From Saccostrea cucullata (taxonomy: Eukaryota), in NCBI RefSeq assembly GCF_032062105.1, contig NW_026933053.1, positions 1 to 54,491 on the forward strand: 54,491 nucleotides of DNA, read 5' to 3'. Below, one piece after another: positions 1 to 54,491 of this stretch. The notes under the pieces were generated by a model. It had not been told where the DNA came from and searched no databases. It worked only from the letters and a program-made list of their open reading frames with translations. Made by a program: the position numbers and the translations under genes. How positions within the stretch are numbered: position 1 is the first letter of the stretch; the number at the start of each line of letters is the position of its first letter.

Positions 1-838
1 TTGTATCTGTATGTAACACACATACAGTAAAACTTGTTTATACCAAAGTCATAGGAATATGTGAATTTACTTCTGACATTATTTTAGCAAATTCACTAAA
101 TATCTGATTACACTGTACAAGTTTTACTGTACTTTTGGAGCAAATTTGTACTTTGATTAGATTCAGAATAATGTAAATTATTTTACACAGACATTCAAAT
201 TTTTTTAACTTACATTATCAGATATCCTTTCAAGATACCATCTTTTGTATTTTGTTAAAGACTATCTATTTGAACTTCAACAAAATTTGGGAAAAAATCA
301 GTCAACATAGTTTTACTAGGGTTATCTCAAAATTCTGTTCAAAACCAAAATTATATGAGATAAATAGAACATCTACACTGGTCTATGATTGTGTGATTTC
401 ATATTATTTTTCTTTATCCAACTTGATGAAATGGTGAATGTTTTCTTGGCAGCCTCATGAATAAGCACCATTTCAACTCAGATAAAGAAAATATACCATA
501 CTATCAGATTTTTTCTATTATATTAGACCTTGTATTATCTTTCAGAATACTGTATTATCACTTATTTTTGAGGTGTCAAATTTTTGGTTTAATGAAATAA
601 TATGGGTTCATGGCCAGTCATGGGGATATAATTTCATAGATGAAGAACTGTTTAGTAGTTATGTACATGACAATTTACATTCCATAGTGGACATGAATTT
701 GTGGGTCTTCATATCTCAAAAACAAAGAAAATTTAAAAAAAAAAACACAAAAATGAGTGATTTTACAGTTTGATTGTATTTTGCTTAACCAAGTACTATT
801 TTTGGTAGCAAAATATCAGTTTCCATTTATTTTTCCAG

Positions 839-1387
839 AAACATGATGCTGTGCATCCCTCTCCTGTCATCGTACTTCTATGGAAGGTGGGCGTGGCCCC
901 ATTCCTCCTTTCAATACACACACATTACAGATGCCCTGTCAGTCGTGATTGCTGTGTACTTCCTGTATCTGACTGGGAAGGCTCTGTACTTGGCGTGGTG
1001 TAAGTGGGCTCTAGATAGACTTGCCCGGGGGGTGACAGAGATGTTAACGTGCGGGGAGGAGTTCTTCAGGGGGACCGGGAGGTGTCTGAGGCTGATACAG
1101 GAATCAGAACTCGTGGCCCGGGGCTTCACTCTGTAAGATAATTCACTGTATTGTCCTTACACGATGCTTATCATTTCAATCTGTAATATGTAAAAATACA
1201 TTTATATTTTTAAATATTTCTGGTATAATTGAAGTACCACGTGTAATGAGAATAACAAACAATTGGCTTTAGAATAAGGTAATTTGGCAGATGATGTGGG
1301 AATTCAAAGATCTTAATGTGTGGATCATTGTGCTGGAAAAAAAAACAGAAGATATTAACATAACATCTGTCACTGAATATTCTTTTA

Positions 1388-1439
<52 letters not shown>

Positions 1440-1993
1440 TGTCCGTCGTCCGTCCGTCCGTCTATCTGTCTGTCCGTTCGTCAGTCCGTCTGTAAACTTT
1501 TCACATTTTCAATTTCTTCTCATGAACCACTGGGCCAAATTTAACCAAACTGTACACAAAGCATCCTTGGGTAAAGGGGAATTTAAATTGTTAAAATCAA
1601 GGGCCAAGACCCCTTCCAAGGGGAGATAATCAAGAAAATACAAAAATAGGGTGGGGTCATTAAAAAATCTTCTTCTCAAGAACCACTGGGCCAGAAAAGC
1701 TGAAACTAATATATGAAAGCATCCTGGGGTAGTGTAGATATTAAATTTTTAAAATCATGACCCTCGGGGGTAGGGCGGGGCCACAATAGGGAATCCAAGT
1801 TTTACATAGAAATATATAGAACAAATCTTTAAAAATCTTCTTCTCAAGAACCACTGGGCCTCAAAAGCTGAAACTCATATGGAAGCATCCTTGGGTAGTG
1901 TAGATATTAAATTCTCAATATCATGACCCCCGGGGTTCGGGCATGGCTGCAATAGGGAATACAAATTTTGCATAGAAATATATAGCACAAATC

Positions 1994-2027
<34 letters not shown>

Positions 2028-2189
2028 GGAAAACTGAAACTTATATGGAAGCATCCTTGGGTAGTGTAGATATTAAATTGTTAAAATCATGACCCCCGGG
2101 GTAGGGCGGGGCCACAATATGGAATCCAAGTTTTACATAGAAATATATATAGAACAAATCTTTAAAAAAGATCTGCATCAACCAAGTTA

Positions 2190-2225
<36 letters not shown>

Positions 2226-5200
2226 TATTCACTAATTACAGGGACTACTGTTATAACAAATACTCAAAACTGTACTTAAGTACCATTGTTTTCCATTAAG
2301 ATTCTGTGCTAATTTTAGAGTGAGTCAGAGAAGTCCTCTGTGTCGACTGGAACAGAATGGAATGCTGGGATACCAAAGACAGTGTCCACAACTGAGACGG
2401 CAGCTGTTTATCATGTGTAGAGACTGTATGTTAACCAGTAAAGACTGGACCGGTCAAATGGTCACTCAGTAAGTCTTGTGTAGAGACTGTATGTTAACCA
2501 GTAAAGACTGGACCGGTCAAATGGTCACTCAGTAAGTCATGTGTAGAGACTGTATGTTAACCAGTAAAGACTGGACCGGTCAAATGGTCACTCAGTAAGT
2601 CATGTGTAGAGACTGTATGTTAACCAGTAAAGACTGGACCGGTCAAATGGTCACTCAGTAAGTCACATCAGATCACCTGTAGAGACTGTATGTTAACCAG
2701 TAAAGACTGGACCGGTCAAATGGTCACTCAGTAAGTCATGTGTAGAGACTGTATGTTAACCAGTAAAGACTGGACCGGTCAAATGGTCACTCAGTAAGTC
2801 ATGTGTAGAGACTGTATGTTAACCAGTAAAGACTGGACCGGTCAAATGGTAACTCAGTAAGTCATGTGTAGAGACTGTATGTTAACCAGTAAAGACTGGA
2901 CCGGTCAAATGGTCACTCAGTAAGTCATGTGTAGAGACTGTATGTTAACCAGTAAAGACTGGACCGGTCAAATGGTCACTCAGTAAGTCACATCAGATCA
3001 CCTGTAGAGACTGTATGTTAATCAGTAAAGACTGGACCGGTCAAATGGTCACTCAGTAAGTCTTGTGTAGAGACTGTATGTTAACCAGTAAAGACTGGAC
3101 CGGTCAAATGGTCACTCAGTAAGTCATGTGTAGAGACTGTATGTTAACCAGTAAAGACTGGACCGGTCAAATGGTCACTCAGTAAGTCTTGTGTAGAGAC
3201 TGTATGTTAACCAGTAAAGACTGGACCGGTCAAATGGTCACTCAGTAAGTCATGTGTAGAGACTGTATGTTAACCAGTAAAGACTGGACCGGTCAAATGG
3301 TCACTCAGTAAGTCATGTGTAGAGACTGTATGTTAAACAGTAAAGACTGGACCGGTCAAATGGTCACTCAGTAAGTCACATCAGATCACCTGTAGAGACT
3401 GTATGTTAACCAGTAAAGACTGGACCGGTCAAATGGTCACTCAGTAAGTCTTGTGTAGAGACTAACTATATTAACAACATTTTACAGACACACTTTACCA
3501 GCTGACTCTATAATATATTATGATTACATTTTACAGACACCCTTTATCACCTGGCTCTCTATTGTAATTACATTTTACAGACACCCTTTATCACCTGGCT
3601 TTATATTGTGATTATATTTTACAGACACCCTTTACCAGCTGATCACTCCATTAATTTCCTGGCCCACATTCCTTTAGAGGAGTACGGACCCTGTTTGCAG
3701 GTTGAGGGAGACAGCTCTGGGACCCTGTCGCGCCTGGAGGAGGTGACAGATGGTTTCTCTATATCAGCCATCAAGGTGTGTAGAAGTTTAGACACAAAAA
3801 ACTAACGGGATTTTTCTAAATTAAACCTAAATACTACTCTACCAAGGGCAAGAAGTACCAAAACAAAACATATAGTCATTTATGTAGGGTCAGTTTAGTA
3901 CAACGTTAAAGTGCCAAGTTATTTCAAAAGCCAGTTAATGAGTTTACACATTAAAGGGGGGAGCGTCTCGTTGAACTTTCACATGGTTTGGCTAACGTCA
4001 GTAAAAAGGAGATTAAGAAATACAAAACAAAAATACAAAACAAGAAATGCTCAAGAATACTGTAAACCAACTTTTATTCGCGACGACTTTATTTCGCGAT
4101 TTACCGGGAGTAAACTAGTTCGCGACGATAAATTTTCGCGATCAGGTCATTTTGGAACTGTTTTTAATAGTTTAAGAGACTTTAAGGACCCTTTCGCGGC
4201 GAGAAATATTCGCGATGATGAGGCTCTCGCGAAACTCGCGAAAATTTCTCGCACGCGAATAAAAGTTGGTTTACAGTAATAAGACGTGGCACCAAGACTA
4301 TAAACTGAGAACTAAGTCAAAATTTTGATTTAAATCTGTTCTCAGTTTATGGTCTTGGGGCCTGATAGGTGAATGCAGGTTTACTGTTCAAGCTTAATGC
4401 TTTGTTCCAAGATGTATAGTCTACTTGTTTTGTTGGTGTTTTACAATTTCAACATTCCTCTATTCATGACAGGGAATTAATCATGTCTGTAGGCTGCAGT
4501 ACTCGGAGTTCTGTAGATGTGTCGTTCTACGTGTACTTCAGGCTGTAGGTAGGTCTACACACTTCATCAGGTTATGAATATTTATAGTCCATCAAAGCTG
4601 CACATCATTTCATTTATCTCAGTTTTATAACATCAAAAAATATAAATGTATGGACCAAAAGCCATTGAATGTAATATTTATGATGGGGGTTACTTGTACT
4701 TGAAAAAATTCAGATTCACCAAGTAGCAGTGTTGCCCCAGAAACAGGAGGGATTCTTGAGAAAGTCTGGGGATGGATCAAAGAATTGGAGACCCTTCACA
4801 GTTACTACAGCAGTGTTACAAGTCTGTCAGACACGCTACCTCAAAAATCAGACCTCAGTCAAATGAATGACCTTGACATAGCAGTGCACAGCCTTGACCT
4901 TCATTTACAGTCAGCCTTACTGACGTATTTTTGTATGCATGTCAGGTATTTATACACTGGTGTGATTACATGTATGTTTTTTCTGGTTCAATATTGCTTA
5001 ATCCCCCCCCCCCCAAGTAAATGAAATAAAATAATGATGAGAAACTACATCAATCTCCAGAAACTCTGTTGACAAAATTTAAAGCAAATTAAATTATTTT
5101 GTAATTTTTTTTTGTTTGACACCTCAGGGTCAGGAAACTGTCAGTCCTTTTAAAGCATTCAGCCAATCAGAATACAGAGATTAAACAAGACAACCAATCA

Positions 5201-5845
5201 CAGGAGGTCGTCTGGGATCAAATCAAACAGGAACTACTGGCTTGCAAAGGATGCTGGGAAGAAGGATTGGAACGACTCAACAAGTTGTACAAAAACCAGC
5301 CACGCCAGGGTATGTACTGTACAAAAGATGTCAGAGGTTCTTGTACATGATTTTCCCTTTCAAATTAATACTTTGTGCATACATAAGATTGTCTCTTTAT
5401 ACATTGTTTTGTTGACTAGCAGAAAAGACAGAAGAGGTTCCCCCTCAGACAGAGAATACTGAGACCCCCAACCCTGTCCCCCCAGAGGACCTGTTTAACA
5501 CCAGTCCCCCAATCATAGAGGACGAGGTAAAAATGACAGGGAGAAAAGGGCAGTATTTTTAGCTCAGGAAAAAGCGGTACTTTATGAAAATTGTGTGACT
5601 CTCCATTTCAACTGAATTGCTTCAAAGTTCATAGATCACACATTTATATTAGGGAGTACAGATAGCTGCAGAACTGTAGTGTAAGTTATGGTTTTATATT
5701 AGTCTTTGACTATAATGCCACAGGTCATGTAATGCAAATTAAGTGCAATTTATGGCCTAAGATTTTCTCCATACCTTTGCAGAGAATTTGTCCACTTCCC
5801 AGCTTTGGTCAATAAAGTAATTTTCACTTCTCAATTCTAGACATA

Positions 5846-5892
<47 letters not shown>

Positions 5893-7977
5893 ATTTTGTC
5901 CATCGTCCGTCGTGTCTGTCTAGTCCGTCTGTCCATCTGTAAACTTTTCACATTTTCACAACAAAGCCATGATTGATCATATTTATATTGAAGCATTGTC
6001 AGGTAGTGTAGATTCAAGTTTGTTCAAATCATGACCCCCAGGGGTAGGGCAGGGCCACAATGGCCGACCAAAGTTTTACATAGAAATATATAGGAAAATT
6101 CTTTAAAGATCTTCTCAAGAATAACAAAGCCATAATTGATCATATTTATATGGAAGCATCCTCAGGTAATATAGATTCAAGTTTGTTCAAATCATGACCC
6201 CCAGGGGTAGGGCAGGGCCACAATGGCTGACCAAAGTTTTACATAGAAATATATTTATAGGAAAATTCTTTAAAAATCTTCTTCTCAAGAATAACAAAGC
6301 CATGATTGATCATATTTATATGGAAGCATCCTCAGGTAGTGTAGATTCAAGTTTATTCAAATCATGACCCCCGGGGGTAGGGCGGGGCCACAATGGCCAA
6401 TCAAAGTTTTACATAGACATATATAGGAAAATTCTTTAAAAATCATCTTCTCAAGAATAGCAAAGCCCTTGCTCATAGGACTACTTTTGGATTTAAACTT
6501 TTCTATAATGAACCAGATTCTACTTTTTCCTAGCCACAGTGCTCAGATGAGCGATGTGACCCATGGGCCTCTTGTTCTTAATGTCTTTCATATAAAACGG
6601 TCAAATTTAATTTCACTGATACTATCTTACTGATATTGTCTTCTTGATTCTGTGAAAATTTCATTAATTTTTAAATATTAGAAATATGAGAAGAATCCTA
6701 CCTTAAGTGCAACTGTATAACACTATCTCTTTTCATTTCACAAAATGATTTTTACAAAAGCATTTGATGTTCGACTGTTTTTGAAAATGAAAATTTATAT
6801 ATCATCCATGATTTAGGTGTTTGAAGCCTACATTGATGAGGAAACGGAAAATGACCCAGATTACAGCTGGGACGAGTATCTCACACCAGAAGAAAAGGTA
6901 GATACATATACCAATATGACTGTGAAATTTATTTAAGTTTATTAACTCGCAGGTTGAAATGATGAATACTGTATACAAGGAAATTTACCCCCCTGTTTTA
7001 TTTTCGCCCCTTTTGCCCTTTCCCTGATTGGGCGAATTTAAAACGGGGCAATTCAAATTACACTTCATAATTTCTTAAACAGAACTATGACTGGGCGAAT
7101 TCAAAATGGGGCAAAATTGTTCACAAGTTCAAAAGGGCGAAAATAACACGGGGCGAAAATAACCCTGTTTTCAGTACCCTGTGCACATGTACTGGTTGCT
7201 GTGTAAAAACTCATTTAGCATCGTGTCATTGTAGGAATGAAATGGTATAAGATGATTATGTTTCAATGAATCGCATCAAGATAATTTTAAAAGAATTAAA
7301 TATTTTAATCATCCTGGATATTTCAGGAAAAGAAGAGGCGAGAGAAACAGGAAGCCCTGCGATTACTGACGGAGCTGAAGTCGGTGATTTCTGTGAGGGC
7401 ACTGGAGATGGGAAGGAGAGAGAAGATAGCCCAGGAGAGGAAGTACGGCCATGCTACCTTGGAGAAAGAGAGTGTAGAGAGGCAAGGTTTGACCACAGAG
7501 GACCAAGAAGTGGGTCAGAAATTATTACAGAGGAGAAATTCTGACAATGATGATCTTCTTGAAAATACAAACTTGGATTTATCCAGTGTTTCTGGGAATG
7601 AAGGTGTTCCTCTGCATGGAGAGCTTTGTCATGAAGAAGATCTGAGTTGTGATGAGTGTAAATTAGCTGTGGAACAGTTAAAAAGTGTGGAGTGTGAAAG
7701 TGATCCAGACAGTAGACTTAACACAGACACTGACATTGATCATCAATGTAAAGACAGGATATTTACCACAGGTTCAGAGGAATCAGTCGATTGTTCTTTA
7801 GGAAGTTTTCGGGACTCTGTGCCAAGGATAGGAGTTTTACCTACACAGAGTCCAGGATTTCAGTTTTCTTCCAGTCTGGCTGCCATGGCGGTCGCTAGGT
7901 CACGTGACTTTGGGCTGACGGAGGACACGTTTGGTGACAGTGAGTCAGAGACAGAGAACCAGGTGAATGAGGACTAG
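839..7977 (+). CDS. VEZT: Vezatin, 3' portion (9 exons in window; 5' exons lie upstream)
   Basis: Exons 839-1132, 2319-2468, 3625-3775, 4473-4548, 4714-4924 (or 4945), 5128-5309, 5420-5526, 6817-6897, 7327-7977 have GT-AG ends and compatible phases. Peptides RLIQESELVARGFTL, TDGFSISAIK, AVHSLDLHL, CWEEG, FEAYIDE, LTELKSVI and SPGFQFSSSLAAMAVARS..EDTFGD match recalled vertebrate vezatin motifs (RLIQETEVISRGFTL, TDGFSLPALK, SPDFTFTAGLAAEVAARS..EQTFGD) in order. Confidence 0.93.
1391..2224 (+). mobile_element. Non-autonomous Helentron/HINE with ~167-bp internal tandem repeats
   Basis: 5' TTAGCTCACCTGAGC..GCTCAAGTGAGC hairpin, GTCC/GTCT microsatellite, three to four ~167-bp units, 3' CAGGTGAGCGATGTGGCCCATGGGCCTCTTGTT, T-rich insertion site. 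Confidence 0.85.
2414..3462 (+). repeat. 63-bp minisatellite made of a vezatin exon 3' end plus 5' splice site (16 GTAAGT donors)
   Basis: Unit TGTGTAGAGACTGTATGTTAACCAGTAAAGACTGGACCGGTCAAATGGTCACTCA|GTAAGTCA. The first copy is exonic; three 73-bp variants are present. Confidence 0.97.
3477..3645 (+). repeat. ~45-50-bp degenerate repeat made of a vezatin 3' splice site plus exon start (4 copies)
   Basis: ATTTTACAG|ACAC(C/A)CTTTA occurs near 3480, 3528, 3572 and at the true acceptor at 3624. Confidence 0.9.
4058..4278. mobile_element. Palindromic MITE
   Basis: Termini TACTGTAAACCAACTTTTATTCGCG and CGCGAATAAAAGTTGGTTTACAGTA; internal TCGCG repeats. Confidence 0.85.
5847..6576 (+). mobile_element. 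Non-autonomous Helentron/HINE with the same termini as 1391-2224
   Basis: Near-identical termini and microsatellite; about three internal ~165-170-bp repeats. Confidence 0.85.
6967..7177. mobile_element. MITE with TACTG...CAGTA ends
   Basis: Imperfect TIRs; internal TTCGCCC and GGGCGAA inverted repeats. Confidence 0.7.
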
Positions 7978-10147
7978 TCCAAACACGTTACATTTACCTG
8001 AATCAGACTTGTATGGTCTGATGACTCCCTGTTTTATTGTTTTAGTACAATTACAGTGAAACTTGTCTAATACAAATTTTGAAAATTCTGTAATCTTGCC
8101 TTAACTTGCCATTACACAGGAAAATTACTCTGAAATTTTGTTCAATATTCTTTCAATGCAAATAATTCAGAAATATTTATGTTAAAATACCCTCTTGAAA
8201 ATGTCCCCAGAAATTTTGCTATAAGAACACTTCGTATACATGTACATCTAAACCTTTTCAAAAATTTTGAGCTGTAAAGTTGCATTTCTTTCGGTTTGGC
8301 CAAACAGTAAGCAGCATAATAACTAACTAAATATCACTTCTAAAATGATAGAGGTAATATATAGTTAAGAAAAGATTTTTGAATTTAGTAAGAAAAAAGT
8401 TTGCGTTAATATGTATCCTTAAGATTTATAAACCCTCTGCTGATGCCCATTCAATGCTTCTTTATAAACTTAGGATTTTCAATAGTAAATGTATATGCTA
8501 AATAAAATAAAAACAATTATAGCATGGCTTGCGGGGCAAATTTTCACAAAATACTGAAATTAGGCACTTCAACTTGGCAAATTTACAAACTTTAAGGAAT
8601 AGTTAACGTTGTTGTAATTAAGAGTAATCTCTCTTTAGTTATCAGAGTATCCATGTACCTCAGACCAGACTATTATTTAATCAAGGTCAGCTGGCCAATT
8701 TCTTTGAACTGGTGGTGTCCAGATAAGGCAAGTTAGAAGAATGTAGAATGTACATTTGGTTGTATAAAATCTTTACTAGTCTTTTTTGGGAATGTGCAAT
8801 AATTGTTGATATATACATTTGTAATCTCATTCTCTTTCAACTTTTTGTTTTTATTTGACATGTAGTACACATATATGATAAAATTATCCACTGCATATTG
8901 AACTGTGGTTTTATTGTTTTGTGAAGTATGTAAATCAATAACAGGCATTTTTGTCACAAAAAATATAAACCCAAACTTAATAAATCATGTGTTTTATTTT
9001 TGTTATATCCCAAACGAGTTGCAGAGCATGTTTTTGCCATGTCTGTCAGTCATTCCTCAGCACATTGGGTCATTATGAGTGGTGGGTGAGAGGTCAGTTT
9101 TGCGGGTGTGACCCACCAAATGTGGGTCACTTGGCAGTTCTGTTCCTGTGATTGTCAGCATAACTCCTCTAAAAGTGACACACAGAGTACATGTATTGTG
9201 AACCTTTCTCTACAGACTATGCCTAGGTTTTAAGTGAAAAGTCTGTGTAATTACAACTGAAAATTCAGAAAGAAGACAGGTTGCTTTATAGTCATTTATT
9301 TTTTTGTAATAAAATACATCACAAAAAAAGTAATTCTGAACTTTACCTCCATGCACTAAAAGATATGAGTGGACTTTAAAATTGGAGGTCCAATAGAATT
9401 CAATACATTTGACACTTAGTTCAAGTTAGTTAGGTATCTACTAATTGTATCAAAAATATGAAATATGTAAATTTAGTGATGCGCACTGTACCTTAAATAT
9501 TTCCACTACTGTTACAGTATAATTTATTACAAAGGTACTTCATTCTAATGTTTTTCTAACAAAAACATTGACCAGAGCACCTGTTCCTGTATTGCTATAC
9601 AAATCCACAACAAGGCACACGGAGATTAAAGTCAATATCAATTAACAAAAACAATAATTAATATAATACGTAAATATACAATATAATAAATATGTGTAGA
9701 GAAAATATCCACTAAGTTCAAATATCACAGCTAAAGAAGAGAATTACAGGTTTAGGACATTAGGATTATTGAACAACAACATCATTAACCAGGCCAGGCT
9801 ACGAGCAGCACAGGAATCCAATCCTGGGGACGACATCAATTCAAAATGATACATGTATCTTGGATTAGACCGATAATTTGGAAAATTCCATGCATTACAC
9901 TTGGGTAAAAAATATGACACTGTGTTCATCATGATGCTTAAGTCTTCCTTGTAATGCTGTTGTCTTGGGAAACTTTTCCTTGGGTATATGTTCCATTCTA
10001 AAAATTCTTAGTACAAATTTCTATATGATAAATGGTGATGATATGAGTATAATGAAGGATGAATTCCCGCCCCCCACTGTCATCAGCTGGATTTTTCGGA
10101 GTCGGCCTTCTCCATGCTTTCGTCCTCCTCCACGACGACGTCTTTTG

Positions 10148-13100
10148 TCACAATTTTCTCGTGTTCTTTAATGACTTCCGTCTCTGTAATTTTTTCCTCG
10201 ATGACCCTCTCCCTATTTTCTCGTCGAGCTCTGGGAAGGTCCCGCGGAACGTGCTGCTGGCGATCTCCTGTAACTCCTCTAACTGTTTCTGTTGATTGTT
10301 GTCCACGCGATCCAGTCGCTGTCTCAGAAGGCGAAGGTCCTCCTGGTGTTTTCTCTCCTAAAATGTAATGTTTAAACCATTAACATTACGACATTCATTT
10401 CTTAGAAAATCAAGGTACTGTGAAATCACTTATTTTGTGTGTGATTAATATTCTTGTTTTACAGGCATTGAGAGACCCACGAATTGATGACATCACAAAT
10501 TTCACATGCATTTCTACAAAATTTTCTTCAACTATGAAATCAAGTCCCTAAACAACTTTTTTTTCATCAAACCTGGAAATTAATGTGATTATACAGAATA
10601 ACAAGGCACTGGTGAAACATTATACACTTATTTAATGACTACGAGGTAAACAGTCAAAATGTTGTCCCGAGGTAGTGGGGGAGACCTGGGAAACTGTTGC
10701 CTGAGGCCGAGGGCAACAGTTTCCCAGGTCTTCCCCGCTACCGAGAGACAATAGTTTGACTGTTTCACAGAGTAGTTATTAAATACTTAGTAAGTGTTTT
10801 ATTACCTAACCTACTATATAATTAACTAAATTGGAATAAAAACACACAAACAATCAATAAAAAAGTTTTCACAACTGTTTATTCACATACTTGTCTATTA
10901 ATTAGCTGAACACATAATATAAAGTTTCAATTAATATTTTTAATTTAAAGTAATACTTAATAAATTGATTGTTTGTGTGTTTTATTTATATTTGATTAAT
11001 TATAGAGCAGGTAAATAGTGATGTCGTGATCATCAAATTGCTTGAATATCACGATGACGCTTTAAACAGTCAACAGTTCATTCTGTGGCCCGGTCAACAG
11101 TTCACTGTTTCATGATCACGCAAAAAACATAAAGTAAACCGTGAAACAGTTCAAAATGCCTAATTATAATTTATATAGTAGGTTAGGTAATAAAACTTAC
11201 TGAACACTCAGATAACAAAAATTTGAAAACAGTTACTTTTACTCAGGGTCTAATAACAATTGAAAAGGAAATGTGTATTTGAGATTTTCAAAACAAAACG
11301 TAGGAACATACTAAGATACGACATTAAAAGCCCAAAAGAATACAACATAACAGACAAATACAGCTGAGAAAAGTTAGAACAGGATTAATCAATGATATTG
11401 TGTTCTAAACATCATAATTAATGATACTACTGTGTCCAAAGATGAATATGTATATCTACTGATTGATGGTTACAAGTAGTGTTGGCAACGAGTACCCGGT
11501 TAACCGGTTAACCGTCGAACGATGCGAGTATCGGTTAGTAAAACTGCTATTCGGTTACTCGGATAAAAATACATTTTTCATATTAAATACGTATAAAATA
11601 ATTTTTATGTTATTTGTAAATGTATATTGACACATTTTCCTTATTTAATTACCGTTAGGCTTGCTCTAGTGGTTCACAAATAGGATCGATTTGTTTTGAT
11701 TAGTTTAATTGATGGCTTTAATTGCCAGGGGTACGCGTTTTGAAAACCTGAGTTATAATTACCTGATTTAAACTGACCTGTGTTAGAGGTACATACTTTA
11801 TCAAGATGCCGCCTCAAACATCGAGAGCGTGGAAATATTGTTAAACAACTCGAAATCTGTCAAATTCAAATCATGTGAATCAGAGTTGTCTTATAAGGAT
11901 GCTATATTATTTAATTTAGATTGAAACAATTATTTCGATAACCAGCGACTTGCAGGAGACGCCAAACTCCCCGTTTCAAGTGACATTAAAAATCAAAATT
12001 CTTCGAAGATATTGTGTGGGTTTTTTAAAGTCTGTATTTGTAAATAAAGTTAATATATCTTATATTTGTTGTTTGTTTCTATCAATAAGTAAAAGGATGA
12101 AATTAATAATAAATACGAAAACTACAACATAAAATCATCCGAGTAACCGGGTACTCGATCGGAAGATTAAGCGAGTAACCGGTTAATAAAAATCGTCCGA
12201 TTTGCCAACACTAGTTACAAGCAATTTACGAGTAATTTTATCTGTATGCTTTGTAATGATATATGTTCCTTTTATTGTTTCTATTGTTATACTTTGTGAC
12301 AATTGATTAATCTTGGTTCTAAAGTTTATACACAGTATGCAGAAAATTCAAAGCTTTTCCAGATACACCAACAACACCTTCATGCAGAGAGTTGACATTT
12401 TTTTAAAATAAAAATTGACACAAGAACTTTAAAGAAATGATAAAACGGGAATAAGCCTTAATTTTCTGAGTAGAGCCGTAATTTATACATTATACTAGTA
12501 CCTCTACCTATGATGTTGTCACATAAAACTAATGCTGAAAGAAGGGGAGATAATCATAAAAAGTATGTAAATAATGATACTACACTACAGCTAAGTCATT
12601 CTACAGATACATGTAACTAATTAAGAAATTTCCCTATAAACTGTAAGATTAAGTCTGGTACAGTTAACAACAAGTACAGTAATACAAGAAGTGTAAAGTA
12701 ACATCCTCTGATCATGCTAGTGAGGAATTTTTTTACAAAACATTAAGATAAATTTTTACTTTATTCAGTAACCCTATACATGTATGTATTACCTGTTCTG
12801 TAAAACTGACGTTTCCTGGTAAAAATGTACAATCCACTGGTACGGTGACATTAGCGAAGGACATATCTCCAATGGTGACCGGGAACACGCTGGACAGCAG
12901 GACTTTACGGAACTCGTTATGTCGCCTGTGGAGGTCCTTCCATTGCTTCTTAAGTTTGCTGTAAATATCCTGAGGAACGCAGGCTCTGAAAGGTCAACAT
13001 TGACATTAGTCTAGGTATACAGAAAATCTATTCCCGTACCAAACATTCTAACAAATGCTCATGAGCAGCTCATGAGACTCACATGAGAATCAAGTAAGAA

Positions 13101-16100
13101 TTGTATGCAAATTAGGTAGAATTGGATTTTGCTCATGTGCAGATTGTTAGTCTTTGTTAGGGAGGAAAATACTAACCAAAATGCACATGTGCAAAATTAT
13201 GCTCACCTCAATGCTCATGAGCAAAAGTCTATTCAATTTGCTCACCTAAGAACAGCCTAATTTAAGATATAGCATTGGTAGTGATTTTTCTAAGTTCAAT
13301 TTTCTCACGTGAGCAAGAGGTGAGCAAGAGGTGAGGAAATTGGACATAGTCAAAATTCAGTATTACAAGTAGAACCAAAACCAAAGATTTAGAAGTCTCA
13401 ATTCCTCACGTGAGGCTCACGTGAGGAAATACAATACTCTGACACTCTATGTGGTCCAAGCTTTTCCAAGACTTTATTACAAATTGACCATGTGTTAAGT
13501 GTTAACACTTCCTGCTGATAGCATCACAAATGATTGGGGACCAGGCAGGAATATCTTAATTTCTTGAGCTTCTAATCTTTATCTCCCATCAATTTGAAAA
13601 TGCTTTCCTCTACTTAAACAACCTGTTGTGTCCCCCACTGTTACTTAAGGTGGGGCAGTATCCAATGAGGAGAGCCAGTTAGGATTTGTGCGCCTTCTAA
13701 GACCAGTTCAAAATTTCAATACAAAATGTGAGGGACATTGAAAGTATATGGATTAATACAGTGAAGGACTGAAATATGCTTTTGGAAATACATGTCATAA
13801 CAATATTGAACTAGATGCCAACCTTTAAGAGTTACAAATGTATCCAGTATGTCCATGGGATGAGGAAATGATTAAAGATCAATTAGACATTACCATGCTG
13901 GTGCAGCCACAATGAAGGAAAATTTCAAAGATTTGCTGATCTGAGAATAGGGTAAGTGCTTTGAAATTTATTATCCCCCCTCTCATTTCAGATATTACTA
14001 ATTTAAAAAAAATATGTATAAATGTTAATTATCAGCTAGTGTATTTAAGTTTGATACATTTAATGCAGAATATGTTATCAGGCATTTAACAGTTTAATTA
14101 AGAACTATAAATATGGTAAGAACAGATTATATTAGGTCAGAGTGTACAATTGACAGCCTCAGTGTGGTATTCCATGAATTACAAGTATTTAAGTTGCCAA
14201 TTAAATATTGATGCATACCCGGTATGATTTTTCTATTGCATGACTGGCTTTTCATCATCATGACAAACGGATCGAACCTTGAAAATATACTAACTTATTA
14301 TAACTTCAAATTTTTTGCAGATAAAAGTTGGAATCAAAGGATCTGCAGATTAATCAGGGACCCTAGCTGTCTGTGTGTGTAGTAGCTCAGAGCTTGCATA
14401 CATGATGGAGTTCTGATGTTGGCACTCATTTAAAGGAAATGCAAGGAAAAAGAATGGAACAGGATGAATTGATTATGATTCTATGACCACTGGATTATTA
14501 TTTTAAACCCAAGTATGACTGCCATTCATAAATTCAGCAAAGGCAAAAACATCTACTTAGCCTCCAAGACAACTTAAAACCATCTAGCACTAGTGCAGTC
14601 AAAAATGTTGACTGGACATTAACATTGGATGTTCTATCTTAATCTACTGGAAATGGAACTATTGGATAATAATTCTTTGATTGATGTGTACTGTACATAA
14701 TTATAATAATTCAATTTAAATTTTAATTTCATTTTAAGTTTAAAAGATGAAGTTCACTGAACATAATTATGCATGCATCTATTTACATGTACATGTTGCT
14801 CAAGAGTATTTAAAATGTAATTGATGAATCACATTTTAGAATTACATAATTATATAATGTTTGTAATCTGAATTTTGTTATTGTTGCTTGTTCCAAGTGA
14901 GCAATTGTTGCACATGAGTCTCATGAGCCTCATGAGACTCATGTGAGCAATATTCTAGGTGAGCAAAATGATTCCTCACGTGAGCAAAAAATGCTAATGT
15001 GCAGAACCCTGCTCACGTGAGCATTTCACCTCATTTGCATGTTAAATTGCACATGAGACTCACGTGAGCAACTCAGGTGAGGAAATCTGGTTAGTCCTCA
15101 CGTGAGCTGCTCATGAGCAAATTGTGAGAATAGTTTGGTATGGGTTACCTACAGCACTGGCTTTTGAATGAATGATTTGTTTATGATCAAGTTTAACATC
15201 TGTACAACATCTATTATTCTGACAAAGTCATATTTAGCTCTTAATAAGCCTTATACTCATTTTCTGTGAAAAAGGTTCATTCTCTATAAGGCCATTTTCC
15301 GGCCTACGATAAAATCACTTTAAAATGTGATTTTATATAACTTTAATCATTCTAGTTCATGATTTTGATGTTTGGTTTTCAACATCGATCATCTAAGTCA
15401 CGTGATTTCGAGATAAAAAATGGCTGTCAGTTAAAGAAAAATTGAGGGTAGGTCTATTTAAATCAAGTTTCTATGCATGTTTCTGAATGTAAATGATCAA
15501 AAATTGTTTATTTATGTCGGAAATACATCAGACCTAAGTAATAAATTCGAAGATTTTTTAAATTTAAGGTTTAAGATATTTTTTTTTGACAAGAATTCTA
15601 ATGCATCCATATTTTGCATATTTTGAACGTAAATCTTTACGAAATTCACACTGTAAGGTGCTGAAAAAAGTTTGATTTGAAATTTATTGAAGAGTATTAC
15701 ATCATATATTATTATATTGTAATTGTACATCATTTCTATAGATGTGGTACTTATTTTAAGCATAAAATAACCATGTTAGAAATGAGGTTTCTTATTTTCT
15801 ATTGAACTCTAAAAGTTATGTATCAAATGTTAAAAGCACTGAATGGATTTGATTGTGATTAAATAAAACTGAAGTAGTAATTAAGAAAAGAAATTCAACA
15901 ATTGCAAAAAAATTAAGAATTAACAGCATAAGAATATCAATGAAAGTACATGTTGACTATCCATATACATGTAAATAGTCAATACATACAACTCAGAGCG
16001 GTTGCATTAAAATATACATCTCTGAGTAAAATGAAATAGCGTTGTAAAATGGCTTTGCTTTTATTCAATTACTCGTGCTGCACGATATATTCAATCAAAA

Positions 16101-19100
16101 ATCCTTCTTAACTTAATGTACTTACATGTATAAAAGTTGACCCCCCCCCCCCCCCCCCCCCCCGTGTCTAACGGCACAACATAAAATGGAGCAGAATTTT
16201 AACAGTTCCTTCAATTATGCATATCAGATTCTGAAGTTTTCGTATATACTAGTATACGGACTTAAGAGTTCTACAACATCCCAGGTACAAAATGGACCCT
16301 TAGGATTTAATGCTCCTTTCCCATCCTTGAAACCTCTAGGTTAAATTCAGTCTCTTTCCTAGTGCACTTGTTTAACACGGATAATGAGAGTTCCCTACCT
16401 AAGTCTTTAGCATTTAAAATAAATGTCATCGGTCGTTTGGATATTTTTTTTTACAAGAAAAGGTCCCGTCCTGCGTTGGGCGTTGGTTATTAATGCAACT
16501 ATGCATAAACACTTAACCTTAAGTGGATGGTTTCTTTATCTGGTTGAAAAACCCTTTAATGGGGTAAAGAAACATTCATTTAATAATCACAATGACATGA
16601 TACATTTAGGAATCCCCCTCCACTTTACCAATTTATTTTCTAAGACAGGACTAATGTTATCGTAACTTATGTCAATGAGTCCTCTCAATATTAAGACCCA
16701 GTTAACAAAATATGGATCAAATGATACCCTTATGGAAGTTTCCATATAAAAATGTTGTGTGTACCCATAGGAAAAAAAGTCAATAATACAAATAATAAAT
16801 GCATGTAACAAAGATTGCTTTCATCATTTCTAGAACATAGATAGTACTCATAAGGAAATACAAAGAATATTTGCAGAACTCATAATGAAGTTCAAAGAAA
16901 TAGCATATATAGATATACTAAACTATCATTATAAATATAAAAGATAACTCCTCTTCTCACCTTATATTCGATAAAAAGTTCTTATTTCTTAATTTTTATT
17001 AGACATTTCAGAGAAACGTCTCCACTTTTAATTTCATGACATCCAGTCTTCTCAGTCCTTTGATTTTTAGATTTTTAAATAAAAAGTTCACTTTTTTTTT
17101 AGTAAATATGCATGGCTGATATAAATCATAGTAAATCAACAGAAAACTGTAATATAACCAAAAATTTATAAAAAGAAATAATCTACATAAGCTGATATCC
17201 TTCATTGTGAGTAGTTAGCTTCTTCTACAAATATCGTAAAAATGAAGTGAAAAGTTTTTATTTAGATGTCATAACCACCTTTAACCAAATTCATAATTTG
17301 GCAGTCACTTTTTATGTTTATAACAAATTTACATGCAAATTTTGGTGTTGGTTAAAGGTGGTTATGACATGCGTATGAGTTATCTAACACAGCCACCCTC
17401 TTGATTTTTCCCATTACTCTAATGCTAATACCGACCGATAGTACCTTACTTTGTGACCCTATATCATTAAAAATACTATTGTTTCATTTACCAACCAATA
17501 TTTATCATAAAACTGGAACATAAGACTAGTGATTCATGCAATTTTTAAGGGAAAAAATACTTTCTGAAAATTTGAAGTCATTGTAGGCCGCAAAACGGCC
17601 TTATAGAGAATGATCCTTTATTTGTGTATTTATCTGCATTGAATACTGGTCTGTGACCTAAAATATACATGTTTTACTTAAAAGTAGACTCACTGTAATG
17701 CCTTTTTCTCCAGTTCTATTTCTAAATTTTTGGCCTCTAAAATCTCTAATTTGTCTTTTAGTCGCTCCACCACATGTGTGCTTTTCTTCTTGTACTAAAT
17801 AAAGAGAGAACATAAATCTAAATATTCAACAAGAAATAACATGTAACTGATGCAAATGAAAGCGATGCATATACAAAGACAATTTTAAGGTAAACAATTC
17901 TATATTTCTCACAAAGATTTACACAATTTTTAAAAGATTTTAACATGAGCCAAGAATGCAATAAATATTTTAATAACTGCAGATTAAAAAAATGACATTT
18001 GAATTTTAAATATCTGTACTGGAAATGTTTCCTAAATTTTTAAAAATTGTACGGGAATATTTTCCCTTTGCGATGTTACTTTTTCATCATGTAGAGTGAG
18101 CATGACTCCCTCCTTTTTGTAGGCCGTGAGTGCCCTCTGGTATTTGCCGTGGACTCACCTTTTTATACGTTGTGAGCACACTCTGGTATTTCCTGTGGAC
18201 TCACCTTTTTGTAGGCTGTGAGTGCCCTCTGGTATTTGCCGTGGACTCACCTTTTTATAGGCTGTGAGCGCCCTCTGGTATTTCCCGTGGACTCACCTTT
18301 TTGTAGGCTGTGAGTGCCCTCTGGTATTTGCTGTGGACTCACCTTTTTATAGGCTGTGAGTGCCCTCTGGTATTTCCCGTGGACTCACCTTTTTATAGGC
18401 TGTGAGTGCCCTCTGGTATTTCCCGTGGACTCTCCTTTTTATAGGCTGTGATCGCCCTCTGGTATTTGCTGTGGACTCACCTTTTTATAAGCTGTGAGCG
18501 CCCTCTGGTATTTGCCGTGGAGTTCCTTTAGCTGCCCCTGTAGGTCCTGTAATCTGTGATCCACCTGAGCCTTCTCTTCCGTGAAAGCGCTCCTCTGCTG
18601 CATCAGTATGATGTCGTGATTGTCCTGTACCTTCTTCAGCTGACCCTTGGTCAACTTAATCTCCTCCCGGAGCAGTTCCACCTGATTTCTCAGCCGTAAA
18701 TTGTCATCTGTCATATCCTGCTCATTTCCAAGGTAGGCGTTGATTTCAGTCTCCAGTTTGGAGATTTTACTTTTTAAGTCGGAGTTTTCACTGCGTTCCC
18801 GCTCTATTTGGTTCTGTAGAGAATTCTGATGGTCAACCTTACTCCTAAAAAAAATAATGTTAATAAATTATACAATACCTCATATCACTTGCATCTATTC
18901 ATCGCATAAATCTCCTCTTTTCTGTGACTCACTTTACAGTTATATTTTTTTCCCTCCCTTTTATGACTTGTGTTAAGAAAAGGAATTCTTTCCCTTTCTT
19001 TGTTTAAGACAAGACCAGAAGTTCCCTCCCTTATATGATTTATGCTAAAACTAAAGTTCTCTTGCATGACTTATGTCAAGATCAGGAGTTCTCTCCCTTT

Positions 19101-22100
19101 ATAACTTACTTTAAGACTAGAAGTTCCCTCTCTGCCGTTTCCTTTGCATCGTTTGCTGCTCGGATCCGCTCCTCCATTTTCTCTTTCTCCGCGTGTTTGT
19201 AGGCTTCCTGGTCAATCTTCCTCCTGTCTATTTCCTGCAGCTTTGTCTCTAATGCCAGTCTGTAAATGTCAAGAGAAACTTTTGTCACATACTGTACCAT
19301 GTCAAAACAGTTTATAAACTTTTGTCATATACTGTACCATGTCAAACAGCTGATATACTTTTGTCACAAACTGTACATGTACATTGTAAAATGCAACTGA
19401 TACTTTTCCTCAGCCAACTTAATAAATAAATTTACCCTGAAATACTCTTTACTATCATAAGAAATTGGATTGCATATTGTCCATCCATGTTCTCTATTCC
19501 ACTTATCATAAAAGCAGTGGCCTTATATGTAAAGCTAATCAGTCAAAACTAATACCAGCTCAACCTACTTCTAATTCATTATGACCCGCTGTGTTCTGGT
19601 CAGTGTGTGACTTACTTCTCACTCTCCACACCAGTCAGTTTGTGACTTACTTCTCACTCTCCACACTGGTCAGTTTGTGACTTACTTCTCACTCTCCACA
19701 CCAGTCAGTTTGTGACTTACTTCTCACTCTCCACACCAGTCAGTTTGTGACTTACTTCTCACTCTCCACACCAGTCAGTTTGTGACTTACTTCTCACTCT
19801 CCACACCAGTCAGTTTGTGACTTACTTCTCACTCTCCACACTGGTCAGTTTGTGACTTACTTCTCACTCTCCACACCAGTCAGTTTGTGACTTACTTCTC
19901 ACTCTCCACACTGGTCAGTTTGTGACTTACTTCTCACTCTCCACACCAGTCAGTTTGTGACTTACTTCTCACTCTCCACACCAGTCAGTTTGTGACTTAC
20001 TTCTCACTCTCCACACCAGTCAGTTTGTGACTTACTTCTCACTCTCCACACTGGTCAGTTTGTGACTTACTTCTCACTCTCCACACTGGTCAGTTTGTGA
20101 CTTACTTCTCACTCTCCACACCAGTCAGTTTGTGACTTACTTCTCACTCTCCACACTGGTCAGTTTGTGACTTACTTCTCACTCTCCACACCAGTCAGTT
20201 TGTGACTTACTTCTCACTCTCCACACCAGTCAGTTTGTGACTTACTTCTCACTCTCCACACTGGTCAGTTTGTGACTTACTTCTCACTCTCCACACTGGT
20301 CAGTTTGTGACTTACTTCTCACTCTCCACACTGGTCAGTTTGTGACTTACTTCTCACTCTCCACACTGGTCAGTTTGTGACTTACTTCTCACTCTCCACA
20401 CCGGTCAGTTTGTGACTTACTTCTCACTCTCCACACCGGTCAGTTTGTGACTTACTTCTCACTCTCCACACCAGTCAGTTTGTGACTTACTTCTCACTCT
20501 CCACACTGGTCAGTTTGTGACTTACTTCTCACTTTCCACACCAGTCAGTTTGTGACTTACTTCTCACTCTCCACACCAGTCATTTTGTGACTTACTTCTC
20601 ACTCTCCACACTGGTCAGTTTGTGACTTACTTCTCACTCTCCACACCAGTCAGTTTGTGACTTACTTCTCACTCTCCACACCAGTCAGTTTGTGACTTAC
20701 TTCTCACTCTCCACACCAGTCAGTTTGTGACTTACTTCTCACTCTCCACACCGGTCAGTTTGTGACTTACTTCTCACTCTCCACACCAGTCAGTTTGTGA
20801 CTTACTTCTCACTCTCCACACCAGTCAGTTTGTGACTTACTTCTCACTCTCCACACCGGTCAGTTTGTGACTTACTTCTCACTCTCCACACCAGTCAGTT
20901 TGTGACTTACTTCTCACTCTCCACACCAGTCAGTTTGTGACTTACTTCTCACTCTCCACACTGGTCAGTTTGTGACTTACTTCTCACTCTCCACACCAGT
21001 CAGTTTGTGACTTACTTCTCACTCTCCACACCAGTCAGTTTGTGACTTACTTCTCACTCTCCACACCAGTCAGTTTGTGACTTACTTCTCACTCTCCACA
21101 CCAGTCAGTTTGTGACTTACTTCTCACTCTCCACACTGGTCAGTTTGTGACTTACTTCTCACTCTCCACACCAGTCAGTTTGTGACTTACTTCTCACTCT
21201 CCACACCAGTCAGTTTGTGACTTACTTCTCACTCTCCACACCAGTCAGTTTGTGACTTACTTCTCACTCTCCACACCAGTCAGTTTGTGACTTACTTCTC
21301 ACTCTCCACACCAGTCAGTTTGTGACTTACTTCTCACTCTCCACACCGGTCAGTTTGTGACTTACTTCTCACTCTCCACACCAGTCAGTTTGTGACTTAC
21401 TTCTCACTCTCCACACTGGTCAGTTTGTGACTTACTTCTCACTCTCCACACCGGTCAGTTTAACAAACTCCTCCTCCCTGGCGGCCTGGACACGCCGGAC
21501 AGCGTCCCTCTCTTTCTCCACCAGAGCCCGTGCCTGCTGGTCAATCGTGTGTTTGTTTATCTCCAACTTGGTCTGCAAATCTGAAGAAAAAAGATGTTTT
21601 TGTGTGAAACACTGATGCCCCCATAGGGCAGCTTATGGCAAGGGTTGAAGTTTCTAAATTGTAAGTAAAACTCCAAAGGTAAAGGTCAAAGTTGTTGGTG
21701 GCCATAGGAAGGTCCTGTCACAAGGAATACATCCAAGGAAAACATTCAAGGAATAGATTAAAAAGGTAAAGTGGGTAGGCAGCATAACATGGCTTAGTAC
21801 AGTATTCTTCTCAACCAATGAAATTTCAAGATTATCATAGAAGGGTTAGGTATAACATGACCTCCCATTAAGTTATTTGGAGAGTTTATGTAGGTCCCGC
21901 AACTACAATTTTCAGCTTGTGTGAACTTTTAATAACTACAAATATAACCTACCATCCACTACATTCAGAAGTTTGTCTCTCTCCCTCTCTAACTCTCCCC
22001 TCTGTTTTAACATGTCCATTTTGAGGTTGGTGAGGTCGACTTTGTTTTTGTGGGTCAGTTCCTCCAGTTTATTTTTATAGACGGCGTTCTCCTTCTCCAG

Positions 22101-25100
22101 TTCGTGGATCTGCCCGGTCAGTTTGTTATGGGTGTCCCCGGTCAGAGCTAAATCTCGCTGTAACTGGTCCAGCTGTCGGCGAAGGGACTCTCGCTCAGTC
22201 TGAAAATTATACAACAAACATTTTATTTCTATACGACAATAAACATTATTATACTTCTCCGAACTCTAATGTAAAACATATAGATTGAATACTGGACAGT
22301 AGTGAAGTTAAATAAAAACTCGACAAATTAACAAACTTAACTAATCTCTAGAATGTAGAACCGGTTTTTTTTTTAGGAAGGGGGGGGGGGGGGGACAGGG
22401 TTCCTTAAACTATGCCATAAAATGAAGTTGTAGCAATGTGTTAGATATGTAAACTGATAAAACAACTTTATAAATGTGGTAATTATTTGGCGAAGCAGTT
22501 ACATTTAAGGATACTTCTATTTTAAACTTTCAATATAATAACAAATATCACAAAACATGGGGAAAAGAATTCCTAAGCCAAAATCGCCAACATAAATTAA
22601 CACAAGTACAGTGTAACTTCAGATATCCGGACGCCAGATATCTGGCTGCTTCAGTATTCGGATATTTTTATCACAAGAACAGAATTTTTTAATGTTATCT
22701 TGTTTTACTTCACTGGTAATTCAGGTATCCGGACACTTAATATATCCAGACAAATTGACTAGGAACCAAAGCGTCCGGATAAATGTGGCTCCACTGTACC
22801 AGAATCAGTGGAAGACATGTTAACCTCAAGGCCCTTGACAGAAGCAGACAGCTCCGTGATCTGTTTGGCTTGTACATGGGTAATGTTGTCTGTCTGTAAG
22901 TGGGTGATATTGTCTGTCTATGACTTACCTCCAGGCCTTTGACAGAAGCAGACAGCTCCGTGATCTGTTTGGCTTGTACACGGGTAATGTTGTCGGTCTC
23001 GAAGCCCTGTTTTTCTCTCTGAGCGTGTAGCTCCTCCAGTTCCAGCGTTAGCGTCTTCAGTTTCAGCAGTAACTGTGCGTTCTCCTTCTGTAGGATCCGG
23101 ACACGCTCCGTGTCCTGACTGCTCTCCTCCCGCACCTTAGTGATGGTTGTCTCCCTTTCTTTACGTAGATTTGTAACCTGTTTGTAGAATTAATCATGAA
23201 AACCAAAGAAGTGAATGCCAATTATCATATCAATATATTGTTTTCACCTGAGTCTGTCATTATATGTGACATAAATTTAATGAATAAATGGAAAATGTAT
23301 CTTATGATATGTAAATTTGGAATTAGTTTTACTGCATTTTTTTTCAGTTCTTGGCACATACAAAAAACATGAAAATAGTAAAAATAATTTAAATGTTTAT
23401 ATTTTCTCACTAAATATCATATAAATATGGAACTGAACATATTAAAGGATTGGCAAAATACGGTACATATACCATGTATACAAAGTACCATAATTACTAT
23501 TCCCACATCCTAACATGCAGCCATACAATACTACCTTACTAATTTGTCGATATAATCCTTTAAGCTTTGTTGACGCGATCAGTTTGTACGTGATGTGGCT
23601 TACCTCTGCCTCGGCACTGAGTTTGTATTCCTCTATAATCCGCTGGTACTCGGCTTTCTGGGTCTCGTACTCGGACTGTGTGAAGGCCAGCGTGTGTTTT
23701 AACTGGTTACACAGCGTGCGGTATTCCTCCACCTCCTCCTCCTGTTTGTGATAACGCTCCTTGTAAATCTTCGATATTTCCTCCGTCACCTGGGTCCGTA
23801 TTATTTCTAGACGTTGGGGAGTGATGACCTGAAAAATTTATTTCAGTTCAATCAATGGTTATAGTAACAAACCTAAGTTTATCATAACTTGGAACAATTG
23901 CTAATTCAAATTTAAAATGTTACAAAGATTTATTTTTAAATACATCTTTTGTATGTTACAATACAGGATTTCGATAATAAAATAAAAAGTCTTGCACAGT
24001 TTACACGGTTTGGAAAACTTTAAAGAAATTCTGGTAAGAAAGTGAGAATACTTCATCAATCAGAGAAGACCAATTTCTTGCACAGTTTATATTGTTTAGA
24101 AAACCTTAAGGGAAAGCTCTGGTAAGAAGGTAAGAATTCTTCATCAGTCAAAGAAGACCACATATATAATTCTCACATGCAAATAGTTGGTTTACAGTAA
24201 ATGATGGTACTAATCAAAAAGTACACAATAAATAAATTAAATTCTACAGACAGGGTTTGACATTAAGGCACGTCCGACAGACTGAGTCTAGTAACAGATG
24301 GGTCCGGTCGGGTAAAATGTCTGTGTACTAGACCGACAGGTCGTGTAAGAAAAATAAAGGAACTTTATATATATTTTTAAACAAATTTATTATCAATGAA
24401 AGAAAGAAAATCAAAATGTTTCTAACCGCATAGTAGAAAGAAAACTACATAGGTAACAGACAGCATGACCGAAGTACTAAATATCATTGTAGGCATTCGC
24501 AACTACTCAGCCATTTTCTTAAAGAGAAACAATAAGCTAAGGAAATGGTTGAGAAGTTACGATTGTCATTGTCAGATTCACATTTAGGACATTGGTAAAC
24601 TGTGTAAATGGCAATAAAACTATATAACACATTTTTTACGATACTTAAATTCTCTGAACAATATTTATGGTATGGCACTGTATTAATATTGTATACAAGT
24701 TGATTAATTTAAGTTAGGACTAAACATACTCCAGCATGCTAGAGGTTCACGGCGAGATACTTTTGACTTGGCGCCGCGTAACCTCTAGCATCCATTGTAA
24801 AAATTCTCGCCGCTGAAACCCCAAGTGGAAATAAATTATTTTTATTAAGAAATAAGGCTTTGTATATTAACGAATGGTACGAAATAATAAATTCTCAATA
24901 TTTACGATAAAACTTACGCATAAAACACTGTTAACCTCTCGTATTAGCAATAAATCCATTATTTTTTAAATCGAAGCAGAAATTGAAACAAGTCGTCTGT
25001 TTAAAATTCGGAAATGGAATACAGAAAATCTGACGAAACGAAACTAGTGTAATGCAACGAAAATTTCGTTTTCTGACAAGCAATCCGCAAAATTGATGTG

Positions 25101-27388
25101 AAGTCAAATCGAAAGTACTTCTGGTGACAAATTGGAATAATGTCAATTTTCATTAATTAACAATAATGCACACTGAATAAAATGGATTTTATTATTTCTT
25201 GTGACTTTCATACCCCATGCAAACACGTAGGTACCTGAAAATTACTTGTTAACAGTTTATTTCACTCATAATACGTTCCGCCCAAAATATCAGGCGGAAC
25301 GAGCTCATTAGAAAATGGCCTTCGGATGTAAGAGTCCGAGGTATATAAGGAGCGTAGGGACGTTAACCGAGGCTCTTACTTGTAGGAGTAGGACTAAACA
25401 CAACAAGCCGCATGTATATGACCTAGTTTTGATGTTGGCATGTGCGGGAATGTTTTGTTTTTAAAAATTTAAAAATTAACTAGAACTGTCCAATAGGGAC
25501 AAATACCCCCCGCTGGGTTTTTCAGAGAAGGTGCCAATTCAAAAATACTTAATGGATCTAGAGATGTTCACAATTTACTTAAAAAAATTTGCAGTGAAAT
25601 ATAATTGCTCATCATGTTTCTTAATGAATGAAATGGAGGTGCAACCAAATGAAACATCAATACTAATATATTGTAATTCCATTGTAACATTTTTTTTTTT
25701 TTTCATTTAATTTTTCTTCATTACTGCATTAAAAAATATATTGCAATTATGTGTTATGTCACTCTGCAAACTGATTGTTGAAAAAAAAAACCATTATACA
25801 AAATCGAATTAATCTTGATATATCAATTTTGAAATGCATTTTGAAAATAAAGAACTGGTCATCCAGTAATGAAGTGTTTTGACAGACAATAAATTACAAT
25901 TAAGAGAATAAGAGAAGAGAGATCTTTAATTCTTGTGCCTTATTCCCTGAAGATTTGATAACACACACACACTTGATAAGAGATACCAGTATGCCTAAAC
26001 AACTTCCAACACCAAACTCATTAATTTATCTTTAACTGGATGCATGTCCAGTCATTATTCCCAAGAGACAAATGAAATTACATTATCTTCTGTGCAATGT
26101 AAAAACCGTTTTTAACACTTGGTGTTTCTTTTTTTTTAAAAAGTTTTTATGAGTAGTTTTAAGCTGTAGTTCACGTTTTTGTAAAGATATTCTAGATTCT
26201 ATGTCTCAAACCTTATACATGAGCCCAAAATGAACAAGTCAATTAAAATTTTAAAAAACCTGTAAAATGCAGAAAAATGAACAAAAAGAAATGAAAATTC
26301 CAGGTACACAACTTCATATGGTGAATAATAATTGTACAAATTTTCAAATTAATCCTTGCAATAGTTTCTGAGAAACAGTCCAAACAAAACCACAAAATAA
26401 AAATGAAAAAACACCTGTAAAATTCAAAATAATAATCCAATCAAGATGAAAAATATCAGGTGCACAACTTCATATGGTGAATAATATGTGTACAAATTTT
26501 CAGATAAATCCTTCCAATAGTTTCTGAGTAATGGTCCGGACAAAATCTTGTCTACAGACAGACGGACAGACGGACAGACAGACAGACGGACAGACAGACA
26601 TGGTGATTCCAATATACCCCCCCTAAACTTCGTTTGCGGGGGGTATAAAAACCTATACAATCAAACAGATTATAAAAAGGGTTATTCATAAATCCTCACT
26701 ATTTCCTGCTTTAAATATTTTTTTCTCAAGTTTGGTCAGGGCTAGTGGTTAAAGGGTCAGGGCTAGTAAAAATTTGCCAGAGTAGCCCGACTGGTCTAGT
26801 ATTCCAAAAGCTTAATGTCAAACCCTGACAGAACTAATCTGTAGATCTTTTGACTTACGCTGCTTCGGACCTCCTCCATCTGCGCACTCTTCTCTCCGAG
26901 CTCGCGCCGCGTCTGTTCGTACATCGTCTTGTACTTCTCCTGTACAATCTTACTCTCCTCCACCGTCCTTTTAATCTCTTCCTCTAACTGGGCATATTCA
27001 TCTTGCAACCTAAAATTCAGTCATTCTAGCATTCAAAACCTACTTAAAATTTTAATTTGAAAACATTTATCATATTAATTTCATAATTTGTATATTTAAA
27101 TTATACAGGTTTTGACAATGGGACCTATATTTTTTTTAGGCATCTTTATCCTGAGAAAAAATCTGAGATTAACAACCTTTTGTGCTCCTCTTTTAGCTGC
27201 TCATAGTTGGTTCTGTGCATCTGGCTTCTCATTCGTTCATCAGCGAGCAGTTTTTGGAGCTCGGTCTCTGATGTCAGCTGAGGTAGCGACGAGGCCAGGT
27301 TTTGGACAACGGGAGGCAAGCCAGTGACATGACCAGTCCCCCCTAACATGCTTGTGCTGGCCATCTTCAGACTGTCAGTGTCCTGCAT
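10148..27388 (-). CDS. CEP83: Centrosomal protein 83 (CCDC41), distal appendage coiled-coil protein, 11 coding exons
   Basis: Exons 27388-27177, 27009-26859, 23828-23604, 23177-22929, 22199-21953, 21580-21436, 19259-19110, 18844-18481, 17794-17694, 12985-12793, 10357-10148. Peptides ELQKLLADERMR..NYEQLKEEH, VITPQRLE, ELERERDK, KDLHRRHNEFR and HQEDLRLLRQRL match recalled CEP83 (EFQKMLIDERLR, ILTPQKLE, KDIQRRHNEFR, HQRELSLLRKRL). The C-terminal frame is uncertain (see findings). Confidence 0.92.
10625..11200. mobile_element. Non-autonomous element with long internal palindromes (Crypton-like)
   Basis: Hairpin 10648-10765 centred on GCCTGAGGCCGAGGGC; inverted pair TTTTATTACCTAACCTACTATATA and TATATAGTAGGTTAGGTAATAAAA. 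Family assignment from recall only. Confidence 0.55.
11477..12213 (+). mobile_element. Non-autonomous hAT transposon
   Basis: TIRs TAGTGTTGGCAA and TTGCCAACACTA; perfect 8-bp TSD GTTACAAG; decayed BED-finger-like start (MPPQTSRAWKY) near 11806. Confidence 0.9.
13033..15144. mobile_element. Non-autonomous EnSpm/CMC-like DNA transposon
   Basis: TIRs CCCGTACCAAAC and GTTTGGTATGGG, 2-bp TT flanks, subterminal arrays of CTCACGTGAG and CTCATGAG palindromes at both ends. Confidence 0.7.
15273..17617. mobile_element. Non-autonomous TIR transposon (Kolobok-like)
   Basis: TIRs AGGTTCATTCTCTATAAGGCC and GGCCTTATAGAGAATGATCCT; the expected TTAA TSD is only partly retained. Confidence 0.7.
18100..18520 (-). 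repeat. 46-bp minisatellite made of a CEP83 exon end plus donor (about 9 copies)
   Basis: Minus-strand unit GGCAAATACCAGAGGGCACTCACAGCCTATAAAAAG|GTGAGTCCAC at 46-bp spacing from 18151 to 18473. Confidence 0.95.
18890..19135 (-). repeat. Decayed ~35-40-bp repeat derived from a CEP83 exon end plus donor
   Basis: GAGGGAACTTCTAGTCTTAAA|GTAAGTTATAAA is echoed as GAGAGAACTCCTGATCTTGACATAAGTCAT, GGAGGGAACTTCTGGTCTTG and GGAAAGAATTCCTTTTCTTAACACAAGTCATAAAA. Confidence 0.7.
19596..21460 (-). repeat. 35-bp minisatellite made of a CEP83 exon end plus donor (53 donors)
   Basis: Minus-strand unit AAACTGACYRGTGTGGAGAGTGAGAA|GTAAGTCAC; 21436 minus 19616 equals 52 x 35. Confidence 0.97.
22609..22796. mobile_element. 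Tc1/mariner-type MITE
   Basis: TA|CAGTG...CACTG|TA termini; ATCCGGA subterminal repeats. Confidence 0.75.
22820..22995 (-). repeat. Single ~70-bp duplication of a CEP83 exon end into the downstream intron
   Basis: TTGACAGAAGCAGACAGCTCCGTGATCTGTTTGGCTTGTACA.GGGTAATGTTGTC occurs at ~22835 (intron) and ~22939 (exon). Confidence 0.92.
24251..26827. mobile_element. hAT-like non-autonomous element with an apparent 5-bp TSD and a nested HINE
   Basis: 17-bp TIRs CAGGGTTTGACATTAAG and CTTAATGTCAAACCCTG; ACAGA on both flanks. Confidence 0.75.
25477..26651 (-). mobile_element. Helentron/HINE (DINE-1-like) nested in the hAT-like element
   Basis: Minus strand begins TTATACCCCCCGCAAACGAAGTTTAGGGGGGTATATTGG, then a GTCT/GTCC microsatellite and ~150-bp internal repeats, and ends GGGGTATTTGTCCC..GGACAGTTCTAGTT. 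Confidence 0.8.
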
Positions 27389-27879
27389 TAAATCCTACAG
27401 AAACAAAATTAATAAAAGAAAATGACTTTCAAATCCTAACGGTTGAATCTCAATATATAAATCAATCACATCATATATCTTCATGGAACCAAATGCTCCG
27501 AGAGCAAATCTGAAGAAAAAGGGGGAGGGTTGAAGTTTCATTGTGTATTTCCAATTTTGCTTTAAAAATTATGCAATTTTTTTTTACAGATAATCGTAAG
27601 TGCACATTCTATAGTTAATTCTTAAAAAACATTTTTTTTTTGGTGGTGGTGCTATCTGATCAACATGATGAATGATAATATATTTACTGAACACTGTCAG
27701 TGTCATGCTGTCATGCAAAGCAAGTTGAGACACATTTCCCGGCTTCACGCAATCCTTAAAATTCAGTCTGCATTTGCATGATGCAAAATACTCATACAGA
27801 CTAGTGTAATACAAAGTTTAAAATATAAGGAATTATTCATAGACAAAAAAATAATTCACGTAAAGAATCACACAAACTA

Positions 27880-29066
27880 TTTTACCTTCTTTCACATCTT
27901 TCTAAGTTTCTGTTCGAAATCACAACAAATACTAACGCATGCGCAATTGACCAAATACATTCTAATTTCTAAACCATTAACGGAATTTCTTCCGGGTTTT
28001 CCCAGTTTCTGTAAATGATTTCAATATTATTCTTACCTTGCTTTTAATGCCGTATATTTCATCCATTCTTCGTTTTTTATTTTCATTTAAATTAATAATA
28101 TCTGGCCTTTTTCTTTTGATAATGTCCATCCTCTCAATCAACATGTTATTTTAATTAACCGACCAGTTATAATTTCTTTTTAAACATGTTAAACATGTTA
28201 ATTAATATCTCCTGTGGCCAAAACATGTGTGGTCATGACTTAGTTGTTTTAATTAAGCTACTGGAACGAAATTCATGACATTCTTTTAATTAATCTTTTA
28301 ATTATTTGTTTATAACTAAAACAGCAATATATAGTCGTTGCGAAAATAATTTTAATTAATGCGCCGCCGGTCGTACGTTTATTTTCCTTTTATTAAAAAA
28401 ATGAATATTGAACCTACTATATAACAATGTAAGAAATTACAATTAAAAAAAAATGTTTTGCAAGTGTATTTACAATACCACTACAAGAATTGATACTAGA
28501 AGTTTAAAAGAACGATTGAATAACTCATTTAATCTAGATCTTCAGTTACACAGTTTTTGTCATCAAATAAATTATTCATAATTTCTACTGAAGACAGGGT
28601 GACACGATAGCCGGGCCTTCCTTTGAATTTTCCGTCATCTTCTTATCTTGAATCAATTGATTTTTTTCTGTCATGAAAACTTCTTAGAAATTCGATCAAG
28701 AACTTCTTTTACATATTTACTCAGCAAGCAATCTTCTCGCGTCTTTATCAGCCCAACTGGAAATTCCTTACTAGAAGGCCTAGCTGTGTGAAATCTTTAT
28801 CTTATAATTCACCAAGCCAACATTTTGTGCATATTGCTCATTCCTATTATATCACAGTTTCTATCCAATACGTGATTATCTTTGTCTGTTTGTCTGTCAT
28901 ATTTGTCCGTTTGTCTGTCAGAATAAAAACAAACGCGCTCTAATAAAACAACATGCGGACTCCCTAAGATGTAACAGACCCTCCCTTCATCTTGAGTTAT
29001 GGTTTGCTACATTACAAAGTTTATAACTTTGGGGGCGGGGATATCAGTGTGACATAACTTCTACAG
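27880..29066. promoter_or_regulatory. Probable divergent promoter region shared by CEP83 and the Roco gene
   Basis: Head-to-head genes; putative CEP83 5' UTR donor (AAG|GTAAAA on minus) near 27885; NRF1-like ACGCATGCGC at ~27935. Confidence 0.45.
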
Positions 29067-32000
29067 ATGAGGATTTTTGTGCTCGGTCGTCCGGGATGCG
29101 GCAAGTCAGACCTCGTCACCGCCATATTTGGACTGACGGGGCACGACAGTGGAACCCGGTGTGATAATGGCGTCAGTATCCATACGTGGAGTTTCTCTCC
29201 TAAAACAGGCAAGACATTTTGGAATTAAATAATTTTTGTTTTATCATATGGAATGTACCTATTGAATATCATTTTGTTTTATAAATATTGATATGGAATT
29301 TCTCTCCAGAAACATTTTGGAGTTTAATTATTTTTGTTTTATTCATATGGAATTTCTCCCTCAAAACAGACAAGGTATTTTGGAGTTTAATACTTTTTGT
29401 TTTATTCAAACGTGAAATTTTTCTTTCAAAACAGGCAAGACATTTTGAGTTTAATCATTCTTGTTTTATTTCAAGCTTTATTACAAATATATGTAAAAAT
29501 AAAATATATGTTTTTAGATGCTTGTATATTGTTCTTTCCTTAAATTCTCCTCGGATCATTTGTCATCTGGTCAGCGGTATAAATATAAACTTGTGATGAT
29601 GATGATTTTGCTACGAATTTGGACAATAATCATTGTCATCAACGTTATCATCTTCAACTTTCTGTATTTTTCAATCTGATTACAGACTGAGTATTTTTTC
29701 TACCGATGATTACGATTTTTGTCAATGACAGATACCAGGGTATTGTCGGGCGATGTTGAGGAAACAACGCCACCTGTCGAGATTTGGGAGTGGTCGGGAA
29801 GGAGGGTAATCATTTTTTTAGTGTCAAAAGGAAGCAATGATATCCCATAAATAATTCTATCTCTAAATTTTTTTTGAATGAAATAGGATCTTAACGAATA
29901 GTTATGAAGCTTAAAAGTCCATCAGAACAATACACATTGGGAGTAGATAAAGCACCTTAAATTACAATCGATAGCCTTGTACCCTCAACTTATTTGTCTC
30001 AGCTTTCCTCGTTTACGTTGTGTACTGTCTATTGTCGTAATCAGGTATGGTCTTGTAGATAACATTTCTTTACTCATAGTTTTTGATACTCCTCCTTGAT
30101 TTTCTCAAAGTAAGTTTGATATTTTCAGATTTTTCGCGGAATTCAAAGTTTCTTTTTCACCAGAAGTTCCCTATTTCTTCTGTGTATCTCCACCGCGGAA
30201 TCTGATTCAGAGGCAGCAGACGACTTTATACAAACATGGCTGGACATTCATTCCAAGGCAAGTCTGGTAATTAAGGAACAGGCATTATAATCAAAACTTT
30301 GTTCTGGGCTGTCCTTTTAATATTATTTCTTCAATTTTTAGCTATATGTCGAGGCAAGTCTTACAGAATATCTTATTTCCCTCCGTTTTCAGGTATCAAA
30401 CCCGAACATCATTGTCGTCTGCTCACACAAGGAGGACCCAAACCTCCCGGACTCATGTATAAACAACACAAAGTCACAACTAAAGAGGCGCATCACGGAG
30501 ATCAAAGAAAAACACTCAATATCAAACACAGATAGGTGATTTTAACATCCCCCACCCTGGAAAAAAATGAATGGTTGACATCTTTCATACATTTGTTGAG
30601 ATTTCATATCATGTATTTTTCCTTACCTATCTACTAGTACTTGTTGTGTAAGATGTTTAATCTTGATGTGTCTTTTTTCGTCCATACCTAGAGTTTCCGT
30701 TCTGTACGCTTGCCTCACCAAACTGGAGACCTCGTTACTGACGTTAGAGCCAGCCACCCCATCAAACGTCACATTACATGTGGTGGACCTAATGATGAAA
30801 AGGGTTGTGTATTTAAAACTAAATTAATGAAAAACTTTAATTAGAAAATCACTTCTGCACGGATTAATTGCTTTAATAAGTACATGTACATGTACTGATA
30901 AGACTTGCGATGTTTCGTGAACACATCGTGAACTTTTTCCGTATTTTTCTTAATTATTTTATTTTTTAGGAAATCAGCAAGTTAAAAATGGAAATCTTCA
31001 AAAGAGTTGAATTTCAGTTACACAAGGATTCCATTTTATTAAAACAGTATAATGGTTCCGTAATCAAAAATATAAAAGAGATGAAATCATCGAGGAAAAT
31101 TTTGATGAAAGAGGACGATTTTAGAGAAAATATTGGAATTTCCCTGGAAAACGAGGATTTCTTTGACGCTCTGGAATCGAAGGTAATAATGGCAGACTTA
31201 AGGTGAATTTTTACCTCAAAATCTGGAGAATTATGTCATTGATCTTAACTTGTGTAAACTTATACTCACAGAACATAATACTGCGAGTGTTTACCATAAA
31301 CAAGGAGCCCGTTATCTGCTGTGACCCCCGGGCTTTAGCCCAGATACTGGTATTCACGCACGTGCTGGACCAGACTAAGCTCTATCAGATTGACCCCCGG
31401 AAGTTCTGGGGAACAGACGTTACTGACCGCCCAGACCCCGGGCTTCTGGTGAGGGCTTTAGAAGACGTAGCCAAGCAGGGCATTCTACGAGAGAACCTTT
31501 TCCCTGTACTCTGGCAAGTACGTTTAAAAAAGGTTTGATCATTTTTTTTTTTCAAATTAAAGTTAAACTGATGTAAACAATCGTATATGTATCGAGATGA
31601 TGCACTTAACTGTACTGAGACAGCACGGGTAGCTGTACAGAGATAGTGCACAATTATATAGCAATACCGAAATGGTACATGTAGATGTACCGAGATGATG
31701 TACATTGTACATGTACATAGCTTACCGAGATGGTACAGGTTACCATGCTGAAGTGATTTTCGTAAGCCGTACTGAGAAGTTGTAGCTAGGGCCTATACCC
31801 ATCAGTACATATAGCCATACCGAGAAGTTAATGTAGCTTTACAGAGATTGTACATTTAGCCATGCTGAAATGGTATACGTAGCCAAGATTTTATAATGTG
31901 AAGTTTGTTTTTTGTTCAGAATATAACTGACAATGAAGATGAGATCAGACGCTGGATAGAGCTCCTGGGACAAATCGGAGTCATCTCTCGATGCAACGCT

Positions 32001-35000
32001 CTCAGGACAAAAGATTCCAAACTAGTCCTTAACACCTTCCCCAAGCTACAAAGCGACAGGGCGTACTATGTCATGCAGGCGGATCTTATCCCGAACAAAA
32101 GTCCGGTAGGTATACATATACCACACCACACTGGAATACACATCTTACTTCAATAGATTTAATATCTATAGGATTTCTAGATTACGAGTAAAGTCAGACG
32201 AACACTTCCATCACAGATCTATAAATATTTTATCTGCAGACGATAAGCTGGACGCCATCACCTGTTACAGACGACATAGAAGTCAGTGTCCTGCTGACCT
32301 CTCCCTGTGACTTTCCCTCGGGGTTTAAACATTTACTGATTGGCGGTTGTAGAAATATTGACGAGGACGAGGCTCTGTACTCATGGATTTGGAGTGATGG
32401 GGTCTTGATGCAGTTTCCCAAGGTTAGCATTCATTTCAAAACAGAAATTATTACTAAGTTTTCATGATTTTGGAACGGAATGTTTGCGAAAGAAACCAAT
32501 CAAATAAAATGTTTCTCTGAAAATTGATTAATGGTTGCTAATAAATCACTTTACTTAATTGGAACCGGAAATCTAGTGTCAAGATCCAGCTGTACCTAAA
32601 TAGAAATTTAATTAATTTATTCTATATATAAAAATATATGTACATATACGACTTCAATTTTATTTTATTATTAAATTATATTTCGTAGAATTACATCTTC
32701 ACGTGTTAATAATTTATACCAGCAGGTCACGACCTGTCTCCGCTTCACGGAAAACAAATTGTACGTCAGCGGAAGAACAAACGTACTGGAGCACCAGTCC
32801 AGACCTGAAGCTCTCAGCGCCATCTGGTGCGTGTTATCCTATCCACTAACGGCGGTAGAAAATATAAGACGCAACTGGGGGAATCTGGAATTGGACGTAT
32901 GAAAAAATGTCTATTTTTTTCTCTCCAAATTAATAGACTATTTGTTATATGAAAAAATTTAATTATAATTTTAAGGACACAAATCAAAATCAATCAAATT
33001 TATAATTATAACAAAAAATCAACCTTAAAATAATTTCAGAGGTTTTTTTAAACTACACGTATGTACATTATTTAATTTTAAATCGGAAATCAGTAAGCAA
33101 AATTCAGCATACTCGTAAATTGGACTAAATCAACTAAATCAACATTTTGGCCTTCGGCAAACACACATGTATTCAATTTGAAAATATCGATATCACCCCT
33201 TCAAATGCCTGAGAACTGATAAAGTGCAACATTTTGAAATTAAAACACGCGATACAATTGTTTCAGAGAAGTATCAGAGTGACAGATAGCTCCAGTACCA
33301 GCCCGCCCCCCGGGACCGAACCACGGGGTCAGGGTGTGTATTTACCCATCCATGACGTCTTCATTAGCCCTTCTGAAAACAGACAGCTGTATTTTCCTGT
33401 GAAAGGTAGGTTACATGTTATATAAAACCCGTGAAATAAGTTGAATTAATTTAAAATTGTGAGCTAGGAAACTTAATTTCCTTCTGCATGCTGCAAGAAT
33501 AATTTCGTAACGTTTTATATGTATTAGTATGTATATATTTACATGTTTCTGCTTTTGTCTTAAGGCCTGTTTGATTTTCATTTGTCATATAGTACATTTC
33601 AATTTAAGTTTTTCATGAACATGCTATTTTAGTTAGGCTTTGTTAATCAAATTACCCATTCCTGTGAATTACATTCAGCTAACAGGCACGTAGCATCGTT
33701 TTTGAAACTGGGGGGCCAACCTGAGAAATTTTTTTTTACTTACCTAAAAAAAAGTTGACAAGCAAAAAAAAAAAAGTAAATTAAAAATTGCCCAAACTCC
33801 AAAATCCTATTTCGTGGAGGGGGTGGGGGGGGGGGGTGGCTAACTTTTTTCAGGGCCAACTTCCTTTAACTTCCAATTTTTTCCTATATTTCCTTGCCAT
33901 GAATATACTGTGGTAAAAAGTGGGGGGGCCAACCGTCTTTTCAATGGACATTTTCTATACTAAAGGTAATGTTGGCGAAAAAAGTGGGGAGGCCAGGCCC
34001 CCTGCCCCTCCTCCCCCTGACTAATGCATAAAAAAGACCCCCCCCCCCCATTAAATTCGATCCATCCAGTTAGCTCGGTTTTTAGAACAAAATGATATTC
34101 TTTTTTATTTACAATCTACATGATCTAAGTAATATTAGGCGTCATATTGTTCAATGTTGATTACATAAGGACTCTGTAAACAAGTAATATAATATAAAGA
34201 ACGCCATTAAATATGTATAATGCTGAAAGTGATCTATACAATGTCTGTTTATAACGATGACAGACTGCGTAAGCAACACGCCAGCGGCAGGAGCAGAGTT
34301 AGGACCGTATTTGACCCTCACACTTTGTGGTCCAATGGAAGCCGAGATCATTGCGCCGCGTATTGATTTCTAAATCTGAAACAGAAACAATCCATTGTCC
34401 ATCTCATGCTGAGTTTCTATATACACTGTACACACTTTCTGGGAAATTCTCTGATATCTAATTTCTGAGTTAAGTAAGACCAATATTTTTATTTTATGTA
34501 ATTAAATATCAGATATATACCGGTAAATATATCTAGATACATGTATATGTATTACAAACTCATTTAATTGTTTTATGCTAAATGAATTATTATTTTGGTG
34601 AGATCCTGAATTTTTGTTTGAATTTTTCTTTAGACCTTCCCTCCAACTGCGATTATTTGGGATTTCTACAACATCTGACCACTCGGTACAAAGAGGTTAA
34701 ATCTGGAACTGTCCTAGAATCCAGTAAAATTCAAAACGGGAAAACTGTGCTGAAATCGGACTGGAAAAGAAAATGCCGTACAAAGGTTTTCTGTATATTT
34801 ATTTGTATACTGTATATTGTAAAATATGTACATGATGTAAGCTTCGGATGTTTCCCACAACAATAGACTTATAATTTTAGTTCATTTTAACAAGTTAGGC
34901 TACATTTTAACCATGTTTTGATTTGTTTTTTAAATGCTTTATCTAGTTTGTTTTTCTCTTACTATTTAGTATTTTTACTTTGTTCTTGTTGTTATTCTTG

Positions 35001-36842
35001 TATTAATCTTATAGAATTTCTTTTTTATACTACCACTCTGAAGAAGAGGTGGGCTGTATAAGGTACTTTTACCTTTGTGTGTTAGTTTTTTATTTCTTAC
35101 TAAATTCCCATCGCATTTTTCGCAAATTTTATTGGGCTACCGCAGAGGGAAGTCATCCACCAACCTTTTACAATTGACATTCTTATGCGTTTGATTTTGT
35201 TTTTTTACAAGTTAGGATTGTTTGGTACTTATTTATCCATTGTTTGAATCTGAGGTTCTTTTCAATGATTATGGTCTGTCCAACAAAACCAAATATGGCA
35301 ATAGATACCTTGGGATATTCAGGCTATCTAATAAATTTCACAATCTTATACCATTTTAAATTCTATGCGGAAAATAAAATCATACTTTAAATGATTACAT
35401 GTACATGTATATCCTAAATGTTACAGTTGGGGGCGAAACGTTTGTTTTGTGGAATACCACATTTTTCACACTGACCATTATTTTTAATTAAACTAACAAA
35501 TGGCAGATGATGTACAGGGAAATAGGTCTACACATCAAAGTAAAGCTTCATTAGACAAATAATTATATAGAGACAGACCCAGACTCTAAAAACGATCCTT
35601 TTACTGGAGAACAGGAGAGCAGAATAGTGAATAACAACATCCAACACCCGATATATACAGTCTCAAAATAATGGCTGCTAGGAATTAATGAAATCATAAG
35701 AACTTCGATATGTTTAGGTATGTATAAAGGAAACAGAATACCCTCTGACTTCCCTAAAATGTGAGTAATATAAAAGGGTAGTTCTATAATTTCAGGGGAG
35801 GCGAATTACGTGGATTTTGAGGGCACCAGCACAGAGTAAGAAAATGTCGTCTGCGGAGAATATTTCGGGGATGAGAAAGAATCCCAACAACCAGCGGCGG
35901 ACATCACAGGTTACATTTAAGGAGCAGAATGATACGTCGGCGTTTATGGAACTCGTGAACGGATTTGTGGAGGAGATTCTGAGGAAAGGGATGGCTAAAT
36001 ACAGGGAAGACATGTCAACTCAAAACGAGGCCAGAGGAAAGGAGGTCAAGGTCAGGATATTTTCTGTTTTAATCAGAACAAAACGAGAGAATGTATATTA
36101 AAAATACTGTTATTAAATTTTAGAATTTCATATAACTTTCAACTCAAATAAAGGGTTTTAGAGATGGAGGAATGGGGTGGAGGTTTGAGTTTATATTTTT
36201 AGTCACGATGACAACATTCGTCCTTCTAGTACCACTGTACACCGAATTCATAAACTGTTAAATAGACAACTTTTGTGAAGATGAAGGTCTTTAGTTGAAG
36301 TTAGGTTAAGGTGAAATATCTCTAAGAGATTTCCATTTCATGGGGTTCAGACTAAATTTTCACTTGGTAAGTACTATACATTATAAGAATGTCTTACAGA
36401 GGTATTTTTTCATCTGGACGATAATAGTCTACAGGTGTACATGGGAGGAATGATCCTGTCAATAGGTACCGGAATAAAAAATAATTATCATGTATAATCA
36501 CTATGTCAACCATATGTACCAAAAGATTGTATGTACTAGTAAATAATTGGTGCACTGACAAAAACTGATATTGGTTTCCCAAAGAATGTTGAACAACAAA
36601 CAATCAACCGGAAAATACTATAAGAAAATCCATTTAAGCATTATATTTACTATTTTGTGGTTGAGAATTTATTTAAGATTCGATGCTTGAAATTTATTTT
36701 TTAGTGGTCGATTACAGCAGTGACGTCAATCCACGCCACGAACATGGAGACTTCCGGTGTAAATAGTCACGTGGGAAAGAAGAGAAATTCCTCCGCCGAC
36801 AAGAGTTGTGTGCCTTCAAGTAAATTCTGTGGAATTTTATAA
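29067..36842 (+). CDS. Divergent Roco-family ROC-COR protein, about 760 aa as modelled, possibly with a C-terminal CaaX
   Basis: Exons 29067-29208, 29732-29805, 30129-30257, 30393-30535, 30692-30803, 30970-31182, 31272-31517, 31920-32105, 32240-32422, 32726-32896, 33267-33405, 34634-34785, 35796-36050, 36705-36842 join in frame. ROC-like motifs: P-loop RIFVLGRPGCGKS, GVSIHTW, IWEWSG..QSFFFTRSSLFLL, IIVVCSHKED. COR-like motifs: VICCDPRAL, GILRENLFPVLW, FPSGF..LI, WSDGVL. Several donors are weak, and linkage of the last three exons is not certain. Confidence 0.7.
29180..29470 (+). repeat. Decayed repeat of the Roco exon 1 end plus GC donor (about 4-5 copies)
   Basis: TGGAGTTTCTCTCCTAAAACAG|GCAAGACATTTTGG is echoed at ~29294, ~29348 and ~29413 (AAAACAGGCAAGACATTTTG). 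Confidence 0.85.
31580..31890 (+). repeat. Degenerate ~24-bp intronic repeat (GTACCGAGATGGTACATGTAG-like)
   Basis: About ten diverged copies inside Roco intron 7. Confidence 0.6.
33683..34020. mobile_element. Short GC-ended non-autonomous element remnant
   Basis: Starts CAGGCACGTAGC, contains repeated AAGTGGGGGG(A)GCC, and ends in a C-rich tract. Confidence 0.5.
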
Positions 36843-37329
36843 ATAACACAATGTGTGTTTATTCATTCAGTGCCTATACCTGACAAAAGTATCAAAATAT
36901 GCTAAAAACTAGGAAATATTTACATCTTCCTTTCGCGATCAAGAACTTTCGCCATGGATTTGTTTATCTTCTTAAAGGTTTTGGCAATGAAAAGGATAAG
37001 TTAATAGTTGGATATTGTTTATGACTGTTGAAAGCTTTTTTGGAAAACTTGTATAAATTTTTCTTGGTTCTAAATCTACTTTTTAGAATAGATAATTTCT
37101 TGTAGAATGTGGTAATGTGGTCCTAAAATGAATGTATTCATCCGCTGTCTGCAGACAGAGAGATGATTTAATCAAATATTAAAATATGATTAAAACATGC
37201 AGAAATTCATTGTTAAGAGGCTATAGATAAGAAATTAAACCAAAATAAATTTAATATTAAAGTATAGAAGTAGAAAAGATTATACATTGCAGAATGATGG
37301 AGTACGTCTATTCTAGTTCAATCGTTAAA

Positions 37330-39760
37330 CTAATGTGCGCGGTCCGTGACATGCGCAGTGTGATGTTTGTGACGACACACAGTGACGGGTACTTCAGAAT
37401 GGTGTACTACGTAATCACTAACGCTGCCCAGAAGAGTTCTACGCACTGTTCCCAGACCTCGGCTACCGATGATTATATTGTTGGCCTGTGCTTCATTAGC
37501 GAGACGTATAATGACTTCGCCAGGTTTTCCAAATGATGTTTTCACACATCCTTGTATCTAAATATTAAATAAATAGAGACAGAAAATGACAGAGAAAAAT
37601 CCATAATACTTAAATAGAAAAAAAACCTGGCTATTCAGAAAAGTGCGTCCTCTATTTTGTCTTCCTTTTTAAATTAACGATGAGAATTAAATATTCAATA
37701 ATTCCTTATAATTTGATTTTGCTATTAATACCAATTCATATTATTTAATCATTGAATCATACATCATGTTTATGAAGAAACAATCATCTGTTTTGACAAT
37801 ATGATGATAAAGTACCCCCCAGAGTATAATATATTCACCGAGTCTGAAGGGCGAGTCAAATATTGTGCATTTAACGCATCTCGACTAAAACCAGCTCCTT
37901 AACTCTTTAATGATATTTTACGTATTATACATTCTATATACAAGATTAGTACATTATATTTGATACGTGTATATACCTACCCCGTTTGACTTTAATTTCT
38001 TTTCCAATTCTATCCGTAACTTCTTCTGTGATTCTTCCTCCTGTGACATGATGTTACAGACCGACTCTATGTCTGCTGTGCCCATCGCTGTAGAAAAAAT
38101 ATATATTAATAACTCGGTTATAACGAAGTCACTGGGACCTATGAAATTACTATATCCGTAATTTGTTATATTCGTATAAGGAATTCATTAAATTTATATA
38201 GATGGGGATCCAAGATAACTTCGCTATATCCGTGAATTCGCAATATCCGTGTTCGTACTAAACGAGTATTCTGTAGAATCTCTTTAAGCAGTGAACCAAA
38301 GGTCCTAGAGTGCTAGTTGTTAATACATGTCCCCGTGGAAAGCATGATTCCTCCTTTAAGCAGTGAAGAAGAGGTCCTAGAGATTTTTATTTATTAAAAC
38401 ATGTATACATGATTACCCCCGTGGAAAGCCTGGTGCCTCTCTAAGCAGTGAACCAGTACGACATTATCACTAGTCCGTCTGAACTGCTCCAGGTACCCTG
38501 TAAGTATGAATGAAATAAAAATGTAATGGTCGCCAGACAAAATTCTTTTTTGTTTGAAGCTTGAATTATAATTATGGAAAGTGCATTCCCAAGCATTTGA
38601 ATTTCAAAGTGACAAAGTTTAGGGTTTTTTTAGCTCTACTGGTCAGAGACCAGAAGAGCTTATGCGATTGTAATATGTCCATCCGTCTGTCTAGCTGTAG
38701 ACTAGACTAAGATACATAATTCTTTGTATAGGTTTTTAATTTCGATGAACGGTGTTGCAGTGATTACTAAAAACAGAAATTTCTGTGAAATACTTTTAAA
38801 ATTTAATGCTACTCCTCCTACACTTTTGGTCGGATTTAATATAACTTGACACACAAGTAAACTACACTAAGATACATAATTCTATGTATGGGTTATTGAT
38901 TTCGATGAACGGTCTTGCCTTGGTTACTAAAAAAAGAAATTTCTGTGAAATGCATTTAAAATGCTACTCCTCTGACAGTTTTGGTCTGATTTTCAATATA
39001 ACTTGGCACACAAATAGACAACACTAAGATACATAATTCTGTTTATCGGTTTTTGATTTCAATGAACGGTGTTTCCATGGTTACTAAAAATAGAAATTTC
39101 TGTGAAATACTTTCAAAATGCTATTCCTCCTACAGTTTTGGTCTGATTTCAGTATAACTTGGCACACAAGTAGACTACACTAAGATACATAATTCTGTTT
39201 ATTTGTTTCTGATTTCCCTGAACAGTGTTGCTGTGGTTACTAAAAATAGAAATTTCTGTGAAATTCTTTCAAAATGCTACCACAATTACAGTTTTAGTCT
39301 GAATATACTATAATTCATCATGCAAGTAAACTACTTTGAGATACATAATTATCAGTTTTTTTGTTCTTGATTTTGCTGATTGATGTTGCTAACCCTTGGT
39401 AACTAAAATTGAAAATTCTGTGAAATTTTATGAAGAGCCACTCCACATTTGAAGTCTTATTTCAATCTTGTAAAAAGAGACTTCATCAAGTATCATTATT
39501 CTATTTATTGCTTTTTTAAATGTTTTTAAAAGTCCCAACTGCTACTTTTCTTTTATTTTAATTACAAACCAGTAGACCTACAGTCTCAACAGAGACTTCT
39601 GTTTTTTTTTCTGGAGGATTTCAAAATGAAGAGGAAGAATGCATTTAAGGGATATTTCAAGGATTGGAAGAGAACTTCCTGTAAAAAGTCACATTTAAAA
39701 TTCAATGTTTATTTATGATTATTAACTATTTTGTACCTCATATATGACTAATTTTTAAAA

Positions 39761-39791
<31 letters not shown>

Positions 39792-40219
39792 CTTTATTAT
39801 TTGGATATTTTTAATTAACCTAAAAGAAATTGGCTAAAACAGTTGCATTCGGATCATGATCTACAGGGACCAAATAATATAAGAGGAATTCCAAATGGAT
39901 ACGATTTATTTGTTTAATTTTCTCATCCAAGACTCGCTTCCTTCGATTACTAGATTAAAACAGACGAAAACGAATAAATAGAAAAATACTCAGTAAAGTT
40001 TTTGACAAAATATTTATGGAGTTCGAATGGCGGGTGAACTCTTGGGTGCAATGTATAGATTGATCAATTTTCAGAGCTACGTTAAGAAAAAGAAAACAAT
40101 ACTTGTGTATAGAATAAAAACCGGGTGATAATATACATACACTGAAATGCAATATCGGAATGGCTGCTTCCGTCCACGGCTATCACCACGTTACGGGCTG
40201 GACCATTCTTAGACTCCAT
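37330..40219 (-). CDS. Universal stress protein (UspA-domain) paralogue 1, complete, 4 exons
   Basis: Exons 40219-40141, 38497-38417, 38087-37981, 37557-37330. N-terminal VVIAVDGSSHSDIAFQWY; ATP-binding motif GSRGLGTVRRTLLGSVSDYVVHH. Confidence 0.93.
38280..38460 (-). repeat. Decayed duplications of the USP1 exon 2 end
   Basis: Exon CCCGTGGAAAGCCTGGTGCCTCTCTAAGCAGTGAACCA versus CCCGTGGAAAGCATGATTCCTCCTTTAAGCAGTGAA (~38332) and CTCTTTAAGCAGTGAACCA (~38282). Confidence 0.8.
38626..39603 (+). mobile_element. Helentron/HINE with ~157-bp internal tandem repeats
   Basis: 5' TTAGCTCTACTGGTC..GACCAGAAGAGC hairpin, short GTCC/GTCT tract, five units containing AAGATACATAATT-like cores, 3' CCAGTAGA..AGTCTC..GAGACTTCTGTT. 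Confidence 0.8.
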
Positions 40220-40598
40220 ACTGGATTACACAGTTTTCTCAGGGTTTTGGGGTGGTTTTTTTTTTTTTTTTTTTTTGAGCGACGAGGTCACCCCTGGTCA
40301 CTTACAACACGACCCAGGATCTTTATCTGGTCACTGTGTTTACACGTGATAAAACAATGACCCACAATCAGTTACGTCTGTAGACAATATATATATATAA
40401 TAAATAATTGCTTTAATTGTACAAAAACATTAAAGATGACATGTTATTGGGGAAATTAGGAAAGAAAGTCAATTGACCCACTCTCTTCAACTTCCCACCC
40501 ATTTGTTACATTATTTTGAAATTTTAGATCTAAAGTTTAAACTTATCTGTAACTATAGATAAGTTTAAAGTTAAGAATTAAACTTTTAACGTAGCACA

Positions 40599-41327
40599 AG
40601 GAGATGGGTGAGCATGACGAGAGATAAGGCCATAGTGCAACAAACATGAAGGTGAAAAATTAAATCTCAATTCTATCAAAATTTTCCTTAATATTTCATT
40701 TAACATTAAAGTATACTTTATGTAAAATCTCTACAACTTGCACAATCTCATGAAAATTGAAGTTATTTGCCAATGAAATATTATACACACACGAAAGAGG
40801 ACAAAACAAGTCATTTTTTCACACTATAACACTATTTTTCGTTATGAGTGGGTCTTCTCTCCATTTTTTTGAAAGGTAATCCTCAAAGTTTGCATAAAAA
40901 CATACATATTTTGGTTTCCAAAATTATGGAGCAATGACCCACTATACCTAAAAAGTATATGTTTATGACATAACTTTCGTATCTTTTCGAGAAATACTTG
41001 AAGTCCCTTAAGTCAATGGTCATACATGATTTAAATGCCACACTACATCAGGACTTATGTAGCGTAGTGGTTAGCGTGCTAGTCTCAATAGAGAATGCAA
41101 CTCAGGATTTTTATTGCCAGGGTTCGAACCCAATGGATACCACTTTATTTTTCTTAATAAAAGAATAAATTTTAACGAAAAATTTTCCTCGAAACTTTTT
41201 GTTTATCATGATTTTACAAAAATCAATGATTAGAACTTTACTCTAAATACTAAAATCACAATTTGAATATGATTTTTATATACCTGAAGCTTGTGGGTTT
41301 TTTGCACGCTAAGTTCACCCATCTCCT
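40599..41327. mobile_element. Kolobok-like non-autonomous element carrying a tRNA-like segment
   Basis: TIRs AGGAGATGGGTGA and TCACCCATCTCCT; internal A box TAGCGTAGTGG (~41060) and B box GGTTCGAACCC (~41121). Confidence 0.65.
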
Positions 41328-41339
41328 TTAGGCGCCTTA

Positions 41340-41920
41340 CCTTGCTGACAGAATATGACTGACTCCTAAAATGGGACAAAGATAACACGAGTGATCAATG
41401 AAAGAATACACAAACCATACAATTTGTGAACGGAGCACAAAAAATGGATCCCAAGAAATTTTACAGGAAGGATCAGGAGCTAAGACGGAGAAAGCATCCC
41501 CTTTTGACCGGAGATATCCGCCATAAACTCTCTGTGCTAATCACGTTGGCGGAACATTTCATAGACAAACTTAGTATAAATTAAGATAATTAACAGTTGG
41601 TATGAAACATATTTGCCAAAATTCCATCCAGTTAGTTATATTTGTCATCAATGTCATTATAACGGTCATAGAGTTTACGAAATGCTGACTGTAAAAAATT
41701 GGTTGAAATCCCTGTAATATCAACCTACTTTTCATTAGCCTGTCTTGGATTGAAATTTGGTCGTATTCAGAGCATACTTAAGTCGGAAGATGCTAATACC
41801 ATCTACAAGGTGATAAATAGTGGATTCCTACTACGTAAAATATAAAGAAAGTTGATGACGGAAAAACTATCGGCATCTCGTTTGTCCTTCAGTTTAGTTG
41901 TAAGTTTACCTTTGTCGTGT
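41340..41920 (-). mobile_element. Decayed retroelement fragment (Penelope/DIRS-type RT C-terminus)
   Basis: Minus strand near 41850-41905 reads TTKL.DKRD..SFSVINF, resembling the recalled motif TTKLYDKRDDFSFSIVNF; heavily disrupted. Confidence 0.5.
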
Positions 41921-41923
41921 ATA

Positions 41924-42243
41924 TGAAAGTGGGGTGGCTAATTGAAAGTGAGGTGGCTAATTGAAAGTGAGGTGGCTAATTGAAAGTGAGGTGGCTAATT
42001 TAAAGTGGGGTGGTTCAAACCTAGTATATATTTACAATATTTTAAGTGAAGTTTTTCTATTTTTTGTAAATCCCCATATTTCACATCCATATAACAATAT
42101 TGAAAGTGGGGTGGCTAATTGAAAGTGAGGGAGAGGGGCTAAAAAGGTTAACCTCAATTTTCAATGCCTATATTATGTCTATCTTTGCAAAATAGGGGGC
42201 TAACTCCCTTCTAGCCCTAGCCCCCTGGTTCCGACGCCTATGA
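41924..42243. repeat. 19-bp GAAAGTGAGGTGGCTAATT repeats within a short element ending GGTTCCGACGCCTATG
   Basis: About six copies are visible. Confidence 0.6.
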
Positions 42244-42872
42244 CCTTTTTGACAATACCGGGGTATACTGCACCCACCAAGAGTGGGGTGGGGGGTGATT
42301 CTATGATAATTTTCTATTGTACAAAATAACCCCCCCCCAATGCTTCATGTCTGATTTCCTGTACTCGCAATGTGTTACCCAAAGATATGAGAATAATTAT
42401 CATACATATGTATCTACAGTAATTTGTTTTTGACGATTACTTTTAAATATTGTTCCAATAGTTTTTGTAGTACATACCGGGTAATTTATACTAGTAGGTA
42501 AGAAAAGATGTCGACTTTAAACTCGTGTTACAATATGACCCTACCCTTTATTTATTTTTTACAGTGCTAGTGTTCTTATATTTGTATTGTTTTTCCACAT
42601 GTATACATTGTTTTGGGTCTCACAACATGGATGTATACAGATTTACCGATACAGCGCGCCTCTTTTTTATGTATTTAAATCGCCGTTTGACCGACTTATT
42701 TGGAAGTTTGTTGAGCGTTAAATCGATATTGTCTAATTAGATATTAACAGGGATGCATTGTATTTCAAAAAACACGTTTATAAAAATTCAATCAGGCATG
42801 TATAAACTTAAAGATTAAAGCTTGTTTTGAGCTGAATTTGGTAGTAATAGTAGCATACCGCATTTAATGAAA

Positions 42873-45800
42873 ATGGGACAACGTCATAGTAAATTGGCTC
42901 CGAAAACTTTAGCCGAGCTGAGAGATCAGACGAACTTCACTGTGGAGGAACTTAATGAGTGGTATAAAGAATTCAGAAGTAGCTGGCCGAAAGGAGCCCT
43001 GACAGTGGACGAGTTTAAGAAGGCCTACTCCACTTTCTTCCCGCTAGGGGACGCCTCGGAGTTCGCCAAACACGTGTTCCGGGTTTTTGATCAGAATGAT
43101 GATGGTTTGCTGGACTTCCGGGAATTCGTCTGCGGGTTTAGTGTCGTCCTGAGAGGAAGTGTTGACGACAAACTGTCCTTCAGTTTCCAAATCTACGACA
43201 TTAACGGCAACGGATTTATCACCAGAGACGAAATGAAGGAGGTGCTTTCTGTACGTATAAAGATTTAGCTAAAATTTGAACTTCGTTGCATCTTGGTCTT
43301 TGCAGCATATTTGAAATTTTACCGCGAGATAGTAGATCATGCATGCAGTTGTATCGTGGGCCTTTTATTACGCTTTAAAGTTTTTTTTTTGTACTTTAGT
43401 TCATAAATTATAAATTTTCACGACATTAACTTTATAATTAACAATGTAAACATCTAAATCCTTCAAGAAAGAATAGGGGCACGCGAATAAGCCGAAAATA
43501 TCAATGCTGAAAATACGTCAATGAATAAAAGAGAGCAAACCATTCAATTAGAAATACTTAGAAATCAACGAAATACTTCATTTATTATTGAAACAATATG
43601 CTACAGTTTCAGTAGCCTTGAAAGTATTTACTAATAGAATAGCATGTGCCCAATGAAATTTCTCTGTAATTTAGGCGATATACAAGATGGAGAGCGCGCT
43701 GTCACCTGACGTGTGTGTAGTATTATAATAGTAAATCTACCTTTCTCTGTAATTTAGGCGCGCTGTCATCTGACGTGTATCTAGTTTTATAATAGTAAAT
43801 CTACCTTTCTCTGTAATTTAGGCGCGCTGTCAGCTGACCTGTATGTAGTATTATAATAGTAAATCTACCTTTCTCTTGAATTTAGGCGCGCTGTCACCTG
43901 ACGTGTTTCTAGTATTATAATTGTTAATCTACCTTTCTCTGTAATTTAGGCGCGCTGTAACCTGACGAATTTCTAGTATTATAATTGTAAATCTACCTTT
44001 CTCTGTAATTTAGGCGCGCTGTAACCTGACTTATTTCTAGTATTATAATTGCAAATGTACCTTTCTCTGTAATTCAGGCGCACTGTCAGCTGAGGTGTAT
44101 GTAGTATTATAATAGTAAATCTACCTTTCTCTGTAATTTACGCGCACTGTCAGCTGACGTGTATGTAGTATTATAATAGTAAATCTACCTTTCTCTGTAA
44201 TTTAGGCGCACTGTCAGCTGACGTGTATGTAGTATTATAATAGTAAATCTACCTTTCTCTGTAATTTAGGCGTACTGTCAGCTGACGTGTATGTAGTATT
44301 ATAATAGTAAATCTACCTTTCTCTGTAATTTAGGCGCGCTGTCACCTGACGTGTATGTAGCATTATAATAGTAAATCTACCTTTCTCTGTAATTTAGGCG
44401 CGCTGTCACCTGACGTGTTTCTAGTATTATGATAGTAAATCTGCCTTTCTCTGTTTGATGCGCGCTGTCACCTGACGTGTATCTAGTATTATAATAATAA
44501 ATCTACCTTTCTCTGTAATTTAGGCGCACTGTCAGCTGATGTGTATGTAGTATTATAATAGTAAATCTACCTTTCTCTGTAATTTAGGCGCACTGTCAGC
44601 TGACGTGTATGTAGTATTATAATAGTAAATCTACCTTTCTCTGTAATTTAAGCGCGCTGTAACCTGACGTGTATGTAGTATTATAATAGTAAATCTGCCT
44701 TTCTCTGTAATTTAGGAGCGCTGTCACCTGACGTGTTTCTAGTTTTATTGTAGTAAATCTACCTTTCTCTGTAATTTAGGCGAGCTAGCTATCAGCTAAC
44801 GTGTATCTAGTATTATAATAGTAAATCTGCCTTTCTCTGTAATTTAGGCGCGCTGTCACCTGACGTGTTTCTAGTTTTATTATAGTAAATCTACCTTTCT
44901 CTGCAATTTAGGCGAGCTAGCTGTCAGCTAACGTGTATCTAGTATTATAATAGTAAATCTGCCTTTCTCTGTAATTTAGGCGCGCTGTCACCTGACGTGT
45001 TTCTAGTTTTATTATAATAAATCTACCTTTCTCTGTAATTTAGGCGAGTTAGCTGTCAGCTAACGTGTATCTAGTATTATAATAGTAAATCTACCTTTCT
45101 GTGTTATTTAGGCGCGCTGTCACCTAACGTATTTCTAGTATTGTAATCGTAAATCTACCTTTCTCTGTAATTTAGGAGCGCTGTCACCTGACGTGTTTCT
45201 AGTTTTATTATAGTAAATCTACCTTTCTCTGTAATTTAGGCGAGCTAGCTGTCAGCTAACGTGTATCTAGTATTATAATAGTAAATCTACTTTTCTTTTT
45301 TATTTAGGCGCGCTGTCACCTAACGTATTTCTAGTATTATAATCGTAAATCTACCTTTCTCTGTAATTTAGGCGCGCTGTAACCTGACGTATTTCTAGTA
45401 TTATAATTGTAAATCTACCTTTCTCTGTGATTTAGGCGCGCTGTAACCTGACGTATTTCTAGTATTATAATTGTAAATCTACCTTTCTCTGTAATTTAGG
45501 CGTGCTGTCACCTGACGTGTATCTAGTATTATAATAGTAAATCTACCTTTCTCTGTAATTTAGGCGCACTGTCAGCTGACGTGTATCTAAAATTATAATA
45601 GTAAGTCTACCTTTCTCTGTAATTCAGGCGTGCTGTAACCTGACGTATTTCTAGTATTATGATTGTAAATCTACCTTTCTCTGTAATTTAGGCGCGCTGT
45701 CATCTGACGTGTATCTAGTTTTATAATAGTAAATCTACCTTTCTCTGTAATTTAGGCGCGCTGTCATCTGACCTGTATCTAGTATTATAATAGTAAATCT

Positions 45801-46655
45801 ACCTTTCTCTTGAATTTAGGCGCGCTGTCACCTGACGTGTTTCTAGTATTATGATTGTTAATCTACCTTTCTTCGTAATTTAGGCGCGCTGTAATTTAGG
45901 CGCGCTGTAACCTGACGAATTTCTAGTATTATAATTGTAAATCTACCTTTCTCTGTAATTCAGGCGCACTGTCAGCTGAGGTGTGTGTAGTATTATAATA
46001 GTAAATCTACATTTCTCTGTAATTTACGCGCACTGTCAGCTAACGTGTATGTAGTATTATAATAGTAAATCTACCTTTCTCTGTAATTTAGGCGCACTGT
46101 CAGCTGACGTGTATGTAGTATTATAATAGTAAATCTACCTTTCTCTGTAATTTAGGCGTACTGTCAGCTGACGTGTATGTAGTATTATAATAGTAAATCT
46201 ACCTTTCTCTGTAATTTAGGCGCGCTGTCAGCTGACGTGTATGTAGCATTATAATAGTAAATCTACCTTTCTCTGTAATTTAGGCGCGCTGTCACCTGAC
46301 GTGTTTCTAGCATTATAATAGTAAATCTGCCTTTCTGTGTAATTCAGGCGCGCTGTCAGCTGACGTGTATGTAGTATTATAATAGTAAATCTACCTTTCT
46401 CTGTAATTTAGGCGCGCTGTCAGCTGACGTGTTTCTAGTATTATAATAGTAAATCTGCCTTTCTCTGTAATTTAGGCGATGTACAAGGTGGAATGCGCGC
46501 TGTCAGCTGACCCCACGAGAGACGACCCGGAAGAGAGAACCGACGCCATCTTTAATCAGATGGACATTAATTGTGATGACAACTTGTCCCTGGAAGAATT
46601 CGTACAGGGGATCAAAAAGGACCCCCACATCCTTAAAATACTGGAAATCCAGTGA
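42873..46655 (+). CDS. Neuronal calcium sensor family protein (neurocalcin/hippocalcin-like), 2 exons, about 185 aa
   Basis: Exons 42873-43250 and 46476-46655. MGQRHSKL myristoylation motif; EF-hand loops DQNDDGLLDFREF, DINGNGFITRDEM, DINCDDNLSLEEF; family motifs FFPLGDASEFAKHVFRVFD and KKDPHIL. Confidence 0.93.
43658..46512 (+). repeat. 64-bp minisatellite made of the NCS 3' splice site plus exon start (about 43 acceptors)
   Basis: Unit TTTCTCTGTAATTTAG|GCGCGCTGTCA(C/G)CTGACGTGTATGTAGTATTATAATAGTAAATCTACC; the last copy is the true acceptor at 46475. Confidence 0.97.
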
Positions 46656-47674
46656 CACGAGATGAAAACGGCTAATTGTTTGCTTTGTGAACTTTAATGC
46701 CAATTAATAAACTGATTTAGGACACTAAAGAGTGTAAAGAGCTCGTGTTCAATGTATTGAAATGTCTCGATATATACATATTTATGTGTAACTGGCTGGT
46801 TGTACATGCATCAATCAATTATTTATTCCATTGCATTTAAAACTGTTTTCGAATAATACTAATCAATACATGTACATTTAAATATCTACACATCTTTTAG
46901 TTAATTGATACGTCAGTGTTTAATATATATTCTTTGTATTTTTTGATTTTTTACTCTTATTAAACTGAAGAAAAAGAAAAATTCAAATGACTGCTGTTTT
47001 ACCAACAATTAAAATTCAATAAATATCCACTGTTTAATACCTCAATGTTTTACACTGTTTTTATATAGAACTCCACTTAATTGTACTTCATCACGCTAAC
47101 GCACAAACCACCGTGACGTCACTGCACTTAACTTTGGGGTATCATAAAATATCAAATGAGTCATATCCACGGGATAAACATGGGATAAATAATTAATAAA
47201 TATCATAAAATTTATTGAATATATATATATATATATATATATTCCTTTAAAACTTCAAAGACTAGGGGAAGTAGAAAACAGAAATGTTAAACACTGTGTA
47301 ATTGTCCCTTTTTATCTCAAGCCATTATTGACTACATTTTCACTTTTTCTTTGTACATTGTTCTAATTTCATATAAAACACACAAATTGTAAGCAAAGTC
47401 AACTTGATACAGTCATGTACATTTCACATAGATCGACGGTTATTGCTTTATTTTGACATTGATACAAATATCTTTAAGTTACTAGTTACATGATAGAGCT
47501 TCAAAATTGACTTACTTCAAGTCCCATTAATATACATTACAATACTAAATAAACAATATTTTAGCTTTGAAATAGACTCACTTCAAGAATATTAATGAAA
47601 CACGCCGCCACCTCTACACAAGGTAAAGCTATAATTAGTAACTAGCATCACATGGTTTGTAATCTGTTTTTTTT

Positions 47675-50600
47675 TCACTTCCGGTCCCCTAGAATCTCGT
47701 GCACGTGACTCGGGTGGCGACACACGACGACGGGTACGTGGGCATGGTGGACAAGATAATCACTGACAGTTCCGATCAGGGTCCGCCGGACCTTGCCCAT
47801 CCCACGACAGCCGCAGATGATGACGTCAGCATTCTCTCGCTCCGCAGTGGACACCACGAATTCACCTGGTTTACCTACCCCTGTTTTAACTGAGCCGGTT
47901 AACTGAAAAAAGAATTTTAAAAATCAGTTAATAATTCTAATCTTTATTGTGAAAATAAGGCGTCGTAAAAATTGTGACATTCAATTTCAACATACACCAT
48001 TATATGATCAGACTCTGTATTTCTTTGTTGTGATATAATTCTTGTTGAATATCACTGTGCGTCTTTTAAAATGATCACTACTATCTACTACAGTGCTAGA
48101 ACAACATTTTCAGTTTTGTTGTGTGATAATGGATGTAGGTATCAATGTAATCATTATCTTTTGATCCTAGTGTACCTTATTCTGTGAATATGTATTAAAA
48201 TTTACACACAGTATAATTAAGTTATAATGTATACTGTATTCTGTGTATACCTTATTCTGTGTGTACCTTATTTTGTGTATACCTTATTCTGTGTGTACCT
48301 TATTCTGTGTGTACCTTATTCTGTGTATACCTTTTTATGTGTATACCTTATTCTGTGTATACAATTAAATTCTTAATTAAAAACTTGGATTGTAACTGTG
48401 TGTATCCTATATTCAGAACACATTTATATACCTTTTAAAATTCTGTGTGTACATTAAAGCATTGTGAAGTTCTGTACAGTACATCAGGAGATTCTGTGTG
48501 TACCTTATTAGACAAAAGCACTGTGTACCATATATCTGTGTGTCACAGCTTTTTTCTGTGTTTATCTCCATATTGGAAAAGGACTGTGTGTACCTTTTAC
48601 TGTGTACCATTATTCTGTGTGTACCGGATTTTGTAAACCTTATTCTGTGTACCCAATATTCTGTGTACCACTTTCAGGCTGTGTGTTCCTACATACTTTA
48701 CATGTGTATAGCTTATTCTGTGTATACCTTATTCTGTATATGTCTTTTAAAATGACCTTATCTACTACAGTGTACAACATTTTCAGTTTTGTTGTGTATG
48801 GATGTATAGGTATCAATGTACATTATCTTTTATTCTGTGTACCTTATTCTGTGTGTACACTTAGTATAACTTATAATGTATACTGTATTCTGTGTATAGC
48901 TTGTTCTGTGTGTACCTTTTTCTGTGTGTACCTTATTCTGTGTGTATACTGTATACCTTATTCTGTGTGTACCTTATTCTGTGTACCTTATTCTGTGTAT
49001 ACCTTATTCTGTGTTTACCTTATTTTGTGTATACCTTATTCTGTGTGTACCTTATTCTGTGTGTACCTTATTCTGTGTATACCTTATTCTGTGTACCTTA
49101 TTCTGTGTATACCTTATTCTGTGTATACCTTATTCTGTGTACCTATATACTGTGTGTATAGCTTGTTCTGTGTATACCTTATTCTGTGTTTACCTTATTT
49201 TGTTTGTACCTTATTCTGTTTGTAACTTTTTTTGCGTACCTTATTCTGTGTATCTTATTCTGTGTTTACCTTATTCTGTGTACCTTATTCTGTGTGTACC
49301 TTATTCTGTGTATACCTTATTCTGTGTATACCTTATTCTGTATGTACCTTATTCTGTGTATACATTATTCTGTGTGTACCTTATTCTTTGTACCATATTC
49401 TTTGTATAGCTTGTTCTGTGTATACCTTTTTCTGTGTGTACCTTATTCTGTGTATACCTTATTCTGTGTGTACCTTATTCTGTGTACCTTATTCTGTGTA
49501 TACCTTATTCTGTGTTTACCTTATTTTGTGTATACCTTATTCTGTGTTTACCTTATTTTGTGTATACCTTATTCTGTGTGTACCTTATTCTGGGTATACC
49601 TTAACTGTGTGTACATTAATTATTCTGTGTATACCTTATTCTGTGTACCTTATTCTGTGTGTACCTTATTCTCGTGTGTACCTTATTCTGTGTACCTATA
49701 TATATTTGTGTGTACCTTATTCTTTGTACCTTATTCTTTGTACTAAATAGCTTGTTCTGTGTATAATTCTGCGTGTCTTAATTTGTGTGTAATTCTGTGT
49801 GTATATTATGCGTACCTTATTTGTGTATCTTATTCTGTGTTTACCTTATTCTGTGTACCTTATTCTGTGTGTACCTTATTCTGTGTATACCTTATTCTGT
49901 GTATACCTTATTCTGTGTGTACCTTATTCTGTGTATAGCTTATTCTGTGTTTATCCTGCAACTACCCCTTGCATTGACCTAATAAAGGTAACCTAATAAA
50001 CCAACTACTGCCCTATAAAGTCTCGTGCATGTATTCAGACGTTCTAAAAGCATTGTGACGTCATGTATATTGCAATGTTTACGCCATGGCGTCACAAATT
50101 TTGCAGAGTTGTGCATAATTTGTCGGAAATAGCTAGTTTTACGTTCAAATGTAAATGTGCAGGATAAACATACAGTGACTGTCTAAGAAATACAAGCGAT
50201 ATTTTCTACACGCGGATTCAACAGAAATTGAGATTCCGCCCTATATCACGTTTTCTTACCCTCGCCCAAATATCGCTTATAAAGACAGTAACCACAGTAT
50301 TTAATATATACCTTATTCTGTGTGTACCTTATTCTGTGTGAACCTTAATCTGTATGTACCTTATTCTATGTATATATACTTTATTCTATATGTACCCTAA
50401 TCTGTATGTACCTTATTCTGTGTATACCTTATTCTGTGTATACTTTATTCTGTGTGTACCCTAATCTGTATGTACCTTATTCTGTGTGTACCTTAATCTG
50501 TGTATACCTTATTCTGTGTACCTTATTCTGTGTATACCTTATTCTGTGTATACCTTATTCTGTGTGTACTGTATTATTCTGTGTACCTTATTCTGTGTAT

Positions 50601-53600
50601 ACCTTATTCTGTGTGTACCCTAATATGTATGTACCTTATTCTGTGTATACCTTAGTCTATGTGTACCTGTCTGTGTATACATGTAGTCAAACCTGTTTTA
50701 AGAGTCCACTCATGGGAGAATGACAAATTGGCCACATAAGACAGATGGCCTCTTATTCCAGGTTTCAAACCAATGAATAAAAAATTGCCACCTAAGTTGT
50801 ATATTTATTTTCATATATATACAAATCCACAATTTCAACACATTTAAAAAAATTGGAAGTTTTAAGTCACATGCAATCCCTTTTCTTACATTTCATTTTA
50901 CATGAATTTCTGAAGGAAATATGTTACTGGTTTTTTTTTGTTTTGTGTTTGTAATTTTAACAGCCTTAGAATTAACATCACACTAAATCATGAAATGTTC
51001 AAATGAATTAGCATTTCTCTGATGCTGTGTAAACCGCTTTGTAGTTTTTCTAGATAACATAATATGCTATAGTGCAAGACTGACTGCTTGACTTGATAAC
51101 CTCAGACAAAATTGTAATTAATGTATTGAGTTAAATATCATGAACATATATTAAAATATGCAACAACTTACTTTCATATATATAAAAAAACACCCAAAAC
51201 ATTTGTTTACAATAAATCATTCACTTATATTAATTAAATCATTTAATCCTGACAGAATTCAAATTACAACCCCAATTATTGGTAATTACTCATTATCAGC
51301 TGTTCATGTTTGGCTTCTCTGAGGATACGAGGTCACGTGCCAGACGGAAGTCATGTGACCAAACAGACAAAATAGCCACTGAAAACAGGCATGTTGAGCG
51401 CACGGGGCCTAAAAACACTGGCAACTGGCCGCGTTAGACAGGTGGCCACTTAAATGAGTTAAAATACAGTGAAAAAATGAACGGGCAGGATCGAAACTGG
51501 CCGCACATGGAGAGTGGCAGGTTGATTAAGGGTGGCCGTAACCTTATTCTGTGTATACCTTATTCTGTATGTACCTTATTCTGCGTATATCTTATTTTGT
51601 GTACCTTATTCTGTGTATACCTTATTCTGGGTGTACCCTAATCTGTATGTACCTTATTCTTTGTATAGCTTATTCTGTGTATACCTTATTCTGTGTTAGT
51701 ACCTTATTCTGTGTACCTTATTGTGTGTACCTTATTGTTTGTATACATTATTCTGTGTGTACCTTATTCTGTGTATCTTATTCTGTGTATACCTTATTCT
51801 GTGTGTACCTTATTCTGTGTACCTTACTCTGCGTACCTTATTCTGTGTATTTTATTCTGTGTTTACCTTATTCTGTGAATACCTTATTCTGTGTGTACCT
51901 TATTCTTTGTACCTTATTCTGTGTATGGCTTATTCTGTGTATACCTTATTCTGTGTATACCTTATTCTGTGTACCTTATTCTGTGTATAGCTTATTCTGT
52001 ATGTACCTTATTTATTTTGTGTGTACCTTAATCTGTGTGTACCTTATTCTGTGTGCCTGATTTCTGAAAAATGAATAAACCTATTTATGTTTAAAAAATT
52101 CTGTGTATACCTTATTCTGTGTTTACCTTACTTCTGTGTACACTTACTCTGTGTACCTTATTCTGTGTTTACCTTATTCTGTGAATACCGTATTCTTTGT
52201 ACCTTATTCTGTGTATACCTTGTTTGTGTGTACCTAATTCTGTGTACCTTATTCTGTGTATAGCTTATTCTGTGTGTACCTTATTTTGTTTATACCTTAT
52301 TCTTTGTATACTTAATTCTGCATGTATCCTAATCTGTATGTACCTTATTCTGTGTATAGCTTATTCTGTTTGTACCTTATTTATTCTGTGTGTAATCTGT
52401 GTGCACCTTATTCTGTGTGTATTCTGTGTACCTTATTCTGTGTATAGCTTATTCTGTGTGTACCTAAATCTGTGTATACCTGTTATTTTGTGTACCTTAT
52501 TGTGTGTAAAGCTTATTCTGTGTATACCTTATTCTGTATACCTTATTCTGTGTGAACCCTTGTTTGTGTATACCTATCTGTGTGTACCTTATTCTGTGTA
52601 TACCTTATTCTGCGTATACCTTATTTTGTGTACCTTATTCTGTGTACCTTATTCTGTGTGTAATTTATTCTGTGTGTACCTTATTTTGTGTGCCTTATTC
52701 TGTGTACCTTATTCTGTGTGTACCTTATTCTGTGTACCTTATTCTGTGTGTACCTTATTCTAACTGTACCTTAATCTGTGTACCTTATTCTGTGTGTACC
52801 TTATTCTGTGTACCTTATTCTATGTGTACTTTATTCTGTGTACCTTATTCTATGTGTACCTTATTCTGTGTGTACCTTATTCTGTGTACCTTATGCTGTG
52901 TGTACCTTATTCTGTGTACCTAATTCTGTGTACCTTATTCTGTGTACCTTATTCTGTATGTACCTTAATCTGTGTATCTTATTCTGAGTACTTTATCCTG
53001 TGTGTACCTTATCCTGTGTGTACCTTATTCTGTGTACCTTATTCTGTATGTACCTTATTCTGTGTATCTTATTCTGTATATACCTTATTCTGTGTATCTT
53101 ATTCTGTGTACTTTATCCTGTGTGTACCTTATCCTGTGTGTACCTTATTCTGTGTGTACCTTATTCTGTGTGTACCTTATTCTGTGTACCTTATTCTGTG
53201 TGTACCTTATTCTGTGTACTTTATTCTGTGTGTACCTTATCTGTGTGTACCTAATTCTGTGTACCTTATCCTGTGTGTACCTTATTCTGTGTGTACCTTA
53301 TTCTGTGTAAACCTTATTCTGTATGTACCTTATTCTGTGTATACATTATTCTGTGTGTACCGTATTCTGTGTGTACCGTATTCTGTGTACCTTATTCTGT
53401 GTACCTTATTCTTTGTACCTTATTTTGTGTACCTTATTCTGTGTATACCTTATTCTGTGTGTACCTTATCTGTGTGTATCTTATCCTGTGTGTACCTTAT
53501 TCTGTGTATACCTTATTCTGTGTGTACCTTATTCTGTGTACCTTATTCTGTGTGTACTTTATTCTGTGTACCTAATTCTGTGTGTACCTTATTCTGTGTA

Positions 53601-54375
53601 CCTTATTCTGTGTGTACCTTATTCTGTGTACCTTATTCTGTGTATACCTTATTGTGCGTGTGTACCTTATTCTTTGTACCTTATTCTTTGTACCATATTC
53701 TTTGTATAGCTTGTTCTGTGTATACCTTATTCTGTGTGTACCTTATTCTGTGTATACCTTATTCTGTGTGTACCTAATTCTGTGTACCTTATTCTGTGTA
53801 TACCTTATTGTGTGAGTGTACCTTATTCTTTGTACCTTATTCTTTGTACCATATTCTTTGTATAGCTTGTTCTGTGTATACCTTATTCTGTGTGTACATT
53901 ATTCTGTGTGTACCTTATTCTGTGTACCTTATTGTGTGTGTGTACCTTATTGTGCGTGTGTACCTTATTCTTTGTACCTTATTCTTTGTACCATATTCTT
54001 TGTATAGCTTGTTCTGTGTATACCTTATTCTGTGTATACCTTATTCTGTGTACCTTATTCTGTGTACCTTATTCTGTGTGTACCTAATTCTGTGTGTACC
54101 TTATTCCGTGTTTACCTTATTCTGTGTATACCTTATTCTGTGTATGTACGTTACCTTATTGTGCGTGTACCTTATTATGTGTGTGTGCCAGTTTTTTCTT
54201 AAGAATAATCTCCTCTATATTTTTTTCACTATGTACCTTATTTTTTGTAACCTTTATTCTCAGTGTACCTTATTCTCCGTTAGTTTTTGTTCTAGCTGTT
54301 TCTGTAGACTTTTCTCTTCTTTCTCCTCTCTATCCAGTATATCACAAACCGTTTTCACATCAGACATACCCAAAG
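47675..54375 (-). CDS. Universal stress protein paralogue 2, last two exons (5' exons lie beyond the window)
   Basis: Exon 54375-54269 is 107 nt, the same length and phase as exon 3 of paralogue 1 (LGMSDVKTVCDIL..KLTENK). Exon 47902-47675 encodes GKPGEFVV..GCRGMGKVRRTLIGTVSDYLVHHAHVPV. Confidence 0.9.
48170..54277 (-). repeat. 16-18-bp satellite made of the USP2 exon end plus donor, filling most of a 6.4-kb intron
   Basis: Plus-strand ACCTTATTCTGTGT(GT/AT) equals minus-strand AGAATAAG|GTACAC, identical to the true junction GAGAATAAG|GTACAC at 54269/54268. Confidence 0.95.
50684..51540. mobile_element. Tc1/mariner/pogo-like non-autonomous element inside the satellite, one end truncated
   Basis: Starts TAGTCAAACCTGT; TGGCC and GACAGGTGGCC subterminal repeats at both ends; runs directly into satellite without a second TIR. 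Confidence 0.55.
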
Positions 54376-54491
54376 CTGGAATCCAAGTTTTCAGAGATAA
54401 TCAAATTTGATTAATTGTAAATTTCATTTAAGTGGACAATTTTTAAACATTAAATATAAGTTGGTAGTGCTAATTGAATACTCTGTCCTTC

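What the first reader, a model, noticed from the sequence alone, without database searches (positions are those of the whole stretch)
2414..54277. Window-wide pattern: tandem arrays are seeded from exon-intron junctions and consist of decoy splice sites
Seen: about 10 of roughly 75 junctions, in all six unrelated genes, have their own junction sequence amplified into the intron. Donor arrays occur at 2414, 18100, 18890, 19596, 22820, 29180, 38280 and 48170-54277; acceptor arrays at 3477 and 43658. The units share no sequence with each other (16-70 bp, 2 to roughly 250 copies by estimate), so this is a recurring process rather than a repeat family. All four arrays of 1 kb or more are of this kind. 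Inference: a splicing- or transcription-coupled mutational mechanism (pausing, R-loops or breaks at junctions), or selection for decoy sites that tune splicing. It resembles the tandem-duplication model of intron gain, but here no new intron results.
Basis: partly seen in the sequence, partly recalled or inferred. Interest (0 to 1): 0.9.

Follow-up and report, generated by a model that had tools for sequence, protein, structure and literature searches.

The report
Exon-edge minisatellites in rock oyster genes
In this rock oyster about one exon edge in eight has been copied head-to-tail into the neighbouring intron, up to about 250 times; this is far more than chance, the genes checked still splice normally, and it points to a mutation bias near exons rather than to a splicing-control device.

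Summary
The window is a Saccostrea cucullata contig with six genes and 78 junctions. A junction-blind scan finds 20 tandem events: 10 span a junction, 6 are transposon-internal, 4 are neither. Expected by position: 1.4-1.9 of 14 (P about 1e-7). In other oyster sequences the excess is smaller (5 of 13 against 1.3; P about 0.005). It fades if only intron ends count as targets. The three large-array units searched are locus-specific. A second copy of the region keeps the one-copy allele of the 53-copy array, with a 7-nt microhomology one period apart. RNA reads confirm five CEP83 introns and show no clear decoy use. Two arrays in relatives span stop codons, and large non-junction arrays exist, so the rule looks like 'edge of coding DNA', not splice sites alone. 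Best reading: microhomology-seeded duplication biased to exons and their flanks, a survival filter, then VNTR growth. Selected decoys are not supported. Closest precedent: the human F7 intron-7 VNTR. About 12% of junctions in Saccostrea against 2% in other molluscs sampled is not described in papers I could search. The scan noted the same pattern on other contigs (unchecked).

The parts
191..7978 (+). vezatin-like gene, 3' part, 11 exons (first exon uncertain)
   Evidence: orthologous S. echinata gene carries PF12632; model
2411..3465 (+). donor array, 63-bp unit (57 exon + 6 intron; 73-bp variant), about 16 copies; junction 2468|2469
   Evidence: absent from C13300, similar 59-bp array in S. 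echinata
3477..3641 (+). acceptor array, 44 bp x 3.6; junction 3624|3625
   Evidence: also in C13300 and S. echinata
10086..27388 (-). CEP83 gene, 11 exons
   Evidence: RefSeq protein mapped exactly; five introns seen in RNA reads laid on the C13300 copy
18112..18521 (-). donor array, 46 bp (39 exon + 7 intron) x 9; junction 18481|18480
   Evidence: 16 copies in C13300; absent in S. echinata
18900..19133 (-). decayed donor array, about 35 bp x 5; junction 19110|19109
   Evidence: 36 bp x 3.4 in S. echinata; first donor used in RNA
19273..19380 (-). 39-bp array ending 13 nt before an acceptor; does not span it
   Evidence: shared with S. echinata
19599..21461 (-). donor array, 35 bp (26 exon + 9 intron) x 53; junction 21436|21435
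   Evidence: one-copy allele with 7-nt microhomology in C13300; junction seen in RNA
22823..22999 (-). 104-bp duplication (66 exon + 38 intron); junction 22929|22928
   Evidence: 19 reads at the first donor, 8 ambiguous reads at the copy
29067..36842 (+). Roc-domain gene, 14 exons
   Evidence: PF08477 in orthologues; model
29180..29477 (+). decayed array at a GC donor, about 63 bp; junction 29208|29209
   Evidence: absent in S. echinata, which has a GT donor
37333..40222 (-). universal stress protein gene 1, 4 exons
   Evidence: PF00582 in orthologues; model
38270..38456 (-). decayed donor array, 73-87 bp x about 2.5; junction 38417|38416
   Evidence: better kept in S. echinata, absent in C. 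virginica
42867..46655 (+). hippocalcin-like (NCS) gene, 2 coding exons
   Evidence: RefSeq protein mapped exactly
43655..46478 (+). acceptor array, 64 bp x 43; junction 46475|46476
   Evidence: start also on C21910; absent in S. echinata, C. virginica, Magallana
47680..54375 (-). universal stress protein gene 2, last two exons
   Evidence: PF00582 in orthologues
48160..54277 (-). donor array, 16 bp (8 exon + 8 intron), about 200-270 copies, two inserts; junction 54269|54268
   Evidence: only here and on C15521; also in S. echinata, absent in C. virginica

Best explanation
These are locus-specific minisatellites (VNTRs) born at the edges of coding exons. Step 1 (footprint shown, mechanism inferred): a 16-104 bp stretch is duplicated in tandem between short direct microhomologies, one in the exon and one in the intron, as in replication slippage or flap and end-joining errors. 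Step 2 (inferred): such duplications arise more often in and beside exons than in intron interiors; exons here are 47% GC against 32% outside. Step 3 (inferred, partly shown): selection filters them. Copies wholly inside an exon mostly break the frame; copies that cross a donor, acceptor or stop codon leave the first donor, last acceptor or first stop intact and are tolerated. Step 4 (shown by allele differences): two copies then expand or collapse, from 1 to 53 copies between 98% identical copies of the region. The extra splice sites are mostly silent passengers.
For: Enrichment in the window and out of sample (5 of 13 against 1.3; further cases on predicted exons). Microhomologies of 7 and 9 nt exactly one period apart in unamplified alleles, against 0.5% and 0.1% of background offsets. 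Presence/absence and copy-number differences. RNA uses the authentic sites. Arrays span stop codons in Magallana Roc and S. echinata vezatin, and in-frame exonic duplications occur. Donor-to-acceptor ratio 8:2 is in the direction the filter predicts (P 0.11). First-donor preference among identical copies is shown for F7 (PMC1557585).
Against: The cause of the bias was not measured. Three other seeds have only 2-4 nt of microhomology. Several intron-only duplications hug acceptors within 30 nt, which suggests position rather than exon sequence matters. Two units (16-mer, 64-mer) are only 36-38% GC. The excess weakens to non-significance if only intron ends are counted. Nearly all data come from one syntenic region.
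Confidence: 0.55

Rival explanations
1. Splicing- or transcription-coupled mutagenesis: polymerase pausing, R-loops or breaks focused at junctions in the germ line seed the duplications.
For: Excess at junctions; intron-only duplications clustered just upstream of acceptors; both splice sites of one vezatin intron affected.
Against: Stop-codon-spanning arrays at a roughly similar per-site rate (2-3 among about 30 stops viewed); large non-junction arrays; only 4 of 167 junctions in other molluscs, mostly CEP83. No direct evidence of R-loops or breaks.
Confidence: 0.2
2. Survivorship only: duplications arise evenly, but intron interiors are replaced quickly by transposons and deletions, while exon-anchored arrays persist and stay recognisable.
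For: The excess drops to P 0.004 and 0.11 with introns capped at 200 and 100 bp; only about 5 of 19 kb of intron aligns to S. echinata at a strict threshold; six arrays are shared with S. echinata, so they are old.
Against: Very young arrays (35 x 53, 75 x 2.7, 32 x 16) are also junction-spanning; removing transposon inserts leaves P 5e-7.
Confidence: 0.17
3. Selection keeps arrays of decoy splice sites to tune splicing or expression.
For: Most copies in young arrays keep GT or AG (53 of 53, 40 of 42); some human repeats alter splicing (PMC10078293); six arrays persist across two Saccostrea species.
Against: Arrays are dispensable between alleles and species; old copies lose the donor; GT in the 16-mer varies 10-17% against a 13% mean; no unambiguous decoy joint in RNA.
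Confidence: 0.05
4. Assembly artefact.
For: The 35 x 53 array was seen in one contig only; raw DNA reads were not checked.
Against: The same arrays lie on separate contigs and in an independent S. echinata assembly; copies carry patterned variants.
Confidence: 0.02

Closest known systems
Human F7 intron-7 37-bp VNTR (PMC1557585)
   Same: The first unit spans the exon-intron boundary; five to nine identical donors; only the most upstream is used; copy number is polymorphic.
   Different: A single human locus; here about 12% of junctions, up to hundreds of copies, and acceptor arrays too.
Internal tandem repeats at exon-intron boundaries in human segmental duplications (De Grassi and Ciccarelli, PMC2812944)
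   Same: Variable minisatellites at exon-intron boundaries as a recurring class (27 intron modifications).
   Different: There they can form novel introns or alternative transcripts in young paralogues; here CEP83 exon sizes are conserved across molluscs and no new intron appears.
Tandem repeats enriched towards intron ends in plants and green algae (Zhao et al., PMC3887541)
   Same: Positional excess of repeats near junctions.
   Different: The passages read concern short motifs inside introns, not units made of the gene's own exon edge.
Tandem-duplication model of intron gain (Rogers 1989, cited in PMC2812944; details from memory)
   Same: A short tandem duplication containing a splice-like motif.
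   Different: It needs a duplicated exonic AGGT to make a new intron; here an existing junction is copied and the intron only grows.
Transposon-internal satellites of oysters (150-170 bp arrays; Helitron-like assignment from memory)
   Same: Tandem arrays in the same introns.
   Different: Dispersed multi-copy units unrelated to host exons; junction units are locus-specific.

Membership tests
Junction-spanning VNTR (F7 IVS7 type) | Terminal unit spans the authentic exon-intron boundary | tested here: met
   10 arrays; RNA support for three of them in CEP83
Junction-spanning VNTR (F7 IVS7 type) | Copy number varies between alleles | tested here: met
   1 vs 53 and 9 vs 16 copies; C13300 may be an allele or a duplicate, since a third copy exists
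Junction-spanning VNTR (F7 IVS7 type) | Only the authentic site is used; copies are silent | tested here: inconclusive
   Authentic sites dominate; 8 reads at the 104-bp copy are mapping-ambiguous; RNA animals are 1-10% diverged and not genotyped; acceptor arrays not tested
Junction-spanning VNTR (F7 IVS7 type) | Copies become active when the first site is disabled | not testable with these tools
   needs minigene assays
Dispersed or transposon-borne satellite family | Unit found at many unrelated loci | tested here: not met
   35-, 16- and 64-bp units only at their own locus or second assembly copy
Intron gain by tandem duplication | A new intron absent from relatives | tested here: not met
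   CEP83 internal exon sizes and the NCS structure match relatives
Splicing-regulatory tandem repeat (spl-TR) | Repeat length associated with splicing level | not testable with these tools
   needs matched genotype and RNA

The most novel reading that the evidence does not exclude
Saccostrea has a germ-line mutational process tied to splicing or co-transcriptional events that seeds tandem duplications at junctions of many genes, making exon edges the main birthplace of its non-transposon minisatellites and a notable source of intron growth (22% of this window).
Probability: 0.2. Interest if true: 0.85.

Novelty: new variant of a known kind. Interest (0 to 1): 0.58.

Why it matters
Junction-spanning VNTRs are known as scattered cases. 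Here they affect about one junction in eight in one oyster genus and fill 11.8 kb of a 54.5-kb window. Captured one-copy alleles make minisatellite birth visible. A genome-wide set would allow direct tests of two open questions: whether mutation is focused on exons or junctions, and how the spliceosome chooses among dozens of near-identical donors or acceptors. It also matters for annotation and read mapping, since exon-edge copies create false exons and ambiguous joints.

Tried and rejected
The 150-kb arbitrary sample was gene-poor: one clear acceptor array on a predicted exon among many transposon-like or AT-rich arrays, too little for a rate. Two first versions of my detector were faulty and were replaced. 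Column-conservation results for the 46-mer and the S. echinata 32-mer were out of register and are not used. I first classed the 41924 array as transposon-internal; one search showed it is locus-specific, and it was recounted as a non-junction event. The joint at the second donor of the 104-bp duplication was rejected as proof of decoy use: the copy differs from the exon end at one base in 66, and no read had more than 64 bases on that side. The reads call avoided the long arrays, so the 53-, 43- and 250-copy arrays were not tested in RNA, and no raw DNA reads were laid. Spliced models were never searched as joined proteins; exons were searched by reference and joined only locally to check frames. 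Nine paper searches found no report of this pattern in oysters; the library is partial.

Full report
Source and genes. The window is a whole contig of a 1.17-Gb assembly. RefSeq proteins on a contig of this exact length name it as Saccostrea cucullata. It holds vezatin, CEP83, a Roc-domain gene, two USP genes and a hippocalcin-like gene, in the same order as in S. echinata; the Roc-USP-NCS-USP part also matches C. virginica and Magallana. CEP83 and the NCS gene were mapped exactly from their proteins. The others were modelled by hand and checked for frame and for matches in relatives. Total: 78 junctions.

Observation. A detector that scores local duplication without knowing junctions, with no false calls at its threshold in simulated sequence, found 20 tandem events once fragments were merged. 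Ten span a junction: eight donors and two acceptors. Six lie in dispersed elements. Four are locus-specific but do not span a junction; one of these ends 13 nt from an acceptor. Junction units hold 8-66 nt of exon. The 35-, 16- and 64-bp units occur nowhere else except second assembly copies of the same locus. Junction arrays make up 11.8 kb, 22% of the window.

Chance. With arrays collapsed to one unit and seeds placed anywhere not wholly inside an exon, 1.4 of 14 should span a junction; 10 do (P 3e-8; 5e-7 after removing transposon inserts). Counting transposon arrays as well gives 10 of 20 against 2.9 (P 1e-4). The result depends on how intron interiors are treated: capping introns at 400, 200 and 100 bp gives P 1e-4, 0.004 and 0.11. 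Because the window was chosen for the pattern, I tested events not shared with it in C13300, S. echinata and C. virginica: 5 of 13 against 1.3 (P 0.005; events classified by hand). The unbiased excess is therefore nearer four-fold than seven-fold. Two more clear cases lie on predicted exons outside the window's genes: a 94-bp donor array in C13300 and a 64-bp acceptor array in the arbitrary sample.

Distribution. Junction arrays: window 10 of 78; S. echinata about 7 of 62; C. virginica 2 of 25; Magallana 0 of 26; Mytilus 0 of 20; Pecten 1 of 20; Tegillarca 0 of 10; Ruditapes 0 of 22; Mya 0 of 22; Haliotis 1 of 22. Three of the four non-Saccostrea cases include only 1-4 exon bases. These samples are one gene or one region per species. 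Other first-stage notes report the pattern on further contigs of this genome; I did not check them.

Dynamics. C13300 is 98% identical over CEP83 and has no 35-bp array: the exon end and intron start share ACTGACC exactly 35 bases apart. It has 16 rather than 9 copies of the 46-mer, lacks the 63-bp array, and has its own 75-bp donor array. The window keeps the one-copy state of a 32-bp x 16 S. echinata array, with a 9-nt match 32 bases apart. Matches of 7 and 9 nt occur at 0.5% and 0.1% of background offsets. Other seeds show only 2-4 nt. Six arrays have counterparts in S. echinata, so some are old; five window arrays are missing there.

RNA. Raw reads from three runs labelled as the same species, laid on C13300, show all five CEP83 introns in the stretch with GT-AG ends at the modelled sites. 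Depth is near zero over the decayed 35-bp array, and depth at the start of the 46-bp array matches exon-only coverage. Eight reads join the second copy of the 104-bp duplication against 19 at the first, but the copy is almost identical to the exon end, so they cannot be assigned. The reads are 90-99% like the reference, so those animals may not carry the same arrays.

Mechanism. The footprints fit microhomology-seeded tandem duplication followed by ordinary VNTR expansion and collapse. Survival is explained by geometry: the first donor or last acceptor stays next to an intact exon, and first-donor preference among identical copies is shown for F7 (PMC1557585). A filter alone does not explain the excess over intron interiors, so a mutation bias, or faster loss of interiors, is needed. 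Two observations favour a bias to coding DNA over a splicing-specific cause: arrays spanning stop codons in Magallana Roc (46 bp x 5-6) and S. echinata vezatin (24 bp x 2), absent from the relatives compared, and in-frame duplications inside the vezatin last exon. Exons are 47% GC against 32%. Links to GC content, methylation or nucleosomes are inference from general knowledge and were not tested. Duplications that hug acceptors without entering the exon keep a junction-linked cause open. Selected decoys are unlikely, for the reasons given under rivals. Large arrays are not confined to junctions: a 27-bp x 155 array fills an S. echinata Roc intron and an intergenic 19-mer spans at least 1.8 kb on C21910.

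Known and new. Single loci (F7), a class of human boundary repeats (PMC2812944) and repeat excess near intron ends in plants (PMC3887541) are described. I found no report of exon-edge minisatellites at about a tenth of junctions in an animal genus, within a partial library. Verdict: a real feature, a new variant of a known kind, cause of the bias unresolved; interest 0.58.

Noticed in passing
window 43675-43710: The first copy of the NCS acceptor array keeps a full 36-nt exon start followed by GT, a possible mini-exon; internal units have lost 18 nt of it. RefSeq uses the last acceptor.
   Followed up: partly
L028 3213-3496; L027 4513-4750; L023 20687-20733: Tandem arrays spanning stop codons (Magallana Roc gene, S. 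echinata vezatin); possibly also an 84-bp duplication on C13300 near 40240.
   Followed up: partly
window 41924-42013; C21910 3291-5099: An intergenic 19-bp array has about 5 copies here but spans at least 1.8 kb on the second contig.
   Followed up: partly
window 10086-10357: The CEP83 last exon is 2 nt longer than in C13300 and S. echinata, shifting the frame (748 vs 769 aa); an allele or an assembly indel.
   Followed up: no
window 35796-36842: These two exons fall inside the Roc gene range in S. echinata, C. virginica and Magallana and join the Roc frame in my model, so they are probably its 3' end.
   Followed up: partly
window 29208 and 30257: Two GC-AG introns in the Roc gene; the first is GT in S. 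echinata.
   Followed up: partly
C13300, C21505: Part of the Roc gene exists in three assembly copies (100, 99, 96%), and C13300 is only about 87% identical over vezatin but 98% over CEP83; it may be a duplicate or a mosaic haplotype.
   Followed up: no
L023 12-4202; window 31583-31885: A 27-bp x 155 intron-internal array in S. echinata Roc has a short decayed counterpart in the window.
   Followed up: no
window 13020-17620, 25479-26646: Insertions absent from C13300 whose tested parts are multi-copy at 93-99% identity: recent transposon insertions in CEP83 introns.
   Followed up: partly

What the first reader, a model, noticed from the sequence alone, without database searches (positions are those of the whole stretch)
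48170..54277. A ~6-kb simple satellite is an amplified 5' splice site
The ACCTTATTCTGTGT satellite looks generic and creates dozens of spurious ORFs. On the sense strand it is AGAATAAG|GTACAC, exactly the last 8 nt of the 107-nt USP2 exon plus its donor. The equivalent intron in USP1 (37558-37980) is only 423 bp with no array, so the expansion is paralogue-specific. The true donor must win against hundreds of identical downstream donors. Read-through meets TGA at the third codon.
Basis: seen in the sequence. Interest (0 to 1): 0.8.

Follow-up and report, generated by a model that had tools for sequence, protein, structure and literature searches.

The report
Splice-donor minisatellite filling a USP intron
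The last intron of one universal-stress-protein gene holds about 200 tandem copies of its own exon-end-plus-splice-donor sequence; this is a real, unusually large example of a repeat type already described in human genes and in lancelets, where it is called a "mirage".

Summary

- **Array:** the 6,366-bp last intron of USP2 (a Pfam Usp gene, minus strand) holds about 4.2 kb of a 14/16-bp minisatellite. Its sense unit is identical over 14 nt to the exon end plus donor, AGAATAAG|GTACAC.
- **Decoys:** 101 pseudo-donors match the true site over -3..+6, and 195 are AAG|GTA.
- **Locus-specific:** every genome hit of the 18-mer and of the 30-mer dimer lies here or on contig C15521, which is probably the other haplotype. 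That copy has a 7,489-bp intron.
- **Direction of origin:** the exon end encodes a Glu-Asn residue pair kept in two of the paralogues examined (only the Asn in USP1), and the exon is 107 nt in both USP1 and USP2. So the exon seeded the array, not the reverse.
- **Age:** two transposon insertions shared by both haplotypes show the array is old.
- **Donor use:** RNA contigs from two studies join 54269 directly to 47902, so the authentic donor is used. These contigs are only 90-95% identical to the window.
- **Recurrence:** at least two other locus-specific arrays on this contig also reiterate a splice junction. One has 53 copies here and a single copy in the other haplotype.
- **Precedents:** human F7, IFI6, CBS, LMNB2 and PDGF, and lancelet "mirages".

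Other first-stage notes report many similar arrays elsewhere in this genome; these were not checked.

The parts
54269..54375 (-). Penultimate USP2 exon, 107 nt, ending ...ACGGAGAATAAG. It is 69% purine and contains a 23-nt purine run.
   Evidence: It is 100% identical on C15521. It has the same length as the USP1 exon at 37981-38087.
54263..54276 (-). Junction unit AGAATAAG|GTACAC. This is the outermost array unit and straddles the authentic donor (cut between 54269 and 54268).
   Evidence: Exact 14-mer match listed. The RNA junction 54269|47902 is shown.
54260..54268 (-). First three intron codons in frame, GTA CAC TGA. Any read-through or use of a downstream donor meets this stop.
54145..54262 (-). 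Degenerate proximal units. The first intronic unit, TGAGAATAAAGGTTACA, keeps the exon's GAG and contains AATAAA. The first pseudo-donor AAG|GTACAT is at intron position 33 and the first identical 9-mer at position 99.
51541..54144 (-). Array block A, about 169 units of period 16 with 30/46-bp higher-order periods.
50690..51525 (.). Inserted dispersed repeat of about 836 bp, present in both haplotypes.
   Evidence: at least 275 genome candidates, full-length copies 78-88% identical. The C15521 copy is 94% identical.
50309..50668 (-). Array block B, about 22 units.
49955..50299 (.). Inserted short dispersed repeat of about 345 bp, present in both haplotypes.
   Evidence: at least 1,750 genome candidates. 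The C15521 copy is 83% identical.
48877..49950 (-). Array block C, about 69 units.
48170..48876 (-). Distal mixed zone: short arrays at 48228-48362 and 48703-48741, isolated units, and a duplicated copy of the unique flank.
47903..48169 (-). Unique 3' part of the intron, with the pyrimidine tract and acceptor ttttttcag|.
   Evidence: RNA contig depth falls to zero beyond about 47930.
47675..47902 (-). Last coding exon of USP2 (75 codons plus TGA), carrying the C-terminal half of the Usp domain.
   Evidence: Pfam PF00582, E 2e-14. RNA contigs cover it, and 18 of 22 differences from the window are synonymous.
37558..38087 (-). Paralogue USP1 for comparison: a 107-nt exon ending ...TCAAACGGG|GTAGGT and a 423-bp intron with no array.

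Best explanation
This is a locus-specific minisatellite whose outermost unit straddles the exon/intron boundary of the last USP2 intron.

**Origin (inferred).** A 16-nt piece spanning the boundary, GAGAATAAG|GTACACT, was duplicated in tandem. The extra copies fell inside the intron and so did no harm. The array then grew by unequal exchange or slippage to about 200-270 units of 14 or 16 nt. Partial homogenisation fixed the CAGAATAAGGTACACA form. The array later took up transposon insertions.

**Present state (shown).** The intron is 6.4 kb here and 7.5 kb on C15521, against 0.4-0.9 kb in the paralogues.

**Splicing (partly shown, partly inferred).** The array is a passenger. Splicing still uses the first, authentic donor at 54269 (shown in RNA contigs). 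The likely reason (inferred) is that only that donor sits next to the purine-rich exon and its upstream acceptor, as in the 5'-to-3' scanning and exon-definition behaviour shown for human F7 intron 7. Any use of a pseudo-donor would keep the in-frame TGA at intron codon 3, so it would be unproductive.
For: - **Anatomy and copy numbers:**
- **Locus specificity:**
- **Two diverged haplotypes carry a colinear array** (86-91% identical) with the same two transposon insertions. This excludes an assembly artefact and shows age.
- **The length difference between haplotypes is mostly transposon-borne.** A 911-bp transposon present only on C15521 is the largest part, and a further ~630-bp non-satellite stretch present only on C15521 (not characterised) adds to it.
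- **The exon end is ancestral.** The exon is 107 nt in both USP1 and USP2. The ends read USP3 ...GAGAACCAA|GTAGGT, a C21329 paralogue ...GAAAATAAT|GTATTT, and USP2 ...GAGAATAAG|GTACAC.
- **The first intronic unit keeps the exon-type GAG,** whereas 138 array units have CAG.
- **RNA contigs join 54269 to 47902:**
- **Direct before-and-after example of the same process on this contig.** The 35-bp exon-end-plus-GTAAGT unit is single-copy on the C13300 haplotype and present 53 times here, and it is bounded by an 8/9-nt microhomology.
- **Published precedents:** PMC1557585, PMC3087553, PMC3902484.
Against: - No orthologous intron from another species was available, so the ancestral, array-free state of this particular intron was not seen.
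- The paralogues' donors are GTAGGT while USP2 has GTACAC. The intronic half of the junction unit may therefore have been rewritten by conversion from the array.
- The RNA contigs are assembled contigs only 90-95% identical to the window, from a diverged allele or a close relative. They cannot exclude rare use of pseudo-donors.
- 'Passenger' is a default. No functional test was possible.
Confidence: 0.8

Rival explanations
1. The array arose deeper in the intron from unrelated sequence. It then spread up to the exon and overwrote the junction by gene conversion, so the exon end copies the satellite rather than the reverse.
For: USP1 and USP3 have GTAGGT donors while USP2 has the satellite-type GTACAC. 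The last exon codon (AAG) is not shared with any paralogue examined.
Against: The exonic half of the unit (GAGAAT) aligns with the Glu-Asn codons of USP3 and of a C21329 paralogue, in an exon of conserved 107-nt length. An unrelated satellite would have to match these by chance. The first intronic unit carries the exon's GAG, not the array's CAG.
Confidence: 0.1
2. The array is functional. About 100-200 weak U1-type sites at 14-16-nt spacing act as a sink or decoy. This could tune productive splicing of USP2, for instance under stress, or shield the AAUAAG and AAUAAA hexamers in the intron from premature cleavage.
For: - 101 identical and 195 similar donor motifs are kept in both haplotypes.
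- The array RNA is essentially unstructured, so the sites would be accessible: -26 kcal/mol over 300 nt.
- Each of the 197 AATAAG hexamers overlaps a donor motif.
Against: - Only about 40% of units are canonical.
- The array tolerates transposon insertions and indels between haplotypes.
- Paralogues do without it.
- The donor lacks +4A, +5G and +6T, so it is a poor U1 site. This rests on the established 5' splice-site consensus.
- No expression data bear on the idea.
Confidence: 0.08
3. It is an assembly artefact or a generic dispersed satellite that happens to abut the exon.
For: The assembly is fragmented (23,869 contigs), and both contigs end inside or next to this region.
Against: - Two independently assembled, diverged copies share the same order of blocks and the same transposon insertions.
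- There are no copies elsewhere in 1.17 Gb.
- The match to the exon covers 14 of 14 nt, at the array's exon-side edge and in the same orientation.
Confidence: 0.02

Closest known systems
Human F7 intron 7 VNTR (37-bp minisatellite whose first monomer spans the exon 7/IVS7 boundary); Borensztajn et al. 2006, PMC1557585
   Same: The first unit straddles the exon/intron boundary. The authentic donor is followed by sequence-identical pseudo-donors. Only the most upstream site is used. The donor is weak. The array is length-polymorphic.
   Different: F7 has 5-9 copies of 37 bp (4 nt exon plus 33 nt intron). Here there are about 200-270 units of 14-16 bp (8-9 nt exon plus 6-7 nt intron) over 6.4-7.5 kb, interrupted by transposons. 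Silence of the pseudo-sites is not tested experimentally here.
Human IFI6 (6-16) intron 2 minisatellite, 25 pseudo-donors (Turri et al. 1995, as summarised in PMC1557585); also the CBS IVS13, LMNB2 and PDGF intron 4 boundary minisatellites
   Same: A short-unit array that reiterates the splice donor. LMNB2's repeat likewise covers most of an intron.
   Different: In IFI6 and CBS the first two pseudo-sites are used as well as the authentic donor. Here every downstream donor would include an in-frame TGA. This case has roughly 4-10 times more copies.
Lancelet 'mirage' minisatellites (Adh3, globins BflGb6 and BflGb9, TnC, PGBD5); PMC3087553, PMC3902484; Canestro et al. 2002 cited there
   Same: [quoted passage not shown]
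- Units of 10-160 bp.
- Normal splicing.
- Copy number differs between haplotypes.
- Boundary units are excluded from homogenisation.
- Suspected to be general in that genome; several occur on this one contig.
   Different: The organism of this window is coded and I could not establish whether it is a lancelet. Published mirages have a few to some tens of units. This one is multi-kb and old enough to carry transposons.

Membership tests
Boundary-spanning ('mirage' / F7-type) minisatellite | Head-to-tail array of short units (10-160 bp) | tested here: met
   Period 16/14 with 30/46-bp higher-order periods, about 4.2 kb.
Boundary-spanning ('mirage' / F7-type) minisatellite | The outermost unit spans an exon/intron boundary, so the splice site is reiterated in the intron | tested here: met
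   The 14-nt junction sequence at 54263-54276 equals the array consensus. There are 101 identical 9-mer donors.
Boundary-spanning ('mirage' / F7-type) minisatellite | Locus-specific origin from the gene's own sequence, not a dispersed or transposon-borne satellite | tested here: met
   All genome hits of the 18-mer and the 30-mer lie at this locus, on two haplotype contigs. The exon end is shared with paralogues.
Boundary-spanning ('mirage' / F7-type) minisatellite | The authentic (outermost) site is the one used and the mRNA is normal | tested here: met
   Three RNA contigs from two studies join 54269 to 47902. Caveat: they are contigs 90-95% identical to the window, and rare isoforms would not show.
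Boundary-spanning ('mirage' / F7-type) minisatellite | Allelic variation in length or copy number | tested here: met
   Intron 6,366 vs 7,489 bp, and 202 vs 188 AAGGT cores. Most of the length difference is a 911-bp transposon.
Dispersed satellite / transposon-associated repeat | Copies at many unrelated loci | tested here: not met
   None outside this locus for the 18- or 30-mers. The 14-mer occurs elsewhere at chance level, 7 hits vs 4 for the control.
Universal stress protein family (Pfam PF00582), the host gene | Significant match to the Usp profile | tested here: met
   Last exon E 2e-14, 54.8 bits against a cut-off of 24. USP1 and USP3 match likewise. The first exon, MET..VLIAMDGSVHS, lies on C15521.
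Functional U1 decoy or sponge element | Binding of U1 snRNP and an effect on expression or polyadenylation | not testable with these tools
   Only motif counts and lack of RNA structure are available.

The most novel reading that the evidence does not exclude
Splice junctions may be preferred, still-active seeds of minisatellites across this genome, and such arrays may be a main driver of intron growth. Beyond USP2, at least two other locus-specific junction arrays sit on this 54-kb contig, and two more are probable. One of them is 53 copies in one haplotype and a single copy in the other. Unverified first-stage notes report many more elsewhere in the genome. If real, this implies either a mutational process tied to splice junctions or selection that favours units carrying a splice site. 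The USP2 array would then be the extreme, old end of that process and a natural test bed with 100 identical donors.
Probability: 0.3. Interest if true: 0.65.

Novelty: new member of a known kind. Interest (0 to 1): 0.4.

Why it matters
**For annotation.**
- The array explains a 15-fold intron expansion in one member of a large Usp family.
- It accounts for dozens of spurious ORFs.
- It accounts for an assembly break where two haplotypes failed to collapse.

**For biology.**
- It is the largest natural series of identical 5' splice sites I could find described: about 100 identical and about 200 similar sites at 14-16-nt spacing.
- That makes it an unusually stringent natural test of how the first donor is chosen, whether by scanning, exon definition or site strength.
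- Together with the neighbouring arrays, it suggests that boundary-anchored minisatellites are common and still forming in this genome. This bears on how introns grow and possibly on how new ones arise.

Tried and rejected
- **Reads across the whole intron.** I laid the part beside it, as the tool advised. Donor and acceptor therefore could not be seen as one joint. The junction was read from the loose-end letters instead.
- **Weak RNA evidence.** The runs found hold only 5-11% of the sampled words, so there is no depth-based or rare-isoform evidence.
- **Random survey of arrays.** I did not try another route.
- **No joined gene model.** I did not build or search a spliced USP2 model.
- **Negative searches.** Rfam finds no known RNA in 47600-54491. 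Array RNA and the junction region show no meaningful structure. Pfam finds nothing on the 35-aa penultimate exon or on the short flanking exons of the 63-, 44- and 35-bp arrays.
- **Arrays not tied to a junction.** The 33-bp array on C15521 contains GTAAGT but has no exon next to it. The arrays found in about 105 kb around Usp paralogues were not examined for junction association, apart from copies of the window's own 64-bp and 46-bp arrays. So not every array here is junction-derived.
- **Organism not identified.** The Atlas look-up returned only generic Usp clusters. Canestro et al. 2002 is not held in the library.
- **Costly searches not used.** The big protein searches were skipped, since Pfam settled the family.
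Full report
**What is there**

The window is a whole 54,491-bp contig (C15190) of a 1.17-Gb eukaryotic assembly in 23,869 contigs. 'USP' here means universal stress protein, not ubiquitin protease. The last exons of USP2, USP1 and a third paralogue all match Pfam Usp PF00582, with E values of 2e-14 to 3e-17.

USP2 lies on the minus strand.
- Its penultimate exon is 54269-54375. It is 107 nt long and ends ...ACGGAGAATAAG.
- The intron starts GTACACTGAG.
- The last exon starts at 47902 after ttttttcag, and the stop codon ends at 47675.
- The intron is 47903-54268, 6,366 bp and 33% G+C.

Tandem Repeats Finder reports period-16 arrays at 48228-48362, 48703-48741, 48877-49950, 50309-50668 and 51541-54144. 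Together they cover about 4.2 kb and show 30- and 46-bp higher-order periods. The core ACCTTAT occurs 187 times in the window. Every copy is in this intron and on one strand, with spacing of 16 nt (77 times) or 14 nt (33 times). About 40% of units are one of three canonical forms.

Read on the sense strand, the unit is CAGAATAAGGTACAC(AC). The 14 nt AGAATAAG|GTACAC at 54263-54276 are identical to it. Read-through gives GTA CAC TGA.

**Corrections to the observation**

- Two stretches inside the span are not satellite. Window 50690-51525 is a dispersed repeat with at least 275 genome candidates, and full-length copies are 78-88% identical. Window 49955-50299 is a short dispersed repeat with at least 1,750 candidates.
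- The decoys identical to the true site over -3..+6 (AAG|GTACAC) number 101. A further 51 are AAG|GTATAC, and AAG|GTA totals 195. That is about one hundred identical sites, not hundreds.
- The 27 ORFs of 60 aa or more are almost all antisense and start with GTG.

**Is it a generic satellite?**

No. The 30-nt dimer with up to 2 mismatches has 96 forward and 99 reverse hits in the whole genome. The exact 18-mer has 64 and 63. My own counts on the window and on contig C15521 are exactly 96/99 and 64/63, so there is no other locus. The bare 14-mer has 164 hits. Of these, 157 are at this locus and 7 are elsewhere, against 4 for the reversed control pattern.

**The second copy**

C15521 (56,420 bp) overlaps the window in reverse orientation.
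- Its positions 47607-47900 match window 54491-54190.
- Its end, 55087-56420, matches window 48129-46803 at 98%.
- The 107-nt exon is 100% identical.
- Both contigs end inside the shared region.

The simplest reading is that the two contigs are neighbours whose overlap was assembled from the two haplotypes. I cannot fully exclude a very recent duplication.

The C15521 intron is 7,489 bp. The two introns are colinear at 86-91% identity and share both transposon insertions (the copies are 94% and 83% identical). C15521 has an extra 911-bp dispersed repeat with at least 767 genome candidates. That insertion, together with a further ~630-bp non-satellite stretch present only on C15521 and not characterised, accounts for most of the 1.1-kb length difference; unit number does not (202 vs 188 AAGGT cores). 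The array is therefore real, older than the split between the haplotypes, and older than at least two transposon insertions.

**Which came first, exon end or repeat?**

- The exon is 107 nt in both USP1 and USP2, so the boundary position is ancestral.
- The exon ends compare as follows:

| Gene | Exon end and donor | Last residues |
|---|---|---|
| USP2 | ...GAGAATAAG\|GTACAC | T-E-N-K |
| USP3 | ...GAGAACCAA\|GTAGGT | K-E-N-Q |
| C21329 paralogue | ...GAAAATAAT\|GTATTT | K-E-N-N |
| USP1 | ...TCAAACGGG\|GTAGGT | K-S-N-G |

- The exonic half of the repeat unit is thus family-conserved coding sequence.
- The first intronic unit, in both haplotypes, reads TGAGAATAAAGGTTACA. It keeps the exon's GAG, whereas 138 array units have CAG and only that one has GAG.

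This fits a founding tandem duplication of the 16 nt GAGAATAAG|GTACACT, followed by growth and partial homogenisation. The boundary units were left out of homogenisation, as described for lancelet globin mirages. The intronic half (CAC where the paralogues have GGT) may have been rewritten later by conversion. That is the basis of the 0.1 rival explanation.

**Is 54269 the donor used?**

The RNA search found only weak holders, with 5-11% of sampled words.

Contigs from all four runs cover the last exon, and depth stops at 47904. Two contigs of X2 and one of X6, from two studies, continue beyond 47904 with TATTCTCCGTTAGTTTTTGTTC.... Allowing for the two letters 'ct' shared by both sides, this is window 54271 onward with one difference. 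In other words, it is the exon, and the join is 54269|47902. A decoy donor would read TATTCTGTGTGTACC instead.

These contigs are only 90-95% identical to the window. Of the 22 differences in the coding part, 18 are synonymous. They therefore come from a diverged but functional allele or a close relative, one that keeps the same exon end and junction. Contigs cannot show rare isoforms, so silence of the decoys is not proven.

**How it most likely works**

Shown:
- the anatomy and the locus specificity;
- the age of the array;
- use of the authentic donor.

Inferred:
- origin by boundary-spanning duplication and unequal exchange;
- passenger status.

The donor is weak. It pairs with the U1 consensus only from -2 to +3 and lacks +4A, +5G and +6T. 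This rests on the established splice-site consensus. Most paralogue donors recovered do have G at +5.

The authentic copy alone lies next to a 69%-purine exon with a 23-nt purine run, 107 nt from an acceptor. Experiments on human F7 intron 7 showed that, in just this arrangement, pseudo-sites are functional but only the most upstream site is chosen, by a 5'-to-3' scanning-type process (PMC1557585).

The array RNA has no meaningful structure (-26 kcal/mol over 300 nt), so masking by folding is unlikely. Any downstream donor would retain the TGA at intron codon 3. The product would lack the exon that carries the Usp C-terminal half.

**Comparison with what is known**

The class is described.
- PMC1557585 lists human minisatellites whose first monomer spans an exon/intron boundary: IFI6 with 25 pseudo-sites, CBS IVS13, LMNB2, PDGF intron 4 and F7.
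- In lancelets the same thing is called a 'mirage'. It is reported for Adh3, globins, TnC, PGBD5 and other loci, with units of 10-160 bp at 5' or 3' boundaries. Splicing is normal and haplotypes differ in copy number. [quoted passage not shown]
- All five defining features I could list were tested here and met.

What differs is scale and age: about 200-270 units over 6-7 kb, against 5-30 units in the published cases, and transposon insertions inside the array. Organism names are coded, and I could not establish whether this genome is a lancelet.

**Context found on the way**

The same contig holds other locus-specific arrays that reiterate a junction.
- **35-bp unit, 53 copies (19599-21461).** The unit is the last 26 nt of a minus-strand exon plus GTAAGTCAC. 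The other haplotype, C13300, has flanks 97-98% identical on both sides and exactly one unit, bounded by an 8/9-nt direct repeat. This is a before-and-after pair for the same process.
- **64-bp unit, 43 copies (43694-46478).** It reiterates the acceptor and the start of a terminal EF-hand exon.
- **63-bp and 44-bp arrays (2411-3641).** They appear to reiterate the donor side and the acceptor side of a single intron. The exon status there rests only on open frames with matching phase.

First-stage notes list many more such arrays elsewhere in this genome. Those are unverified leads. A random survey to measure any excess could not be run.

**Verdict**

This is a new and extreme member of a known kind. 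Interest is moderate. The broader pattern in this genome is the more promising lead.

Noticed in passing
window 19599-21461 and L051 (C13300:14000-19500): The 35-bp unit repeated 53 times is the last 26 nt of an exon plus GTAAGTCAC, and the array is locus-specific. The other haplotype has flanks 97-98% identical and a single unit, bounded by an 8/9-nt direct repeat (A-ACTGACC). This is a presence/absence polymorphism of a junction array.
   Followed up: partly
window 43660-46520: The 64-bp unit repeated 43 times reiterates the acceptor tttctctgtaatttag| and the start of a terminal EF-hand exon (46479-46655), with fuller exon-start copies at both ends. It is locus-specific: 27 hits here plus 4 at the start of C21910.
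   Followed up: partly
window 2319-3772: One apparent plus-strand intron seems to consist almost wholly of two arrays. A 63-bp unit repeated 16 times equals about 57 nt of exon end plus GTAAGT. A 44-bp unit repeated 3.6 times equals ttttacag plus the start of the next exon. The open frames on either side are in matching phase, but there is no Pfam support.
   Followed up: partly
L015 / C15521:55425-55445 (equivalent to window about 47785-47800): The C15521 copy of the USP2 last exon reads ...GTCCGTGTGTGACCCTGTGTGG... where the window has ...GTCCGGCGGACCCTGATCGG.... That is 2 nt longer and gives G-K-V-R-V-stop. It is either a null allele or a base-calling error at CpG sites. RNA contigs follow the intact window version.
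   Followed up: partly
C15521:40793-47829 and window 37333-40225: This is a Usp gene cluster. USP3 (exons at C15521 41244-41350 and 42293-42505) and the first USP2 exon (about C15521 45779-45850) lie beyond the window's end. USP1's first exon is at about window 40130-40219. The genome has at least 51 Usp last-exon matches, several in tandem clusters.
   Followed up: partly
C15521:23456-25764: A 33-bp array in two blocks (16 and 39 copies), split by a 490-bp insert, has CAAGTAAGT in its unit but no recognisable exon beside it. So not every array with a donor motif is junction-anchored.
   Followed up: partly
window 38697-39373; C15521 10025-11193 and 19336-20370: A 156-bp tandem repeat recurs at three places on the two contigs at 82-92% identity. 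Unlike the junction arrays it is a dispersed, probably transposon-borne repeat.
   Followed up: no
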